Shown here: positions 1 through 64,000 of the stretch, one piece after another
Position numbering within the stretch: position 1 is the first letter of the stretch
Layout of the letters: each line of letters starts with the position of its first letter
Source of the DNA: a virus
Lineage: Duplodnaviria; Caudoviricetes
Length of the DNA: 64,000 bases
IMG/VR virus record: IMGVR_UViG_2600255062_000003
Coordinates: 32,001 to 96,000 of that record
Direction: 5' to 3' (one strand)
Translations under genes and position numbers: made by a program
The notes under the pieces: model-generated
Seen by the model: the letters and a program-made list of their open reading frames with translations, nothing else
What the model was told of the DNA's origin: nothing
Database searches by the model: none

Positions 1-66
1 ATACAAATATACTTCGGACAATTCTTTCACCCTTTCTTATCAAAGGTACATTTTATTCATTCATGT

Positions 67-1059
67 TCATACTCTTACGCTTCTAACAGCTTTCTGTGAC
101 CTGTTCATTATAGATGGCTCTAACCTCTTATTTGCTATTTCTATGTATTTAGGTTCAGTCTCAAATCCAATAAAATTTCTATTATTTTTCAAGGCGGCAA
201 CAGCGGTAGTGCCAGAACCCATAAAGCAATCCAAGACTACGTCTCCTTCATTACTACTATGAAATATGATGTTTTCAACTAATTCTACTGGCTTTGCGGT
301 TATATGTCCTTGATTTCTAGCGGGTGGATATAACCAAACGTTACTGTTTGCTCTTAAATCCTGCTTTACATTTGCTACATTGAAAGGGTAGCGATCATTT
401 TCGTACGTTTTTAGTAAATGTTCGTAATCATATTCACCAATTAGAGAACAGATTAAATGCCAGTCCTGCTTTGTGGGAATGTTTTTTCCCAACATTACAT
501 TCGAACACCAACCAGTCGGATTTCCGTTTTTAGAGGTCTTTAATTTACGAAAATCAATCTCCCTTAGTCCTTTCTTTTTCATTTCGGCATGAATGATTTT
601 GGAAAAAGGAGTTTGAACATTCTCTTTTTGCAGCGTATAAAAGAAGCAGTACTCAGTAAACCCATTATAATAATTTCTCATCCCATTTATAGCTAATCTT
701 TGTTGTACGTACCCATAATTCTTGAAATCGGGATTAATTTTGTTCCATGTTATCATCTGCTTAAAATTGAATTCTGTATTTTCTTTTAACCAATTTTGTA
801 TATCCACAACTTGCAAAAAGTCATTATGAAAAAAATATAAGCTTCCTTTATCTTTTAGAACTCTTTCAATTTCTTTAAAGATCGATCCCATCCAATCTAT
901 GTAATTTTCTATATTATCCCATGATGCTTTGTTGATATTATAAGGAGGGTCAATTACAACCAACCCTATACTTTTGTCTGGAATCAACTTCAAACCCTCT
1001 ATACAATCCATTTGATAAATATGATTAAGTTTTATGCTTCCCATTTGTTCTATACTCAA
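67..1059 (-). CDS. DNA N6-adenine/N4-cytosine methyltransferase (beta class)
   Basis: DPPY motif N-terminal, VLDCFMGSGTT SAM-binding motif C-terminal. Confidence 0.92.
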   Translation of the reverse strand: MSIEQMGSIKLNHIYQMDCIEGLKLIPDKSIGLVVIDPPYNINKASWDNIENYIDWMGSIFKEIERVLKDKGSLYFFHNDFLQVVDIQNWLKENTEFNFKQMITWNKINPDFKNYGYVQQRLAINGMRNYYNGFTEYCFFYTLQKENVQTPFSKIIHAEMKKKGLREIDFRKLKTSKNGNPTGWCSNVMLGKNIPTKQDWHLICSLIGEYDYEHLLKTYENDRYPFNVANVKQDLRANSNVWLYPPARNQGHITAKPVELVENIIFHSSNEGDVVLDCFMGSGTTAVAALKNNRNFIGFETEPKYIEIANKRLEPSIMNRSQKAVRSVRV

Positions 1060-1110
1060 TTAACCAATCCTCTCTGTGACATATCGTGTTAAAATGTGCA
1101 TTTTATGAAA

Positions 1111-1425
1111 TTAATTATATTTTGGAACTAGTTTATTTACTTTAGAGTTATCTGCGAATTGAACAACTTTCATATTTACATCGGGTACGAATGTCAAAGC
1201 TTCAGCTACGGCATAGCTACCGTCTGGATTACGTTGTTGTGTAGATACTTGAACAAGACACCCGTTATGAAGGTTACACACCTTTGTTGATTTCATCCAT
1301 CCCTGCGACTCAGAACTCGCTTTACACAATAAGGAAAAAGTATCCCCATCGCCTATAGCTTTAATATCTGATATTTTTTCTTTTGCGTCCTTAATATTTT
1401 CTATGGATAAGTTTTTGTTTTCCAC
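1111..1425 (-). CDS. conserved phage hypothetical protein
   Basis: RBS, flanked by boundary sites 1090/1451. Confidence 0.75.
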   Translation of the reverse strand: MENKNLSIENIKDAKEKISDIKAIGDGDTFSLLCKASSESQGWMKSTKVCNLHNGCLVQVSTQQRNPDGSYAVAEALTFVPDVNMKVVQFADNSKVNKLVPKYN

Positions 1426-1471
1426 TTAGCATTTTCTCCCTTTTTCTTTATAAAATTTGACTTTTACTTGC

Positions 1472-1729
1472 TTAATAAATTTCTTTTATGTAATCGTATG
1501 TTTTCTCAAATACATCTGGTTTACATGGATAAATTTCTCCATTAACACCTTGGATGATATAATCACCAGCTTCTCCACGCATAATGCCTTCAAGTGTGTT
1601 GATTTCACAATGAGTAGAGTGAGTAATAATATCATTTGATGAAACTTTATCACAAAACCAATCAGGTCTATCTTCAATCCAGTATCTAAATGCTTCAACT
1701 TCTACAGGTTTTTTGCGGTAAAGTGCCAC
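1472..1729 (-). CDS. conserved phage protein (YRKKPV...TLEG...GDYII...YPCKPD family)
   Basis: Widespread phage motif pattern; RBS AAGGAG. Confidence 0.8.
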   Translation of the reverse strand: MALYRKKPVEVEAFRYWIEDRPDWFCDKVSSNDIITHSTHCEINTLEGIMRGEAGDYIIQGVNGEIYPCKPDVFEKTYDYIKEIY

Positions 1730-1961
1730 TTTAACATTCTCCTTTATAATTTCTAATCAAATGCGGCATTTATTAAATATTCATTCAACCTTATGTTTAT
1801 TTAAATATTCTGAAGTGACTTTATCTTTTTCCAAATTATATTTATCCAACAAAAAGCTCAATAAGTCAATATCACTTACTTCCGTCCCGTTGCAAAATGG
1901 GCAATATTTAGGAGAAATACTAGTGTCATCAATGATATCGTCAATCTCGTAATCACCATCA

Positions 1962-2537
1962 TCAATACCAAACTTCTCCATGAGTATCGTGCTTAAAACT
2001 GTTACATACACGGCATGCTGGAACACAATTATCAATTCCATTACTTCCTTCAGGATCATAATGATCTTTATGGAGTTGTTGATTAAACATGTGTTTATGT
2101 TCTTTTTCAAGCAAACCGCAATAAGCACAAGAATTCTCAAAGAACGACTTACACTCTGACCACTCTATAATATTGAAAGTGTGCTTCTTGTTGGAATTTC
2201 GAATACTATGATACCCTTTTGAAAATTCTTTTCCTAATTCGCTTTTTTGCCAATCAGAATAATACTCCTTCCATCGTTCTTGATTGTCTATTTTCCATTT
2301 TTTCGCTCTTTCGTTTACCATATCTTTATTTTTTCTTCTCCATTCTCTTTTTTTTGGAAGATAAGACTCTCGGTTATCGTGATAATACTTCAACTGTTTT
2401 GTCTTATAACAAACCTTACACCACGAAGACAAAGTTTTTCCTTGCTTATAAAAGTGTTCTAATGTGGCAGGATACTCTTGGTTACATTTAGTACATTTCT
2501 TTTCGTTTATTACTCTATCTCCTTTCTGTAAAACCAC
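1962..2537 (-). CDS. HNH endonuclease with N-terminal Zn finger
   Basis: CxxC pairs; CAYCG...DH...N..PACRVCN. Confidence 0.85.
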   Translation of the reverse strand: MVLQKGDRVINEKKCTKCNQEYPATLEHFYKQGKTLSSWCKVCYKTKQLKYYHDNRESYLPKKREWRRKNKDMVNERAKKWKIDNQERWKEYYSDWQKSELGKEFSKGYHSIRNSNKKHTFNIIEWSECKSFFENSCAYCGLLEKEHKHMFNQQLHKDHYDPEGSNGIDNCVPACRVCNSFKHDTHGEVWY

Positions 2538-2809
2538 TATTTTATTTTGAGATATTTATTCAATATTCGCTTAAAAATATCCTTATCTTCACTACTAACC
2601 TTAACGAATCTTTCTTTTTCTTCCTCATGAATAACCGTATTATCAACAATCATATTTACAATTTCATTGTTATGATCTATTTCCGTGTAAATTGATGTCG
2701 TTTGAGCAACATGATCCCCTGCCATGTATGGTTGAGATGGATTCTTTTTCTCTACAACTTCTTCAATAGTAATCAAAAGATTTCTATTTTTAGTCAATTG
2801 GCTACACAC
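2537..2809 (-). CDS. hypothetical protein
   Basis: ORF translationally coupled to the HNH gene. Confidence 0.6.
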   Translation of the reverse strand: MCSQLTKNRNLLITIEEVVEKKNPSQPYMAGDHVAQTTSIYTEIDHNNEIVNMIVDNTVIHEEEKERFVKVSSEDKDIFKRILNKYLKIK

Positions 2810-2840
2810 TCACTTTTCATCAAACTTGTATTTTACTTAC

Positions 2841-3083
2841 CTAATCGTCGTAGTCAGTATCGTCTTCAACCTGAAATACTGAGTTACAGTTTGGACATTT
2901 ACATTGATGTGGAGATTCATCATAAAATCTATATTGATTACCTGCTCCACAATTAACACAACGAAAATATCCTTGCATCCACCCACTTATTTTTTCGGGG
3001 GTTTCGCAATTTACTGAATAAACAAGATATTCTTTTGCTCCATCGTATGGAGGTTTATAATTAAATAGTGTTAGTTGTGTCAC
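2841..3083 (-). CDS. small zinc-ribbon protein
   Basis: CVNC...CPNC; RBS GGAG. Confidence 0.7.
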   Translation of the reverse strand: MTQLTLFNYKPPYDGAKEYLVYSVNCETPEKISGWMQGYFRCVNCGAGNQYRFYDESPHQCKCPNCNSVFQVEDDTDYDD

Positions 3084-3110
3084 TATTAAGCTCCTCTATT
3101 TATTTATGCA

Positions 3111-3350
3111 TTAAAACGTTCTACATCCTTTATGATACTGCTTGCCTTTATACTTGAATTTAGCTATAAACGTTTTAATAAGAATCAAAGTATCATTTAC
3201 TCGTTCTAGAACAATTACTCCGTATCTAGTCATCCATCTAATCTTACCTTGAACATTTGGGAGTGAAGCCACCTCTTTAATAAGGCGACCCACTCCAATG
3301 TTGCTCTGCTCACATCTAACTCGCGCATGTTCGCTGATCTTGATTCTCAT
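3111..3350 (-). CDS. hypothetical protein
   Basis: ORF, operon context. Confidence 0.6.
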   Translation of the reverse strand: MRIKISEHARVRCEQSNIGVGRLIKEVASLPNVQGKIRWMTRYGVIVLERVNDTLILIKTFIAKFKYKGKQYHKGCRTF

Positions 3351-3354
3351 AAAA

Positions 3355-3576
3355 TCACCGTTTTACAGACTTAAGAGCCTTGCGCACTTTTGCAAATTTC
3401 GTGAGCGTTGCCCCTTCTTTTTGTCCATTCACGGCAGGCTTAACAAATTGATACTTCAATCCTTGTTTAATTGCGATACGTTTTGCTTCTTTTACTGCTC
3501 CAAGATAGTCAGTTGGTAGATTGTTGATTACCGCGCTTTTGTTTTGTGTGTTTACTGCGATTCCGTAAAATTTCAT
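3355..3576 (-). CDS. hypothetical protein
   Basis: RBS GGAG, operon context. Confidence 0.65.
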   Translation of the reverse strand: MKFYGIAVNTQNKSAVINNLPTDYLGAVKEAKRIAIKQGLKYQFVKPAVNGQKEGATLTKFAKVRKALKSVKR

Positions 3577-3608
3577 ATGTATATTTCTCCGTTCATATAT
3601 GTATTTTT

Positions 3609-5246
3609 TTACTTATTTTCTCTGTAGTCTTCTATAAATAGTTGGAGCGTTTTGGTAACTTTGAATTTTGGTCTATAAACTTTCCATACATTTATATTTA
3701 ATGTTCCAATTGCTTCAATCTCACTAAAGACTGGAACACTTTTATAGTAATTTACGTCAGTCTTAAACTTCATAAGCTGAAGCTTGTCGCAGTCAATTTT
3801 AACGGTGTTGTTGGACTGGCCCATCAACTTCTTATCTGATACAAACAACCCTTTAATAAGAAATCTACCCTGTTTGAATTTATTGCCTGTGATCCGATAG
3901 AATTCAGAAAGATAGTTGATTAGATTTTCGTTTACCTGATTGATGTCAAATTCAAGGTCATAATATAATGAATTATCTGCAACAAAATTCTGAAGCTTTC
4001 CGTTAAGCTCTTGACGTAATACTTCAATGTCTTTTTTCAACAATTGAAGTCCACCAGCTCCATCATGTCCACCTGTATGAATAACGTTATTGCAATCACC
4101 AAGCATATCTAACATTGAAAAATCTTCTAAACCTCGAAAGCTTCCTGCATATGTATCTTCACTGTCTCCATTGCCAAGTACAATTGCTGGCCTACTATAT
4201 GTTCTGGACAGTTCTTGCGCTACTAGTCCATTCATCCCTTTTCCAAGAGTATGATCAATAACAATAACAACTTTGTCATTTGCGTTAACCAAAGGCTTCA
4301 ATCTAACTAATGCTTCAGCTTGAACAACTTTACGTTTTTCATTTAACTTGATCAATTCTTTTACTATCGCTTTAATTTCTGGCGAGTCTTCATCACACAT
4401 CAAGAAGTCTATTGCTAATTGAATATTATCTGCTCTCGTGGCTGCCGTAACAGCAGGGCTTACTCCATAAAGAAAGTCCGTTGCTGAAAGGTTATTTAAG
4501 TCAAAGTTCATAGCTGCAAATAACACTTTTAATCCAGCATGTCGTAATCCCTTCAAGGACAGTTTCGCAAAATATCTATTCTCTAACTCCATCATTGACA
4601 TCATGTCTGCCATCAATGAAAATCCCGGCAAGTCAGATAGTTGATTTGCATAATGTGTATCCATGTAATCATCAATTACCTGGCAAACCTTGAACACAAG
4701 TAATCCACCACAAGCATTTTTATTTGGATATTTGCAGTCTGCTAACTGAGGATTTACTATGGTGGCATAAGGATTGTCATTAGTAATAGCATGATGATCA
4801 ATAATTAAGCATTCAATACCCTTGTCTACTAATATCTTCATTGATTCTGTATCATTACTTGAACTATCTACAGCAATAAATAGCTTTGTATGCTCAGGAA
4901 TTTGATCAATCAAATTATTAATCGAGTGACCTTCACTTCTTTCATTGCATACATAATGAACATCGTCAGTGAAATTTTTTAGATACTTGTACAGTAATAC
5001 TAGCGATGTTACGCCATCATAATCTGGATCTCCAGATATCGTGACTGTTTCATGTTTTCTGATTGCTGAAATAATCCTAGTTACTAATGAATCAATATTT
5101 TTGAGTAAATATGGGCTACATATTACATTAGATAGTGGATTTAGAAATTGGTCTATATCTTCGATGCCATTGATTTTAGCCAACTTACTATATGTATTGT
5201 CATAAGGCTCAAATGGGATTTTAGGTTGCTTTTGCTTCCAAGCTAT
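3609..5246 (-). CDS. recJ: RecJ-like DHH single-stranded DNA exonuclease (SPbeta YorK-like); probable ATA start at 5246
   Basis: GDPDYDG, IIDHH, GGHDGAGG motifs; open frame extends to an ATA 8 nt after AAGGAGTG. Confidence 0.9.
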   Translation of the reverse strand: MAWKQKQPKIPFEPYDNTYSKLAKINGIEDIDQFLNPLSNVICSPYLLKNIDSLVTRIISAIRKHETVTISGDPDYDGVTSLVLLYKYLKNFTDDVHYVCNERSEGHSINNLIDQIPEHTKLFIAVDSSSNDTESMKILVDKGIECLIIDHHAITNDNPYATIVNPQLADCKYPNKNACGGLLVFKVCQVIDDYMDTHYANQLSDLPGFSLMADMMSMMELENRYFAKLSLKGLRHAGLKVLFAAMNFDLNNLSATDFLYGVSPAVTAATRADNIQLAIDFLMCDEDSPEIKAIVKELIKLNEKRKVVQAEALVRLKPLVNANDKVVIVIDHTLGKGMNGLVAQELSRTYSRPAIVLGNGDSEDTYAGSFRGLEDFSMLDMLGDCNNVIHTGGHDGAGGLQLLKKDIEVLRQELNGKLQNFVADNSLYYDLEFDINQVNENLINYLSEFYRITGNKFKQGRFLIKGLFVSDKKLMGQSNNTVKIDCDKLQLMKFKTDVNYYKSVPVFSEIEAIGTLNINVWKVYRPKFKVTKTLQLFIEDYRENK

Positions 5247-5445
5247 GGTTAAATCACTCCTTAATACCTTTTATTGAATACTTATTTTGAATTTTTCAGG
5301 TAGTGTAATTTTAAGGTTACTGTTAATTGCTTTCATAAAACTATAAGTGAGATACCTATTTTCTCTTCCTGTCTGTTTATTGACGATCCTAATATTTGCT
5401 TTTTGTTGCAAATCAATCACTCCAGTTCAGGATATTTTTATCTCT

Positions 5446-5715
5446 CTATTTTCGTGCAGGCACAACATGTGGAATTCCTCGTTGTTTATCCTTAATAAAT
5501 ATTTCATTCGTGTCCAAATTTACAATTTGATAGTCTTTGTACATATCTACGTACCACCACAATACATAAGCGACATGCTCTAATGTGTTCCATACTGTTG
5601 CTCTATCAGTGGTTTCAACATCTTCATATGGATGATCAGTACCCGAATCTACATGTAAGAGATACTTATTTGTTGCCGCATCTTGAATTACAAACCTGTA
5701 GTGTTCATCTGTCAT
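5446..5715 (-). CDS. hypothetical protein
   Basis: RBS GAGGAGG. Confidence 0.7.
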   Translation of the reverse strand: MTDEHYRFVIQDAATNKYLLHVDSGTDHPYEDVETTDRATVWNTLEHVAYVLWWYVDMYKDYQIVNLDTNEIFIKDKQRGIPHVVPARK

Positions 5716-6170
5716 TGATGTTCCTCCTCTCTGAACGTATTAATCCTTAATAACATTTAAGAATCTGAGGCCTAAAATAAAGTCTCCGTGATTAACATTG
5801 GTTTCAGTGGTTGTCCATTCTGTTTCATATCCATGCGCCATCAATATAGACTGAATTTCATTTATAAATTCTCCTTGCTCCTCTTGGTTGTAACGATAAA
5901 AATTCATTTTATTCCACCTTATAAAATAGTAGTTTTACCCATTTTTCATATTGTGACGTAGTATGTTTATTTCCATTTGAGCCAATCTAAGTTGTTCTTT
6001 AAGCAAGAAAGCATATTCGACTGACCCTTTGCTGGCTTCTTTTATCTTTTTATCAATCTTTTTCATCTGCTTATCAATTACTGAGATACTTTCTATTGTC
6101 ATACTCATTTCATTGTTCATAGTTACCCATCACTCCTTTTTATAAAATCTTGTTTTTACTCCCACTCTCC

Positions 6171-6746
6171 TCAAAAGATACCCATTTTATAATACTTAAT
6201 TATTCTCCATTCCCCATTAGAGATATATTTGTTTACTGTATTTACATTAATCTCATAGGTATTTAAAGTATCAACGTGTACAATAGAATACTTATCTCCT
6301 AATTTAGTAGCATAATATTCAAATCCATTCTGATTTTTAAAATAAAATGAATCTTTTAGTTCAATTTCGTTCTTGGTATTATTTTTGTTTGTTATCTCAT
6401 CAAGCTCTTTAAGCAGAGAATACATCGCTTTATCTTTCAAAGAAATCAACTCATTAATATATTCATCTGTAAATCCATTTCTTCTCATATCAATTTGCTG
6501 CTTTAAATAACTAATCCGTTTTTCTTTCTCCACTCGTTCTACATGGCTCTTGGTGTCCACCTTGGACACAATCCATCTTGTAGGCTTAACCCCTTGATGA
6601 GAATTCGAAATTCTCAGTACTCTACCTGTCTCATAGCCTTTTTGAGTGTCACAAACAACTAAATCGTCTTTTTTTAATTCAATATCAGTGTAGAATGCGT
6701 ATGGCGTTGGACTCCCATTATGTTTTACAATTGCAATTTTAGTCAT
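6171..6746 (-). CDS. hypothetical phage protein
   Basis: RBS AGGAG before ATG at 6746. Confidence 0.7.
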   Translation of the reverse strand: MTKIAIVKHNGSPTPYAFYTDIELKKDDLVVCDTQKGYETGRVLRISNSHQGVKPTRWIVSKVDTKSHVERVEKEKRISYLKQQIDMRRNGFTDEYINELISLKDKAMYSLLKELDEITNKNNTKNEIELKDSFYFKNQNGFEYYATKLGDKYSIVHVDTLNTYEINVNTVNKYISNGEWRIIKYYKMGIF

Positions 6747-7253
6747 ATGTATTATTCTCCTTTTTATCTGCTGTTTTTCTGAGACCAATTTTTGTATTCA
6801 TCTGATCTAATAGCAAAATAATCACCATCATGCTGAAAATATTTATAAGCAATAAGTTTATTAGCCGTGTTTTTTATATTCACTCTATCCCCCATAGTTA
6901 CGGGAATCCATTGATACAGCTCATTTACTTCATCAAGCCAAGTTAAGAAGTTCTCCCATTCGAGCTTTGATACAGTTTGAAAGTCGTCTGATTTGAACAA
7001 ATCATCACATCATTTCGTAAAAGTATATTTTTATTCGAAAAATTGTTTTAGATCCTCAATACCATCTCGAAGTTTTCCAAGGTCACTATTAATATCGTCT
7101 TCAATTTGCTCACTTTCGGGAATGTCCTCAAAAACTTCATCCCAACTGATAATTTGTAGGTTGTGCAATGCTTTTTCCATTTCTAGAACTACTTCTTTAG
7201 CTTGTCTAATGTTCATATGTATTCTCCCTTTTAATATATTTGCCTTATTTATT

Positions 7254-7643
7254 TTAACTAATTTGTTCAATCTTATATTCATTGATGATGTGCTCTAGGC
7301 TACGCTTTTGATCTTCGGTCAACATCAGTGCATAATTTACCAATGTCTTTTCTTTTGGTAAAGGCTTATCGATTTCTTCGTATGTGACGCTTGAAATCTC
7401 ATCAACCCAATACAATCTGTCACCAACATCTTGTTTGGCACTTACAATATCTGCATGAATATTAACACTATAAAATTTGTCTGCTACTTTACAAATAAGT
7501 GACGCTTCATCCTCGTAATACCCTTGTCCACAATCTAAGTAGTCTCTACCGATATCTTTAAAGTGCTCTACGATATCATTTTCTTTGGTTAAATATACTT
7601 CGTCTTCAATTACACCATATTCATCAATCAGATACTGTTCCAT
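7254..7643 (-). CDS. acidic hypothetical protein
   Basis: RBS AGGAG. Confidence 0.7.
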   Translation of the reverse strand: MEQYLIDEYGVIEDEVYLTKENDIVEHFKDIGRDYLDCGQGYYEDEASLICKVADKFYSVNIHADIVSAKQDVGDRLYWVDEISSVTYEEIDKPLPKEKTLVNYALMLTEDQKRSLEHIINEYKIEQIS

Positions 7644-7657
7644 ATGTATTGCTCCTT

Positions 7658-7972
7658 TTACAAACTATTTAGGGCTTCTCTGCCTCTCTCATCCAGCATT
7701 TTTGAATCAAAAATCAAATGTTTTCGTTCAAGGTCACTATTGTCAGAATCCCAACTTCTTCTCTCATTAAAGTATTCAAATGAATCTTCTGACAAATTTA
7801 ACAACTCTGTATCTCTATATCTACTTTTCAAAACATAGTACCGATCTTTATCTGGATGTTCAATTAGAATTACACTTGGAGTCCATGTAATTGATTTGCT
7901 TGGTAAAGAATGTCTGATTATGTTGAGTTTTTCACTGTCTTCAATAAATAAAATATTCAACGTTCTTACCAC
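7658..7972 (-). CDS. hypothetical protein
   Basis: ORF next to site 7982. Confidence 0.6.
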   Translation of the reverse strand: MVRTLNILFIEDSEKLNIIRHSLPSKSITWTPSVILIEHPDKDRYYVLKSRYRDTELLNLSEDSFEYFNERRSWDSDNSDLERKHLIFDSKMLDERGREALNSL

Positions 7973-8265
7973 CTTTCTTGGTAAAATTCAAATTTTACAA
8001 AGAAGTTATCTTCCTATTGGGGTATACTCGACTACCTCAAATTCATCTCTTATCGTCTTGACGATTTTTTCTTGACCTTCTTGCCCCAGTTCCCACCAGT
8101 CAAAGCCTTTATAATTGTATCTTGCTTCGTCATAGGAGTCTGATGTGATAACTCCGTTTGCTGCTCCCTTGGTTGTGTACACCAGTTTACGACCTTTGCA
8201 TTGATAGGGCTGACCATTTCTATATATAACAAAAACTGTTTCGTTTTTTATTTGTAGTGATATTG

Positions 8266-8595
8266 TTAATCATCCTCTCTGTATGAAATGATCTGTGCTC
8301 CAATGATGATATCCTCAATATCACGAATCTCAATAGTCAAAGTGTCTTGGTCATTAAACAGTACAACTTCCTCTATGTATCCATATTCATTAACAATGTT
8401 TACGTGTGCTCTGTTAAGTTCGTGATCAATGGGAACAAAGTTTCCATATTCAACTGCCTGAAGCGCGGCCTCCAAAATCGACTTGCCCATTGTATTACCA
8501 CCAACTTCATAAATTAAGGCACCAACATAGTCTTCATACATTAGGCTAACTTTCACCTGATGAATTTTACGATTATTTACCTCATAATACTTCAT
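8266..8595 (-). CDS. hypothetical protein
   Basis: RBS AGGAG. Confidence 0.7.
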   Translation of the reverse strand: MKYYEVNNRKIHQVKVSLMYEDYVGALIYEVGGNTMGKSILEAALQAVEYGNFVPIDHELNRAHVNIVNEYGYIEEVVLFNDQDTLTIEIRDIEDIIIGAQIISYREDD

Positions 8596-8705
8596 TTTGT
8601 CGTTTCTCCTTTCTAGATAAATTCCAACTTTGATAAAGAAATTGAGAGGTTGTTAACTATGGATGGTCTATGATCAACCTCAACTATGTATCAATTTTTA
8701 AATGA

Positions 8706-8948
8706 TTATTTTTGTTTATAAAACTCTTTTTTGCAGCATAACATAAAAGTTGTTGATTCTCTGCCATCATCGTTAATTATGAATAGCTCCGCTTCCCCCA
8801 AGCTACTTGCATTAGCTTCCCACCTGCCTAACTCATAAATTTTCCCCTCCGTCACCTTTAATCCTTGGTGCATCTTCGATTTAATCAAAACATGAGTTGC
8901 CGTGTCTAAATTCTCTGTGAGAATTAGATCAGCAAGTAGAATAGACAT
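8706..8948 (-). CDS. hypothetical protein
   Basis: RBS GGAG; own promoter TTGACA-17-TATAAT at ~8977-9005. Confidence 0.7.
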   Translation of the reverse strand: MSILLADLILTENLDTATHVLIKSKMHQGLKVTEGKIYELGRWEANASSLGEAELFIINDDGRESTTFMLCCKKEFYKQK

Positions 8949-9063
8949 GCGACCATCTCCCTTGTTTCATATTACGATTATATTTGTTTATATGTTATTT
9001 GTCAACATTTAATGTGATTATATTAGTTTATATGTAGTGTGTGTGATAAAACCTACATTTTAC

Positions 9064-10101
9064 TCAGATAGGTATCTTGTATTTTTCTTGATTCATTAAT
9101 GTCATAAAAAATTCCAATCCTTTGTCTATGGGAGCATCTTTTTCTTCAAGCACATTTCTGTTTTTATGCGCCAAAATACAATAAACGTTATCTCTGATAA
9201 CAAATTTACTCGCTTCCTCTTTTATATCAGCAGCACTTATGTTGTTATCGAAGGCCAATATAACCTCTACGCCTAAACGCTCAAGCTTCAACACCTGCGT
9301 TTTACTTAACTCGTGTCCACCTACACTCACAGTGTGCTTAATACCATAGCTCCACGCCTTCTGAACGCTCTTCTCAGCTTCCCATACAATTACTCTACCA
9401 GCCTTTTTTATATGATTGTATGTCTTATCTAAGCCATATAGGATCTGGCTCTTTGGGGTTGGTATAGGGAACCAATATTTAGATGTTTTTAGTGTTTTAT
9501 AATCAAGCGTAGTTCTTCCTTTGACCCCAACAAGCGTCCCCAGTTCATCTCTGATCGGTATTGTTATACAGTTATCCCTTAGAGAATACCCAACTTCAAA
9601 CAATCTCTGCGTATCGCAATTTATTCCTTCATCAAGAAATAGTTTATTTGGGATAGATATGTAAGAGTTTAGAATAGATTCATCTACTTTTCTTAGCGGA
9701 ACTTCATCGTAAGCTTCGGTCTTTGGTTCTATTAAATCTAGAAACTGAAGACATGGATCTATTTCTGCTTTTGTATATTTATAATCAGCGTAATAACTAT
9801 AACCACAAACTTCACAAATATAGTACATGGCCTTTGAAAAGGAGATATCTTTATAATGTTGAACAAGTGTTATAATGTCTGGATGCCCACTACCTAGTTT
9901 GGGCAGGGGGTTCGTATAGCAATTTACAAGTAAAGTATCAGTAAAAACCTGAAGACTAGAAGGGTTATCTCCTCCCGGCCTTGTCGATCTTATTTCCCCA
10001 TAACTAGACATCCTATCATTAATATGACAACCGAGAGATGTTAAAATATCTGCAACTTTATTGTCTTTTATTATGTTTTCTTTTAAAGTTTGGGCGTCAA
10101 T
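9064..10101 (-). CDS. DNA primase (TOPRIM); probable ATT start at 10101
   Basis: IPIRDE.G.LVG.KGR, WEAEKSV, LAFDND-like TOPRIM motifs; GAGGTG 7 nt before an in-frame ATT. Confidence 0.88.
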   Translation of the reverse strand: MDAQTLKENIIKDNKVADILTSLGCHINDRMSSYGEIRSTRPGGDNPSSLQVFTDTLLVNCYTNPLPKLGSGHPDIITLVQHYKDISFSKAMYYICEVCGYSYYADYKYTKAEIDPCLQFLDLIEPKTEAYDEVPLRKVDESILNSYISIPNKLFLDEGINCDTQRLFEVGYSLRDNCITIPIRDELGTLVGVKGRTTLDYKTLKTSKYWFPIPTPKSQILYGLDKTYNHIKKAGRVIVWEAEKSVQKAWSYGIKHTVSVGGHELSKTQVLKLERLGVEVILAFDNNISAADIKEEASKFVIRDNVYCILAHKNRNVLEEKDAPIDKGLEFFMTLMNQEKYKIPI

Positions 10102-10119
10102 TTTAAATCACCTCTCAAG

Positions 10120-11652
10120 TCATTCTTCTTTGTTAAGTGCCTTTTTCAAATCCTTAACTTGTTTTTCTGTTTTAAGCTTCTTACTTTCTTTTTTGAGCTG
10201 CTTTAATTCCTTTTCGTTTTCAGAAGGAACAAGATAGCCTCTCTCAATCCATATATTTTTACCTTTATCAACTTCAAAACATAAAATATCTTTATCTTTG
10301 CCACCACGGTTTTTATCAATAACAACCATATAATAGTTTGTATGTATATCTAATTGAGCTGTAGATTCTCCAACAAACGGGTCATTAGGATTGAATATAA
10401 CAAACTTATCGTATTGATCTCTAGGTATTGGTTTAGCCATCATTAGTGCATCGGCTACGTGCTTAATATGTTTACCGTTAGCAATGGCTTGGCTTGTCAA
10501 CATATCATTAAACAAACTATCATCCGTCAATTGGAATGTAGACCATACTGGGATATCCTCTGTGCTTGCAACTTCCTTCAACATATCGGCAGTCCTAACA
10601 AATGTCATCCAATCATGATCGGGCGCTTTCATTGTGTCATATATAATTAACTGACAATTTCTTAATTTGTGCCTTTTAATTTGTCGCTTAAGTGTATTTT
10701 CGTCATACTTGTTGAGTTCTAAAAAATAAATCTTACTGTTCTCTTTTATGTATCGAGCTGCTTCTTTAACAATCTCTTCTTCGTCCTCAGTCAAAGTTCC
10801 AGTTACAATTTTCGTTTCATCAATTCCGTCTATACCTTTTCTTTTCATTTGAATATCGAATCCAAATTCGGGATTGTTTAGGACGCTACTGATCTGCATA
10901 CCCAACCATTCATTTTCATCCTGTTCATTCACAAGTACCAGCACAGGGATTTTCAGCTTAATTCCAAGATAACATGCTATTTTACTTGTAGTACGACTTT
11001 TGCCACATCCACTATGCATCCCAAAAAGATTGAATTTCTTACCCCTAAGTCCACGCAATAGAGAATTGATTATCTCAAATGGAATTGGTATTCCTACGTC
11101 TGGAGTTAACTTCCATTCTTCAATCTTTTCAGGCATGTTATGTCCTAAAATAACACTGTCTTCTACTCCACCAATCACTGTACCAATAGTATTGATCTGG
11201 TACTCCATTCCTTTTATGATATCTTCGGTTCCAATCTTATCGAAATCTTTTCTATCCATTAATTTTTGAACCGGGAAACCTTTTCGTTCAAATTCTCTAA
11301 GCAGAGAAAACTTTTTAAGCTTCTCATAATAGCCGGGGAAATCATCTAAATCAACTATTCTTGTAATTCTATCTATGTATGAGTAGCCCTTCAGATAATC
11401 ATACTTCTTTTTTCGTTCATCATTCGAATTCATATATATGTTTATTTTTACTTCATTTATTTCTGTTCCTGCATGTTGACTATATAAATCAAGTAATGAA
11501 TCGTACATAAACCTAGCCGATGGCTGATTAAAATCATATTTAGATTTAATCACTTCGCTATAATCTAAAAGTAAATCAGGATTTAAATAAAAGCTTCCCA
11601 CCACTAACGTTTCAGTTGAAATGTCTTCGATTGTAGATGTTACGTCAGAAAT
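10120..11652 (-). CDS. replicative DnaB-like helicase; probable ATT start at 11652
   Basis: Walker A GMHSGCGKS, IIYD, Q-L, IDKNRGG; GGAGG 8 nt before ATT. Confidence 0.88.
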   Translation of the reverse strand: MSDVTSTIEDISTETLVVGSFYLNPDLLLDYSEVIKSKYDFNQPSARFMYDSLLDLYSQHAGTEINEVKINIYMNSNDERKKKYDYLKGYSYIDRITRIVDLDDFPGYYEKLKKFSLLREFERKGFPVQKLMDRKDFDKIGTEDIIKGMEYQINTIGTVIGGVEDSVILGHNMPEKIEEWKLTPDVGIPIPFEIINSLLRGLRGKKFNLFGMHSGCGKSRTTSKIACYLGIKLKIPVLVLVNEQDENEWLGMQISSVLNNPEFGFDIQMKRKGIDGIDETKIVTGTLTEDEEEIVKEAARYIKENSKIYFLELNKYDENTLKRQIKRHKLRNCQLIIYDTMKAPDHDWMTFVRTADMLKEVASTEDIPVWSTFQLTDDSLFNDMLTSQAIANGKHIKHVADALMMAKPIPRDQYDKFVIFNPNDPFVGESTAQLDIHTNYYMVVIDKNRGGKDKDILCFEVDKGKNIWIERGYLVPSENEKELKQLKKESKKLKTEKQVKDLKKALNKEE

Positions 11653-11665
11653 GTTATCGCCCTCC

Positions 11666-12271
11666 TCAGTCAAACAGTGTTGTAACGTCAATCTGGTCAG
11701 ACTCATCATTTGATGCTACTTTGTTAATTTGGATCTGGTTAATCCTCTCACGGACATTACTCATTGATTCTACATGTTTACTTAATGCCTCAGACTCCAC
11801 TTGATTTCGCTTAGTTTGTCTATTCGCTCTAATGGAGTTCTCAATATTGTTTTTTACTATTGCAAAACAATATTTCAACTCAGCCATTATAGTTTTGAAT
11901 TCTTTATTGCCTCTGGCCCATTCTATTTTCTCAGAGCAGTAATCATATGTATCTCCAATAACTTTATACGTTACTCCTTGCTTATACTTCCTATCTAACT
12001 TACCAAACAACACAGAATCATTTCTCAAATCTTGAATGAACGGATAAAAAGATTTAGGCATAGATTGTCTGCTTTGCAGTTTATGTATCTTAACTATTGT
12101 GTCTGTCAGTGAATCTAATTCCTCTTGTTCTTTTTGTTTAAATACTTTTTCTCGCTTCCATTTCTCATGACAGTATTCCTTATGATAATGCCGCTTATCT
12201 GTTTCTCTAACCATATCTGCTTTATGACCATATTGCCCACATACAGGACATTTCAATAATCGTTCAGCCAA
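11666..12271 (-). CDS. replication-associated protein (SPbeta YorH-like position), N-terminal Zn motif
   Basis: CPVCG...H...C; directly upstream of helicase. Confidence 0.65.
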   Translation of the reverse strand: MAERLLKCPVCGQYGHKADMVRETDKRHYHKEYCHEKWKREKVFKQKEQEELDSLTDTIVKIHKLQSRQSMPKSFYPFIQDLRNDSVLFGKLDRKYKQGVTYKVIGDTYDYCSEKIEWARGNKEFKTIMAELKYCFAIVKNNIENSIRANRQTKRNQVESEALSKHVESMSNVRERINQIQINKVASNDESDQIDVTTLFD

Positions 12272-12285
12272 CTAATCACCTCCTT

Positions 12286-13122
12286 TTAAATTACGAATTT
12301 ATCGAACACTGGCAGTCTCAACATATTGTTTTTGGTATACCCCCTATGTTTAACAATACATTTAATAGCAGGCTGAAGATATACCGTATCACGAGTCTCT
12401 TTGGTCTTGAGTTGTTGAAAAACCTTATAACCTGCCTGTCTCTCTGCTTTTCCTACTCCCAGCTCCATTACCCCTAAGACACGCTCTCCATCTGATAGCA
12501 GCCATCCAAAATCTTCTTTTCTATAGCCAACAATAAAGAATTCTTCAATTTCATAAGCAATTATTTTTCTCCATGAGGAAGACCTTTTACCTATTTCATA
12601 TTTAGAGTCAATCAATTTTTGAACGGTTCCTTCTAATCCTTGCTGTTTAACCAAATCAAAATACTCTATACCTTTACCAACAAGAAACTTGGATTTTGTA
12701 TAGTAAGTATTTTCAATGAATGATTCATCAAGTAACTCCTTACGTTCGAGCAAAGACAGCTTAGTTATATCTTTCTTTTTATATTTAATGATATCAAACG
12801 CACATGCAGTAACTTTATGTTTACTTTTAATTGATTTAAATCTCTCCATAACTGCCGCAAAATTGGGCTTACCATCGATATCAGAAACGATCAGTTCACA
12901 ATCAATCACACTACCAACAGGAATAGATAACGAATCAATCAATTCAGGGAAGTTTGCCGTTATTTCGTTATTGTGTCGTGTATACAATCTAGGTCGATCA
13001 ATATTACTAACAATCAATCTTATTCCATCTAACTTTAATTCTGTTATAAAATTATCATCGTTAAATGGTTTATTGTCCTTTGAGTACTCTAGAAGCATTG
13101 GAGATACAAACATATTCATCAC
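12286..13122 (-). CDS. ATP-dependent DNA ligase
   Basis: ELKLDGIR adenylation motif, AFDI, GLEG, LRLP. Confidence 0.92.
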   Translation of the reverse strand: MMNMFVSPMLLEYSKDNKPFNDDNFITELKLDGIRLIVSNIDRPRLYTRHNNEITANFPELIDSLSIPVGSVIDCELIVSDIDGKPNFAAVMERFKSIKSKHKVTACAFDIIKYKKKDITKLSLLERKELLDESFIENTYYTKSKFLVGKGIEYFDLVKQQGLEGTVQKLIDSKYEIGKRSSSWRKIIAYEIEEFFIVGYRKEDFGWLLSDGERVLGVMELGVGKAERQAGYKVFQQLKTKETRDTVYLQPAIKCIVKHRGYTKNNMLRLPVFDKFVI

Positions 13123-13194
13123 CCATTTAACAGTATATCAAATGAGTATATACTATTTCTGCGGTAAGTTATGTATATCAGTAAAATTGAACTT

Positions 13195-14373
13195 TTACTC
13201 AAAAGGATCTTTGTTGTCTATCCATGCCTCATATTCTTCTTTTGGTACTTCCCGTACTACAAAACACTTCTTAGCAAAAATTTTATGGTCATCTTTATGG
13301 CTAAAGTCTTCATAAGGAATAATGACTTCAATTAAAACACCTTGATACGCATAATTAGACTCATCTATCTCTGAACGCTCATTGAAATACAGATATTTAT
13401 TTTCTGGAGTTGCCATTTGAGCAATTTTATATTCAAATTTCTTGTCCCAGTGACTAAAATAACGATCATCACGTTTATCAACAAACTTATAAAACTTACG
13501 AGATTCTATGTATTGTTTACCATCAAATTCTTCGACTTCTTCTAATTCTTTGCTGAACTTTTTGAGTGCTCCTTTTGCAGAAAGCTTGTATGTATAACCG
13601 TTAATTCTTGTGATTTTAGGCGTTTCCTTTTCAATTAGGTCTATAATATCATCTACGTTATTAAAGCTAATTTTTTCAGGTTTTTTGAAATAATCTTCGC
13701 TTAATGACAGATCAGCAATTTTATCAATCACTTTTGAGATACTAAATTCTTCTCCTTCATCCAAACTAATTAGCTTATCGTAGTTAATCCCGTACATTCC
13801 ACCTAAATGCTCTTTTAATTTCTCGATACTGTCAATTTCTAAGTCCATACAGCGTAAAGCGATTCGTAAGAATTCAGGTTTCGAAATGTAATATCCCTTA
13901 TCTTTATACTTTTGAACTCTCAACAACGATACAATTGGGAAGGCTGTATCTTTATTAAATCTAATCTGTCTCTGTGCATTATGCTTCAGGAAATCATTAT
14001 GTAGGATAAATTCTTCTGTTTTAAAATCAAATGCTCCCATGCAGATCGTAAAGTCAAAGCTATCAAATATCTGTTCAGCATTCTCAAAGTACTTAAAATG
14101 AATCAATTGCACTTCTTTATCATCTACTTTTACCAGCAACGCCTTTTTAGTCAATGCATGAACCCAATCGCTACTGTCTTCATAAATCCTCTCAACTAGT
14201 TCAACTAATGATGCTTCACTACGAAAATACAAATCGATATCATTGATTGGATTCCCACTAAACAAACTTGTAACAGTTCCACCAGCAATGAACACTTCAT
14301 GTTCCTTCAGTGTTTTTACAAGATGGCTTCCCAAGATATCGTACAACTTATTCTTTTCAAAGATATGACTCAT
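13195..14373 (-). CDS. nucleotidyltransferase-superfamily protein
   Basis: IAGG...NDIDLYF and FDFTIC motifs. Confidence 0.7.
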   Translation of the reverse strand: MSHIFEKNKLYDILGSHLVKTLKEHEVFIAGGTVTSLFSGNPINDIDLYFRSEASLVELVERIYEDSSDWVHALTKKALLVKVDDKEVQLIHFKYFENAEQIFDSFDFTICMGAFDFKTEEFILHNDFLKHNAQRQIRFNKDTAFPIVSLLRVQKYKDKGYYISKPEFLRIALRCMDLEIDSIEKLKEHLGGMYGINYDKLISLDEGEEFSISKVIDKIADLSLSEDYFKKPEKISFNNVDDIIDLIEKETPKITRINGYTYKLSAKGALKKFSKELEEVEEFDGKQYIESRKFYKFVDKRDDRYFSHWDKKFEYKIAQMATPENKYLYFNERSEIDESNYAYQGVLIEVIIPYEDFSHKDDHKIFAKKCFVVREVPKEEYEAWIDNKDPFE

Positions 14374-14444
14374 TCAATCTCTCCTCTATGTATTATTTCG
14401 TCCTCTAACACATAATATCATATATTATTATATTTGTATATATA

Positions 14445-14756
14445 CTATTTGAATGCCACATCTACATTTAAAGCTACTGCTAGTTTTATCAAGAAATCAA
14501 AACTTGGTACATAACTACTATCTTCCATCTCAGCAATTTCACCAGCATTCACTTTCGCAAGATCAGCCAAATCGTTAATCTCAATCTCTTCGTTTTTGCG
14601 CTTGTCTGCGATTACATTTGTCAGCTTTGCTTTTAATGTTATCTCTTTTTTCTCGTTTTTCGACTTGTAGTTTAACTTGCTCTTCAAATCTGTCCACGTT
14701 TTAAACTGTTCCATATGTATTTCCTCCTTATCGTACAACCCTTTTAATATAATCAT
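14445..14756 (-). CDS. XRE-like HTH protein (start probably MEQF)
   Basis: DLADLAKV...IAEME...PSFDFLIKLAVAL. Confidence 0.7.
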   Translation of the reverse strand: MIILKGLYDKEEIHMEQFKTWTDLKSKLNYKSKNEKKEITLKAKLTNVIADKRKNEEIEINDLADLAKVNAGEIAEMEDSSYVPSFDFLIKLAVALNVDVAFK

Positions 14757-14925
14757 GATAACTACCCAATTCTTTTAACCTTTCTCTTGCTGCATCTTCA
14801 GTTAAACGAACACTGTCAATTTCGCTTATCAAATATGACTTGGTTTCATAATCGAAAGAATCCTTTTTTACAACAATAAATACATCCAGAAGATCACCTC
14901 CCTATTTTAATCAAATCAACCTTTA

Positions 14926-15177
14926 CTATTCTTGTTCTTTTAGTTCTTCTTCATTTATTACTTTTTGTTGCTTCTGATTACTTTGCTTAGATTTCGCTTT
15001 AATCCATTCAAAAAACTGTCGTGACTGCCCCACAGTGCAACACTCTAAAAACTGTTCTGGAGTTATTGCCAACGTTTCATTTAAATACTCTTCTAGCTCA
15101 TCGATAGAGGCATAAAAATAAAATTCACTGTATTGATTACTGGTAAGCAGTTTAATCTTATACTCTTGTTCGCTCAT
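14926..15177 (-). CDS. hypothetical protein
   Basis: RBS AGGAG. Confidence 0.65.
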   Translation of the reverse strand: MSEQEYKIKLLTSNQYSEFYFYASIDELEEYLNETLAITPEQFLECCTVGQSRQFFEWIKAKSKQSNQKQQKVINEEELKEQE

Positions 15178-15252
15178 TGATGTAGTCTCCTTGTTGTCAT
15201 ATAAAATTGCATTAGTTCATTTAGTCTGTATCTAAGTAAACTTTTATTCAAA

Positions 15253-15522
15253 TTAGCTCATTACCTTTAATTCTTTATGGATTTCTCGAAGCTCTTTGAT
15301 CGCAGATTTAATCTTTCGTTTATCTACTTTTTCATGATAGTATTCAATATCATCTATTAGGTGCTCTTTGAGTTGCTCATCAGTCATTTCAAACAACTCT
15401 AATCCACTCCACTCGTCCGACCAAATTGAACCAAGACACTGACGATTTTCAAATGTCGAAGAGGTGTCGCCATTAATATCGTAGTAAAGTTCCCAATACT
15501 TGTACTTTTTATTGATTTTCAT
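15253..15522 (-). CDS. hypothetical protein
   Basis: RBS GGAGG. Confidence 0.65.
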   Translation of the reverse strand: MKINKKYKYWELYYDINGDTSSTFENRQCLGSIWSDEWSGLELFEMTDEQLKEHLIDDIEYYHEKVDKRKIKSAIKELREIHKELKVMS

Positions 15523-15554
15523 TTTCCTGCCTCCATTATGGTAAAAGAAAGATT

Positions 15555-15806
15555 TTACTTTGATTCATCATACAACAGAATACCTTCAGTGAGCTTCCCC
15601 ACTGTTGTACTCAGTACACCAGCCATTTGTATTAAACGATCAATACTCACTTTAATCTCTGCATTCTCGTATCTATGAACTGTCTTCTTTGTAACTCCCA
15701 ATTCATCCGCTAGAGATTGTAAAGTGTGGTTCTTACTCTTTCTAGCCTTTTCAATATTCCTTCCAACTATCGTATAGAATCGCTCAGAATCAAAGTCGTG
15801 TGTCAC
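15555..15806 (-). CDS. XRE family HTH transcriptional regulator
   Basis: ARKSK.HTLQSLADELGVTKKTVHRYE. Confidence 0.88.
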   Translation of the reverse strand: MTHDFDSERFYTIVGRNIEKARKSKNHTLQSLADELGVTKKTVHRYENAEIKVSIDRLIQMAGVLSTTVGKLTEGILLYDESK

Positions 15807-15852
15807 CTGTATCCTTCTTTCTATATTCTAATGAAAGGAAAATTTGATCGTA

Positions 15853-16161
15853 TTATAAATTCCGATCATATGCTCCTACTACAGTCAACCCAGTAATTTC
15901 TACTAAATTATACTGATAAAAATCCCTTTTTTCATCAACCATATCATTAATAGAGTTAGCTGCTTCTTGAAGTAAATCATCAATTGTGATTTTTTCTTCT
16001 GAAGTAATGATTAGGTCACGAGTAATGTCTTCTTCTTCATCGCTGTTTTCAACATGAATATTTATTATTACCTCGTAATAATACCGTGTTTGGATAAAAC
16101 TCTTTGTTGCCTTTTTATATTTCATAACAGCCAACCTCTTTCTTTTAAGTAAGATGTACAT
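15853..16161 (-). CDS. acidic hypothetical protein
   Basis: ORF coupled to the ParB-like gene. Confidence 0.6.
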   Translation of the reverse strand: MYILLKRKRLAVMKYKKATKSFIQTRYYYEVIINIHVENSDEEEDITRDLIITSEEKITIDDLLQEAANSINDMVDEKRDFYQYNLVEITGLTVVGAYDRNL

Positions 16162-16681
16162 CTCCAGTATTCTTGATTCGAAGATATACCTCTCTTTTGT
16201 ATTCTTCTAGCTTTTCCTCAATCCTTCCCACTTTAATTCCAATTTCAGTTCGTTTAGTAATATCTTTATATTTCCTCATTCTTTTGTATAACTTACTTAC
16301 TTGCGATTTTCGTGCTTGTATTATGATGTTTTCCTTAAAGTTCATTTTTCTTTTGTCTATGTAAGCTGTAATATGAGCTTTAATTTCTGTTATGTTAAGC
16401 TCGTTACAAATTATAGCTCTATGATTCCCCCCGTAATAAACAATAAATTTATCCTCTTGTGGAATAAGGATTAACCCTATACCTCTTGGTTCAATATCTC
16501 TCCATCCTTCATTTTTGATTTTTTGTCTTAAGTATTTCAAATCCTCGTCCTCTAATTTACGTGACAACCCAATAATCTTGGCTGGATTAACAGTTAGAAC
16601 TCCCAATTCAACTGAAATGTAATTGCCACTGTCTTGTATTTGATCAATTACTTTTTCTGAATCAAGCCATTGCCTCACCAA
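16145..16681 (-). CDS. ParB/Sulfiredoxin-like domain protein
   Basis: GGNHRA motif after a hydrophobic strand. Confidence 0.55.
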   Translation of the reverse strand: MVRQWLDSEKVIDQIQDSGNYISVELGVLTVNPAKIIGLSRKLEDEDLKYLRQKIKNEGWRDIEPRGIGLILIPQEDKFIVYYGGNHRAIICNELNITEIKAHITAYIDKRKMNFKENIIIQARKSQVSKLYKRMRKYKDITKRTEIGIKVGRIEEKLEEYKREVYLRIKNTGDVHLT

Positions 16682-17219
16682 ATCTTCACCTCATTAATTA
16701 AATACGATAAAATGTACGATTTATCCAAACTCTTTTATTATATCAGTGACTTCCTCATCTTCTTTTCCTTCATCCCACACCAACTCTTGCTTGACTCCAA
16801 ACTCTTTCAAAACCGATTCGTAAAAATCTTTTGATATCTGGGTCTTTCCTGACGTGTATCCTTCATCAAAACACATATAGTAGTTTGAGTTATTTTTAAA
16901 ATATGTAATGTTCATACCATAATATGTAGGCAATTGAAAACCAATCATTATGAACCTCCTATGAAATATTTGTTTTACCTACTGCTTTCATCCTCATAGA
17001 CACACTTAGACATCCAAGCATCGAATTTTTCTTTCAAATGTCTGTACTCTTCAACCAATTTGTCAGAAACTTCTTTGTTAGGATTCTGATTGACAATGGT
17101 GTATTCAATAATTCTTCTTTCCGATTCACGTAGTCTAGATTCCATATCTTTTAGTTGACTGTATAAATTACCAAGCCCATGTTTAATCAAGTTGCCACTC
17201 TCCTCACTTTTGCTTTTAA

Positions 17220-17912
17220 TCAAATCTCAATCATATCTGTATACATCAATCTCTGTTTATTTGGTAGCTCAAAATCATGGTGAAAATGCCCAAAATACCA
17301 TTGTTTATAATCTACTTTTTTCTCTATATTATAAAAATAAGGATGCATTTCATCCAAATCCATGTGAATGCCACAACGTTGCGTAATGTACTCTAATGCT
17401 GGGGTTGAACACGTGTGAGTCAGTATGTAATCAACTTTCCAATCATGCTTTTTCAAATTCTTCAATCCTTCTTTGTATTCCTCTTCTGATGGCATTTCAC
17501 GTTTCCACCACGACTTACCTTCCTTACGATACTCTTTGTCATGTGACGCAGCTCCACCAAACGTAAAGAACTTCTTACCTTCAATATCAAACACCTGTCC
17601 GCGCATCAAATGAATTACGCTATTGTTAATCTTATGTACTTTCCCACCATTCCATTGGCTCACTGGATACTCCTCAAGCAAATCAAAGTTCTCATGATTG
17701 CCATCAATAAAGAGTGTTGTAAATGGTTTCGTCTTGTTTAACCACTTCAGCCAATACTGATCCTCTTTATCGCCATTCCACAGTAATCCAAAGTCTCCAA
17801 CAATAATAACATAGTCTTTCTTGGTCATTTCTTTTTGTTGTGGGAAATTTCTAGTATTAAGACGCTTATTTACACTTATTGTTCCATGAATGTCTCCAGT
17901 CACATAGATCAC
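17220..17912 (-). CDS. calcineurin-like metallophosphoesterase
   Basis: GDIHG, GDFG, DGNHEN, GHFH. Confidence 0.92.
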   Translation of the reverse strand: MIYVTGDIHGTISVNKRLNTRNFPQQKEMTKKDYVIIVGDFGLLWNGDKEDQYWLKWLNKTKPFTTLFIDGNHENFDLLEEYPVSQWNGGKVHKINNSVIHLMRGQVFDIEGKKFFTFGGAASHDKEYRKEGKSWWKREMPSEEEYKEGLKNLKKHDWKVDYILTHTCSTPALEYITQRCGIHMDLDEMHPYFYNIEKKVDYKQWYFGHFHHDFELPNKQRLMYTDMIEI

Positions 17913-18172
17913 TTATTGCGTTCATCCTTTCTTGTAAAAGTCATATTTTATTTAGTCCTCAGTATACCATTGTCCTTCCAAGATCAACGCACCATTCAAT
18001 GGTTGAAAATGTTCCCTCCAAGCCGTAACTATATCATAACTATAGACAGTTTCTCGGTAGATGCATTTAGCCTTTTTGTCAAGCAAATCCCATCTCTGTA
18101 GCGCCTCCATAAATTCGCAAGCCCGATATCCCTCAAACATCTCAATTCTCCTTTCTACTTAAAACTCACATT

Positions 18173-18508
18173 TTATTCTGTTTCGAAACTAACTAATTCG
18201 GTCGGTACCAATTTAATTAATCCTGTCGTTGTTTCACATAATGAATACCCATCTTCATAATTGTAGATAACCTCTACTCTAAGATATCTTTCAAAATCCT
18301 CATATTTTTTAGATAAAAACCCCGTCTTACCAATGTACTTGTTATCATCTAAATATTTACCAATTTTTAAATATTGTTCTCTATATTCCATGAATGAATC
18401 TAACAGTTCAGATGCCTTATCTGTACCAATTTCTTTTTCTAATTTAAAATATAGGTCATTTTCAAGATCACGATAATCCATGTGAATTTTAAACATGTCC
18501 TTGTTCAT
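18173..18508 (-). CDS. hypothetical protein
   Basis: RBS; bounded by sites 18160/18528. Confidence 0.7.
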   Translation of the reverse strand: MNKDMFKIHMDYRDLENDLYFKLEKEIGTDKASELLDSFMEYREQYLKIGKYLDDNKYIGKTGFLSKKYEDFERYLRVEVIYNYEDGYSLCETTTGLIKLVPTELVSFETE

Positions 18509-18892
18509 TGTAAGTTCTCTCTCCTCGTAAAAGTGTTATTTTACTCACTCTTCTCAGATATTAACTCTTTCAATCTGTTAATTTCATATCCACACGAAGT
18601 ATATTCTCGTACACACTTATATTTTTCTTCCAATTTCTCCTGTTTGGTAAATAAGCGCTTCATCTGTCGTTTGTACTCAATTATTTCTGGGGAATCCCAC
18701 TCCTTGGGTTCACATATCAATTCATATGAATTTTTCAACCAGTATTCACCACCAATAAAATTATCTTTTTACTCTAGCTATCATACCTTCCTCGATGCTT
18801 ATCATAACAATATTATACAACATTTTCCTATGTATTTCCCGATAACTTATACATATAATATTATTATATTTGTTTATATAAGTCAAGCTGAA

Positions 18893-19285
18893 TCAATCCA
18901 GCCTGACCAATTTACTCAAGTCAACATCCATGTAGGCTGCTATCCTTACTTCTACATCATTCCTGATTTTAGACCAAAGAAATCGCATAGTGTGAGTATA
19001 TCCACGACATAGATACTCAGTCACCAAATCTTTGTCTGACCTAACCCCATCAAACACCTTTATTCCACGCTGCCTCATTTTTTGACGGACAACTTTCAAA
19101 TCCGTCAACACTCTACTTTGCAAGCTCTCTAGATATAAAATAAACAATTCCTTCATTTTTAGGTCATACTTCTTGATCTTGTTTATGTTAAGCTCCAGCA
19201 CATCCAACACATAAGGTAGCTGTATAAAATCAATTACAAGCTGAGTGTCTTCATTAGATGTTATATAATTGCTCATGCTGTACAC
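18893..19285 (-). CDS. conserved Bacillales hypothetical protein, LexA box upstream
   Basis: RBS AGGAG; GAACGTTTGTTC at 19295. Confidence 0.7.
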   Translation of the reverse strand: MYSMSNYITSNEDTQLVIDFIQLPYVLDVLELNINKIKKYDLKMKELFILYLESLQSRVLTDLKVVRQKMRQRGIKVFDGVRSDKDLVTEYLCRGYTHTMRFLWSKIRNDVEVRIAAYMDVDLSKLVRLD

Positions 19286-19294
19286 ACACTCCTA

Positions 19295-19306
19295 GAACGT
19301 TTGTTC
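19295..19306. promoter_or_regulatory. LexA/DinR (SOS) box
   Basis: GAAC-GTTT-GTTC matches Firmicute GAAC-N4-GTTC. Confidence 0.75.
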
Positions 19307-19331
19307 TTATAGTGTACAACTAACTAAATAA

Positions 19332-19616
19332 CTATTCAATAGCATCGTATCTAAACATATTCCCATCTGCCTCAATAAGAACTCTTTGTCCAACATATTC
19401 GCCATCTATGTATAATTCAAATTCATTTCCCTTGTGTTCAACCAAGAGAGCATTTGAAGGGATATTTCCGTAGTTTCTCGTAAACTCCTCTCCAGTGGGC
19501 AACTCAAACCGAACAACAATTAGATTATTCATGTGATTTGTTTTAAGGTAAATTCGAAATACATTGTCTGTCTTGGGTGGAAACTGATACTGAACATTTG
19601 CTTTCTGTTTTGCCAT
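19332..19616 (-). CDS. hypothetical protein
   Basis: RBS AGGAG. Confidence 0.7.
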   Translation of the reverse strand: MAKQKANVQYQFPPKTDNVFRIYLKTNHMNNLIVVRFELPTGEEFTRNYGNIPSNALLVEHKGNEFELYIDGEYVGQRVLIEADGNMFRYDAIE

Positions 19617-19853
19617 TATGTATTCTCCTATCTTGGTAAAACGATGCTTTTATTTGCTTTTATCTTTTATGTACTCTTCTACTTCAATCATAAATAAATC
19701 AATTTTCACATTCAGCCCCACTCTCAGTTCTTACCCCCCAATTTGAAACCACAATATTCAAGGCACAAATCTAGAATGTAAGATGAAGAACTGTATTAAC
19801 ACCAAAGTAAATGGTAATGATGCTAATGAAAAAAACGAAAGCGAGGTGGAAAT

Positions 19854-20033
19854 ATGATAAAGGTAGAAAAAATGAGTGATAAAGAAATAAAGATTACATT
19901 GCCAGAAAATATGCATGTAGGAAAAGAACAACCTGATGTTACTGAGTTATATCATGCTTTAACTAATCAACTTGTGCCAGTGCCAAATCGTGCCGACGAT
20001 CATGATGTTTGCATCATTCAAGTAGGCCATTAG
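19854..20033 (+). CDS. putative RiPP precursor peptide, 59 aa (MIKVEKMSDKEIKITLPENMHVGKEQPDVTELYHALTNQLVPVPNRADDHDVCIIQVGH)
   Basis: Translated by hand; RBS GAGGTG; directly upstream of the rSAM gene. Confidence 0.75.
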   Translation: MIKVEKMSDKEIKITLPENMHVGKEQPDVTELYHALTNQLVPVPNRADDHDVCIIQVGH

Positions 20034-20044
20034 TCAATATTATC

Positions 20045-20092
20045 CCTTAATACCGACGTACCTTAATATTTGGTGTACGCTAGGTATTAAGG
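20045..20092 (+). other. stem-loop between precursor and maturase
   Basis: CCTTAATACC...GGTATTAAGG inverted repeat. Confidence 0.7.
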
Positions 20093-20112
20093 TTTTAAAA
20101 AGGAGCACTAAT

Positions 20113-21450
20113 ATGAAACTTAAACCATCTAATTATAACTTACTTATTAATGATAAAGATGAAGATTATTATCTGAATACCTATACAGGTTCGACGCTTA
20201 GATTAACTAAAAGAGCCTCAAAAGATTTATTATATATAATTAATAAAATCGAGAAATATGATGACATTGGATTGGAGTTCCAGTTAATTGTTGAACTATT
20301 ATTGGAGCATGGATTTGTTTTACCTTACGAATCTGATGAGTTAACTCTTGTTTTTAATACTTTTAATGAACGCCGCAAAAATAAATCTGCACTATCTCTC
20401 CTAATCACACCTACTTTGAAATGTAATATGAAATGTTTCTACTGTTATCAAGATCGTAATAATCAAAGTAACTTAAACAAACATGATATTTCTTCAATTG
20501 TTAGTTTTGCCGCTGAAAAACTAGAACAATCAAATCGACTTCGTGTTACTTGGTTCGGTGGAGAACCTCTATTCGATAAGGGCTTTTTGTTTGAATGTTC
20601 AAATGCTTTGATAGAATTAGCGAAAAACCGCTATATCGATTACAGTGCGACAATAGTCTCCAATGCTTACTTATTAGATACTGAAACATTACTTAATTTA
20701 GTCAAACATAAAGTTAAAAATATTCAAGTTACTCTAGATGGATCGCAAGTTTTTCATGATAAGGTTAGACGACATTTAAATGTTGCAACAAATAAAAGAG
20801 AAGCATCATTTGAGAAAATAATAAACAATATTAATCTGGCTTCCAATTATTTAGATATTACTGTAAGAGTTAATGTATCGATTATAAACATGACTAGTAT
20901 AGAAAATTTAATTAATGAACTTGCAAAAGCTAACCTACAAAGTAAAATCAAAAATATATATTTTCATCCTATTTACAATTATAACACTATAAATTCCAAT
21001 TCTAACTACAAACCTACAGAAGGTACACATCTTACAATTCAGCAGTTTGCTAAGTTAGAAGTTGAGTGGTTGCGCCAAGCCTATAATAAAGGGTTCAAAA
21101 TTAACTTTCCGCTCAAATCGGGCTGCTCTGCTCTTCAAGAAAACAGTTTTATAATTGAAAGCAACGGCGAAGTGAAAAAATGCAATAATGATATTGGAAA
21201 AAGTGGTACGGCTTTTACGACAATTTATACAACTGAATTAATTTCAAAATTCAATATTGATAATTGGAAAAATTATCACCCAGAAACAATAACTGAATGC
21301 AGAAACTGTATGTTTCTTCCTGTTTGCTTTTCCAACTGTCCACATAGAAATATGAATTCTGCTGAAAGAAAGCCAGATAAGTGTCCTTCCTTCAAATACA
21401 ACTGGCGAGAAGTACTTCCTTTTGTCTTAAATCAAATGTCAAAAGATTGA
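20113..21450 (+). CDS. radical SAM/SPASM peptide maturase
   Basis: CNMKCFYC, WFGGEPL, SPASM Cys pattern C...C...CRNCMFLPVCFSNCP...C; RRE-like N-terminus. Confidence 0.92.
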   Translation: MKLKPSNYNLLINDKDEDYYLNTYTGSTLRLTKRASKDLLYIINKIEKYDDIGLEFQLIVELLLEHGFVLPYESDELTLVFNTFNERRKNKSALSLLITPTLKCNMKCFYCYQDRNNQSNLNKHDISSIVSFAAEKLEQSNRLRVTWFGGEPLFDKGFLFECSNALIELAKNRYIDYSATIVSNAYLLDTETLLNLVKHKVKNIQVTLDGSQVFHDKVRRHLNVATNKREASFEKIINNINLASNYLDITVRVNVSIINMTSIENLINELAKANLQSKIKNIYFHPIYNYNTINSNSNYKPTEGTHLTIQQFAKLEVEWLRQAYNKGFKINFPLKSGCSALQENSFIIESNGEVKKCNNDIGKSGTAFTTIYTTELISKFNIDNWKNYHPETITECRNCMFLPVCFSNCPHRNMNSAERKPDKCPSFKYNWREVLPFVLNQMSKD

Positions 21451-21502
21451 AATTATTAAAGATCAAATGTTCATTTTATCATTTAATAAGCAACACATAG
21501 TA

Positions 21503-22315
21503 CTATTCAAGTGCAGCACGATGTCTTAATTTTGACCAGTCTTTATCTGGATAAGTAAACCTCATTGCTTTGTATGGGCTACTATTGAAATAATTTGCTA
21601 AAATGTTCCCTAAACCTGACTCTTTAAAATGTGTATATTTGAGGTTATCTAATGTTTGTTCATAATCCCAACTTAAACGTTCTTCAATCAGCCATTTGAA
21701 ACTCTCTTTCATATCTGATTCAGTCCATGTGGGTAATTTTTTAAACTCCCAAATTTTGAAATCATATTCCTCGAAGCAATAACTAAGTAATTCATATAAA
21801 CCTGAAGAATCTCTGTCTATTAATTCTCCATACGCACCTTGGTGAAATGCAGCATACATTTTTTTGAACCCATATTCATTAAAATCCTTGCTAATGTTAT
21901 TTATGATTTCATGTCTTCCCCACTTTAACTTATCGTTAAATACCCATCTAACCGCTTTTTTAATTGTTTCGTCATCCCAACATCCATTTGGAGATGTTTT
22001 CATTTCCCAAGGATGAAAGTTCCATTCAGGAAATGTTTCTTTTACAGCAAGATATGGACTTTTCTCAAAGTACTTTCCAAATCCTGTTGCTAATTTGACC
22101 TTACCAAACCATTTTGCCGTTATATTTTCTAATGCCATTTCTTTATCCCAGCCATAAATACATTCAACTGCAAATCTTAAACATCTTTTATAAAAGTAAA
22201 CCCCTGTCTTATCATCACTCCAAGTACCATCAGGAAACCTCTTTATTTTCCCATTCAGAACTTCTTGATAAGTGGCAATTATATCTCTAGTTACGTTCTC
22301 AACCATACCTCTCAC
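21503..22315 (-). CDS. Trp-rich repeat phage protein (DUF4046-like)
   Basis: Three internal repeats W...A.RW.....L.W...SPY. Confidence 0.6.
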   Translation of the reverse strand: MRGMVENVTRDIIATYQEVLNGKIKRFPDGTWSDDKTGVYFYKRCLRFAVECIYGWDKEMALENITAKWFGKVKLATGFGKYFEKSPYLAVKETFPEWNFHPWEMKTSPNGCWDDETIKKAVRWVFNDKLKWGRHEIINNISKDFNEYGFKKMYAAFHQGAYGELIDRDSSGLYELLSYCFEEYDFKIWEFKKLPTWTESDMKESFKWLIEERLSWDYEQTLDNLKYTHFKESGLGNILANYFNSSPYKAMRFTYPDKDWSKLRHRAALE

Positions 22316-22368
22316 TCATTTCTTATTGTAGTTCATACTATTCTAATCTAGATTTACTGCAATTGAAA

Positions 22369-22692
22369 CTAAGTGGTAGACTTTTTGCAACTCATACAGA
22401 CGCAACACATATTTTTGGGGCTTCTTATCCCACCATCAGAAGGAGGCACTATATAATCCGTGCTCTCACCTTTATTGCCACAGTAAACGCAAGTATTTTC
22501 GTCAATCTTCCTAACGTATCTTCGTAAACTTCTTCTGTCAAACAGTTTATAAATTGTATACGGATTAGCAATCACAGCAGATCCTTCGTGCACCATTTTT
22601 ATTGCCTTTTTATATGGAACTATATTTAAGTATTTGACCCCTAAAGCTTTAATGGGCTTAACAGTAACCCATTCCTGTTTGAAGAGTTTCAC
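22369..22692 (-). CDS. degenerate HNH-like protein
   Basis: CVYCG..TDYIVP...GG...N....CMSC, His replaced. Confidence 0.6.
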   Translation of the reverse strand: MKLFKQEWVTVKPIKALGVKYLNIVPYKKAIKMVHEGSAVIANPYTIYKLFDRRSLRRYVRKIDENTCVYCGNKGESTDYIVPPSDGGIRSPKNMCCVCMSCKKSTT

Positions 22693-23294
22693 TTAATACA
22701 CCCCCTAAAATATGTATTTCATCTTAAATCTCTAGTGTGAAACCATCACACTCATTGATCTCGCACTCATTTTCGAACTTGTCTTGAATATTCTCATTTG
22801 GATTACTACACGTTTCGAAGCAAGCGTATTCCACTTGCTGCATCGGATCTCCACATTCATGCCAAAAATGCTCACACTTTAAACAGATACTGTCTGTATT
22901 TACCTTCATTTTTCACCTCTCTATGATTAGATAAGTTTAATCTCTACTTTTCGAATTGCTTTTGGTACAATACACTCTCCGAAATATGCCCATCCACAAT
23001 CCTGACTAACTAAATCATGAAATTGTGTTTCTGCATAATCCTCAGATAAAAATTCAGCGTTATAAAAGTCTCTGCGAGAATAAACTCTGATGTCTGTATC
23101 TGATTCTTGTTCAAATTTCGCAAACCTTCCATTTGCTAATTCAATGACACATTTTTCAATCTTCATTAAGACCCTCCCCATCATCCCTTCGTTTTATAAA
23201 ACCTATTAAAAACACTCTCTTAATGTTCACGTAAAACACGCATTTTATAATAAAATTAAACTGAGGGAGGGATCTCACCTCCCTCTTTAAACAA

Positions 23295-24833
23295 CTATAT
23301 ATTTTGAACTAAAATTTCGTTAACCAATTCTATAAATTTATCTCCATCGATAATCTCACTATTAAAATCTGAACCTAATACATTCAAGTGTGATAATGTC
23401 TTTTCTAGGCCATCAAACTCAACTGCAAATGGCTCTTTAATGTTACTAGGTCTTTGACGGAATGAACCAATTTTATTTTTCATAAAAAACCATTTACCAT
23501 AAATATTGTCCGCTTCCTCAACCAGCAATAAATTAAAACCTTGCCCATCGTAAATATCAAAATAACCCCACGCAATTATCAGTTGATCTCTGAGTTTAGG
23601 ACGTACAACAACTTGATATTTACTTTCCCAAAAACTATCTTCTCTAATTTTATAAAAATCTTTATCAAACAATACTCTTAGTCTTATGTTGACTTTTTTA
23701 AGTGATGGTAATTTGAGTTCCAAATTAATATAGTCTCTTTTCAGATCGTTAAACGAATCCAAGATCATCTTTGAGCCAGTGTATCTTGTATTGAACTCAT
23801 TCACATATTCCTTTAGTGGTTCGTAAATACATTCTTTGAATTGATAGTTAATTCTTTTTACATGATCCTGTTTTTCGTTTTCTTCTTTTTGTTTCAGAAG
23901 TTGCTGGGTCTTATGCGACTCATCTTTTACAACTTTAATGTTAACAAGATTGTCAATTAAACTTGTTACGGAAGTTGCAGGTGTCTCATCTAAACCAATC
24001 TCTCTTTCAATCTCTTCCCAGTTTTTATAGCGCGCGCCAACATTCTTCTCAATCATCTTATTGACAACTTGTACAATACTGTTGGTAATAGTTGGATTAA
24101 TCTGTTTTATTGGTGTTGGATTTTGAAATGTATGAGCCTCTTGCCACATAGTCATATCAGCCTCATTTTTAACCTCATAAGGATGTCTAAGTGTAGCTAG
24201 TTCATAAAATAGGATTCCCATTGAATAGATGTCATTTTGAATTGTGTTTTTTTCGCTTCTCCATCTTTCTGGCGCCATATACTTAATGTGACCGATGCCT
24301 TTAAAAGTAAGTTGTCTAGTCTCTTCTGTTGCAACTTTAGCAAGACCAAAATCAGCGATTTTTAGAGTTCCCTTATGAATCAATATATTATCTGCCTTTA
24401 TATCCCTATGTACTAAGAGATCGTTTATATGTTTCATTCCCTGAATTAGCTGACTGTAAAACTCTTTCAACAGTTCGTTTGAAAAGAAAACACCTTCTTC
24501 TTTTTGCTTATTCAAATAACTCAATAATGTCCCTTGGTCTGCGTATTCCATAATTAAATATGGTGGTAAATTCGGATATTTATCCTTGTGTATATAGAAA
24601 TATTTTACTGCATTGGGATGAGAAACTTTTGTTGCCATTTGGCATTCATTTATAAATGTGACATAAGCTTCTTGTGTAGGAAATGTTGTTGGTAGTGTCT
24701 TTAAAGCAAAGACACTTTTATCCGACTTCCTTTGAATCTTAAAAACAAACCCAAAATTCCCATTTCCAATCATTTCAATTACTTCATACTCCTCTTCGGA
24801 TTCATCAAATACAGTAACACCCTGAGCAATCAT
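23295..24833 (-). CDS. Hanks-type Ser/Thr protein kinase with C-terminal extension
   Basis: GNGNFG, ALK, HRDIKADN, DFG, YMAPE, DIYSMG. Confidence 0.95.
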   Translation of the reverse strand: MIAQGVTVFDESEEEYEVIEMIGNGNFGFVFKIQRKSDKSVFALKTLPTTFPTQEAYVTFINECQMATKVSHPNAVKYFYIHKDKYPNLPPYLIMEYADQGTLLSYLNKQKEEGVFFSNELLKEFYSQLIQGMKHINDLLVHRDIKADNILIHKGTLKIADFGLAKVATEETRQLTFKGIGHIKYMAPERWRSEKNTIQNDIYSMGILFYELATLRHPYEVKNEADMTMWQEAHTFQNPTPIKQINPTITNSIVQVVNKMIEKNVGARYKNWEEIEREIGLDETPATSVTSLIDNLVNIKVVKDESHKTQQLLKQKEENEKQDHVKRINYQFKECIYEPLKEYVNEFNTRYTGSKMILDSFNDLKRDYINLELKLPSLKKVNIRLRVLFDKDFYKIREDSFWESKYQVVVRPKLRDQLIIAWGYFDIYDGQGFNLLLVEEADNIYGKWFFMKNKIGSFRQRPSNIKEPFAVEFDGLEKTLSHLNVLGSDFNSEIIDGDKFIELVNEILVQNI

Positions 24834-24937
24834 GGAAAGTCCTCCCTAAATTTTTGTAACTCAATTATACAATAACCTGTTGTTATATGTCGTCCCCTCC
24901 CTTCTCGTAATGGATATAAAAGAACTCATTTATCTGA

Positions 24938-25294
24938 TTATTTATAGCTTTTTGTCCAAGATACCTCTTTGTGATTGCTGTTTTGAGATTGAAATTCCCA
25001 TCCATTACTAGTCATATATACTGCATGTTGTAGGTATTCCTCATAGCTACTATATTCGTAGTTTACAATTTCAAATCTAATTTTCGGCATAATAGCATTA
25101 TCCTCCTCTGTTATTTCAGTATCTGATTGTTTATCTTCATTTTGTCCATGTTCTTCTGTAATCATAGAATCAGGGATCAAATAGCCTCTGCAATGTGGAC
25201 ATCTATCATAATCCTCTGACCATATTTCACCACATCCCTCATAATGGGAAAAGTGAAATAAATGTCTTTTGGGCACTCCTATGCATCGGTACAT
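24938..25294 (-). CDS. hypothetical Zn-ribbon protein
   Basis: C..CPHC; RBS AGGAGG. Confidence 0.65.
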   Translation of the reverse strand: MYRCIGVPKRHLFHFSHYEGCGEIWSEDYDRCPHCRGYLIPDSMITEEHGQNEDKQSDTEITEEDNAIMPKIRFEIVNYEYSSYEEYLQHAVYMTSNGWEFQSQNSNHKEVSWTKSYK

Positions 25295-25402
25295 TATGTA
25301 TTTCCCTCCTAAAAATAAATGGCGTTACAACAACTTCACTAAAGTCATTATACCACCATTTATTAACTATGTATATTATTATTTTTGTTTATATAATTTG
25401 AT

Positions 25403-25915
25403 TTAGCTAATTCTTAAATGTCTCTTGTCAGTAACCAATGTAACTCCATTGATCTTTTCGCCTTGTTTAAGAGCTTGCAGTAAAGCTTTAGTATCCACTT
25501 TGTTTGGTTGTGGGATTTTATATGTATCAGGTACTAGCCCTTCATTTAATACACTCACTGAAGGAGGATTGTTTTGTAAACGCACTTTAAACAGTCCTGC
25601 ACTTACTTTATCAATCCCATTGACCTCTAACACTGCTTGAGTGTATGACTTCAAACCATCATATTTGTTTTGAAGATATTTGCGCTTCTTGGCTAAACGT
25701 TTCTCTTCTTCTTCAAAAGCTTTTATATCTCCCTCAATGTTCTTCATAAACTTTGCGATGTTCTCAACTTTATGTTCAAACTCATCTTCAATTGATTCTA
25801 GAGTTTCGACATAAAGTTGGAGATCGTCTTCCGTAAGTTCGTCATTATCCCAAGCTGCGTCAATATATCCGTTTAGTACTTTATACTGATTTCCCAGTTC
25901 ATAGAGTTTACTCAT
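25403..25915 (-). CDS. siphovirus Gp157-family protein
   Basis: MSKLYEL...KVENIA...NPPSV...LKQGE.I.G. Confidence 0.85.
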   Translation of the reverse strand: MSKLYELGNQYKVLNGYIDAAWDNDELTEDDLQLYVETLESIEDEFEHKVENIAKFMKNIEGDIKAFEEEEKRLAKKRKYLQNKYDGLKSYTQAVLEVNGIDKVSAGLFKVRLQNNPPSVSVLNEGLVPDTYKIPQPNKVDTKALLQALKQGEKINGVTLVTDKRHLRIS

Positions 25916-26662
25916 TTACAACATCCTTTTTATGTATTTATTTTTATTTGTATAAAATCTATGTTTTACTCACTTATCTTTTACTTCTATAATTAGGATT
26001 ACACCTTGAATTCTTTGTTTGTTAATTTCTCATACTTGACTATTTTATCTGCAATTTTTTCGTTCATTTGATCAATCTCGTGCTGAAGCTTCTCTTTCTC
26101 TTCTTCTATTTTTTGGTCAAACGCCTCTGTGCGATACAACTCACCATCACACATAACCCAGTCATCTCTCAGTTCCCAACCATACAAACTGCAATGTCTG
26201 TAACCAAATTGTTTCTTGTAGAATTCTAGTTGTTCTTCAATTGGTTTAGAGTTAATATCTTTAGCTCTGATAATATCCATAAATATATTCTCCTATTCTT
26301 CGTAATCACATTCCAAGTCATTCATCATCATAATTATGTCAGAAATATATGCCTTTCCTTTATCTTCGTCGCTTAATTCTACATTTTTGATATGTATATT
26401 TTTTAAATCATTCCACATCATTTTATAGTTAATGATACCTCTTGCCATTCATATTTGCCTCCTTTTCCTATCAAATTTACATTTTATCTCGTCTTAATGC
26501 TATCCAGAATAGAATTAGACCAATCATTGCAAGTACATAGCCTATGGGAAAGAATAGAATCGTTACGATCTTTTCTCCTCTACTAAGACCATCAAAGATT
26601 GACCTAAACAGCAACACATCTCTGCAACTATCAAACATGTCCTGCTCAGTAAATATCAAACA

Positions 26663-27085
26663 CTACTCCTCCCATTCCAAAGCAATACACCCATAATAAT
26701 TACTTGTACTTAAGGCGCAACCATCTGGTACACTTGGCAACAACTGCTTTATTATTTCTTGATTATCGCCTTTTCTCATTGTTTCATCCCTCACTTGGAA
26801 GTGAGCCTTCTTTTTAGCAGGCTTTTTATTAGTTAACAACGAAAGATATCCAACTCTTTCACATGTCAGAGAATAATAGCTGCTTCTGTTATATAGTCTT
26901 ATACCATCGAATAGATTGCCTTCGTATGTTCCAAGTTGTTTTATGCTTCGACCTTCACAATCTCCTTCAGTTGAGAATTTCCAAATACCATTAACATCAA
27001 AATGCTTAGATTCCATCGCTTTTAATAAAGCTGCTTTTTCTTCTACCTCTCTACGCAGCCTATCCATATCTTCGTATATAGTCAT
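26663..27085 (-). CDS. hypothetical protein
   Basis: RBS AGGAGG. Confidence 0.7.
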   Translation of the reverse strand: MTIYEDMDRLRREVEEKAALLKAMESKHFDVNGIWKFSTEGDCEGRSIKQLGTYEGNLFDGIRLYNRSSYYSLTCERVGYLSLLTNKKPAKKKAHFQVRDETMRKGDNQEIIKQLLPSVPDGCALSTSNYYGCIALEWEE

Positions 27086-27852
27086 TACAGTCCTCCTTGC
27101 GGTAAAAGTCCTCTTTTATTGGAGCTTTAATGTTTCAAAAAAATCTTTGTTTGCTTTATTGAATTTATCGAGTAATTCATGCCATTTTTCATCAAAATTA
27201 TCTGTAGAATAAATTGCCGTTTCTACTTCTTTTAAATCTTTTACTATCTGCTGAACCTTTAAATTATTACTTTTTATTGATAGATATTTTTTCAGTCCTA
27301 GTTTTGAAACTTTATTCATTTCTTTAATTACTTTCGTATAATGGTTTTTCACCTTGATATATGCAGCTTCTTTTTTTTCTTTGTTCATCCTAATATCTTC
27401 TCCTTTCATTTAAAATTTCTATTTGATCAGATTCAAATAAATAGAACAAGCTAGAATAAAAGCTACAATATCGTCGATAGTTCTAGGCGTGATTGTGCCA
27501 TAAAACATTTTTTCTGCAATCGTCCATAGAAGGCCTATCACGCAGTAAATTACCAATACATTAACAAAATCAATGATAAAAAGAAGTACACCAACAAAGA
27601 AGTCAACCAAAAATATATCCACCCCTTTCGTTTCTAATTTGTTCATGATTTTATTTCAACTAAAATTGCGATTTTATGTTTAATCCTCTTGCCAACTATA
27701 TTTCTTATCCACTGCTTTATGATCACATACTCTGCAAGTTATATGAGTTAATCCATCATAATCTCCAATGCACTCGATCATATCTTGATCTTCATTTCCA
27801 CATTTTGTACAAGTAATTTTAAATCCTTTGAATTTAGCCATCTTTGCACTTC

Positions 27853-28563
27853 CTATGAACTAAAATGTCTATCCACATCAAGACTTTCCAATTGCTCAAT
27901 TTCCTTGTCATTAAATCCGACCTTATTTAGCCTCAGTAACACTTTAGCCATTTCCCTTTGGGTAATCGTCATTCCACGCTCAACAAATTTGGGTGTTCTT
28001 AAAATTGTACCTACAATATCTCTTGCTCGATTCTCATTATATGAAAGTTTATTTCCTTTGAGATACGCCCAATCATTCAACATTGCAACATCGATAACCC
28101 CATTGCGATAGTAGAATTGATTGTGTTTGAAATCGAATTCCCCAACAACTTCTTCTGGTTCACCTATCCATTGAGTGATTATTTGAAATTTGCCAACTGA
28201 AATTGCGTTTTTAGTAATTACTAATGGTAACCCTTTGTAGGTTCCACCGCTAATATCTGAACCATGATATCCAGCTTGATCCATAAAGTACGTTTTGAGT
28301 TTTTCTGCTAACTCATTGGATGTTAAGAAGAAGTCATAATCTTTAGGTTCATGCTCATGATACAAACTATAAATACATCCACCAGATATGTATGATTTAT
28401 TTCTAAACTCTAAGATAAATTCTTTCGGAAGTAAGAGTTCAAAAATATTGTATTGTCGCTCTAGCTCTCTTTTTACGGACGCCAACTTAATATTATGCAT
28501 CGTATCATCATCGATAATTTCTCTGCGTTTAAAATACTTCAGCACTTTTCTAAACAGGTTCAT
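27853..28563 (-). CDS. nucleotidyltransferase-superfamily protein
   Basis: ISGGCIYS...KDYDFF and FDF motifs. Confidence 0.65.
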   Translation of the reverse strand: MNLFRKVLKYFKRREIIDDDTMHNIKLASVKRELERQYNIFELLLPKEFILEFRNKSYISGGCIYSLYHEHEPKDYDFFLTSNELAEKLKTYFMDQAGYHGSDISGGTYKGLPLVITKNAISVGKFQIITQWIGEPEEVVGEFDFKHNQFYYRNGVIDVAMLNDWAYLKGNKLSYNENRARDIVGTILRTPKFVERGMTITQREMAKVLLRLNKVGFNDKEIEQLESLDVDRHFSS

Positions 28564-28604
28564 TCACTACCTCTTTTCTATGTAAAATTCTTATTTGATA
28601 ATCT

Positions 28605-29225
28605 TTATGCTTTTTCAATTTCTATTTCCCCAGTTCTTTCTTTAAAAGAAACACAATCAAAACACTTGGAATGTCCATTACGGTCGGCCTTACCTTCTCT
28701 GTCTCCAAAGGCAAAGTTACAACAATGACTCCCCCTGCTTCCATCCGCATATTCATAAATTATTACCTTGTCGCATATAGGGAATCTTTCTTTGTAAGCC
28801 TTAATTTGACGAGGGGAATACATGCCATACTCTTCATACTCTTCATCGCTCAATTCGCCTCTTGCTTCGCGAATCCAAATATCTGTTGGTAAATCAGCAT
28901 TCGAACCACTATTATGTATTTTTTCCTGTCCTTCTATTGTAAACGTATCTACAATTCCACATAAACAATCATCACAAATTGTAAATTCAACATCACATCC
29001 ATCAAGTGAGCTGCCATATCCCATTCTTCCAAGATTGACTGTGTGCCATTGCTCTTGATAAGTAAATGCCCAATCATCTTTTACATTCCAAGTTTCTGTT
29101 TTACCACATTTATAGCACCATCTTGTCTCTTCTGGACAACAATTTGCTTCGTGGGTAGCGCAATTTCCCTCATCTGTAAAAACCTCTTCACATTTTTCAC
29201 ATTGAAACTGTTGATTTATTTTCAT
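28605..29225 (-). CDS. Cys-rich multi-Zn-finger phage protein
   Basis: C2H-type finger and several CxxC. Confidence 0.7.
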   Translation of the reverse strand: MKINQQFQCEKCEEVFTDEGNCATHEANCCPEETRWCYKCGKTETWNVKDDWAFTYQEQWHTVNLGRMGYGSSLDGCDVEFTICDDCLCGIVDTFTIEGQEKIHNSGSNADLPTDIWIREARGELSDEEYEEYGMYSPRQIKAYKERFPICDKVIIYEYADGSRGSHCCNFAFGDREGKADRNGHSKCFDCVSFKERTGEIEIEKA

Positions 29226-29236
29226 TAAACCACTTC

Positions 29237-29509
29237 CTATGTATTTTTAGTTGCTATAGCTCTCATTCTTTCAGCAGCAGCCTGTCTTTGTTCAGGTGTC
29301 CAGTTACGACCATTACTCTTAGCACGGAATGAAACCTGTCCATAATCACCCTTGAAGTAGTGACCACCATCTACATCAACTCGAAGCAGCTCTAAACCAG
29401 CCTTTTTGATTTTTGTAATAGTCTTAGGTGAGCAACTATACACTTCCCACTCATTTGTTTCATCGTTACAGACACATACTGTTTCACGCTCAATTGCTGT
29501 TAGACTCAT
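29237..29509 (-). CDS. conserved phage hypothetical protein
   Basis: ERET...W.VYS...EQRQAAAERMR. Confidence 0.7.
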   Translation of the reverse strand: MSLTAIERETVCVCNDETNEWEVYSCSPKTITKIKKAGLELLRVDVDGGHYFKGDYGQVSFRAKSNGRNWTPEQRQAAAERMRAIATKNT

Positions 29510-30245
29510 TATTTTTTTGATCCTCCTTATAAAAATTTAATTTAGCTTTATCTCCTTTGATTTCTAACGCCTTGTAATCATATGCTAAGGCAGCTTCAAG
29601 CTCTGTCATAAAAGATCCGATTCGACAGTTCCTTTTATTCTTATTGTCCCAAATTTGTGATATCCAATTTTCTCCTACTTTTGAGACCCCTCTATAAGAA
29701 GAAGTTTTATCTTTTTCTTTTTTAAATGACAACCACTCTTCTTTGCTCATAAATTTGCAGTCATTAATTAACGCAAATTCACCATGAAACTTGAGTGCAT
29801 AATAGTTATAGCAATTGGCGGCTGCTGTTTCGTTTGTGTAATAACCATGTGTGGTGTGTTTTCCATCTGCAGTTATTTTGACTTTCCACATCTTACTTTT
29901 TTCATGCCAATGAACACCTTTGTATTTTGAACTTAAACCATCTGTTTTCTTTCTGTTTTTCATATTATCTTTATGTAAACAGATTCTTAAATTTCTCTTT
30001 TGGTTATTTAGTCTATTATTATCTTTGTGATCAACTACTACTTTTCTTCCCAACTTTTCAGGTTGAATCAATATTTTGTGTAGCGGTAATGAAAATAGTC
30101 CCACCCCTTTATACTTGTATTTATCTTTTGGTGAGCACTGCACATATCCATGTTTATCGATTTTAAGTTTATAAAAATTTGATATATATCTAAAATCTTC
30201 AACATCTATATATACTTGTTGATTATCGACTTCTATAATTCTAAT
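29490..30245 (-). CDS. HNH-AP2 homing endonuclease; probable ATT start at 30245
   Basis: VDHKDNNRLNNQKRNLR HNH plus two AP2 domains (SKYKGV, SSYRGV); GGAGG 7 nt before ATT. Confidence 0.88.
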   Translation of the reverse strand: MRIIEVDNQQVYIDVEDFRYISNFYKLKIDKHGYVQCSPKDKYKYKGVGLFSLPLHKILIQPEKLGRKVVVDHKDNNRLNNQKRNLRICLHKDNMKNRKKTDGLSSKYKGVHWHEKSKMWKVKITADGKHTTHGYYTNETAAANCYNYYALKFHGEFALINDCKFMSKEEWLSFKKEKDKTSSYRGVSKVGENWISQIWDNKNKRNCRIGSFMTELEAALAYDYKALEIKGDKAKLNFYKEDQKNNESNSN

Positions 30246-30278
30246 ATTTTACCCTCCTCTCTCGATCAAATGCTGATT

Positions 30279-30644
30279 TTATCGAACTCTATCTACCAGT
30301 ATACTTTTACCCATTAGGAATCTCACTGGCTTATCATAGATAATCATAGTGCTCAAATCCTTAAATATTCTCGTTCTACAAGGCAAATTAGAATCTATTT
30401 GATCATGAAATTTTGTTTTATAGACAGTATTGTTTCCAGTGTCATAAATATGAACTTTAAAATTTAAGGCATCGGTATAACCATTTAAAACTCCATCTTC
30501 TGAACTTGTATCTTCATGCGGATATATATGTATCACACATCTATTCATTATTGCTTTCGGCGACTCAAAAATTTCTTCATATGAACTAAATGTTTCTTTA
30601 ATGTATTCTTCTGAATTTTTTGTAATATCAACTTCCAACTTCAT
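30279..30644 (-). CDS. hypothetical protein
   Basis: RBS; bounded by sites 30266/30661. Confidence 0.7.
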   Translation of the reverse strand: MKLEVDITKNSEEYIKETFSSYEEIFESPKAIMNRCVIHIYPHEDTSSEDGVLNGYTDALNFKVHIYDTGNNTVYKTKFHDQIDSNLPCRTRIFKDLSTMIIYDKPVRFLMGKSILVDRVR

Positions 30645-30677
30645 TCAATTCTCCTCTCTTTAAAAGATCGATTTTAC

Positions 30678-30869
30678 TTACTCATCGCTTTTTAATTGGT
30701 CTAATATTGTTCTATAATCAGAGACTTTTTCTTTGTAAACTTCAATTCGACTTTGAACCAACTCCAGCTTATGCTCCAAATCTTCCTTTTCTCTCTCTAA
30801 ATCAAGTATAAAATCATCGTAATAGTCCAATTGTTGCTCAACAAAATGTTTTGCGCTTTGAACACTCAG
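30678..30869 (-). CDS. 63-aa coiled-coil protein with CTG start (not in ORF track)
   Basis: AAGGAGAG RBS; bounded by sites 30661/30890. Confidence 0.6.
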   Translation of the reverse strand: MSVQSAKHFVEQQLDYYDDFILDLEREKEDLEHKLELVQSRIEVYKEKVSDYRTILDQLKSDE

Positions 30870-31153
30870 ATAAATCTCTCCTTTCCTGATGAAATATCAA
30901 TTTGATTTGGTTTTTTTGTTCTTGATTTTCTTTAATAACCCTTCACCGCTAACCGATAAATTCCCACCCCAAATGATGAAATAAACCAAAAAAACTAATG
31001 TAAAAGAAAATATATGTACCAAAAGGAATATTGACATCCAAGCAGCCATGCCCAACACAGTAATTGTCAGTGATGCTTCTGGTAAAATTTTAGATGCTAT
31101 CAAAAGAATAAAAAGCCAAATATAACTTAAATAATGTTTTTTCAAATGCTTTT

Positions 31154-31432
31154 TCATATAACACTGCCTCCATTGATATTCCAATTTAACCGTTTGGGAT
31201 TCCCTACTCCACCATAAACATATAGTGGCTCTTTGTATTCGAAATATTTATTTACTTGTGTTTCACTTAGAAAGTAACAATCCCTTTCGATAAAACCAAT
31301 TGAATTAGATCCATATGTAGTAATAAATTTCTCAGTGCTGTATGTATCAATATTGTAAAAGTGACCTTTTAAAAACTGATGAGCTATACCTAATCTGTCT
31401 TCTAAAACTGCACTAGTTAAAGCTTGATAAAT
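31154..31432 (-). CDS. 92-aa hypothetical protein with ATT start (not in ORF track)
   Basis: GGAGG 7 nt before ATT; open to TGA overlapping the next ATG. Confidence 0.6.
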   Translation of the reverse strand: MYQALTSAVLEDRLGIAHQFLKGHFYNIDTYSTEKFITTYGSNSIGFIERDCYFLSETQVNKYFEYKEPLYVYGGVGNPKRLNWNINGGSVI

Positions 31433-31464
31433 TGCTATCCCTCCGATAATTCAAAATAAAATCT

Positions 31465-31869
31465 TTATTTTACTGGGTAGTCTTCCTTATAAATTTTTTC
31501 ATACATACGTCTTACGTCCACTTGAAAGTAAATTTTTTCTGGCTCAAAAGGATCTCCAACTTCAAAAGTCCAATCCCCGATCAAACCTTTCTTAATTTCA
31601 ACTTCTTCAATTAAACTCTCTTTATAGTTTGACTTAAGCACAAACTGTTCATAGATATCCAAACCTTCACTATTGTCATATTGCCAATGCAGTAAAGTCA
31701 CCAGAAGTTCCGAGTTAGCAATTCCTGTATTATGAATTAACTGGATAATCTTTTGATCTGTAAACTTTTTAAAACGATTGTCATTGTTGAAATAATACTC
31801 AAAAATATGAATTACATTTCCTTTATCATCTGTAACTACTTTTGCATATCCATCAATAGGCATAGCCAT
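31465..31869 (-). CDS. hypothetical protein
   Basis: RBS GAGG. Confidence 0.65.
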   Translation of the reverse strand: MAMPIDGYAKVVTDDKGNVIHIFEYYFNNDNRFKKFTDQKIIQLIHNTGIANSELLVTLLHWQYDNSEGLDIYEQFVLKSNYKESLIEEVEIKKGLIGDWTFEVGDPFEPEKIYFQVDVRRMYEKIYKEDYPVK

Positions 31870-32721
31870 AAATAGCGCATCCTCTCAATCAAAATTATAA
31901 ATCTAATCTTCATAAAATCCTTTATTGATTTTCTGTATATTTATTTGCTCTATTGGTGGTAACATTGATATAACATCCAACAACATCTCATACTTATGTA
32001 TTAGTTTAATCCGCTCAATACAATCATTTTCTGAATACACAAATCTATTTGACCCGTATAACTTTTCATAAATACTGTGGTTGGCATCAGCTAAATAAAG
32101 CAAAAACTCATTCACATAAACACCTCACATTTACATAGTTCTGTTATACATGCATTTCATCTCTTCTTTCCGATCAAATACAGGTTTTACTAAATTTCTA
32201 ATACCAACATCAGGTCAATATCCACGTCTATCTTTGGATCATAATTACATAAAGTATCAAATTCTATATGATTATCTTTTAGATGCTCCAAAGCTTTATC
32301 GTGCGATGCCCACATATCGTCATTATTTTTGTCGATAAAAAGGATATCCTTAGGCATAATTAAGCCATATGCTATCCACTTATACATTATCCTCTACCTC
32401 ACCTAGCCGTTCGATAAATTCCTGTACCTTTAATCCATACTCAGTTCTCGATTCTTTGGCTGCTTCAATAACCTGTTTTATGTTTGACGCTTTAGCTTTT
32501 ACCTGTTTAACCATCTCGTCAACCGAAGTTTCGTTTATGTATTTAATCGTCTTAGTTCTGCTCATCAATATACTTCCATTTTATCTTCAACAATTTGTTT
32601 TAAATCGTAAATCTTATCGCGTAACTCCTGAAGCTCTCCATAATCAATATCATCAATTTCTAGGTAACTATATAATTCGGATAATCGTTCAAAGTTAAGC
32701 GGTAGCATTGGTGTACCTCCT

Positions 32722-33246
32722 TTAATCATTTCGCTCGATTTTGATAATTTGATCTATCACATTTACGGCCTTATCTAGTTCATAATTGATAACTTGATAA
32801 TCAAATCGCTTCTTTCTAAATTTAGTACCATCTTGATGAATACGTTTAAGTCGCTTATCTACATCGTCTCCACGTTTAATCATTCTTTTGTATCTCGTCT
32901 GCTTGTCCACTTTTAAGTAGATAGTTACGAATTCAATATCTAGAACACGTTTTTTTAGATCCTTTATTCCATCAGGATCAATAACGTACACATCAGTTTC
33001 TAGCAATTGTTCTTTAGTGCTGAAATAGTGATTATTATCAAAATAACTATGAGCGACAATTCGATTTTCCATGTCAAGTTGTTCAAAGTTCTCCACAGTG
33101 GTAAAAATATGCCCCCATTCGCTCTCATGTCTTGGTTGACGTGTTGTATAGGACTGGAGGATATTATATCCTCGTCCTTCCAATGCTTTAGCAACCTCTG
33201 TTTTACCTGAACCTGAATAACCCATTAGCAAAAATACTTTTTTCAT
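32722..33246 (-). CDS. guanylate kinase-like NMP kinase
   Basis: GYSGSGKT, SYTTRQPR, IDPDG. Confidence 0.88.
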   Translation of the reverse strand: MKKVFLLMGYSGSGKTEVAKALEGRGYNILQSYTTRQPRHESEWGHIFTTVENFEQLDMENRIVAHSYFDNNHYFSTKEQLLETDVYVIDPDGIKDLKKRVLDIEFVTIYLKVDKQTRYKRMIKRGDDVDKRLKRIHQDGTKFRKKRFDYQVINYELDKAVNVIDQIIKIERND

Positions 33247-33725
33247 TTGTTGTTATCTCCCCACTTAATCACTCTTACTTTAATATGTTTCTTTCTACCA
33301 AAATCTCTTGCTTCGTGCTCAGTCCTGACATACACATCAATTTTGTGACCTTTAATTGCTCCACCTTTATCCTGCACTACCCTTCTACCTACACCATCTA
33401 TATAAACCACTGTCCCTTTAGGCAATACCTTCCAGTCAGCAGCTATTGTTACGCCAGCCTTTGTCATCTTCCCTGAAGCAGTTCTGCCATAGTCTTTGCT
33501 ATGTACACTTCTACCCTGATTATTAGTGTAAGCTGTTAACTCAAAGCGATCCCATTTATATGTATATTTCTTGTTTTTAACTTGTTCAATCTTATCCAAC
33601 TTGGCGACCTTTGTTTCTTGCTTGATAATAGTCGTGTTTTTCATTTCTCGTGCTTGGCTAACACTCTGTAGTTCAGTATTAAATACCGATAGTGTTAGAA
33701 GCAGAGAGAGGATTAGCTCACCCAA
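33243..33725 (-). CDS. secreted 3D-domain (cell-wall lytic/binding) protein
   Basis: Signal peptide; TAY, TASG, IAAD, DKGGAIKG.KIDVY. Confidence 0.9.
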   Translation of the reverse strand: MGELILSLLLTLSVFNTELQSVSQAREMKNTTIIKQETKVAKLDKIEQVKNKKYTYKWDRFELTAYTNNQGRSVHSKDYGRTASGKMTKAGVTIAADWKVLPKGTVVYIDGVGRRVVQDKGGAIKGHKIDVYVRTEHEARDFGRKKHIKVRVIKWGDNNK

Positions 33726-34274
33726 CGTATCACGCTCCCGTTTTATTATGAAGCCCCACTTGTTATAGTGAGGCTATTGTAGGCTCTGGTTGTTCAGTCT
33801 TAAAATGCTTCTTATCTAATAGCATTTTCGTTTTAACTGTATGTAGTTTTTCAAATGAAATCAAATTCTCTCTATATTCTCTCATGTTCTTTGCAGTAAT
33901 ATTTTTGCTCAACACTTTATCTAATGCAAGAATTTCAAAATCCAATTGTGGTGCAAAGTCATCGATAAACAGCAAATGATTATGAGAATCCTTATTAAGA
34001 TTCAAAGCATCATTTTTATAAATACTATACAGTTGTGAAAATGAGTCTGAGGTTGATTTGTAATCCTTAACTGCTCCTTTTGTTCTAAATTCACCAAGAA
34101 GAAATAATAATCTCCGCAAATCTGTCTGAAATCTATTTTCTGTTCTTTTATTCATATATCCTCCTATTGATCGGTCATTACCCTTAAATTTTCTATATGC
34201 GGTGTTTATACATAATGATGAACACCACATATAGATGTTGTATTATGATAAAATCTGTCTTTTACTTTGTTATA

Positions 34275-35273
34275 CTATTCAGTCTGTGACTCTTTAAATT
34301 CTCGCACAGCGTCATTCAATTCATCTAATACACCAACCATCATCTCAACATGGTTCTTTGTAAAGTCGGTAACCTTTTTGCCTTTTCCAAGTCCATTTTC
34401 AATGATCTCTGTAACTGCATCGCCTTTTCCATTTTCATGTAGGAATCTGCCAGCAGCAATGATATTTTCCTTTAGATCTTCAAAATCTAAAGCTTGAGAC
34501 TTAAGTGTCTCTTTCTGCTCCTTATAAGTTACAGCTTTAATTCCTTCAGCTTTTTCTTGAAGTTCAATTGCTTTTACAATTGCTTCTTCTAAGGCTTCAG
34601 CAGTGAATTCTTTGATTCCAGTTTGAATATAATCAAATCGACTACGAGCAAAAAAGTCATTCGTTTCAGCTAAGAATGCCGATGATTTAATCACTTGATT
34701 TTTCTCGTCAGTTCCATTGGAACGCAAGTGAACTACGATATCACTATTGTCAATGATTGGAGCCAATGCGCGCTTGTCACCTTTAGGCCATACTTTACCT
34801 TGTTTATCCTCTGTTTGGTGAGCAATAAACACTACAGTAAATCCTGCGCCAATCAATTTGTCAATCTCTTCCCAATAAGCTGTTTCATACTCTTTCCACA
34901 AGCCAAAACCATCTCGACCAGAAGCAATTGTGTCGGAATCGTATTTGTCGCAGATATATTTTGAGCAATATCTTGCAGATGCTTCTACTTCATCAAAAAT
35001 GATGGTCTGATAAACTTCCTTAGCTTTCTCGACAGTAGACTTGTGGGTTAGTTGTCTGTTAACTTTTTTAAAATCAGCCCAATTGTTAATTGCAGCAAAT
35101 GGTACTCCAGCAATCGCTCCCAAGCCTTTCTCAAATCCAAGATAATATGGTTTTTTAAAGCGTGTAGCTTGTTTCGTTTTGCCTAAGTTATTGCTTCCGT
35201 AAATAGTTATGATTTTTCCTTCGAGTCCTTTTGCTACTACTGATACCTGTGGCTTAAAAATATCTAATGACAT
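34275..35273 (-). CDS. AAA ATPase (YorG/Sak4-like recombination protein)
   Basis: GSNNLGKT, IIFDE, FIAH. Confidence 0.85.
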   Translation of the reverse strand: MSLDIFKPQVSVVAKGLEGKIITIYGSNNLGKTKQATRFKKPYYLGFEKGLGAIAGVPFAAINNWADFKKVNRQLTHKSTVEKAKEVYQTIIFDEVEASARYCSKYICDKYDSDTIASGRDGFGLWKEYETAYWEEIDKLIGAGFTVVFIAHQTEDKQGKVWPKGDKRALAPIIDNSDIVVHLRSNGTDEKNQVIKSSAFLAETNDFFARSRFDYIQTGIKEFTAEALEEAIVKAIELQEKAEGIKAVTYKEQKETLKSQALDFEDLKENIIAAGRFLHENGKGDAVTEIIENGLGKGKKVTDFTKNHVEMMVGVLDELNDAVREFKESQTE

Positions 35274-35389
35274 ATGTATAAAATCTCTCCCTAATTTATA
35301 TTATTATAGATTAGGCGACCAGCGAACCAGTCGCCAGTATTTCTACTTAAGTATATTTTTCATTATTTCTAACTGATTGTTTACTATGA

Positions 35390-36391
35390 TTAAAACGGCA
35401 GGTCATCATCAGAAATGTCAATGGGTTTTCCATTATCAGAGAATGGGTCTTTATTGAATTTATCATTTGCGAATGGGTCGGGATTACCGAATCCATTATT
35501 ATTAGATTTGGATTGTTCATTTACTTTATTCTTTTTTTCTTCTTTTTTCTTTTCAATGGCAGCATCACGCTTTTTGAGAGCTTCTCGAATAAGTTTTACA
35601 TCAAACGCATTTTTATCGTCTTCATCAAGAGGGGGAGTTCCTCCATCAACAATGTATTCTCGCACGTCTTTTCGGTCAATATCTTCTTGTGGTACGCCAA
35701 ATCCAACTTCAATCTGTTTTTTTGTAACGATTGTTTGATTTACAATCTCACCAAATACTTTAACTGTTTGCCCTTTTTCATATGTATTTTGAACATAACT
35801 GACCGATGTAGGATTGGCGACAGTTACTTCAAGAGGAAAAATCTTTTTAATATCATTCTCCTGATCTTGATATCCCACAACATAACCTTTCAGGATCAAT
35901 CTACCCGTTTCTTCTCCGTTTCGTTGTTCTTCTCTTAATCCTGCAACTGCCATTTCTAGAGTAAATCGAGCCTGTGGTTCAAAAACATCATTAGATTTTA
36001 GTCGATTAACAAATTTCGCAGACAGTTTCGGATATGACTTCCACTCTCCATCTTGCCCTACATACTCATTTCTTTCAATTTTCCCGTTCTCGTTGTTCCC
36101 GCTAGTTTCAATACGTACCTTTTCTGCATTTTCAAGACCATGAGTATTAATAGTTTTATATTCATCGCGAATTGTGAGATAACCTTTGTATAGTCCACTA
36201 ATTTCATTTTTCTTTGTCATTTTATACGAGAAAATGTTTACTGTGTGAACAGAGTCGTTTACTTGAATATCAATTTCTCCTGAAATTGCATCTTTTCCGT
36301 TAATTTTATTTTCTTCAAAACGAATATCCTTTACAAGTCCCTCGATGTGAATATTGTTAATACCTTGCTGAAGCGTTTTTTCGTTTGCCAT
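35390..36391 (-). CDS. single-stranded DNA-binding protein (YorF-like)
   Basis: Acidic DDDLPF C-tail; next to AAA ATPase. Confidence 0.8.
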   Translation of the reverse strand: MANEKTLQQGINNIHIEGLVKDIRFEENKINGKDAISGEIDIQVNDSVHTVNIFSYKMTKKNEISGLYKGYLTIRDEYKTINTHGLENAEKVRIETSGNNENGKIERNEYVGQDGEWKSYPKLSAKFVNRLKSNDVFEPQARFTLEMAVAGLREEQRNGEETGRLILKGYVVGYQDQENDIKKIFPLEVTVANPTSVSYVQNTYEKGQTVKVFGEIVNQTIVTKKQIEVGFGVPQEDIDRKDVREYIVDGGTPPLDEDDKNAFDVKLIREALKKRDAAIEKKKEEKKNKVNEQSKSNNNGFGNPDPFANDKFNKDPFSDNGKPIDISDDDLPF

Positions 36392-36509
36392 TAATAAATC
36401 TCTCCTATTTTATGTATTATTGTTTTTATTTGATATATCTACAAATATGCAACAATAATCTAAATAGGTGGACTTCGCATAGACGCAATATCTATGTTCT
36501 CACATCCTC

Positions 36510-37415
36510 TCAAAATCCCCATTCATTAGTGTTTGTTTCCTCCTCAAATGGTGATCCAATTGCATTAATCGAATCAAGCTTATCTATATCGTATCTATTC
36601 GAAGCTATGGATCTTACATTTCCTCCAGTTATCTCTAGTCCTTTTACTGCCGATCCACTTATAATGGTATGTCCATCTATAATTTTTAGTGGAACATAAT
36701 TGAGTATGTTGCCATGAACTCTAAGAGTGCTACCTTTTGAAATATTGTTCTTAAAATAATCATATACTTCTTTGTTATATATATAAAAGTTGAATGGGAC
36801 AACATCGCAATCGTTAGAGTTTCTATTTATTACTCTTGTGTCGACTGTATACTCCCCATTTTCATTTAATGGGATAGCATCGACATAAACAATTTCATGA
36901 CTAAAGAAAGCTTCTGGATGTTTATTTTTGAAATTATAGTTTTCTAAAACATATATTTCTCTAATCACATATTGCTCTTGTGAGTTTCCTTTATACTCGT
37001 TCAATTGCAATGAACCCTTTACAAGCACATTCGAGCCATCTTTAAGATGCTGTTCAAAGTATTCTATAGCGTCCCATGCAATAAGTGAGAAGTCATCATT
37101 GATATTTCCACAACCAAGATTTACTTTAACTTGATTTGCATAACGATAATTACTGTATTTGCTGTTATATAAATCATCCCATTCAACTGTTAAAGATTCA
37201 TCTGCATTTGTTCCACGTTTAAACAATTTTACATTACTCGTTTTCGATCCAAACAACTCAACATATACAATTGAACTTTCAGACACTTTGATTCCAAATT
37301 GCACTCTTTTCCATTTGCCACTTTCTGTTTGACCTTCTGTATATGCTCTTTTATCGGCTAATCCAACAACAGTTCCTCGAAGAACAAAATTTCCGTATGT
37401 AGGAGATAAATTCAT
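36510..37415 (-). CDS. SSB-like OB-fold paralog
   Basis: F.L.G.V...G..V.V.G pattern twice; acidic aromatic C-tail. Confidence 0.55.
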   Translation of the reverse strand: MNLSPTYGNFVLRGTVVGLADKRAYTEGQTESGKWKRVQFGIKVSESSIVYVELFGSKTSNVKLFKRGTNADESLTVEWDDLYNSKYSNYRYANQVKVNLGCGNINDDFSLIAWDAIEYFEQHLKDGSNVLVKGSLQLNEYKGNSQEQYVIREIYVLENYNFKNKHPEAFFSHEIVYVDAIPLNENGEYTVDTRVINRNSNDCDVVPFNFYIYNKEVYDYFKNNISKGSTLRVHGNILNYVPLKIIDGHTIISGSAVKGLEITGGNVRSIASNRYDIDKLDSINAIGSPFEEETNTNEWGF

Positions 37416-37532
37416 CTTTCTCTTCCACCCTATTTATTCAAAGTTGCTACAATATAATATCTAATCAACTTCAGCACATCCTCTCTTATTTTATTTACAT
37501 TTATATAATCACACATTACTGTGTGTTATTTT

Positions 37533-37609
37533 TGGTGGGTCTTAAGGGACTCGAACCCCCGACCAATCGGTTATGAGCCGACCGCTCTAACCAACTGAGC
37601 TAAAGACCC
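37533..37609 (-). tRNA. tRNA-CAU, most likely Ile2 (lysidine), CCA encoded
   Basis: GGGTCTTTAGCTCAGTTGGTTAGAGCGGTCGGCTCATAACCGATTGGTCGGGGGTTCGAGTCCCTTAAGACCCACCA; resembles Bacillus tRNA-Ile2. Confidence 0.9.
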
Positions 37610-37673
37610 TTATGTATTGCCTTTTGGTAACTGTCTATCTTGATAAAAGTATTCTTTTACTTACCACTTTCTA

Positions 37674-37702
37674 AATATATCATCTTTAATTGTTATTGTC
37701 AA
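37674..37702 (-). promoter_or_regulatory. sigma-A promoter upstream of tRNA
   Basis: TTGACA-17 bp-TATATT with extended TG. Confidence 0.75.
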
Positions 37703-37773
37703 TATATGATTATATTTGTTTTTATATTAATCATTATGTAAGTTAGCCGAACCTATATGCTCGGCAAAGCTAT

Positions 37774-38154
37774 CTAAGAGTAGTAAGCCAATTCTAATAA
37801 GGTTGTATATCTTCCTTGTTCAGAGTAAACATCATAAATTCTTTCAGGGTTATCCGTTCGGAATTTACTCAGTTTAAAGTCCATAACCTCTTCCTGACAT
37901 AATCTTTCAAGCGCTTCACGACTATTTAATCTATAGTCATTTATAAATTCGCTTTTATTTTTATAACCTCGCGTATCGATATTGTATTTCCATTTATTCG
38001 TTAAGTATATATTTTCATACCCCGGGTTGTTGCAACAATGCACGAACATATCTTGTCTTTCATCATCTGTACGTAAAAGGAATTGTATCCCATAAATGAT
38101 GTAATCCGCAGTGCTGGGAATCTCAAGCTTACTTATTAATTCGTGATACTCCAT
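37774..38154 (-). CDS. hypothetical protein
   Basis: RBS GAGGAG. Confidence 0.7.
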   Translation of the reverse strand: MEYHELISKLEIPSTADYIIYGIQFLLRTDDERQDMFVHCCNNPGYENIYLTNKWKYNIDTRGYKNKSEFINDYRLNSREALERLCQEEVMDFKLSKFRTDNPERIYDVYSEQGRYTTLLELAYYS

Positions 38155-38311
38155 ACGCTTCTATCTCCTCTGTAGTTGTCAAATTCATACTATACTTTAA
38201 TTATACGTTATTGTTATAATTAGGCAACATAAATAAGTAGTCTACAAATCTTTGTTGACACTATAAATTTGTGGAAATAAAAACATTTAATGTGTCATAT
38301 TTTGTCGAATA

Positions 38312-38323
38312 GAACATTTGTTC
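38312..38323. promoter_or_regulatory. LexA/DinR (SOS) box
   Basis: GAAC-ATTT-GTTC. Confidence 0.65.
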
Positions 38324-38369
38324 TTATCTTTAATAAATTGTATCATTACCAAAAGGCAATATCAAGTCA

Positions 38370-38750
38370 TTATTTTCTCTTTCTTCTTTTATTAAATAAT
38401 TCTCGTACCAAGTCTATATGTACGGCAGCTATGTCCAAACATATCTTCCTCATTTTATCCAGATATACTTTATGCTTTATCTCATCTATTTCTTCAATAG
38501 CGTCTAGGTTGACTACAGATCCTCGGTCAACCCTAGTGAAATTTTCCAATTGACACAACAATTCTACGGTTTGTTCTATCCTTACTTCATCTATGTATTC
38601 ACCGTGTGCTGTTTTATAAACCACTTTCGATTTACCATTCTTTGTTTCTGTGTCGAATCCTTTTATATCTTTTACAGGCAGCATCGTAGCTTTATTGCTA
38701 AGCTTTTTACCTTCTCTTTTCACTACTTTCAATCTGTCGTCTGGATTCAT
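38370..38750 (-). CDS. stand-alone LytTR DNA-binding protein
   Basis: FTRVDRGSVVNLDAI LytTR signature; no receiver domain. Confidence 0.85.
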   Translation of the reverse strand: MNPDDRLKVVKREGKKLSNKATMLPVKDIKGFDTETKNGKSKVVYKTAHGEYIDEVRIEQTVELLCQLENFTRVDRGSVVNLDAIEEIDEIKHKVYLDKMRKICLDIAAVHIDLVRELFNKRRKRK

Positions 38751-38772
38751 GTATTCACCTCATAATCACTTT

Positions 38773-38812
38773 CTTTATCTTACTACCACCGTTCAAAGGT
38801 AGTAAGATAAAG
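38773..38812 (-). other. perfect 15-bp stem-loop between agrD and lytTR
   Basis: CTTTATCTTACTACC-10nt-GGTAGTAAGATAAAG. Confidence 0.8.
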
Positions 38813-38822
38813 TTATATAGTT

Positions 38823-38939
38823 TTATTTTAATTCACTTGGTACTTCTTCGCTATGAATAAGTGTCCAACTTGCAGTACTGACAACAGTAACAGCAAGCAA
38901 TGACAAAATAGAACCTGTTAGCATCATAATTTTCTTCAT
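38823..38939 (-). CDS. agrD: AgrD-like cyclic lactone autoinducer precursor, 38 aa (MKKIMMLTGSILSLLAVTVVSTASWTLIHSEEVPSELK)
   Basis: Translated by hand; RBS GGAGGTG; amphipathic leader + ASWTLIH core + EEVP tail; right after agrB. Confidence 0.88.
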   Translation of the reverse strand: MKKIMMLTGSILSLLAVTVVSTASWTLIHSEEVPSELK

Positions 38940-38941
38940 TT

Positions 38942-39466
38942 CTATTCACCTCCCTTCAGGCGAATAAGCAGCAAACATTGCACTAAAACTGCGAAATTTG
39001 AGATAGGGTTATCAAAAGCATATATTATTGCAACTAAAGATAAAGAAATAATTTTGAACCAAATAAAGTTTTTTTCTTTTACTCGTGTTTGTTTTTCAAT
39101 ATTGCTTGGAGCATAAATTAGTACTAATGCTAAACTTACTAAAAACATGAGAAAAGTATGGTCATTTAGATATATAGCTATTTTCGAAATAACAATAATA
39201 GTCAATGAAGAAAATACAATGCAAGCTTCGGCTGATCTAAAATGAAAACCACCTGAAAACATTCTCAATGATGAGAAACTTATTAGAGTAATCATAACTT
39301 CATAAGTATTATTCAAAAACAAAGAAGCAAACAACACTATGATAATAGGTAATAAGTTTGAAATAACAAACTTCATAGAATATCTTACAATTTGAGTTGA
39401 TGGCAATTCCTCTGGATATTTATTTTTCAAGTAATTGCTTATATCATCCGCTAGCTTGTCAATCAA
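38942..39466 (-). CDS. agrB: AgrB-like AIP-processing membrane peptidase
   Basis: LRMFSGGFHFRSAEAC catalytic His/Cys motif, YAP; TTG start after GGAGGTG. Confidence 0.92.
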   Translation of the reverse strand: MIDKLADDISNYLKNKYPEELPSTQIVRYSMKFVISNLLPIIIVLFASLFLNNTYEVMITLISFSSLRMFSGGFHFRSAEACIVFSSLTIIVISKIAIYLNDHTFLMFLVSLALVLIYAPSNIEKQTRVKEKNFIWFKIISLSLVAIIYAFDNPISNFAVLVQCLLLIRLKGGE

Positions 39467-40100
39467 ATTCACACCTCCTTTGCTTCCTATATTCAATTAT
39501 CAACAAAGTGCTAAAACAAATCAGCCAAAATAACATACTCCATAATATATTACTAAATATTGACACGCTCATTACCGATATACCAAATATAGAAGCAATG
39601 AATAACAAAGCATTAGATACGCTTAATTTAAACTTTATTGTGTATTGATAAGGCAGCGTTGTAAACCAGAGTGCTCGTCTTCTTAGATACAAACTTATTA
39701 AAATTATTAGAATATCCCCGATTAGTTGTACCACCGAACCATATGTATTTGCCAAAAAATCAAATGGTTTTTTCATAATAATCATCAGTATAACAGCAAC
39801 CAGTCCTTGTACTATAAATTGGAATAAGAAAGCTATACCAGAAATTCTTAATGATGAAAGCAGAGAAATTCTAAATATTACTATAAGAAATACTGTCATC
39901 ATTATTATATTTACTATAGGAGCAATGTTAGATGGCAATTCATAATTTTTGTATAAATATGTGCCTACCGATATACATAGACTAGCAACTATAAATTGAA
40001 TCCAATACTCTTTCAATTTCACCTGATACATCCCAAACCCAAATATAAAAATTGCGATACCATCTAACATTGAAAACATTATGTATTTTACCGTTTCCAC
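39459..40100 (-). CDS. multi-pass membrane protein resembling an AgrC sensor domain without kinase
   Basis: ~6-7 hydrophobic segments; first gene of agrBD operon; no HisKA/HATPase. Confidence 0.7.
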   Translation of the reverse strand: METVKYIMFSMLDGIAIFIFGFGMYQVKLKEYWIQFIVASLCISVGTYLYKNYELPSNIAPIVNIIMMTVFLIVIFRISLLSSLRISGIAFLFQFIVQGLVAVILMIIMKKPFDFLANTYGSVVQLIGDILIILISLYLRRRALWFTTLPYQYTIKFKLSVSNALLFIASIFGISVMSVSIFSNILWSMLFWLICFSTLLIIEYRKQRRCEFD

Positions 40101-40147
40101 TAACTTATCCCCCGTTATATAAACAAATATAATCGCTTTATGTATTT

Positions 40148-40176
40148 AATATAACACCTACATATGATGCTGTCAA
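40148..40176 (-). promoter_or_regulatory. sigma-A promoter of the agr-like operon
   Basis: TTGACA-17-TATATT; 17-bp repeat at 40118-40134 just downstream. Confidence 0.75.
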
Positions 40177-40212
40177 TACATTTTTCCATAAAAAAAGTAG
40201 AATAAGATATAC

Positions 40213-41187
40213 TTATTCTACTCTAGGATATACGCGTTTTATTGTTTCAATATTAAGAAAGTCTCGTGTGTATGTTGTGCTAAAATAAATTTCTCCATCC
40301 TTGCTAGTAGTATTGTAATGCTTACATATAGCATTTATATCGCTACTGTCCAATTTTCCTTTTTTCACGTAAATATCTTTCGCCTTTTTTAACATCCCTG
40401 AATTTCTTAAATCATATGGCGACAACTTCGGTAAATTTAATTTTACAGCAAATTTAGTTACAACTTGAGATATTAATGTTGATTTTACTTGTTCTTGTTT
40501 ACTGCTTTTTATAATGTAATCACTCTCTTTTAATTTGGCCTCATCTCTTTTGGAGCTACCTTCGCCAAGATTAGATTTGTAGGTAGTAGCCTCATTGGCT
40601 CTCTCTAGTGCCACAACAAGAAAAGGACTAATCTCAATAGACCTTTCTTCAATATCTCCATATGATCCGATATTTTTTAAATGAGCTATTTTATTTTCTT
40701 TATCTATATCTGTTATTTTAAGATTTATCAACTCAGAATACTTACGTCCTATTATCCCCTCAAAGACACCTTGTATTATCGCAACATCTCTATCGCTTGC
40801 AATCTGACTTAAAGCAAGTTTCAAAGCATCCTCGCTTATGAGAGTTTGCTGCGGTACAAATTTTTCAAAATACTTTGATCCTCCTATACTTGCTAAAGGA
40901 TTGAGTTTATCTTTTCTTAGTCCATGTGAACAAGCCCAATCGATATAAGATCTCAGTATTGATCCATAGTTGATTGCACTATTAAGTTTAGTGGGAGAAA
41001 GATAATAAATAACTTCTTCAATCTCCGCTAGTGAGAAATCATAAAGATCTTTACCTAATCTTTTCTCTATCTTACATGCGCGTTTTAACTTCAACTCATA
41101 GTTTTTTTTGGTTGTTGATCTTAGTTCACTCAGAAATCTTTCCTTTATATCTTTGTTATATAGCTCATCTTGATAAATATTATTCAA
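40213..41187 (-). CDS. tyrosine-recombinase-fold protein, SPbeta YopR/MrpR-like lytic-cycle repressor
   Basis: YNKDIKERFL...EK.LGKDLYDFS N-terminus; degenerate GRKYSEL and YDLRNSG; follows YopQ-like gene. Confidence 0.78.
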   Translation of the reverse strand: MNNIYQDELYNKDIKERFLSELRSTTKKNYELKLKRACKIEKRLGKDLYDFSLAEIEEVIYYLSPTKLNSAINYGSILRSYIDWACSHGLRKDKLNPLASIGGSKYFEKFVPQQTLISEDALKLALSQIASDRDVAIIQGVFEGIIGRKYSELINLKITDIDKENKIAHLKNIGSYGDIEERSIEISPFLVVALERANEATTYKSNLGEGSSKRDEAKLKESDYIIKSSKQEQVKSTLISQVVTKFAVKLNLPKLSPYDLRNSGMLKKAKDIYVKKGKLDSSDINAICKHYNTTSKDGEIYFSTTYTRDFLNIETIKRVYPRVE

Positions 41188-41190
41188 CTT

Positions 41191-42516
41191 TTACACCTCT
41201 TTGACTATATTTTCAAAATGTTTAATGATCCCATTTTGTGCGCGAACAGAAGTATATACTCTTTTTGCTTCTAACATATCTATCAATTGGGCATCCTCTT
41301 TTAAATTTAGACCATCAATTGTATTTTTCAAAAGATCAGGATCAATACTATCTCCATATTTATCATTCATTCTTTTTGCGACAACTAAATACCCTAGAAA
41401 CATCAAGGGATGATTAATATAGGTGTCATAATAGTTTTTGGGGTTCTCAATAAACTCATCAACATAGATACTTATCAAAATCCCAAAATATTTAATTAGA
41501 TAGCTGGCTGTTTTTTGATACTCTAAATATGTGGTTGGATTAAAAGTTTTTTCAATCCCTAGATTAATTATGCTAAAAGTCGTGAGTTGACCCGCTTCTC
41601 TGTTTGGTTTAGTGGTGGATGCTATTCTGATACCTTTAAGTTCACTGTTAGGATTTTGCTGCAATTCTTTAACTACATATGAGGACTTTTCCTCTGAACC
41701 CAGCTCTCTTTTTCTTTCTTTACTCAAAACATTTATTGTATTGATTTGTGCAAAAAATTTAGCTGAAGTCGCAGCATCGTACGTTCTTATGGACAGCTCG
41801 AACCAAAAGTCTAAGTCCTTCTTTGCACTCATTGCTTTAACTACGGCCTGCAAACGATGGAAGCCATCCAATATACTTATGGTTGCTCCTTTGTTTATTA
41901 TCAGTATATGTTCTTGTGGTATCCACTCTACCGGCTCTGATTCTTGACTATAGACATTTAATCTTATTGTATCTGTTAAATAATCTTTATTAATTAACTT
42001 ATCTGCAATCTTATTGACAGAAGCTCTGTTTACAATTGGTGTTTCTATGATTCCGTCATCTCTGTTTCCTTTAAATTTCATACCGCGTTGAGATCTCGGA
42101 TCGTATACAATCATTTGAGATTCAAACATTTTATTCAAAAGTTTAACTGAGATTTTTGATGAGTAACTTCTTTCGTCTATTTGTATTGCTTCAAATTCTA
42201 ATGGTAACTCAAGTTTTTCTTCAATAAATTCATTTGCAACATGTTCTTTAGCAACTCGCAATTCTTCGGCTGTAAAGTAATCTAAAGGATCAATCTGCCC
42301 AAATACCCCATTTAGCACTTCGGTTATAACGCATAATAAACTTGAACTTATTGTACTTAAATGCTTATTTTCGGTCATTATCTCCGTAAAGACTCCATAG
42401 GGAACACCAAACGAATTTAATCTATCGTTAAGTGCCAATATTTTCTTTCTTTCTGTTTTATGGTTCTCAATTAATTCATATATAGCTCTTTCCAGCTCAG
42501 AACGATCAATTTTCAA
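41191..42516 (-). CDS. DndB/DGQHR-like protein (SPbeta YopQ-like)
   Basis: SQRG, ILDGFHRL, FFAQIN. Confidence 0.78.
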   Translation of the reverse strand: MKIDRSELERAIYELIENHKTERKKILALNDRLNSFGVPYGVFTEIMTENKHLSTISSSLLCVITEVLNGVFGQIDPLDYFTAEELRVAKEHVANEFIEEKLELPLEFEAIQIDERSYSSKISVKLLNKMFESQMIVYDPRSQRGMKFKGNRDDGIIETPIVNRASVNKIADKLINKDYLTDTIRLNVYSQESEPVEWIPQEHILIINKGATISILDGFHRLQAVVKAMSAKKDLDFWFELSIRTYDAATSAKFFAQINTINVLSKERKRELGSEEKSSYVVKELQQNPNSELKGIRIASTTKPNREAGQLTTFSIINLGIEKTFNPTTYLEYQKTASYLIKYFGILISIYVDEFIENPKNYYDTYINHPLMFLGYLVVAKRMNDKYGDSIDPDLLKNTIDGLNLKEDAQLIDMLEAKRVYTSVRAQNGIIKHFENIVKEV

Positions 42517-42582
42517 GACACTTCACCTCATTACTTAATAATATAATTATATCACATAAATATAATTAATATACCAATTTAT

Positions 42583-43371
42583 CTAACGCTTTCTTATCTC
42601 ATCAAGCAATTTATGGTCTACATTCCCTTCATTTATCAGTTCCCTTAGAAGAGATTGCGCGTCTTTCAATGACATCGAATCAATCAACTTATTAATTTCA
42701 CTTTTAACTTTTTTCTCGCAAGTGTCACAAAATAACTTTTCGCTAGCCTCAAACTGAACATAACATCTATCATACTGACAAATTTTATCTCCCACTCGAG
42801 TTGAATTATATTCTGCCTGAATCATCGCATTACGCCAACTCAAATTTTTACTTTTTAAAGATTTAATTGAAGGTTTTAACTTTAATTCATCGTATTGTTG
42901 TCTTGTTGGTATATAGCCCAATTCCTTAATTGAAATTTTCAAGTCAGAAATCATAGTATCAATATCGATATATTTATTTTTAAGTTTAACTTCAGCTATA
43001 CACGCCATTTTTTCAATACCAAATCTGTCACTTATATATTCCCAACTTGGAGTATATTTTTGTTCTTCGTAACTCTTTTTATCGATATAACCATAAGTAA
43101 TATTAAGTAATTTAAAATTTTGAATAATTTGAATTTTTGTTTTATTCAATTTATATTCGTCTTTAGAAGGAATCTTTGCGATTTTCAGGAAATCTCTGAA
43201 TGTTATCTTATTTTTTCGGCTATAGGTATCCCAAGCAACTGTCTTTTTTTTATCTCTAAATTGGTCAAATAAGTCAGCAGTAAGATAACCACCTGCTTGT
43301 TTTGCAGCTTTCTTGGCCTCTTCAATAAAACTATCCTCTACTTTATTTAGCACTTTATCACCTCTCCACAA
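42583..43371 (-). CDS. protein with homing-endonuclease-associated HTH repeats
   Basis: Repeats such as LGYIPTRQQYDE...PS...SWRNAM; C-terminal Cys motif. Confidence 0.6.
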   Translation of the reverse strand: MWRGDKVLNKVEDSFIEEAKKAAKQAGGYLTADLFDQFRDKKKTVAWDTYSRKNKITFRDFLKIAKIPSKDEYKLNKTKIQIIQNFKLLNITYGYIDKKSYEEQKYTPSWEYISDRFGIEKMACIAEVKLKNKYIDIDTMISDLKISIKELGYIPTRQQYDELKLKPSIKSLKSKNLSWRNAMIQAEYNSTRVGDKICQYDRCYVQFEASEKLFCDTCEKKVKSEINKLIDSMSLKDAQSLLRELINEGNVDHKLLDEIRKR

Positions 43372-43834
43372 AATACTTATTTGTCATATACCACGCTTTA
43401 CCCTTTACTGTATCAACCATTCCCTTCTTGCTATCCAAAAACACAATATCTCCACACTCTTTACAGCCCCATTTATTCCTCTTGTATGCTGATTCCTCTA
43501 AATAGGAAGCTCCACATTTACATTCTACCTGAATCAATACTTTATGTTGGTTATATGCATCTGTTAGCTGCTCAGTGGCCTTGCTTACTGCTGTGGGTTG
43601 TATTGCTGTTACATACTCCCTTTGCTCTGAATATTCATTATGTACCTTGAAATCTGCTACAAGCTCAGGACTTAAGCCGAAATGTTCCTTGCCTACTGTG
43701 GTTACATATTTGCTTCCAACACGATATGATTCTATCCATTCCTGTATTTGTTTGCTGGACAGATTGATTGACCCTTTGATACCACTATTTAGGGTATAGG
43801 TCATTGTGTGAAACTGAATATTAATTGCCAACAC
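43358..43834 (-). CDS. Zn-ribbon hypothetical protein
   Basis: CKCG...CKECG. Confidence 0.65.
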   Translation of the reverse strand: MLAINIQFHTMTYTLNSGIKGSINLSSKQIQEWIESYRVGSKYVTTVGKEHFGLSPELVADFKVHNEYSEQREYVTAIQPTAVSKATEQLTDAYNQHKVLIQVECKCGASYLEESAYKRNKWGCKECGDIVFLDSKKGMVDTVKGKAWYMTNKYFVER

Positions 43835-43971
43835 CTCCTATGATTAATATACTACAAGCGATAACTATTATCAAAACAATAAATTTTAGAAAAAAACAAA
43901 AAAAGCGGACTAAAAAATAGTCCACTACCAGGAATTTTTTACTTTTCTATATACCTATTATTACTGTTAAA

Positions 43972-44343
43972 TCAACTATGTTTCAATTTAATCTCATCAA
44001 CAACCTTAATAATACTTCTTAAGTCCTTGTTATATATTTTTCTATAGTGCTCAATATGTAAATTCACAGCTTTCAGGGCATCCTTTAAAAATTCCAAACC
44101 AAAATCTTCATATATTTTATACAAATAGTATCGCGTAGCTGTAGCCTTCATCATCCTGCTATAAACACTTCCACTCATCAAACACCTAAAAGCTGAAACA
44201 TAGGCCAATGCAAAACCTCTATGCATTCCAGATTTTTCAGTGATTTTGCTCAATGCATTACTAAGCTCAATCTCTTCAAAGTAAACTTTCTTTGCAAGAT
44301 CGTACGATGTTTTTATCATTAATTCTGTTATTTCTTTTCCCAA
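43972..44343 (-). CDS. hypothetical protein
   Basis: RBS GAGGAG. Confidence 0.65.
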   Translation of the reverse strand: MGKEITELMIKTSYDLAKKVYFEEIELSNALSKITEKSGMHRGFALAYVSAFRCLMSGSVYSRMMKATATRYYLYKIYEDFGLEFLKDALKAVNLHIEHYRKIYNKDLRSIIKVVDEIKLKHS

Positions 44344-44680
44344 ACTAGCATCTCCTCATTTAATGATTTTTTAACCACTCATCTAAGTTGAGATTTGTTT
44401 TTACCACTCTGGATGTTTTAGAGTCCCATATACGAAACCCATTGCTCATAAAGTTATCTAATTCATGTATTTTATCAGTTTCAATTTTTACAAATTTCCA
44501 AGTTTCTAACCCATGTTCCCTGTCATAGTCTACTAATTTCATCAAACAGTATCGTTTACTCATAGCTGCAATCCTTCATGTTGTGTATTTTTTACTGTCT
44601 ATTTTTGTGTTATGGTGATAAAATAAAATAACAAATCACTCCCTATTGAAAAGTAGGGAGATTTTTCTATGCTATCAAAC

Positions 44681-44699
44681 TGGAACGAAATTCGTTCCA
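44681..44699. promoter_or_regulatory. palindromic operator upstream of XRE gene
   Basis: TGGAACGAA-A-TTCGTTCCA. Confidence 0.6.
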
Positions 44700-44750
44700 C
44701 AGGTTTATTATAAAAGGGGATAATTTACATGTCAAGAGGTTTGGTAAAAT

Positions 44751-44960
44751 ATGTGGTATTTTGAGATTACACTTGATCACATACTTGTTAGGAGAAATAT
44801 AAGCAGGAGGGAATTAGCCCGTAAAACAGGTATAAGACCTGCTACAATCAACGATCTTTGTAATAATACTGCTAAACAGCTACTTTTCGATAATTTGGCT
44901 GCTATTTGCGAAGAATTGAATGTCGATGTAAGTGACATAATTGTTCTACATAAAGTCTAA
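44751..44960 (+). CDS. Cro/C1-type HTH regulator
   Basis: ISRRELARKTGIRPATINDL...LAAICEELNV. Confidence 0.9.
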   Translation: MWYFEITLDHILVRRNISRRELARKTGIRPATINDLCNNTAKQLLFDNLAAICEELNVDVSDIIVLHKV

Positions 44961-44988
44961 AAGCGGGAATTTTTCCCGCTTCTCTTCA

Positions 44989-45357
44989 TCAACTCATCGC
45001 CAAAGAAATAGAAAGAGCATTTACAATCTCATCGCTATACTTATCAGGCAATTCAGTAATTTTAAAATCCAACTGATCTTTAGATATTGTAATGATTTGC
45101 TCCAGCAAGATAATGCTATCACTATATAATCCTGTATCATTCCCGCTTACTTTTACATGTGTTGGCATATCCTTCTTTACTTTTGAAGTCACAGGAGCCA
45201 CAATAACTACTGGAGAGTATTTATTACCAATGTTATTGCCGATAACTACACATGGTCTCTCTCCGCTCTGAACACTCCCCTTATTACTTCCTAGTTGTAC
45301 ATTCCACATATCTAATCGCTTGATCTCTCTTGTTACTCTCTCCATTGCTACTGCCAT
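44989..45357 (-). CDS. mazF: MazF/PemK family endoribonuclease, no adjacent antitoxin
   Basis: GSVQSGERPCVVI.NNIGNKYSP.VIVAPVTS...PTHV...DSIILLEQI.TI, close to Bacillus EndoA. Confidence 0.92.
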   Translation of the reverse strand: MAVAMERVTREIKRLDMWNVQLGSNKGSVQSGERPCVVIGNNIGNKYSPVVIVAPVTSKVKKDMPTHVKVSGNDTGLYSDSIILLEQIITISKDQLDFKITELPDKYSDEIVNALSISLAMS

Positions 45358-45506
45358 TATGTAATCACTCCCTCATATTTCTCATCTTTTTAATTAATTT
45401 CTCCACTTCTAAATTTAAATCTATATGTACTTTATATATCTTCTATTGCTTATTCTTTCACTTTATACTGGTAATTATACATACAAATATAATTATAATC
45501 AATACG

Positions 45507-45518
45507 GAACGTTTGTTC
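45507..45518. promoter_or_regulatory. LexA/DinR (SOS) box between mazF and rsfA-like gene
   Basis: GAAC-GTTT-GTTC abutting a minus-strand TTGACA (45519-45524). Confidence 0.7.
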
Positions 45519-45618
45519 TGTCAAGTTTTTTTCATATGCTATATATATATTGCGAATCAAGCGCATAAACCTATTGACAAATGGATATACATACTTATAA
45601 AAGGAAAATGGAGGATAT

Positions 45619-46155
45619 GTGATGCATAGACAAGACGCTTGGACGCAACCCGAAGACGATCTACTAGCTAATACGGTATTAACCCATATAAGTAGCAACA
45701 AAACACAATTAGCTGCATTTCAGGAGGTTGGTGAAAGATTAAACCGTACCCCTGCTGCTTGTGGCTTCCGCTGGAACAGTACACTAAGACATAACTATTA
45801 CAATGAAATAAAAGCAGCCAAAGATGAAAGAAGGAATAACAAGAGTAGCTCGAAAATCAGAAGAACCAACATTGAAACAACTGAGGAAACCGAAATCAAT
45901 TACATGAATGAAATAGATAAGGCTATTAGCGCGCTAAAAAACTTGCGAATCGAATTTCTTAATATGCAAGAAACAATACGAACACAAAAAAATAAAATTA
46001 ATGAGTTGACGATAGAAATTCAAGAAGATAGGAAGGAATACGATAGACCCATTGCCAGCGATGATTTAGACACTTTATTAAAAATTATTCACAGAGCCGA
46101 ACAATTAGGTTTTCCTAAAAGCATTCAACAATACAAAGAAGAACCTGCCATATAG
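45619..46155 (+). CDS. RsfA family transcriptional regulator
   Basis: RQDAWT..DDLLA.TVL.HI....TQLAAF.EVG..LNRT.AACGFRWN. Confidence 0.92.
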   Translation: MMHRQDAWTQPEDDLLANTVLTHISSNKTQLAAFQEVGERLNRTPAACGFRWNSTLRHNYYNEIKAAKDERRNNKSSSKIRRTNIETTEETEINYMNEIDKAISALKNLRIEFLNMQETIRTQKNKINELTIEIQEDRKEYDRPIASDDLDTLLKIIHRAEQLGFPKSIQQYKEEPAI

Positions 46156-46850
46156 ATTGGCAGGGTTCTTTATAAAAATTATATTTTACTTACTATAGAA
46201 CTTTGCGGTGCGGTTATTTAGCTGCATCGTTTATCTTGATTGATTAAGCAATTCAATTAATAATTCACTTGCCTTTAGACCTTCTCCAATACCAATTAAA
46301 TATACAGCCCTCCTAAGCACTTCTCTTGCCCTCTCATCCATTATTATAATTCCCCTTACTTGTATGTATTTTATCCATTGCACTCATGGAGGATATGCTT
46401 AACCTGTTCCAGCACATCCTCTAGCTTCTTACCGCACTTCTCACAATGCATTTTGCAATTCACCTATCTTTTATTTAAGTCTACATTTCACACTGCCATC
46501 CACAAAATCTAAATTAATCTTCTATACGCTTTTGTCTGTTTATGTTTTCTAATCGCTCTTTATTTTGTTTCTTCTTTTCTTCATCCCAAGGCTCATACTC
46601 AACAATATTTTCGGACAAATACATTCTTAATACTAATTTTCCATTCACCAATCTCTCAACCGCATATTTATCTTTGATGTCACAATAGCCCTTTATCCAT
46701 CCTATGTTAGCACCTCTCAACCATATACGTTGGTTGTAGCTCCATTTATTTTGTTTAGATTTTAAATTGTCTATTAGCCTATTTGACACCAACCTACTTT
46801 TCTCCCTTCCGTTTAGAATATAAAAATCAAGAGATGATCAAACTTGCATT

Positions 46851-47468
46851 TTATTCTAAATCCATCATTTCTTCTAAATAACGTTCATAGTCAGCTTCTT
46901 TTTGTAATTCAGCGAGTATGTCACCGTGATCATCAATTTCCACCTCAAATCTTGCATTATCAATATGTTCATTAAGATTATTGATATATTTAGAGAAAAA
47001 TTCTAAGCTTAACCCATAAACCAATTGTAATTTGATTAACAATCTTAACATTTCCTCATCAGAAATTTCGATTTCATAATGCATGAATTGATTTCTCATT
47101 TTATTGAGATAAATCAAAGAATTCTCATATTCATCACTTATTTCGAATTCATTTTTTTTGCACTTTTCAATTGCCTCCATCAACGAAACTGTCTTTAAAT
47201 TTGGATTTACTTGAAAAACATTATCTTTTTCCATTCTAATCTGTTCCTCTTTTGCAATGTTGTACTTTTTTATATTCGAGAAAATCAGCTCTTCTCCCTT
47301 ATTTTTCAAGATAAGCTTAAATAAAATTTCAATTCCGTGATTAAGGAAGAACACAATATCTTTAAGATAATGGTCTAGTCCCTCCTCTAATTCGTTCAAC
47401 TTTTGCATTTTATCATATGCGGATTTAAGAGAATCAGTCCCATTTTCTAGTAGATTCATTTTTATCAT
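46851..47468 (-). CDS. HEPN-like domain protein
   Basis: HGIEILFK and RNQFMH (RxxxxH). Confidence 0.65.
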   Translation of the reverse strand: MIKMNLLENGTDSLKSAYDKMQKLNELEEGLDHYLKDIVFFLNHGIEILFKLILKNKGEELIFSNIKKYNIAKEEQIRMEKDNVFQVNPNLKTVSLMEAIEKCKKNEFEISDEYENSLIYLNKMRNQFMHYEIEISDEEMLRLLIKLQLVYGLSLEFFSKYINNLNEHIDNARFEVEIDDHGDILAELQKEADYERYLEEMMDLE

Positions 47469-47499
47469 AAGTTCACCTCTTCAAGATAAAACATGCCTT

Positions 47500-48387
47500 T
47501 TACACAAATTGCAGCATATCTCGTAAAGTAAAACTTTTCAAGAGCATTTCAAATTCATCTTTTGATCTGTTTTTTGGAAAGAAAAAAGTACATTGTCCAT
47601 CGTATCTATCTAAAATAAAATAATGAGGATATCTTGGATCATCAAATACTAAAAGTCGCTCGAACGCCAAGGTATCTAACTCGCTTTCACTATATACAGG
47701 ATCAATACAAATCAAATGATTAAAATTAACCCTTACTCCCATTTGTTTTTCTATAAAATTATCTAATATCGTAAAAACATTGATATATGCTGTTCTAAAC
47801 TCTGACATAGTCATCTGTTTTCCTGAGATTTCTTTAGTCCAATCCAGATATAATAAATAACCTTCTGTTTTATTAATAATTTCATCTTTCGCAAGTGCAT
47901 CTGTGTTATTAGGAAATCTCAAACTATATTCAAAATAGTTATTTGCATGAGCGATTTCAACAACCTCACCTCTAATTGTTCGCCCTTTTTGTAAAATATC
48001 TTCAGCATATTCTCGATTAATATGATCTTGATTCACTTCCATTTTAGCCATCTCGTTAAAAATATAAGTATGCTGTATACTGTTGCTTAAAGAGGTTACA
48101 GTTTCTTTGATTATGTCGGGAAGAGTAACTAAAGAATAAATTGATATCATCGGATAGTGCAGTAAGTGCAATTTTGCATGTAAGAGTTCGTGTACATATA
48201 CAGCAATATCATTTTTTGCTTTTGGATTTATAATTATTTGAATGCCTCTTCTATTTCCCAAAGTCAAACCCAATTCTTCCATGTCTTCGTTACCAAGAAT
48301 AAATTCAAGAGGAATATTAGTTTTAGAAGAAAGATGGATTATTTCTTTATAAATATCCATGTTCATTATTTCATCAGGTAAATTCAT
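47500..48387 (-). CDS. HEXXH zinc metallopeptidase-like protein
   Basis: VHELLHAKL. Confidence 0.6.
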   Translation of the reverse strand: MNLPDEIMNMDIYKEIIHLSSKTNIPLEFILGNEDMEELGLTLGNRRGIQIIINPKAKNDIAVYVHELLHAKLHLLHYPMISIYSLVTLPDIIKETVTSLSNSIQHTYIFNEMAKMEVNQDHINREYAEDILQKGRTIRGEVVEIAHANNYFEYSLRFPNNTDALAKDEIINKTEGYLLYLDWTKEISGKQMTMSEFRTAYINVFTILDNFIEKQMGVRVNFNHLICIDPVYSESELDTLAFERLLVFDDPRYPHYFILDRYDGQCTFFFPKNRSKDEFEMLLKSFTLRDMLQFV

Positions 48388-48694
48388 AGTACACTCTTAT
48401 CCTTTCTATAAAACACATCTTTTACTTAAACGACAAAGCAAACCCCAATGCTAAAAATGGAACTACCAAAATAAACGGAAGTATAAATTGCGGAAAAGTC
48501 ACAAACAATCCTACTACTGTCGCAATTAAAAATACAGGAAGAATGCAGTATAACACAAGCTCTTTAAAATGCTGAATTCTGTTTCTTTTGTTTGTTATAA
48601 CAGACTTCGACAAAGAGTAAACATATTTTAAATAAAATATTTCCTTTTCTTTTGGGAAAATGAACATTTTCTTAACTCCTTTAAAATAGCCATT

Positions 48695-49078
48695 TCAATT
48701 AGATATGTTATTAACCTTTTTAAAAAGCTCCGCTGCTTCATTGGTATTCACATTATCCATTTCAACATCGAAAACAAAAGAATTGAATGTGTTATACTGC
48801 TCTTGACTGAAGTCACTGTACTTAACACCTTGGTATTCCAATTTATTTTTGATCAAGCTCAATATAGCATTAAACCTAATAACACCGTTGATAATTTGAC
48901 CATCTCTAACAATCATACTTTTAAATTCTTTGTCTTGGTCATTTTGCATGATTCTATCGATGATTTCTTCATAGTTACCTGAAATTTTGAACATTGAAGA
49001 TTCGTGTTCGGGAAAAGTTAAAGACAAGTTTGTGAGATCTTTAATTTTAAGCTTGAATACTGGCATATTCAGACACAT
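48695..49078 (-). CDS. hypothetical protein, weak DUF262/ParB-like similarity
   Basis: IINGVIRFNAI...LFKKVN. Confidence 0.45.
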   Translation of the reverse strand: MCLNMPVFKLKIKDLTNLSLTFPEHESSMFKISGNYEEIIDRIMQNDQDKEFKSMIVRDGQIINGVIRFNAILSLIKNKLEYQGVKYSDFSQEQYNTFNSFVFDVEMDNVNTNEAAELFKKVNNISN

Positions 49079-49102
49079 CCTTATATTTTTTTAGTAACTA
49101 TT

Positions 49103-49762
49103 TCATTCATTCATTTCTTCATTCATTGCAAGACGGAATGCAAGCGCTGCTTCACTATTTCTTGAGTTGTGTGTATGACCTATTCCAAGTCGAATCAACT
49201 CTTGAGCGAATCTAACATCGCTATCCCTAAAATCTTGTCCAGTTGAACATAAATACCAATGACACAATTCATGCATAAGCATTTCTATTACTTCTTGATA
49301 GGTTAACTGTCGATTGATTTCAGACCAGAACTCAATTAATGAATTGGCTGAATTAAAACATGCCCCTTTCATATCTTCACATTCACTGAAGTCCAGAGCT
49401 ACCAATGGTTCTTTATCAATTCCCCAATGTTGTTTAACAAGCTTCTTAGCTTCAGTTTGAAGAAAATTCTCAGTGAAAATAAAGAGATTTTTATAATCTT
49501 TGTGCTTACTTTTCGCTGTAATAAATTCATTAATTTCTTTTTCTGTTGCATATCTAACATTCTCGAATTCAAAGAAGTCTGATCCCCATTCTTTTAATGA
49601 AAAAAAGTTGAAAGATGGGTAATACATCAAAGTTTCAAAGTCTACCTCTTTTTCACGAATAAAGAGCGCAGTAACCATAAATATAGCATATGAGTTCTGA
49701 TTAGTTAAATGTAAAACAAAGCAATCTCCAGATCTAGGAATAGGCATCGTTACGAACCTCAC
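49103..49762 (-). CDS. SprT-like zinc metalloprotease domain protein
   Basis: MLMHELCHW...D..F. Confidence 0.7.
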   Translation of the reverse strand: MRFVTMPIPRSGDCFVLHLTNQNSYAIFMVTALFIREKEVDFETLMYYPSFNFFSLKEWGSDFFEFENVRYATEKEINEFITAKSKHKDYKNLFIFTENFLQTEAKKLVKQHWGIDKEPLVALDFSECEDMKGACFNSANSLIEFWSEINRQLTYQEVIEMLMHELCHWYLCSTGQDFRDSDVRFAQELIRLGIGHTHNSRNSEAALAFRLAMNEEMNE

Positions 49763-51298
49763 TTATAATCTAAGTAAAACAGTCATTTTAAAGTAAGGTT
49801 TGTGCTTTCTCAACGAATAATGCTTCAATAACATTGATGTTTTCACTCTCAATAAAATCATTCATTTCTGCTTCCGTTTCAAACCAAGCAAAAGTTGACG
49901 CATTTTCTGAATTTTGAAACGTAAGTAGAAATTTTTTATCCCTCATAATTTCATCTCCCTATAAAATAGTTATTTGATTAGATTATGTCTATTCTCCAAT
50001 GATTTCTTTACAAATTATAAGTTCAAATTCAGCTAATTTATTGAAGCGATCTTGTATGGTTTGATATATCTTATTAAATTCATCCAATGTAATTATGTCA
50101 TTTGCATATTCTACCCGAGCTTTATCTAGCTTCTTCTGAACTTTAATTAATAAAGAGCTGTGTGCTTCACTTGAAATCATTTTTGAAAGAGATATAGTTA
50201 ACTCATATGCTCCACCTATGACATCTTTCTTGTTTAGTTTCATACCATTGGTCATAATCGTACCCTCCTCGGTTAATTTAAAAAAAATCTCAATAGTGAC
50301 CATCTTAAATCACTTCACATCAGATGAAATAAACCTTTTACTCTACAATACTATGTAGTGTGAAACTGTACAATGATTCCTTTGTGATAAGTAAATAATA
50401 ACACACATCATAATTATTTTCAATGTATGATTATATTTATATATATTATTGGGGCAAGTTTTGCCCTTATGAATACTTTGCGATACATCTTAATGTAATA
50501 CTTAAGAACGCCAATCCTACAATGCATCTGAGTATTGTTTGTGAGTCTGTAATAATTCCGTTCATACTTAGCAACAATAAGCCAAACGCTGTCACCCCAA
50601 CTATCAAATTTGCTTTGTTATTATTCATCATCTTCACTTCTCCTAACAACAAAGTTTTAACCAATTATATCATATTCCAATTACAAAATAAAAAGCGACC
50701 TGTTAAGTCGCCTATATGCTATTTATGTATTTTATATTGTCTCTCTTCTTCATAGCTAGCGGCAGCCTCAATCAACTCAATCCACTCACCATCATGATCC
50801 ATGACACACAGTTTATGATTAATGATTGTTCCATGTTTATACATAAGCGTACTCCTCTCCAGTGAGTGAACTAATAATATTCACCTCTGAATTATGGCTA
50901 TTATAATGGTAGTATCTATCAATCAAAATAAAACTCATAACTTCTTTGGATCTTCCAACGGTCTCAATTTCTTCTTCAACTTTACCGTCTACTACTATCA
51001 TATAAGAGTCCACTATATACACTCCTTTTTATTGTGATTATATTCATATTGCAGATATCTACAATTCACAGATTAGCTCTCTGTCTTCTTTAAATTCTTC
51101 TGCCTCGTTCCAACTGCTAAATTTAGCGGCTAGTTCAATGTCATGTGTATATATTTGTCCTCTATATTGCTGCCAATCACCTCTTAAATATTGCTTGGTT
51201 TCTGCGTTTATAATTGTGTACATTTTTTTAATCTCCTTTTTATTTTTGCTTGTTACCCTCTCAATCAAAGACTTATTATATAAGATATACTTTTAATG

Positions 51299-51694
51299 TT
51301 AGGCAACAAAAAACTTTTCGAAGTCAAAAATAAATGACTCCATTTTCTTCTTATTGAATTGATAAAGTTTGAGTCCATTTAATGCTGGTCTATCTATAAC
51401 AATTGTGTTTTTACCGATACGAAGATAGCCATTAGTGTCAAGTTCTTTGTCATAATATTCGTAATAGTCCGATCCTAAACTGTTAGCTTCCTTGGGAGAT
51501 AAATTAGTCCAAGCTTCATTCGCAATCATTTTAATGTAGTTATACAACTCTACGAAATCCCTAAGTTCAAAATTATATGTAACATTATATTTATTATTTA
51601 TTTGATTTTGATTCATTTCAAGTATCACTGCTGATTTTCGATGTTTAACAATTAACTCTGTCCCGTTAGAACATGTAAAAACCCTAGTCTTCAT
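51299..51694 (-). CDS. hypothetical protein
   Basis: RBS AAGGAG. Confidence 0.7.
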   Translation of the reverse strand: MKTRVFTCSNGTELIVKHRKSAVILEMNQNQINNKYNVTYNFELRDFVELYNYIKMIANEAWTNLSPKEANSLGSDYYEYYDKELDTNGYLRIGKNTIVIDRPALNGLKLYQFNKKKMESFIFDFEKFFVA

Positions 51695-51795
51695 ATTCTT
51701 CGCTCCTTCTTACTTGATTACATTCCAGTATTTGCATATCATACAAATAGATTAGTATAATTAAATTAATCTTAAATTGAGAAAGGAAAATAAGA

Positions 51796-52050
51796 ATGGT
51801 AGTAAAAATCAAAAATTTGGGTTATGGATTAAGCGCATTATCCTTCGTTTATGCTATTTATGCTTACTTCATCAAACATCTGCTAAGGGTTACTCCAGAT
51901 ACACGAGAATTTATGGGTTCTCAGATTAGCAATTCGCTTAATAAAGATTTAGTTCAAGCATTAAATGACTACACTGTGTCTATTCCATTTGCTTTTATTT
52001 TCTTAGCGATTGGTATAGCTATTATTTTTGCTAATAAATACTTTGATTAA
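51796..52050 (+). CDS. two-TM membrane protein with own promoter and terminator (moron)
   Basis: Opposite strand; TTGCAT...TATAAT upstream; hairpin GCGAC/GTCGC + T tract. Confidence 0.7.
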   Translation: MVVKIKNLGYGLSALSFVYAIYAYFIKHLLRVTPDTREFMGSQISNSLNKDLVQALNDYTVSIPFAFIFLAIGIAIIFANKYFD

Positions 52051-52503
52051 GTTGCGACTTTTGGTCGCTTCTTTTTTGTTATCAAATACTTCTTTCATCA
52101 AATTATTTAATATGCTTTGTTACAATAACTCCACTCATTGGCACTTCGTTAATATAATCAAAATCATAGGTTGAGACTTCCTTCTGAATCTCTTCATTAA
52201 AAATCAGTAGAGCCTCTTCGTAATCGTCACCACATACATAGGTCTCATATTTTGCATAAGGCATACTCCAATTTACTTTGAATAAACGCTTCATTAGTTC
52301 ATCTCCTTAATGTTTGTGAAAGAATCCTTTTAACAGCATTCCGTGATACATTCAATTGCTTCATAATATTGTTTCCTATTATATTGTCTATAGAATTCTC
52401 TTCCTGCTCGAAATTTATTTTTCGCACTAATGTTTACTGTTTGTGTTTGACAAGCAAACCGATTATAAAAAATTACTGAATAATCGTTCATATACGGACT
52501 CCC

Positions 52504-52893
52504 TTATCTGAATTTAATCCCATCACTGTCAAGCCTCTGCACAGTCCCATAAGACCTCAGTTCTTCTACATCATCCCTATGTAACCATTGAGCATGTCCT
52601 GTGGGATCAATAAAGGTATAGGATTGAATGTTGTCGCTTATTATCGGCAGTTGGAATTCACCAAACAAGCGTGAGGAAGTCGCATACTGTTCAATAAGCA
52701 AATCAAAATGGTATTTTTCTATGTAGTCGAATTTTTCAATTGAAGGGATATAAATGAACCACTTTCTTTTGTCAATTGACTGTGATTGAGCAATAAAGTC
52801 TGCTCCCTCTTCGATTGTATATTTCTTTCCTTCAACCTCACTTGAAACCTCAAGTACACAAGAGATTTTGATATTAAAATCCAAATTATTCAT
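52504..52893 (-). CDS. hypothetical protein, paralog of 52914-53294
   Basis: Shared QSQSID..KWF..IP.IEKFDYIEKY.FD. Confidence 0.75.
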   Translation of the reverse strand: MNNLDFNIKISCVLEVSSEVEGKKYTIEEGADFIAQSQSIDKRKWFIYIPSIEKFDYIEKYHFDLLIEQYATSSRLFGEFQLPIISDNIQSYTFIDPTGHAQWLHRDDVEELRSYGTVQRLDSDGIKFR

Positions 52894-52913
52894 CTCCTCA
52901 TGAAATAATCTTT

Positions 52914-53294
52914 TTATCTGAAACGAACCTCATCACTGCTGATTCGTTGTGTCACCTTATAGGACTTTAATTCGCCTACATCTTTTTTTGATGCCCATTG
53001 AACATATCCGCTGGGAGTAATGTACGCAAAAGTGTGAATATTATCGCTGATTACAGGCAATTGAAATTCACCATGATATAGTGGATAGGTAATGTATTCA
53101 TTAATAAGAAAATCGAAATTGTATTTCTCTATGTAATCGAATTTTTCAATGTTTGGAATAAATACGAACCATTTCATTCTGTCAATCGATTGAGACTGAA
53201 TAGACATCTCTACACCATCATTGAGAATGTATGGCACATTGTCTACTTCTCCTGTTACTTGCATTGTAGTTACAATTCGAATTTTATAATCCAC
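52914..53294 (-). CDS. hypothetical protein, paralog of 52504-52893
   Basis: Shared GEFQLP.ISDNI. Confidence 0.75.
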   Translation of the reverse strand: MDYKIRIVTTMQVTGEVDNVPYILNDGVEMSIQSQSIDRMKWFVFIPNIEKFDYIEKYNFDFLINEYITYPLYHGEFQLPVISDNIHTFAYITPSGYVQWASKKDVGELKSYKVTQRISSDEVRFR

Positions 53295-54660
53295 TTGACT
53301 TCACTCCTTATAAAATATTCATTTGATTAACTTTTATCAAGTGGATCAATACGGTTCTCATAGCAATAAGCAATTACACAGTCTTCCGTATCTTCTGTGT
53401 AGCAGATATATTTACCGCCAAACTTATAATGAGGATCTTCTTTTGTGTTAATTTCTTTTTTGCACATATAACATTGTTTTTTAGCCACCGATATCAACTC
53501 CTTCTAAAAGGATCATTTTATTCTAAAACCCATAATTTGCATTACTTCTTTTGCAGTATAATCTGTACCTGCAACATAATTAGATATAACACTTTCAAGT
53601 ATTTCCTTTGGATTGATACGTGACTGTTTTCCCTCAAGCACATTAAGCAATATTTGTTCAGATTCTTGAGCGATCTTTTGATTGAGTTCACTAACGAATC
53701 GAGTGTTAGTAGGATAGTTAGGAACACCCTTATAAAATCCATTATCTAAATCATGTTTTTTCCACACTTCTAACAATTGAGCTGCCTTGTTATATTCGAA
53801 CATCTTTTTTTGCACCTGTCTTTATAAAAATATAGTTTTACTATAGTTCATCTATTGTTTTAGATTTCTGTCCTTCAAGATAATGAAACATATCATAAAC
53901 CATACTATAATTACCACCGTCCATTATAGTAAGAAAATTATTTATTTCATCGGCTGATAAATTTTTAGTCATAATTTCAATTATTTTAGCGACTTCTTTG
54001 ATATTTTCAACGCCTTCGCTGGTGTACTGTTCTTCTAACCGTGGGAATAGTTCATGAATATTGATTTTCATTTTTAAACATCCTTTCAGAGCAAATATAG
54101 TTTTACTATGCTGTTTGGTTAAGGACGTGCATGACCACCATCACACCGTCTTCCTCGCAAGCAGCCACAAACTTAGCCATTTCAATTTTATCATTAAAGT
54201 CATATGTATTCGCCACCAACTTGTCCAGCACCTTTTCAAAAACAGTTACCTTGTGCATGAATGTCACCTCGTTGTTTATAGTTCTTTTCTATATATTTAT
54301 TATATATCATGTGATTATATTTGTATATATGTTTTTTATTATTTCATTATATTTATTTGTTTTAGTAAAAACAAATAAAAGACCGCCTAAGCGATCTTGG
54401 TCAAATTAATCTTTTACTTAAAATATTCCCACTCAGAGTCTGCACCTTTATAGCGCGTTTGAATTACTTCGCCCCCTTCCCAAACTACTACATTAACCGC
54501 ATGATATTCGGGATATAGATTGGTTTCCATCGCTACCTGTTCATCTTCTCCGGCATATACAATCTCGCTGCCATTCTCAAAATATCCGATTGTTATATAG
54601 GTTTTCATTTTAGTGTCCTTTCATCGTAAATTCAGACTTCTATGTATTTCAATAAACTTA

Positions 54661-55485
54661 TTACAGCTTACCAATTTCTTTTTTCAATCTATTAATTATG
54701 TATACTTGTCCTTTTGGCGTTACTCTTGGCGTTGTTTTTAATATAGTTCCATATTTAGTATTAACGCTAATTTCTTCGACTACAAACAATTTCTGATTCA
54801 TTGCATACTGCGTTGGCTCATTATTTTTATTCTTGCGTAAGATTAACTTCCAGTCACGTAGTTTATCGAATAGCCTCTTCTCACCAATATTGATTCCTTC
54901 GTCTTGAACAATCTTGCTTAGTTCTCTTACAAGAATGTTGTCTGTGGACTTTAATGCGGTTTCAGCAAATGTGACTAAAGGTTTCTTTTCTTCAATATGC
55001 GCTTGTAGTTTCTCGTTTTCTTTTTCTGTTGCAATTCTTAGAGCTTTTTCTTCTTTTAGTTTGGTTGCTGTTAAGATCAGTAAATCTGGATTATCAAGAA
55101 GATCGTCAATTGCATACATTCCATGTTTCTGAATTGTAGGAACGATATCTTCATATAACCAATCTTGAAATTTCTCTGCTTTCGGTTGCCCTGATTGCCC
55201 CATTACACGGTTTAGGGAAAAGTTAGAAATGAATTTTTCTCCAGTGCTATGCAACTTCCTAACATGGCGATTCACCATGTTTGAATTTTTAACAAGATAG
55301 ACATGACTTTCCTTGCAGAACTTCAAAACTTCGCTTGTAGCTGAGTTGCCTTGATAATCTAAGACTACCCCTACATCCTTAGCACTAATAATAAAGTCAC
55401 CTTTAAACTGAAAATTTACATCTTCTTTTGTAAGTATCGTGACTTCGCGCCCCTCAAACACCAATTGTACTTCATTGTTTACCAA
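54661..55485 (-). CDS. phage antirepressor (BRO-N + ANT/KilA-C)
   Basis: AEKFQDW..E.IVPTIQKHGMY; ILVRELSK...IGEKRLF..LR; TPKGQ. Confidence 0.9.
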   Translation of the reverse strand: MVNNEVQLVFEGREVTILTKEDVNFQFKGDFIISAKDVGVVLDYQGNSATSEVLKFCKESHVYLVKNSNMVNRHVRKLHSTGEKFISNFSLNRVMGQSGQPKAEKFQDWLYEDIVPTIQKHGMYAIDDLLDNPDLLILTATKLKEEKALRIATEKENEKLQAHIEEKKPLVTFAETALKSTDNILVRELSKIVQDEGINIGEKRLFDKLRDWKLILRKNKNNEPTQYAMNQKLFVVEEISVNTKYGTILKTTPRVTPKGQVYIINRLKKEIGKL

Positions 55486-56758
55486 ATTTACATTCTCCCT
55501 TTATTATCTAATTTTTGAAGTAAAGTAAAGTAACTATCGTAGTCTTCAATGCGCAACGTGTGCAAATATTCAAGCGTGTAATTAACTGACATCCACCAAT
55601 TGAATCCATACATTTCATAAAAAGAATCTGCATCGGAAGTCAAAGTGAATAACATAACTTCGTCAAAATTTTTATGTCCATACACTCCCAAACCTTTTAT
55701 CCATCCATCTAACCCTGATTGTGTGGCTTGGTTTGATTCATAATTTAAGACCAACCATTCAACACCATTCAATCCTTGATTTAATTTATCCTTGATTATA
55801 TCCCATTCAAGAACAAATGCGGCTTCATTAAAAGTGGTCATTATCATCTTCTGCCCCTCCCTTATGGTTCTGTCAGGCAATCTCACCCTGCTAACTCCCT
55901 CCCTGTCATATAACATTATTTTCTTTTGTTTGTGCGTTTAGAATTGACATGCTCTTTCATCATTTCACGCATACGATCCATTCCCACACTTTTTATTTTC
56001 TCTGTACTGGAAGCATAATCAATAAATTCGTTATAGCTTTCAAAATCCAACTGAACAACTGTGGGACGTATCTCTTTAATTTTCACTTCTTTCAACTTAC
56101 TCCTTCTTTCTATGTATTATTGATAAAAGTCCGTTTTTATTCCCGTAGGGACTACCTATTTTCATTTATGAATTTTATCTTTATACCAAACATAAATAAA
56201 TTCTGTTCTTGATACATCGGGATTAACTTCGAATTCGCGATATAAGGCATCTATAAAATCATCAACAGTATTATCAATAAAAGAGATCAGATCAAATTTA
56301 TCTAATTTATTTGACTTCCAAAGTGTTGTGGCTAGCTCAATTGCAATATCCATCATTAATTCTTGTTTTTCACTCTCAATGTTTTTATAGTCTAAAGAAT
56401 CAATACCGTATCCCATATGTATCAATGTTTTATTCAAATTCATCATTATCAACCTTTCAATATTTATTCTTAGTTAACCTCTGATTCTTTTGATCTCTCT
56501 TTGAAGTGTTCGTGTTTTACTCTCAGTTACTGTTTGTTCGCATCTAGAACATTTTATACGTCCTGAAGTTTCCTGCTCCCACTTATCATCATTCTGGCAT
56601 GGACATGGATTCTCCTTTAATGCTTTGTTCCAGATTTCATCTAACTCCTCGATATATGTCACACCACATACACTCCTTTCAGGTAAAATAACTGTTTCAT
56701 GCGTTTTCAACTTTTGAATGATTAAGTGGTATCCTTACTCTTTTCATATCTCATAATT

Positions 56759-57232
56759 TCATTTTATTTCTTTAAGTAATTGATTATTTTTAAGAAATCC
56801 ACAATTATCATAAAACAATTTTAGCTCTTCATGTGTTATGCCCCCGCCTTCTCGCATACTTCCTGTTACTTTCGTTATACTGTCAAATTTCACTTCAGTT
56901 GAATTCTTGTTATATTCCTCCACTTTAGCATTGTAGATATGGATAAGTTCTAATAAAAATTCTAGCATAATTCTTCCATGACCAATCCTTCTTATGCGTG
57001 ATTGAATTTCTTCAATAATGAGTTCGTCTTGAAAATAAGTAAAATCCAAAAACGAAGGTTCTTGCCACTCGCTATACTTTAATTGTATCTGTCCTGAGCT
57101 TCTAAATAATTCAAGTCGGCTAAGGTCAAAAGTTACCTCCACTTCATTAGGGGGAATTGCCTTATCAATTTTTTTAAGATAATAAATCTGTTTTCCATTT
57201 ATCTCTTTTATTCTACTCATAATCTCCTCCAT
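56759..57232 (-). CDS. GNAT-like acetyltransferase
   Basis: RRIGHGRIML motif A; LKLFYDNCGF. Confidence 0.6.
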   Translation of the reverse strand: MEEIMSRIKEINGKQIYYLKKIDKAIPPNEVEVTFDLSRLELFRSSGQIQLKYSEWQEPSFLDFTYFQDELIIEEIQSRIRRIGHGRIMLEFLLELIHIYNAKVEEYNKNSTEVKFDSITKVTGSMREGGGITHEELKLFYDNCGFLKNNQLLKEIK

Positions 57233-57499
57233 ACCTTCAAATAATGAGTTTGTTTACGATACTATTTTTCTTTAAAACTTTGATTTTTTTACCTAATAAC
57301 CATCAATAAAGTCTTTTGCTTCTTGCATAGTGCTTGCTTCCCACTCATATGAGCGAATACCTTTGCCATAAGCCCATTCCTCTGCTGTATACACAACAAA
57401 CAATTGCGATCCTGTATTAATATCTTGCGTCTCTTGGACTTTAAAACCTTTATATTGTTTAACCTTTGTAGTCATTTTACTTTCCTCCCACCATTATAA

Positions 57500-58153
57500 T
57501 TATCTTTCTTTTAGCCAATTTATAATGTAATTTACTTCGGTTTGATTCAAACTTCTCTTTCCGGCCTCAAACTCATCTATAAATTGAATTAGGTTATCTT
57601 TATCGCTTTGTGTCTTGGTTTGCTTTTTACTTATTAAAGATTTAATATAATTAATTTGTTTTTCGTTAGCCTGTTTCCCTTCAGTTTGTTCACCCTTGTT
57701 TTTCAATAATATCATAATTCGTACAACAAATTCCCAATCCATTCGCTTTATGGCATCTTGATACAAGTCATTTAAAGCTTCTTTCGGTTTTTTTATTTCT
57801 TCTTTTATAATCTGAGGTTTAACTTTTTTGGTTTGTTTTTTTGACTCAAGTTCATTTAAATATTTAGTAAGTCTGTCCTGTATTTCTTGTGACTCGACTA
57901 TTTCAAGTAAGTCGGACTCATCTTTGATAATAACACCAGCTCCCCCGCAGCCATAGCAAGTTGATCCATCTTTAAGGTTATAGGAGTATCTTCCACTTCC
58001 TCCACAACGTTTGCAGGCTGGTGCTGCTCCAGTTGCTAATAAACGTTTAAATAGCCTCCCTTTGTTCATATCTTCAACTTTCATAGCCTCAAAAATTTGC
58101 TTCTGGATTGTGGAGAATGTTTTCATGTCGAACCTCCGTAATATCTTAATCAA
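57500..58153 (-). CDS. protein with DnaJ-type Zn finger
   Basis: CKRCGGSG...CYGCGGAG. Confidence 0.7.
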   Translation of the reverse strand: MIKILRRFDMKTFSTIQKQIFEAMKVEDMNKGRLFKRLLATGAAPACKRCGGSGRYSYNLKDGSTCYGCGGAGVIIKDESDLLEIVESQEIQDRLTKYLNELESKKQTKKVKPQIIKEEIKKPKEALNDLYQDAIKRMDWEFVVRIMILLKNKGEQTEGKQANEKQINYIKSLISKKQTKTQSDKDNLIQFIDEFEAGKRSLNQTEVNYIINWLKER

Positions 58154-58172
58154 ATACTGTTTTTACTGACTA

Positions 58173-58547
58173 TTATTTCAATCCCAATACTTCAACTATC
58201 TCTTTTTGCTTTGCAAACTTACCGTTTTGATAGCCTTTCTCGCGCTCTTCGGCAATCTTGTGTCCTATCATGACAATGAATTCAATTGCTCCGAATTCTC
58301 TAATTACCAGCCCGTACAAGTAATCAATTAACTTTGTTTCACAGTCTTCATTCTTTAACAACACTTCTATTTCATTAATGACTTCTGAATCTGTTATGTA
58401 ATAGCTTTCACCAAAACGACTATTAAAACAGTACAACTTTTTCGCGTTAATTCTTCCACCTTTCCGTAATTTTAGTTCCTTGGTTCCTATCTCATAATAA
58501 CTTCCGCTTGTATCATCTTTTTCTCCAATCCACTTTTCAAGCTTCAT
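58173..58547 (-). CDS. hypothetical protein
   Basis: RBS; bounded by sites 58150/58568. Confidence 0.7.
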   Translation of the reverse strand: MKLEKWIGEKDDTSGSYYEIGTKELKLRKGGRINAKKLYCFNSRFGESYYITDSEVINEIEVLLKNEDCETKLIDYLYGLVIREFGAIEFIVMIGHKIAEEREKGYQNGKFAKQKEIVEVLGLK

Positions 58548-58751
58548 AGTATCTCTCCATTTCTGAATAAAATCGTTGTTTTATCATATGAATAATACTC
58601 TGTTACTGGTTATAGTACACTGTTTCTCATTCGTTAAGTAAATTATACCACATCCATTATTTATATTCAATAATATAATTATTTTTGTTTATAAGCCTTT
58701 ACTCAAAAATAAAACTGAGTCCAGAATATAGACCCAGTTCAATTACAAAAT

Positions 58752-59843
58752 TCAATTTTTTAGTTCAATCATACCACCCTTATCGCGTGTGTAGGTGTGA
58801 CCCACTGTCTTCGCTTCAGTGATTCCAGTTTCTTCATTGTTGCTTGCTTTTACTCCATTAAGAACTATCTTTCTGATTGCTTTAATACTTACTTCTAAGG
58901 CTAATTTGTCTTTCTTCAGCTTACTAATTATCTTGTCTTTCTTGGCTACTTCTGTTGTTTTAGCTTCTAATTCCAAATCTTTGATTTCTAATTTATGTTT
59001 CATATCTCTTGTTTCTAGTTTCAATTGATTAATCTTTGACTCTAATTCCTTCGTATTATTTAAGCTTTCTAAAAATCTACTCATTTCTGCATTGAGATTG
59101 TTTCCTAATATATCTGGATGATTGTTTTCTTGTATTTCTGCTTGAAGGAGTTCTTCTGATTTCTTATCAAAGTAAACTAAGTTGTTTATATTAATATAAT
59201 TTTCTAGTGACCCGTGCCGTTTTGAAATATACTGGAACTTCTGATAAACAGCTTGTGGATTTTTGTTAAATGTTTTTGCAGCTATCCTGATTGCTCCCCA
59301 TTTACTGTTTCCCTTACTAATCTCATTGTTCACTATTTCGTTAAGTGTTACAATATCATTATCCGTCCACACGCCTCTCTTGTGATCTTCAGTAGATGTC
59401 TCTTCAATTCTAAGTAAATAATCTCTAATTTTTATTGCAATTTTGCTATCTCTTAACAACATACCAACTCTTAAAATCGCTTTACGTGGCACTAGTTTAA
59501 CTATGAATTGCCCCGCAGACAAGGCTTCTTTCACTTTGAAATAACCCTCATCTTTATTGTTTATTGTTTTAACACCATCTTTTTCAAACTCTGATTTGTG
59601 TCTATTAAGAACATTAATAATAGTTTGATATTCAACTTCATAATATTCAGCAACTGCTTTTACTGTCATATGTTGATTATCTGGCAACAGTGAAAGTAAC
59701 TTTACCTTCTGCAATACTTCAGTTTTATTTATGTATTGATCTCTAACATTTTTATCTTCAACAAAGTTGTCTGCGTTTAATTTCAATAATGCTCCCATAT
59801 TCAATTCTCCTTTTATGTGTTTATGTTTATTTATAAGAATCAA
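58752..59843 (-). CDS. phage DNA-binding/antirepressor-like coiled-coil protein (start probably MGAL)
   Basis: VAEYYEV...RKAILRVGMLLRDS.IA..IRDYLL; coiled coil. Confidence 0.7.
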   Translation of the reverse strand: MILINKHKHIKGELNMGALLKLNADNFVEDKNVRDQYINKTEVLQKVKLLSLLPDNQHMTVKAVAEYYEVEYQTIINVLNRHKSEFEKDGVKTINNKDEGYFKVKEALSAGQFIVKLVPRKAILRVGMLLRDSKIAIKIRDYLLRIEETSTEDHKRGVWTDNDIVTLNEIVNNEISKGNSKWGAIRIAAKTFNKNPQAVYQKFQYISKRHGSLENYININNLVYFDKKSEELLQAEIQENNHPDILGNNLNAEMSRFLESLNNTKELESKINQLKLETRDMKHKLEIKDLELEAKTTEVAKKDKIISKLKKDKLALEVSIKAIRKIVLNGVKASNNEETGITEAKTVGHTYTRDKGGMIELKN

Positions 59844-60057
59844 TTAGTTTTTCAAGCTTAATGATTTCAGGCTTTTGCAATGGCTGTTTTCCATTTATGA
59901 ATAGTGAGAACAAAGATTTACTTATAGATAGCTTACCAGCGATAAATGATTTCTTTATTCCTCTTTCTATTATTAACTTAAGTGTTCTTTCTCTTAACGT
60001 CATGTATTCACCTCCGTTAAAATTTATTTTAATGTTCTCTTGAGATAAATATATCAC
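59827..60057 (-). CDS. small HTH (Cro-like) regulator (start probably MTLR)
   Basis: GIKKSFIAGKLSISKSLFSLFING. Confidence 0.75.
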   Translation of the reverse strand: MIYLSQENIKINFNGGEYMTLRERTLKLIIERGIKKSFIAGKLSISKSLFSLFINGKQPLQKPEIIKLEKLIDSYK

Positions 60058-60227
60058 TCATCACTTTTATAGTCAATATATATTATTATATTTGTTTATA
60101 AAATAAAAAAGATTTGATACCTATTCTTGATATTTGATAATTTTTTTAGCGCATGGTAGGATATTCCTTGTAAATCAAATCCATTATTAGATATTGAATG
60201 GTTTTGTTTTACTATTATTACTAAGGA

Positions 60228-60932
60228 GTGATTAATAAAGTGAAAAAATTGCTAAGTTTGTTTGTCGTGTTGGTATTGTGTTTAGGTATTCTTCCATACT
60301 CAGTTAACGCACAGGATTTATCCATTAACACCCCAGAGGACTATATTAACTATCTAAAGTCCAATAGCAAAGGTCTAAGCGCGCAGAACGAGAATGATTC
60401 ATCTGTTGTTCTAGAGCAGTTCACAAATCTTTCTAAAGAAGATCAACAGAAATTTGTTGATTACATGAATAATCCTGAAGCAATTAAAGCTATTTTTAAT
60501 GCAATGCAAAATGGCGAAAATGCAGACCTATACAATGGAGATATAAAAGTGAGGGTAAACCAAAGCAAACCCGATCATACCATTACTCCATTTGCAACTG
60601 AATATAAACCTCATGCCGAAACAGTTGCCTCAACATTTGGCATCAATATTATCACAACTCAAGTATATGTTCAGTACAGAGTTAGCGGAGGAAAAGTGAC
60701 TGAAATATTGAATGGTGGTGGAATCGTAACTAGAAATTGGTTCCCTGTTGTGAATATCACCATCAAAGAAGATAAGCCATATATCAATTCAAATAAAACT
60801 AGAGCCTACGAGACAGCATATTTCACCTGGAACTTTATACACTCGTCGCTTGGTGCAGTTGTCGGAACTGGCACACATACTATTTGGGGATTTACTGACG
60901 GTACTTGGGATGCATCATTTTCAAAGTCATAA
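60228..60932 (+). CDS. secreted protein, possible pro-toxin
   Basis: Sec signal (VNA-Q), acidic pro-region, ITPFA junction, beta-rich C-domain. Confidence 0.7.
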   Translation: MINKVKKLLSLFVVLVLCLGILPYSVNAQDLSINTPEDYINYLKSNSKGLSAQNENDSSVVLEQFTNLSKEDQQKFVDYMNNPEAIKAIFNAMQNGENADLYNGDIKVRVNQSKPDHTITPFATEYKPHAETVASTFGINIITTQVYVQYRVSGGKVTEILNGGGIVTRNWFPVVNITIKEDKPYINSNKTRAYETAYFTWNFIHSSLGAVVGTGTHTIWGFTDGTWDASFSKS

Positions 60933-60951
60933 TAAAGGATAAGTTTAAAAT

Positions 60952-61050
60952 ATGAAAAAAAAGACAATTATGATTTTAGGAATAGTACTTGGCGTATTAC
61001 TTGTTCTATATATTTTATCCAAACTACTATATAATAACTGGCATAACTAA
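60952..61050 (+). CDS. 32-aa single-TM peptide (MKKKTIMILGIVLGVLLVLYILSKLLYNNWHN)
   Basis: Hand translation; AAGGA upstream; followed by terminator. Confidence 0.5.
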   Translation: MKKKTIMILGIVLGVLLVLYILSKLLYNNWHN

Positions 61051-61056
61051 CAACAC

Positions 61057-61096
61057 AAAAAGAAGCGTTTGAGATAATTACTCAGCGCTTCTTTTT
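61057..61096 (+). terminator. bidirectional intrinsic terminator
   Basis: AAAAGAAGCG...CGCTTCTTTT. Confidence 0.7.
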
Positions 61097-61116
61097 ATGA
61101 TCAAAGTAACATTTTA

Positions 61117-61572
61117 TTATGAATATTTGGTTCTTGTTTCTAAGCCTTTACTTATAAATGCGATAGTTAGAGTTGCGTAAGTTATGGCATTCATCAATTT
61201 CCCAAACTTTTCGGTCAATATCTTCTCTGGAACATCATAAAGCTCTATTGGAACATATATCGTTATAAATAATATCAACAAAACCACAATGATCATTGAT
61301 ATTCCTGAAAGCACCTTCTCGAATTTATTCAGTTCCCTTTTCGATATTTTGTAAGAAGATTTAAAATAATCAAAAGTTGTTAGCAGTATTGAGACAAATC
61401 CCGTTGTTATTGTTAAACCAGTTAATACGTTAATCCAAATTGAAACTACTGATAAAACTAAATATACTAATGCAACTACGTAAAATAATGTTGATAGACA
61501 GAAATCTATATAGTATGTGAGTCTTCTATTCATTAAATATTTAAGTCCTCTCTTTTCATGGTACACGAACAA
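61117..61572 (-). CDS. multi-pass membrane protein
   Basis: About 4 hydrophobic segments. Confidence 0.6.
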   Translation of the reverse strand: MFVYHEKRGLKYLMNRRLTYYIDFCLSTLFYVVALVYLVLSVVSIWINVLTGLTITTGFVSILLTTFDYFKSSYKISKRELNKFEKVLSGISMIIVVLLILFITIYVPIELYDVPEKILTEKFGKLMNAITYATLTIAFISKGLETRTKYS

Positions 61573-61921
61573 AAAACAGCCTCAAAAGGCTGCTTAATTG
61601 ATTATTATATGTATTGCATTTGCCAAAGTCGCAACAATTCCAGTAAATTTCTGCATAACAGTAGTTGCTATATTGGCAACGTTCTCCGAACTAGTGTCAG
61701 GATTCTTAAAAGAATACATAGCATATCCAAGAAATAAACTACCCGCCAAAAAAGCAAACCAATCATTTGTTTTCAATCTCATATAATTCACCTATACCTT
61801 TTTCCTAATTATAACATACGGCTCAATATGATGTATAATCTATGTAAAAGACTGGTTTATATACAACTCATTTTTCATGATAGTGCTTTGACATTAACAA
61901 AGAGCAGTTTCCCACTCCTTG

Positions 61922-62158
61922 TTAATACTCCTCATCCTCTTCTTCAAGCTCATCATCTTCTTCTTCGTTTTCTTCTTCCTCATCTTCGTTAGAGTGTATC
62001 AAATTATATATTTCTTCCTGCTGGCAACTGAGACAATATGTACCAACGTCTCTCTTTAATTCGTTATCAAATACAGTTGTACTTCTGTTTGATCCGCAGT
62101 CACCACATGAATCGTCGTCGTTATCTTCAAGTATGTATTTGCCGTATCTCTCAGTCAT
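61922..62158 (-). CDS. small Zn-binding protein with poly-acidic tail
   Basis: CGDC...CLSC; EDEEEENEEEDDELEEEDEEY. Confidence 0.7.
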   Translation of the reverse strand: MTERYGKYILEDNDDDSCGDCGSNRSTTVFDNELKRDVGTYCLSCQQEEIYNLIHSNEDEEEENEEEDDELEEEDEEY

Positions 62159-63637
62159 TTAAATGCTCCTTCTAGGTTTTATTTTATTGTAGCATGATTA
62201 CGCCATATGGGTGGAGTGATATACCGCACAACTAATAGACTCTTTTAATATTGCAATAATGTCTTAATCAGAGGAATTATAAATATACATTACTATGGAT
62301 AAAATTATCATAAAATTCGAGTGATATACTTTTAATTTTGCATATTCATACATTTGTATCTACGTAAAACAAGAATTTTATCCAAATTACACATATGAAG
62401 GAACGGTGCAATAAAATCCGTATTCTTCGTTTGTTCCCAGTTCCTTAATTTCAACCTTGTGTCGATCATGGGATGATTCTTTATGTACCCTGATTCCCAT
62501 CACATCGTTTTCCAAGAAGCTATAATTTTCACTGTCGTTCAGGCAGACGACATTCCCCATATCTAACTTTTGACTGATAAACGCTATCATTGATGCATTC
62601 ATTTTTTGTATTCATCTCCTTGTAAAATCACTCATTTATCCTAATGTGTTTTATTTGAAAAATTCGAACTATTGTACATCAAACAATCCATAACCCTATA
62701 CCCCTCAATCATTTCACCAAATTCTTCCGTATTTACGAATAATGCTTTACAAGGTTCAGCAGCAAATTTTAAAAATGGCAAAACTTCAATCTTTTCATTA
62801 TTTATACGAACATAAGCAATTGGAACGCCATCAACATACAGTTCATGTAAGCTAAACATATTTAATTCTTTTGTATTGATTCCTTGTAATTCATTGATTC
62901 TATCAATCTGAAACATATTATTCATAGTTACATCTCCTTATAAAATGAGTATTTTAAGTTGTCTACAGTACATCGTTACTCATTACAATATATTGTTACC
63001 GTTGCAACCTAGCCAGCTTTAACTGGCTAACGCTCAGAGCCTAATGCGGTTTATTGTCGCTCTGACGACTTAATAGCTAAAATACCAAGCATTCATTTTA
63101 CCAATCAGAATGGACAATTTAATTCTCTCATTTTCTGTGAATTTAATTTTTAAACGTTCTTTTTTCTCCATCTCTTCGGTAAATTTCCGTTCATCTCTAG
63201 TAATTGTATTTATATATGCAAGCATTCCTCTTAATGCACCAACATTTATATTTTTCACCGTAACCGCCTCCTATGTATTAACTTACCTTATGAATTCATT
63301 ATAACACACCATTTCATTATATTCAAGTAAATGATTATATTTGTTTATTAGATTTGCACTTTCACCAGTCTATATAAACCATGTAAAATATCAGTTTTAT
63401 ATTCGTTTAGACTGAACATATGCATAATATTCTTCAAAAGACTTATATCCACCACGCTGCTTATATTGTATGTATTGCTCCAATACAATTTGATTAAATT
63501 GCTTTGGTGTTAATTCAGATGGATCTAAGTTACCCTGTAAAAAATTCCAATATAGTCGCGATACACTAGATGGCTTTTTCTTAGACTTCTTCTTTTTCAT
63601 GTAATCACCAACTTTCCTCCCCTACATGTTAAATCAC

Positions 63638-64000
63638 CTAATTTGCTCTTGCTGTCTCTTCTTCAGATTTTTCAATGACAACCAAAACTGTATTAACTCC
63701 AGTTCCCGACTCCTTAAATGAACCTTCTGGAAGCTTCTCAGAGTAACCCTTGTCATTTAGCCAGTTACGAAACTGAATGCTTTTGGTATCATTAGCAAAT
63801 GTCCAATGTGGCGACATAATAGCAATAAGCTTGCCTCCATCTTTTAGGCATTCATATGCTTTCAATACATGGTCAACGTCTTTCCCTTTTTCAAATGGTG
63901 GATTCATTACTACTTTGTCGTACTTGGTGAAGGGAATAAATTCTAAAAAGTCATTAGCAATAATATTATATTGCTTTAACTCAAGAATCTGACGTAACGT
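63638..64000 (-). CDS. C-terminal part of an N6-adenine DNA methyltransferase (runs off the window)
   Basis: DKVVMNPPF, GG.LIAIM, F..SGT.V.T. Confidence 0.8.
   Translation of the reverse strand, partial: TLRQILELKQYNIIANDFLEFIPFTKYDKVVMNPPFEKGKDVDHVLKAYECLKDGGKLIAIMSPHWTFANDTKSIQFRNWLNDKGYSEKLPEGSFKESGTGVNTVLVVIEKSEEETARAN

Follow-up and report, generated by a model that had tools for sequence, protein, structure and literature searches.

The window analysed here, a 64,000-nucleotide stretch, comes from a 171-kb Paenibacillus SPbeta-like phage and carries all of its genes on the minus strand. Its multi-gene blocks comprise 9064..13122 (minus), encoding a primase-like protein, a DnaB-type helicase and the products of two more genes; 34275..37415 (minus), with an AAA_24 protein (yorG-like), an unknown gene and an SSB-like protein; and a lysogeny block at 37774..43834 (minus), with LytTR, AgrB, an MrpR/YopR homologue (40213-41187, minus) and a DndB-like YopQ homologue (41191-42516, minus). 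The first of these is retained in relatives as a single colinear block (86%). All three are free of the intergenic repeat described below, and its absence from the junctions of the core blocks, reported in the initial annotation, was verified for positions 9064-13122, 34275-37415 and 37660-46172.

The repeat, TAAAA-N6-TTTTA, occurs in 37 exact copies in the window, as against 1.16 on average and at most 5 in dinucleotide shuffles, so that the enrichment originally claimed holds. In a conditional test, TTTTA followed a given TAAAA at a spacing of 6 in 37 cases and at each spacing of 2-5 and 7-11 at most once, and no other 5-6-5 palindrome in the window exceeded 4 copies. Allowing at most one mismatch gave 74 matches, 58 of which are either exact or have a centre in common with a relative; two of these 58 are probably chance hits within genes. 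The earlier total of about 61 copies was therefore close, but its 33 exact copies should read 37. The whole 171-kb genome contains 54 exact copies, with 47 of them in the first 100 kb, corresponding to the minus-strand early and accessory arm. No paper describing this motif was found in the literature.

Exact junction sites, given like all sites in window coordinates and without strand, include 6343..6358, 7018..7033, 15542..15557, 17935..17950, 18160..18175, 18528..18543, 19637..19652, 23232..23247, 25953..25968, 27103..27118, 27661..27676, 30661..30676, 31457..31472, 47487..47502, 48409..48424, 56124..56139, 58568..58583 and 62365..62380, with a further exact site at 31356..31371. Junction sites with a variant arm lie at 2820..2835, 22706..22721, 26471..26486, 28583..28598, 32174..32189, 46838..46853, 56684..56699 and 62623..62638, and the site at 6726..6741 has one arm mismatch and a centre kept in relatives. 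Exact sites also delimit the blocks: the junction site 13182..13197 is the upstream edge of the replication block, and the AAA-SSB block is edged by the junction site 34249..34264 and, on the opposite side, by the site 37644..37659, which adjoins tRNA-Met.

Read along the minus strand, the stop codon is followed by the site, then by 14-22 nt that include the ribosome-binding site, and then by the start codon, in agreement with the proposed location of the sites at gene ends ahead of the next ribosome-binding site. In 11 of the 37 exact sites, among them all eight for which this overlap had been listed, the left-arm TAA serves as the stop codon of the upstream gene; in four others, including the junction site 3350..3365, the stop codon falls within N6, and the remaining stops lie upstream of the site. 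Stop codons thus do not create the motif. The motif is tied more tightly to the upstream stop than to the following start. Separate signals come after some copies, namely a perfect sigma-A-type promoter match (9005-8977, minus) after the exact junction site 9047..9062, and terminator-like hairpins after the exact site 46173..46188 and the variant-arm junction sites 54401..54416 and 61101..61116.

The same motif is carried at the gene junctions of SPbeta, Geobacillus virus E3, Psychrobacillus phage Perkons and Tsamsa, with counts of 34 (exact copies), 30, 52 and 29, compared with 2, 7, 6 and 5, respectively, for a reversed-pattern control; Paenibacillus relatives contain 47-65 copies versus 1-9. 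In host genomes the motif clusters within the prophage rather than host-wide.

The consensus of the site is R-T-R-A-A-A, six bases, T-T-T-Y-A-Y. Its dyad extends outwards as R-TAAAA...TTTTA-Y (R at -1 and Y at +16, each in 43 of 48 sites) and inwards to the ends of N6, which are symmetrically 'not A' at one end and 'not T' at the other. The two arms vary independently, double G/C arm variants being observed 8 times in G003 (about 10 expected for independent arms) and 19 times in G005 (18.5 expected), these two genomes being more distant relatives. Counted on the coding strand, G-T variants (7) are not favoured over A-C variants (6), and pairing-breaking arm variants (26) outnumber wobble variants (7); neither compensatory arm covariation in any lineage nor strand bias was detected. 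The site is hence a dyad-symmetric double-stranded DNA site and not a folded strand, its arms probably being read by a dimer of a phage-made protein.

The six-base centres are shared between genomes far beyond chance. Two whole relatives, G001 and G002, have 70 (68 colinear) and 71 (66 colinear) centres in common with this phage, where 2-3 would be expected by chance, although the mutual relatedness of G001 and G002 means that the two counts are not independent. Sharing decays with distance to 13 colinear centres in G003, 6 in G005 and chance level in SPbeta, and in distant relatives N6 is conserved not much above coding DNA. For each of G001 and G002, both 150-bp flanks are non-homologous in 28 shared-centre pairs, and similarity ends precisely at the borders of the 16-mer, beyond which identity is at background level. 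Such identity islands include the variant-arm junction site 40..55 (centre in both relatives) and the exact junction sites 1090..1105 (centre in G002), 1451..1466 (G001 and G002), 7982..7997 (flanks unrelated in G001, G002 and L004), 18756..18771 (in every relative) and 49775..49790 (in G001 and G002). Unrelated flanks also surround the exact junction sites 53505..53520 and 53825..53840 and those with a variant arm at 49962..49977, 50325..50340 and 52317..52332. Within a genome, neighbouring sites carry different centres, and no duplicated, inverted-duplicate or palindromic centre was present in five genomes, against 10.7 expected (Poisson P = 2e-5). As each N6 is unique to its junction within a genome and is kept at the corresponding junction of relatives, the site constitutes a positional address. 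SPbeta and phi3Ts, compared with each other, show this pattern as well.

Between consecutive shared addresses in the window, the DNA is unrelated (no nucleotide or tblastx similarity, and different lengths) in 18 intervals relative to G001 and 21 relative to G002, whereas other intervals are 99-100% identical against 86% for the core or background. Units of high identity are bounded by sites at their downstream and upstream ends, respectively: a one-gene unit 99% identical to G002 between the exact junction sites 5922..5937 and 6143..6158, a unit 100% identical to G002 between 16708..16723 and 16962..16977 (variant arms), a unit 99% identical to G001 between 52901..52916 and 53311..53326 (variant arms), and a unit 99.5% identical to G002 between the exact junction sites 62941..62956 and 63384..63399. 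At the exact junction site 2529..2544, the upstream flank is identical to that of G002 and the downstream flank unrelated. The alignment of related phages suggested in the initial annotation placed breakpoints at 46 of 70 junctions with a site and 34 of 90 without (odds ratio 3.2, p = 8e-4); many of the junctions scored as motif-less, 34 of which also coincide with breakpoints, carry known addresses in decayed form. Arm differences show no clear association with the non-homologous flank and so give no position for the crossover within the site. In hybrids of phi3Ts x SPbeta made in the laboratory, ordinary homologous recombination is seen, the single resolvable junction lying in a 37-bp identity inside a gene and not at a site.

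The preferred interpretation, to which we assign a probability of about 0.6, is that the sites are duplex-DNA dyads with address centres, at which same-address crossovers lead to gene-for-gene replacement between related phages. If co-infection, or the encounter of a phage with a prophage, brings two related genomes together in a cell, crossovers would fall inside sites bearing the same address, and two of them would exchange the whole segment between two addresses for that of the partner, leaving gene order and intergenic signals intact. The copies are regarded as ordered crossover points because their centres keep their order in relatives while the intervening genes are swapped. This model builds on the observed enrichment, symmetry without arm covariation, phage restriction, address conservation between unrelated flanks, unit-wise mosaic, colinearity, and lack of duplicated or palindromic centres. 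We infer that crossing-over takes place inside the 16-mer, requires matching centres and is performed by a dedicated enzyme, most likely a tyrosine recombinase with N6 as its overlap region.

The search for tyrosine recombinases elsewhere in the phage, as had been recommended, yielded two conserved ones; the candidate enzymes are these YomM-like (Xer-type) and YopP-like proteins, perhaps with a conserved HU-like protein as helper, all three encoded outside the window. Only 10 proteins are common to this phage, SPbeta, E3, G003 and G005; they include tyrosine recombinases and an HU-family protein (50-59% identity), and YomM identity reaches 58-62% in SPbeta, E3 and G003. The phi3Ts x SPbeta hybrids, the breakpoints at junctions scored as motif-less, the arm differences and the limited N6 conservation in distant relatives count against this model, as do features of YomM and of the arms. 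YomM orthologues have Lys in place of the second catalytic Arg, and judging from this sequence YomM may be catalytically altered, as is MrpR, which has a tyrosine-recombinase fold but has lost recombination (PMC10516654). The yomM gene is located next to the tape-measure gene, within the tail module; motif enrichment is lacking in Lactococcus phage 949 despite its YomM-like gene, while G005 has the motif but just a 27-31% YomM paralogue. The conserved bases, 6-7 bp per arm, are few in comparison with known tyrosine-recombinase sites.

A possible, though rather unlikely, alternative is that the sites serve primarily as docking points for a dimeric phage DNA-binding protein whose role is not recombination, either as transcription roadblocks silencing or timing the long early operons or in HU-like genome organisation, and that gene exchange is a by-product, since no other short stretch is identical between neighbours that are otherwise unrelated. 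Dyad symmetry with independent half-sites suits a dimer on duplex DNA, restriction to phage and the HU-family protein common to all genomes compared fit as well, and a fixed place between stop and ribosome-binding site suits read-through control. A precedent for roadblocks is offered by the stoperators of mycobacteriophage L5 and cluster A, asymmetric 13-bp sites that lack a variable centre, all face the same way relative to transcription and are targets of the immunity repressor. They resemble the present array in that a single short protein-binding site recurs dozens of times in the narrow gaps between genes of a temperate phage, but the site described here has dyad symmetry and an address centre, and the master repressor of SPbeta recognizes another element (PMC10516654). 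That element, SPBRE, is the operator of MrpR (YopR), a 15-bp motif at about 10 promoters (PMC10516654); it is likewise a repeated element of this phage family, and the window encodes an MrpR homologue. However, MrpR ChAP-seq in SPbeta lysogens gave only the roughly 10 SPBRE sites, with no peak at the gene-end copies of the present motif (PMC10516654). A catalytically altered YomM, comparable to MrpR (PMC10516654), would be in keeping with docking. On the other hand, docking gives no reason for position-specific, non-duplicated, non-palindromic centres that are kept when both neighbours change, and exchange on 16 bp of identity would have to beat kilobases of homology nearby.

The initial annotation had suggested that the sites could be recombination cores of integron-like cassettes, in which RBS-ORF units excise as circles and reinsert elsewhere via any two sites. 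The part of this idea that stands is that sites mark gene-content change between relatives; excision, insertion and shuffling were not supported, and the cassette reading as a whole is very improbable. Like attC/IntI systems, the phage has short promoterless genes in one orientation, each followed at its 3' end by a recombination-type palindrome, and it encodes tyrosine recombinases. But gene order is strictly colinear, with 54/55 and 55/55 homologous blocks in the same order in the two relatives, which makes such shuffling unlikely, and insertion of a one-site circle should leave a duplicate centre, whereas none occurs in any genome and adjacent centres differ. The one gene that sits at another position in G003 has another address upstream of it, so gene and site do not move together. 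Moreover, attC is a folded single strand with paired arms, whose cassettes excise and reinsert at attI; the absence of compensatory covariation rules against such a strand here, and the phage array lacks a pairing signal, shuffling and an adjacent attI/IntI platform. The suggested parallel with the tolerated heterologous coupling sequences of Tn916-type elements is contradicted by centres that are conserved and position-specific.

An intergenic mRNA hairpin for processing, stability or translational control is highly implausible: the site invariably lies in the transcribed spacer, 14-22 nt ahead of the start codon, but its stem would comprise five A-U pairs, the excess of pairing-breaking over wobble variants and the missing strand bias and compensatory change contradict pairing, and the few sites on the opposite coding strand read alike simply because this DNA motif is palindromic. 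A promoter or terminator signal, for instance for a YonO-type phage RNA polymerase, is equally far-fetched, given that this AT-rich element, although recurring ahead of genes, follows the upstream stop more closely than it precedes the next start, has neither a G+C stem nor a T-run, and in some copies precedes a separate promoter match or hairpin.

Replacement between addresses has a close counterpart in the heterospecific lox and FRT sites engineered for Cre and FLP, which consist of inverted 13-bp arms around an asymmetric 8-bp spacer; only sites with the same spacer recombine, and a segment placed between two different spacers can be replaced without being deleted or inverted. Such cassette exchange is matched in the phage by centres that are unique, non-palindromic and conserved in position and by a mosaic that is colinear and changes unit by unit, although lox and FRT are laboratory designs with a proven enzyme, whereas the phage array consists of about 60 natural addresses with 6-7 bp arms and a putative enzyme. 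In Acinetobacter plasmids, pdif sites (11-bp arms, 6-bp centre) are recognized by host XerC/XerD, alternate in orientation and bound dif modules that move between contexts (PMC6449649). There too, many Xer-type copies bound accessory genes in varied backgrounds, and the phage family conserves an Xer-like recombinase gene; the phage sites, however, are phage-specific, their addresses are ordered and the units stay put. The promoter-early stem-loop (PeSL) cassettes of T4-type phages combine sigma-70-type promoters with terminator stem-loops; they recombine with one another by homology and give rise to mini-circles (PMC2839356). They likewise place a short repeat between small non-essential early genes of hyperplastic regions, at insertion, deletion and replacement boundaries of close relatives, but the motif of this phage constitutes neither promoter nor stable hairpin, and its centres, each being unique, should keep the sites of one genome from exchanging with each other.

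To judge from sequence comparison, the source of the window (bases 32001-96000 of a virus record of 171,352 bp) is a large SPbeta-like temperate phage of Paenibacillus. This assignment follows from the 70% DNA identity of its AAA_24 gene to SPbeta yorG, from 41% identity between its helicase and the Geobacillus virus E3 counterpart, and from its close kin, which are Paenibacillus prophages and IMG/VR contigs; megablast of the first 50 kb of the window (1-50 kb) against the phage collection found no close relatives, and the kin came from IMG/VR and Paenibacillus genomes. Genes between approximately 5 and 110 kb of the genome lie on the minus strand and comprise replication, lysogeny and many small genes, while the plus-strand genes beyond are structural. 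Among the Pfam matches were a primase-like Toprim protein, a helicase of DnaB type, a RecJ-like nuclease, the AAA_24 protein and an SSB-like protein, together with a Ser/Thr kinase, a DNA methylase, a radical-SAM protein, LytTR and AgrB proteins, and homologues of MrpR/YopR and of YopQ (DndB-like).

The 16-bp motif TAAAA-N6-TTTTA occurs in 37 exact copies in the window, against 1.16 in shuffled sequence, which bears out the enrichment claimed in the initial annotation. Downstream of TAAAA, a TTTTA at a spacing of six is seen 37 times, no other spacing in the range 2 to 11 yields more than one case, and none of the other 5-6-5 palindromes in the window exceeds four copies. On the coding strand, the junctions run from stop codon to site and then through 14-22 nt containing the ribosome-binding site to the start codon, as had been proposed, with the site held more tightly to the upstream stop than to the following start. 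The TAA of the arm serves as the stop codon in 11 of the 37 exact copies, including all eight for which this overlap had been reported; the motif is not explicable by stop-codon overlap, which had been suspected of inflating the match count. Including variants validated by relatives, there are 58 sites, two of them probably chance matches within genes. Junction sites are absent from three multi-gene core blocks, again as first described.

Comparison with two whole close relatives, G001 (165 kb) and G002 (202 kb), whose core genes are ~86-88% identical in DNA to those of this phage, revealed that the six-base centres behave as addresses. In total, 70 centres are common to this genome and G001 (68 of them in one colinear chain) and 71 to this genome and G002 (66 colinear), against 2-3 in a reversed-centre control. 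Sharing falls with distance, from 13 colinear centres in the more distant relative G003 and six in G005 to chance level in SPbeta. Both 150-bp flanks lack homology in 28 of the shared pairs of each relative (cut-off at the 99th percentile of random flanks); per-position identity in these pairs is ~0.3-0.4 up to position -2, high over the 16-mer and at background by +17, so that the identity is confined to the site. The alignments agree, with homology beginning at the first base of the site or stopping 2-12 nt past its last. Between consecutive shared addresses in the window, 18 intervals (G001) and 21 (G002) are of unequal length (for instance, 205 bp versus 1053 bp and 948 bp versus 545 bp) and lack blastn or tblastx similarity. 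Other intervals are 99-100% identical, namely 5922-6143, 16708-16962, 30890-31457 and 62941-63384 with respect to G002 and 52901-53311 with respect to G001, over a background of ~86% in the replication block. On the evidence of these alignments, the genes between addresses are replaced as units.

The initial annotation had suggested testing whether gains and losses in relatives break in the N6 core; homology breakpoints were more frequent at site junctions (46/70) than at site-less ones (34/90; odds ratio 3.2, p = 8e-4), the junction counts being approximate because genes were called with a crude in-house caller. This contrast is understated, since 14 of the 34 breakpoint junctions scored as site-less carry a two-mismatch match to the motif, and at least two of these matches are decayed copies of addresses known in relatives. 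Moreover, no centre is duplicated, inverted-duplicate or palindromic in five largely independent genomes (this phage, G003, G005, SPbeta and E3), against 10.7 expected from column-preserving shuffles (Poisson P = 2e-5). Uniqueness and asymmetry are what a system would need if matching centres set both partner and direction: a centre repeated within a genome would delete or invert DNA, and a repeat of this kind would be left behind if a circle with one site inserted. Arm differences gave a mixed picture of crossover position. Where only the downstream flank is homologous, five sites differ in the left arm only, on the non-homologous side, and two in the right only; where only the upstream flank is homologous, the left arm alone differs in four and the right alone in two, opposite to expectation. 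Among the most clear-cut recent transfers, arm differences fit in three of four cases. Taken together, the genome comparisons indicate that exchange between relatives occurs at sites with matching centres and apparently falls within those sites.

The symmetry of the motif is that of duplex DNA. It extends to a purine at position -1 and a pyrimidine at +16 (each in 43 of 48 copies), beyond which information content is at background, and N6 disfavours A at its first base and T at its last. Pairing at -1/+16 and inside N6 is not above expectation from base frequencies. Single-arm variants in this genome include 26 stem-breaking and seven wobble changes and have no strand bias. Either arm may carry A or G at its second position in the more distant relatives, where double variants are as frequent as the two single frequencies multiplied together predict (8 seen against ~10 expected in G003, 19 against 18.5 in G005); therefore, each half-site varies alone, as a dimer on duplex DNA would predict. 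This position is about equally A or G (T or C in the opposite arm) in G003, G005, the further relatives L016-L018 and Psychrobacillus phage Perkons, and almost always A/T in this phage, G001, G002 and SPbeta. The half-site preference appears to have shifted between lineages, which might be found to correspond to changes in the protein that binds the sites.

The motif is a family signature restricted to phage. Against a reversed-pattern control, it is enriched in SPbeta (34 versus 2), E3 (30 versus 7), the Paenibacillus relatives (47-65 versus 1-9), Perkons (52 versus 6) and Tsamsa (29 versus 5), weakly so in a Staphylococcus SPbeta-like phage (20 versus 10), and was scored as without enrichment in Lactococcus phage 949 (12 versus 6). 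SPbeta and E3 copies also lie at stop/RBS junctions, and within two Paenibacillus genomes of 7 Mb the matches are concentrated in the prophage. The address pattern is replicated in the model pair SPbeta and phi3Ts, which share 43 centres (control 8), ten of them with one homologous flank only and about four, colinear, with none. Crossover intervals in laboratory phi3Ts x SPbeta hybrids are mostly 1.4-18 kb stretches of identity. A site at the limit of parental homology bounds two of them: in the published hybrid Hyb2phi3Ts-SPbeta (MT366947), these two intervals begin and end at motif copies (104631-104648 and 119044-119061), because parental homology starts and stops there. The sole sharp hybrid junction lies within a gene, away from sites, and is the product of ordinary homologous recombination, showing that this process too makes such hybrids.

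If a tyrosine recombinase took N6 as its overlap region, this would account for the shared arms, the constant 6-bp spacing, the need for matching, asymmetric centres and the sharp edges. Only ten proteins are common to this phage, SPbeta, E3, G003 and G005; three have the tyrosine-recombinase fold and another is an HU-family DNA-binding protein (PF00216, 50-59% identity; genome 114622-114945, plus strand, beyond the window). The tyrosine-recombinase-fold proteins of the genome are a homologue of the SPbeta master repressor MrpR, a YopP-like protein (418 aa) and a YomM-like Xer-type protein (333 aa; genome 134684-135685, plus strand), the last two lying beyond the window, where the earlier proposal had suggested looking for such enzymes. 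YomM-like identity is 58% to SPbeta, 62% to E3 and 59% to G003; this 58-62% across Paenibacillus, Bacillus and Geobacillus phages is far above the 24-42% of the helicase. The first Arg, the His and the Tyr are kept in the YomM-like protein and the second Arg is Lys in all orthologues; the YopP-like residues are canonical in most genomes. The yomM-like gene adjoins the tape-measure gene, as it does in lytic Lactococcus phage 949 and in Tsamsa. Co-occurrence ties YomM to the motif only in part: gene and motif are found together in Perkons and Tsamsa, phage 949 carries the gene with no motif enrichment, and enrichment is weak in the Staphylococcus SPbeta-like phage.

Overall, we give a probability of about 0.6 to the sites being addressed crossover joints, roughly half of it going to a dedicated recombinase; it is held to that level by the Lys of YomM, its tape-measure context, its partial distribution and the hybrid junction away from sites. 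Natural recombinase-mediated cassette exchange in SPbeta-like phages, with ~60 sites per genome, common arms, unique 6-bp overlaps and a phage tyrosine recombinase (YomM- or YopP-like), is a tentative proposal, to which we give clearly less than even odds. Its closest match in logic is engineered heterospecific lox/FRT cassette exchange, in which spacers are unique and asymmetric per genome, as are the centres here, and same-spacer exchange joins two molecules, to which the ordered shared centres, swapped content and 16-bp identity islands would correspond. The closest systems in nature are pdif modules (PMC6449649) and the PeSL-mediated modular shuffling of T4-type phages (PMC2839356). Xer/dif sites, including dif and pdif, have inverted arms round a 6-8 bp centre, comparable to the 5-6-5 core with its purine/pyrimidine extension and single enriched spacing, but conserve ~11 bp per arm for XerC and XerD, whereas information here ends at -1/+16; an active Xer recombinase has the full Arg, Lys, His, Arg, His/Trp, Tyr set, from which the YomM-like protein appears to depart by its Lys and the YopP-like protein mostly does not. 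PeSL combines a strong sigma-70-type promoter with a terminator stem-loop, while the present motif is not a two-hexamer promoter and is without a G+C stem; a promoter scan was at shuffle level (88 versus 91.7). Some site copies are trailed by a separate sigma-A promoter match or by terminator-like hairpins. The former is a perfect TTGACA-17-TATAAT (window 8977-9005, minus strand) flanked by the site at 9047 and the gene at 8706-8948, the sole 12/12 promoter match in the first 20 kb.

The main rival, though unlikely, is that the sites are docking sites with another primary role, whose 16 bp of identity happen to guide exchange; unique, asymmetric centres are not what an RNA signal or a site used purely for docking would predict. 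At stoperator-type sites, an immunity repressor binds and elongation is blocked. The ChAP-seq peaks of SPbeta MrpR are SPBRE sites only (PMC10516654); SPBRE, which MrpR binds at about 10 promoters, is 15 bp long and differs from the motif in sequence, copy number and location. An RNA hairpin, like an attC-type folded strand, is countered by the independent variation of the half-sites: arms do not covary, and stem-breaking changes outnumber wobble ones. A promoter of YonO is rejected because YonO has a single late start site and the sites are mainly in the early arm. The integron-like shuffling put forward in the initial annotation failed on all three counts, since pair-breaking variants are common where attC folds as a single strand with covarying arms, homologous blocks are colinear (54/55 with G001, 55/55 with G002) where integron cassettes place the same gene at varied positions and orders, and the PF00589 matches, at 72, 109 and 135 kb of the genome, do not flank the array as an IntI platform with attI and Pc. 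A single gene is out of place in G003, and its upstream address differs, so addresses do not travel with genes.

How the boundaries of phage mosaics come to fall neatly between genes is a long-standing puzzle, with random illegitimate joining followed by selection on one view and recombination at conserved linker sequences on the other. SPbeta-like phages offer a concrete, countable linker with a built-in address, and its presence in SPbeta, genetically tractable in Bacillus subtilis, makes the question directly testable. If cassette exchange is the mechanism, co-infecting relatives would swap any gene or block address for address with gene order kept, a dedicated machine for mosaicism; involvement of an enzyme would represent a new natural use of site-specific recombination and provide a ready set of orthogonal engineering sites. 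The swapped units are small early genes, a class in which genes for host takeover and anti-defence are often found; the sites may therefore govern how fast these phages renew that repertoire. The motif was not found described in the searchable literature, outside which lie subscription journals and much of the older SPbeta work: the string occurs in no paper there, and the papers on the SPbeta genome, SPbeta biology and Tsamsa do not mention it.

The lysogeny block (window 37774-43834, minus strand) combines a homologue of MrpR/YopR and a DndB-like homologue of YopQ with agr-type quorum-sensing parts, including AgrB (38942-39496), a LytTR protein (38370-38750) and an unassigned gene of 213 aa (39459-40100), all on the minus strand. 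The counterpart of the agr-type parts in SPbeta lysogeny is the arbitrium system, and the phage may take its lysis-lysogeny decision via an agr-like peptide signal. A single tRNA-Met gene (anticodon CAT; window 37533-37609, minus strand) adjoins the site at 37644 and resembles tRNA-Met genes of jumbo coliphages (83-85% identity). The Ser/Thr protein kinase is of eukaryote type (512 aa; window 23295-24833, minus strand), and the radical-SAM protein (445 aa; window 20113-21450) is encoded by one of the few plus-strand genes of the early arm.

Follow-up and report, generated by a model that had tools for sequence, protein, structure and literature searches.

How could an agr-type peptide signal be passed to a DNA-binding domain with neither a kinase nor a receiver between them, and what would such a circuit do next to the lysogeny repressor of a prophage? 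These questions are raised by a cassette in a large SPbeta-like Paenibacillus prophage (record IMGVR_UViG_2600255062_000003, 171,352 bp), which we examined in a window of 64,000 nt, namely positions 32,001-96,000 of that record (all coordinates given here are window positions). Directly 3' of a YopQ/MrpR-like gene pair and on the minus strand, the cassette comprises a promoter, a 17-bp repeat, the gene of a membrane protein, agrB, agrD, a hairpin and the gene of a LytTR-only protein (Table 1). A preliminary description had listed these elements, and all of them, from promoter to LytTR gene, are present on that strand at or close to where it had placed them. It had also proposed an agr-type AgrB/AgrD pair accompanied by neither a kinase nor a receiver domain, with which the domain searches agree, and its term "kinase-less" proved true of the complete 171,352-bp record, in which profile searches returned one AgrB, one LytTR, no match to HATPase_c_5 (PF14501) and no kinase or receiver domain. 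The identity of the cassette as a kinase-free agr-type unit is thus close to certain. Our main reading, to which we assign a probability of roughly one half, is that the phage carries its own copy of a widespread agr variant that operates without a phosphorelay, this copy having its output in an SOS-controlled region and being silenced by the phage repressor in lysogens.

Table 1 Features of the cassette and of the adjoining regions, listed in the direction of transcription
Feature	Position	Strand	Evidence
YopQ-like DndB/DGQHR-domain protein, 441 aa, upstream gene of the repressor pair	41191..42516	-	PF14072 E = 8.5e-9; TIGR03187 DGQHR; phrog_5732 E = 2e-88
MrpR/YopR-like master repressor, 324 aa, tyrosine-recombinase fold	40213..41187	-	PF22822 85.9 bits; PF22823 44.6 bits
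Intrinsic terminator of the MrpR-like gene	40194..40224	-	13-bp stem, then T-run
Cassette promoter, TTGACA-17-TATATT, extended -10 TG	40148..40176	-	11/12 consensus matches
17-mer GATTATATTTGTTTATA, perfect copy in the 5' leader, between -10 box and ribosome-binding site	40118..40134	-	Repeat scan
Membrane protein, 213 aa, seven helices, no kinase domain, candidate AIP sensor	39459..40100	-	No Pfam family; phrog_15604
AgrB peptidase, 174 aa from TTG at 39466 (open frame to 39496)	38942..39466	-	PF04647 E = 5e-24
AgrD precursor, 38 aa, predicted Ser-lactone ring SWTLI	38823..38939	-	TIGR04223 28.8 bits (cut-off 19)
Hairpin between agrD and the LytTR gene, perfect 15-bp stem, no U-tract	38773..38812	-	-21.9 kcal/mol, z = -5.3
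LytTR-only DNA-binding protein, 126 aa, receiver-less	38370..38750	-	PF04397 30.5 bits (cut-off 22.6)
Downstream control region, possible output	38200..38365	-	P1 38365-38337; LexA box 38323-38312; CGACA-N5-TGACA tandem 38307-38293; P2 38227-38200
Conserved 126-aa protein, no known family, first gene past the control region	37774..38154	-	No Pfam or PHROG match

The first step of the proposed circuit is the production of a peptide. The TTG that is the likely start of agrB overlaps the stop of the membrane-protein gene, and in the encoded protein the predicted catalytic residues His75 and Cys82 are both present, seven residues apart, the spacing being equal to that of His77 and Cys84 in S. aureus AgrB. 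The AgrD precursor has the features of agr-type precursors, namely a ring-forming residue, a ring length of five and an acidic recognition tail at the C-terminus, and its serine lies 10 residues before the proline of EVPSELK, in the same register as cysteine and proline in a canonical Paenibacillaceae AgrD. The Ser-lactone ring SWTLI suggested earlier is the reading that fits this register; a five-residue ring has been measured for the autoinducing peptide (AIP) of P. polymyxa (PMC12180512). AgrB would use its His/Cys pair to process the 38-aa AgrD into a five-residue Ser-lactone ring with a short N-terminal tail, and we consider it highly probable that a cyclic peptide is made by the cassette.

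Perception of this peptide would fall to the membrane protein, whose gene occupies the place that the AgrC gene has in the gene order of phage phiCDHM1. It belongs to an unnamed family with 203 cluster representatives, and all of the 150 representatives listed measure at most 237 aa, most of them 202-237; a search for longer forms, which is weak evidence, found none in which this domain is fused to a kinase or to LytTR. Within the protein, conservation is highest in the predicted cytoplasmic loops and lowest in the outer ones; the conserved cytoplasmic loop FTTLPY (residues 146-151) and the loop FRIS..SSLR (residues 76-85) would be candidate contact sites for LytTR. The nearest non-self folds of its AF2 model (pLDDT 77) are those of HATPase_c_5 sensor kinases, with TM-scores of 0.66-0.71 over residues 1-211, and the predicted fold resembles AgrC-type sensor domains, a match that could reflect a generic seven-helix bundle. 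Comparison of the model with the PDB (Foldseek, VIA-align) returned generic helical-bundle matches only, a language-model atlas search returned only unnamed Bacillota clusters, and the family profile aligned with the AgrC of phiCDHM1 and with that of a canonical Paenibacillaceae locus at hhalign probabilities below 1%. We propose that the protein, standing in the place of AgrC, would sense the peptide at its variable outer face, and that direct contact with its conserved cytoplasmic loops would either retain the bare AgrA-like LytTR protein or set it free, phosphotransfer playing no part. We slightly favor this assignment as a sensor gating LytTR over all others combined. The window and the L005 group of related loci have an identical predicted ring, yet their membrane proteins are 54-58% identical, and receptor and ligand are therefore not obviously co-varying. 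Other ring types are SWTFL, SWTIL and SWTLV.

The membrane protein might instead be no receptor at all but assist in maturing or exporting the peptide or in self-protection; the activity of the LytTR protein, an ordinary early phage regulator in this case, would then depend on its expression level alone, and the peptide would be perceived elsewhere or not at all. Such a role would agree with the missing sequence homology to AgrC sensors and with the tight coupling of the membrane protein, AgrB and AgrD genes, from which the hairpin sets the LytTR gene apart; moreover, AIP maturation in S. aureus needs a further membrane protease, MroQ (bioRxiv 10.1101/516914). A MroQ-like protease role was set aside because the family alignments contain no invariant histidine and no protease-like motifs. 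The bare LytTR domain lacks any input domain, and its gene is found with that of the membrane protein in all full contexts seen. Both the fold nearest to AgrC-type kinases and the contrast between a variable outer face and conserved loops on the cytoplasmic side suit a receptor, and a purely accessory function is improbable.

On the output side of the proposed sensor, the hairpin that precedes the LytTR gene is found at the matching place in relatives, where its sequence differs. The profile of the LytTR protein matches the LytTR domain of AgrA (E = 5e-6), and its AF2 model (pLDDT 92) has AgrA and ComE as top Foldseek matches. In a canonical Paenibacillaceae AgrA the same search detected both receiver and LytTR, whereas in the window protein it detected LytTR alone. 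LytTR-type direct repeats were found neither upstream of the -35 box of the cassette, where the repressor terminator is the only element, nor in a scan of the upstream regions of six other cassettes. The LytTR protein would most likely act on the SOS-controlled promoter region that immediately follows its gene and precedes the early and replication genes. The CGACA-N5-TGACA tandem of this region occurs once per related locus, always just 3' of the LytTR gene. As a regulon-wide motif the heptamer TTCGACA was rejected, being not enriched in the window (7 matches versus 5.8 expected). The 126-aa protein encoded past the control region follows the cassette in most of the related prophage loci examined (e.g. 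L003, L005, L008-L010, L013 and L014).

The time at which the operon would be expressed is suggested by what lies upstream. The matches to PF22822 and PF22823 and to DndB/DGQHR bear out the earlier description of an SPbeta-like prophage in which the cassette adjoins an MrpR-like repressor, which shares 32% identity with the phi3T homologue of YopR. With the YopQ-like gene ahead of the repressor gene and repeats across the window, the lysogeny module is of the SPbeta type. The terminator behind the repressor gene is also kept in relatives, and the cassette promoter is conserved in all of them. The perfect 17-bp repeat copy expected between promoter and first gene was found, and the 17-mer has 13 copies in the window (at most 2 mismatches) against 0.14 expected; in three relatives the 17-mer at the same leader position likewise belongs to a repeat family, one particular to the phage concerned. 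MrpR of SPbeta has the SPBRE repeat as its binding site, also in the aimR promoter (PMC10516654), and by analogy the 17-mer is SPBRE-like and a probable operator of the MrpR-like repressor. Because it is the phage's own repeated operator-like element that lies in the leader, the MrpR-like repressor probably silences the operon in lysogens. Transcribed from its consensus sigma-A promoter, the operon would switch on at infection or induction, and the peptide would indicate that infections had recently occurred, a task that arbitrium performs in SPbeta.

In agreement with the earlier notion of a non-arbitrium system, which called for a survey of aimRP, AimR (PF22871) went unmatched both in this record and in each of 9 related proviruses (0/10 records). 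The cassette is kept in the relatives, its position being identical in all related proviruses examined. The cassette diverges in step with YopQ and MrpR (33-66% identity), whereas the AAA_24 gene stays at 84-90%. Such conservation is hard to reconcile with decaying or inert passenger genes of no current function: the four frames are intact here and in relatives whose proteins are 24-79% identical, and conservation extends to gene order, promoter, operator position and hairpin, so that we regard passenger status as very improbable. Whether the output of the cassette bears on lysis-lysogeny is a question to which we would answer yes at somewhat less than even odds. More tentative still is the full proposal that the lysis-lysogeny decision of SPbeta-like Paenibacillus phages depends on a cyclic lactone AIP and not on arbitrium, a seven-helix receptor gating a bare LytTR protein by direct contact along a phosphorylation-free route shared with most Paenibacillaceae chromosomes.

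The membrane-protein family occurs in 126 of the 201 Paenibacillaceae species genomes sampled (about 60%). Across these 201 genomes its per-genome counts agree with those of its AgrB, which forms a separate subfamily scoring lower than canonical Paenibacillaceae AgrB, and the gene order membrane protein, AgrB, AgrD, LytTR was found in every inspected context with enough flank. The four-gene unit is thus the common agr-type locus of Paenibacillaceae chromosomes rather than an innovation of the phage, and because it is so common there its original function may have nothing to do with the decisions of phages. Nor is it new in phages, given that a 2014 paper remarked on kinase-less agr cassettes in Abouo, Davies and Emery (PMC3901668). 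A comparison of the cassette nucleotide sequence with 50,697 phage records gave no match. What is specific to the phage lineage is the fixed position together with the missing AimR, the co-divergence with the repressor genes and the phage's own repeat in the leader.

This chromosomal distribution has a bearing on whether the cassette is cargo for host manipulation, its non-cognate cyclic peptide interfering with or listening to agr-type systems of the host (the canonical AgrC/AgrA locus or chromosomal kinase-less cassettes) and its LytTR protein acting on host genes. Chromosomal cassettes are present in most of the Paenibacillaceae sampled, often in several copies, one lysogen host (G001) carries one chromosomal copy in addition to one in a prophage, and PHROGs classes the membrane protein among morons. 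That AIPs of different types inhibit one another is well documented in staphylococci. A working agr system, with a peptide that controls antibiotics, exists in P. polymyxa (PMC12180512, PMC13700820). If our reading of the operator is right, however, the operon would be off in lysogens, just when such a role would call for its expression; the cassette co-diverges with the repressor block and does not resemble recent host copies, and it retains its own sensor and regulator genes, which would be superfluous for interference alone. We therefore consider host manipulation rather unlikely and retain the reading of a repressor-controlled, phosphorelay-free agr variant. With the cassette in about 60% of the sampled species genomes, the answer to how an agr-type peptide acts on a DNA-binding domain without kinase or receiver would reach well beyond this prophage, and the Paenibacillaceae include plant-growth-promoting and antibiotic-producing strains. 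The parts of the cassette are small and amenable to genetics, and the predicted peptide is synthesizable.

Among known systems, the closest in organization is that of Brevibacillus phage Abouo, which Hargreaves et al. reported in 2014 to have, like Davies and Emery, AgrB, AgrD and membrane proteins without HATPase_c (PMC3901668). Its genes gp44-gp47 are the same four in the same order, including one for a 122-aa LytTR-only protein that was annotated as "peptidase" and never recognized as LytTR; its membrane protein belongs to the family of the window protein (hhalign probability 99.6%), and its cassette is likewise part of the lysogeny region, Abouo being temperate. Abouo, Davies and Emery are nevertheless unrelated and not SPbeta-like, having genomes of 45 kb, a classical integrase and a CI/Cro region, and the Abouo peptide has neither serine nor cysteine at the canonical ring position. 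With canonical agr (S. aureus agrBDCA, P. polymyxa agrABCD) the cassette shares AgrB, the ring-to-tail register of AgrD, the AgrA-like LytTR domain and a membrane-protein gene that adjoins agrB and has a predicted fold like that of the AgrC sensor. It differs in having neither the HPK10/HATPase_c_5 kinase of AgrC, with no DHp/GHKL core, nor the receiver of AgrA, and phosphotransfer within the cassette is therefore impossible; its predicted ring nucleophile is serine in place of cysteine, and its consensus promoter with a putative repressor-type operator contrasts with the AgrA-activated P2. The agr3 locus of Clostridium phage phiCDHM1 is likewise phage-borne, with the gene order sensor, AgrB, AgrD, but encodes a full AgrC kinase (HATPase_c_5) and no regulator, whereas the window combines a sensor-only protein with a LytTR protein of its own.

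In the HdrRM and BrsRM systems of S. mutans, a receiver-less LytTR protein is paired with a membrane protein, and direct contact between proteins is believed to replace phosphorylation in signaling (PMC6193735). The analogy with streptococcal LytTR systems drawn in the preliminary description holds for the receiver-less LytTR protein, which is encoded together with the membrane protein wherever a full context was examined, and fails in other respects. The streptococcal operons have two genes with the regulator first, whereas the LytTR gene of the window is last; autoactivation there involves 9-bp direct repeats 12 bp apart, about 10 bp upstream of the -35 box, which were not found upstream of the cassette promoter; and the streptococcal membrane proteins are of other families, with no known peptide ligand or AgrBD.

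To our knowledge, phage chemical signaling in lysis-lysogeny follows two general ways, either arbitrium-type (RRNPP) peptides or eavesdropping on host autoinducers, and a cyclic peptide read at the membrane under an SPbeta-type master repressor would, if true, be a third. Like arbitrium (AimR/AimP/AimX of SPbeta and phi3T), the cassette is a peptide-signaling unit beside the yopQ-yopR genes of an SPbeta-type phage, and its promoter bears a repeated element, which is that of the master repressor in SPbeta (PMC10516654) and a putative operator in the window. The arbitrium unit, however, lies upstream of the repressor genes and the cassette downstream of them, and where arbitrium employs a linear hexapeptide that is taken into the cell and bound by a cytoplasmic TPR receptor, the peptide of the window would form a ring and be perceived at the cell membrane.

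The cassette described in the preliminary account was confirmed element by element on the minus strand (promoter, membrane-protein gene, agrB, agrD, 15-bp hairpin and LytTR-only gene; see the table below), and there is very little doubt as to its identity. The virus record containing it (171,352 bp, complete according to CheckV, with the window as its bases 32001-96000) encodes one AgrB and one LytTR protein, and the absence of AgrC-type ATPase domains across the whole record bears out its designation as kinase-less. AimR was absent from all ten records searched (this one and related proviruses), in line with the proposed non-arbitrium nature of the system. The YopQ/MrpR-like pair said to lie directly upstream was substantiated by matches to PF22822, PF22823 and DndB/DGQHR proteins; the MrpR-like protein shares 32% identity with the phi3T homologue of YopR, and its partner is a DndB/DGQHR protein like YopQ. 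The first three cassette genes are tightly coupled, with a probable TTG start of agrB at 39466 that overlaps the membrane-protein gene stop and two bases between the agrB stop and the agrD start. AgrB contains His75 and Cys82.

Table. Features of the cassette and its flanks (window positions).
Feature	Position	Strand	Remarks
MrpR-like gene	41187-40213	minus	PF22822 + PF22823
Intrinsic terminator of MrpR-like gene	40224-40194	minus	
Cassette promoter	40176-40148	minus	TTGACA-17-TATATT with upstream TG, near-consensus; 3' of terminator
17-mer, perfect copy	40118-40134	minus	GATTATATTTGTTTATA; between -10 box and ribosome-binding site
Membrane-protein gene	40100-39459	minus	213 aa
AgrB		minus	PF04647, E = 5e-24
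AgrD		minus	38 aa; TIGR04223, 28.8 bits (cut-off 19)
Hairpin		minus	perfect 15-bp, agrD/LytTR gap; z = -5.3; no U-tract
LytTR protein		minus	126 aa, LytTR domain alone; PF04397, 30.5 bits
First downstream promoter	38365-38337	minus	TG-extended
LexA (Cheo) box	38323-38312		GAACATTTGTTC, perfect GAAC-N4-GTTC; just 3' of first promoter; conserved in relatives
CGACA-N5-YGACA tandem	38293-38307		
Second downstream promoter	38227-38200	minus	
126-aa protein	37774-38154	minus	conserved; after control region

Because the Ser of AgrD, located 10 residues N-terminal to the Pro of the EVPSELK tail, is in the same register as the Cys of a canonical Paenibacillaceae AgrD, and because the autoinducing peptide measured in P. 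polymyxa has a five-residue ring (PMC12180512), the ring is predicted to be SWTLI closed as a lactone, as initially proposed. Ring types predicted among relatives were SWTLI, SWTFL, SWTIL, SWTLV and SLIFI. The window and the group of prophage locus L005 have identical predicted rings with membrane proteins just 54-58% identical, which fits awkwardly with simple receptor-ligand co-variation. Two AgrD-like peptides, gp46 of Brevibacillus phage Abouo (L001:4528-4656) and that at L022:6186-6308, lack both Cys and Ser where the canonical ring would begin, and each contains an FK(F/G)..G motif whose Lys is conserved; closure of the ring in another way, for instance as a lactam, is possible but purely speculative. 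The LytTR protein was modelled with a pLDDT of 92; both profile comparison and Foldseek ranked AgrA and ComE LytTR domains highest.

Paenibacillus peoriae and P. polymyxa supplied the closest relatives of the membrane protein, which were at most 79% identical. A profile search returned 203 cluster representatives, the best 150 of which had at most 237 amino acids (mostly 202-237) and no kinase fusion; a search for longer forms was empty, which is weak evidence, and none of 74 family members scanned matched a meaningful Pfam family. Seven membrane helices make up the AF2 model (pLDDT 77), for which the PDB gave no usable match. In the ESM Atlas, the nearest shapes beyond its own family were HATPase_c_5 sensor kinases (TM-scores 0.66-0.71, residues 1-211), but profile comparison with two AgrC proteins revealed no sequence similarity, so the modelled protein appears AgrC-sensor-like in fold only. 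If the N-terminus is taken to lie outside and the C-terminus inside, a topology consistent with the positive-inside rule, conservation was highest in the three cytoplasmic loops and variability greatest in the outer ones, for the phage clade as for the wider family. Such a pattern would suit a receptor whose ligand-binding side varies while the side facing its partner is conserved. The cassette would make a Ser-lactone peptide, to be sensed by the membrane protein, which would gate the LytTR protein through direct contact. Production of a cyclic peptide is likely, and we lean slightly towards the membrane protein being the sensor that gates LytTR; its involvement in peptide maturation or export instead of sensing seems quite improbable.

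The 17-mer, an SPBRE-like element, occurs 13 times in the window (up to two mismatches) against 0.14 copies expected by chance, including the perfect copy previously noticed between the cassette promoter and the first gene. Twelve copies point the same way (examples at 8976, 37708, 54313 and 60084), and only the cassette copy, at 40118 on the opposite strand, is inverted and 3' of a -10 box; the others inspected lie about 5 bp upstream of minus-strand TTGACA -35 boxes. The leader 17-mer of three relatives differs from that of the window and is in each case a member of the repeat family of the phage concerned (11, 7 and 21 copies, versus 0-1 in controls); it is also inverted relative to most copies. 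Since MrpR of SPbeta binds the repeated SPBRE element, including a copy in the aimR promoter (PMC10516654), we infer by analogy that the cassette promoter lies within the master repressor's regulon; it would be shut off in lysogens and switched on upon infection or induction.

The position of the cassette was identical in all related proviruses examined. Identity between relatives was 24-66% (up to 71% for agrD) across a block from an HNH-repeat protein to the 126-aa protein (34275-43371 versus loci L003-L026), a sharply delimited and fast-evolving immunity region. Divergence of the cassette parallels that of the neighbouring YopQ and MrpR genes (33-66% identity to the window), while the adjoining AAA_24 gene of the replication region retains 84-90% identity; the cassette is therefore part of that immunity block and was not captured recently.

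A conserved control region with two promoters, a LexA box and a CGACA tandem directly follows the LytTR gene and is the obvious candidate for LytTR output; beyond it come the gene of the conserved 126-aa protein and, next, those for replication. The tandem, which does not resemble the classical LytTR site, occurs exactly once per related locus (L003, L005, L008-L017 and L026), 20-140 bp past the LytTR stop, and only twice in the whole window, versus 0.2 matches expected. The early genes behind the cassette look SOS-controlled, given the perfect, conserved LexA box right after the LytTR gene; further LexA-type boxes lie at 19295 and 45507. The 126-aa protein, without match among Pfam and PHROG families, lies 3' of the cassette in the majority of the related prophage loci inspected (32-51% identity where detected), does not follow chromosomal cassettes and may be an early phage regulator. 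In the phage lineage, the cassette would inform the lysis-lysogeny circuit of recent infections; we put the probability that its output bears on this decision at roughly 0.4.

All inspected contexts with enough flank preserved the order membrane protein, AgrB, ~40-aa peptide and LytTR-only protein, whether in related SPbeta-like proviruses, in a different prophage (flanked by a serine recombinase on one side and a CI/Cro/antirepressor region on the other) or at plain chromosomal sites, one between spoIIR and prmC. Among 201 sampled Paenibacillaceae species genomes, the membrane-protein family was detected in 126 and AgrB in 137, with nearly always equal counts per genome and adjacent coordinates where listed. 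The cassette recurs as a unit and is not phage-specific. One chromosomal cassette (L021:6304-7026) encodes a 240-aa regulator that lacks a receiver domain but contains two LytTR stretches and may be a tandem form. About a dozen of the sampled genomes carry a second, higher-scoring AgrB class in place of or beside the first; one checked example was a canonical agrBDCA locus, whose kinase has an HATPase_c_5 domain and whose regulator combines a receiver with LytTR, and the agr type studied in P. polymyxa is the canonical one (PMC12180512, PMC13700820). Manipulation of the host, or cross-talk with agr-type systems that the host itself encodes, is the main alternative and in our view rather unlikely; the chromosomal copies in hosts and the working canonical system of P. 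polymyxa add weight to it.

Abouo gp44-47 form an identical four-gene arrangement (gp44 matched the family profile with 99.6% probability). Its gp47 (L001:4660-5028), annotated as 'peptidase', matches LytTR domain PF04397 (29.4 bits); the label, which its PHROG family phrog_15081 also bears, looks like an annotation error copied onward. Hargreaves et al. (2014) reported AgrB, AgrD and membrane proteins in Abouo, Davies and Emery, the membrane proteins perhaps being AgrC homologues without the kinase ATPase (HATPase_c) domain (PMC3901668). We found no paper in the open-access literature recognizing the LytTR partner or testing the cassette.

Compared with known systems, the cassette resembles arbitrium only in position and probable repressor control. 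It has the AgrB and AgrD of canonical agr but neither the AgrC kinase nor the AgrA receiver. Streptococcal LytTR regulatory systems differ from it in gene order, autoregulatory repeats and membrane-protein families, but have in common with it the pairing of a bare LytTR protein with a membrane protein (PMC6193735).
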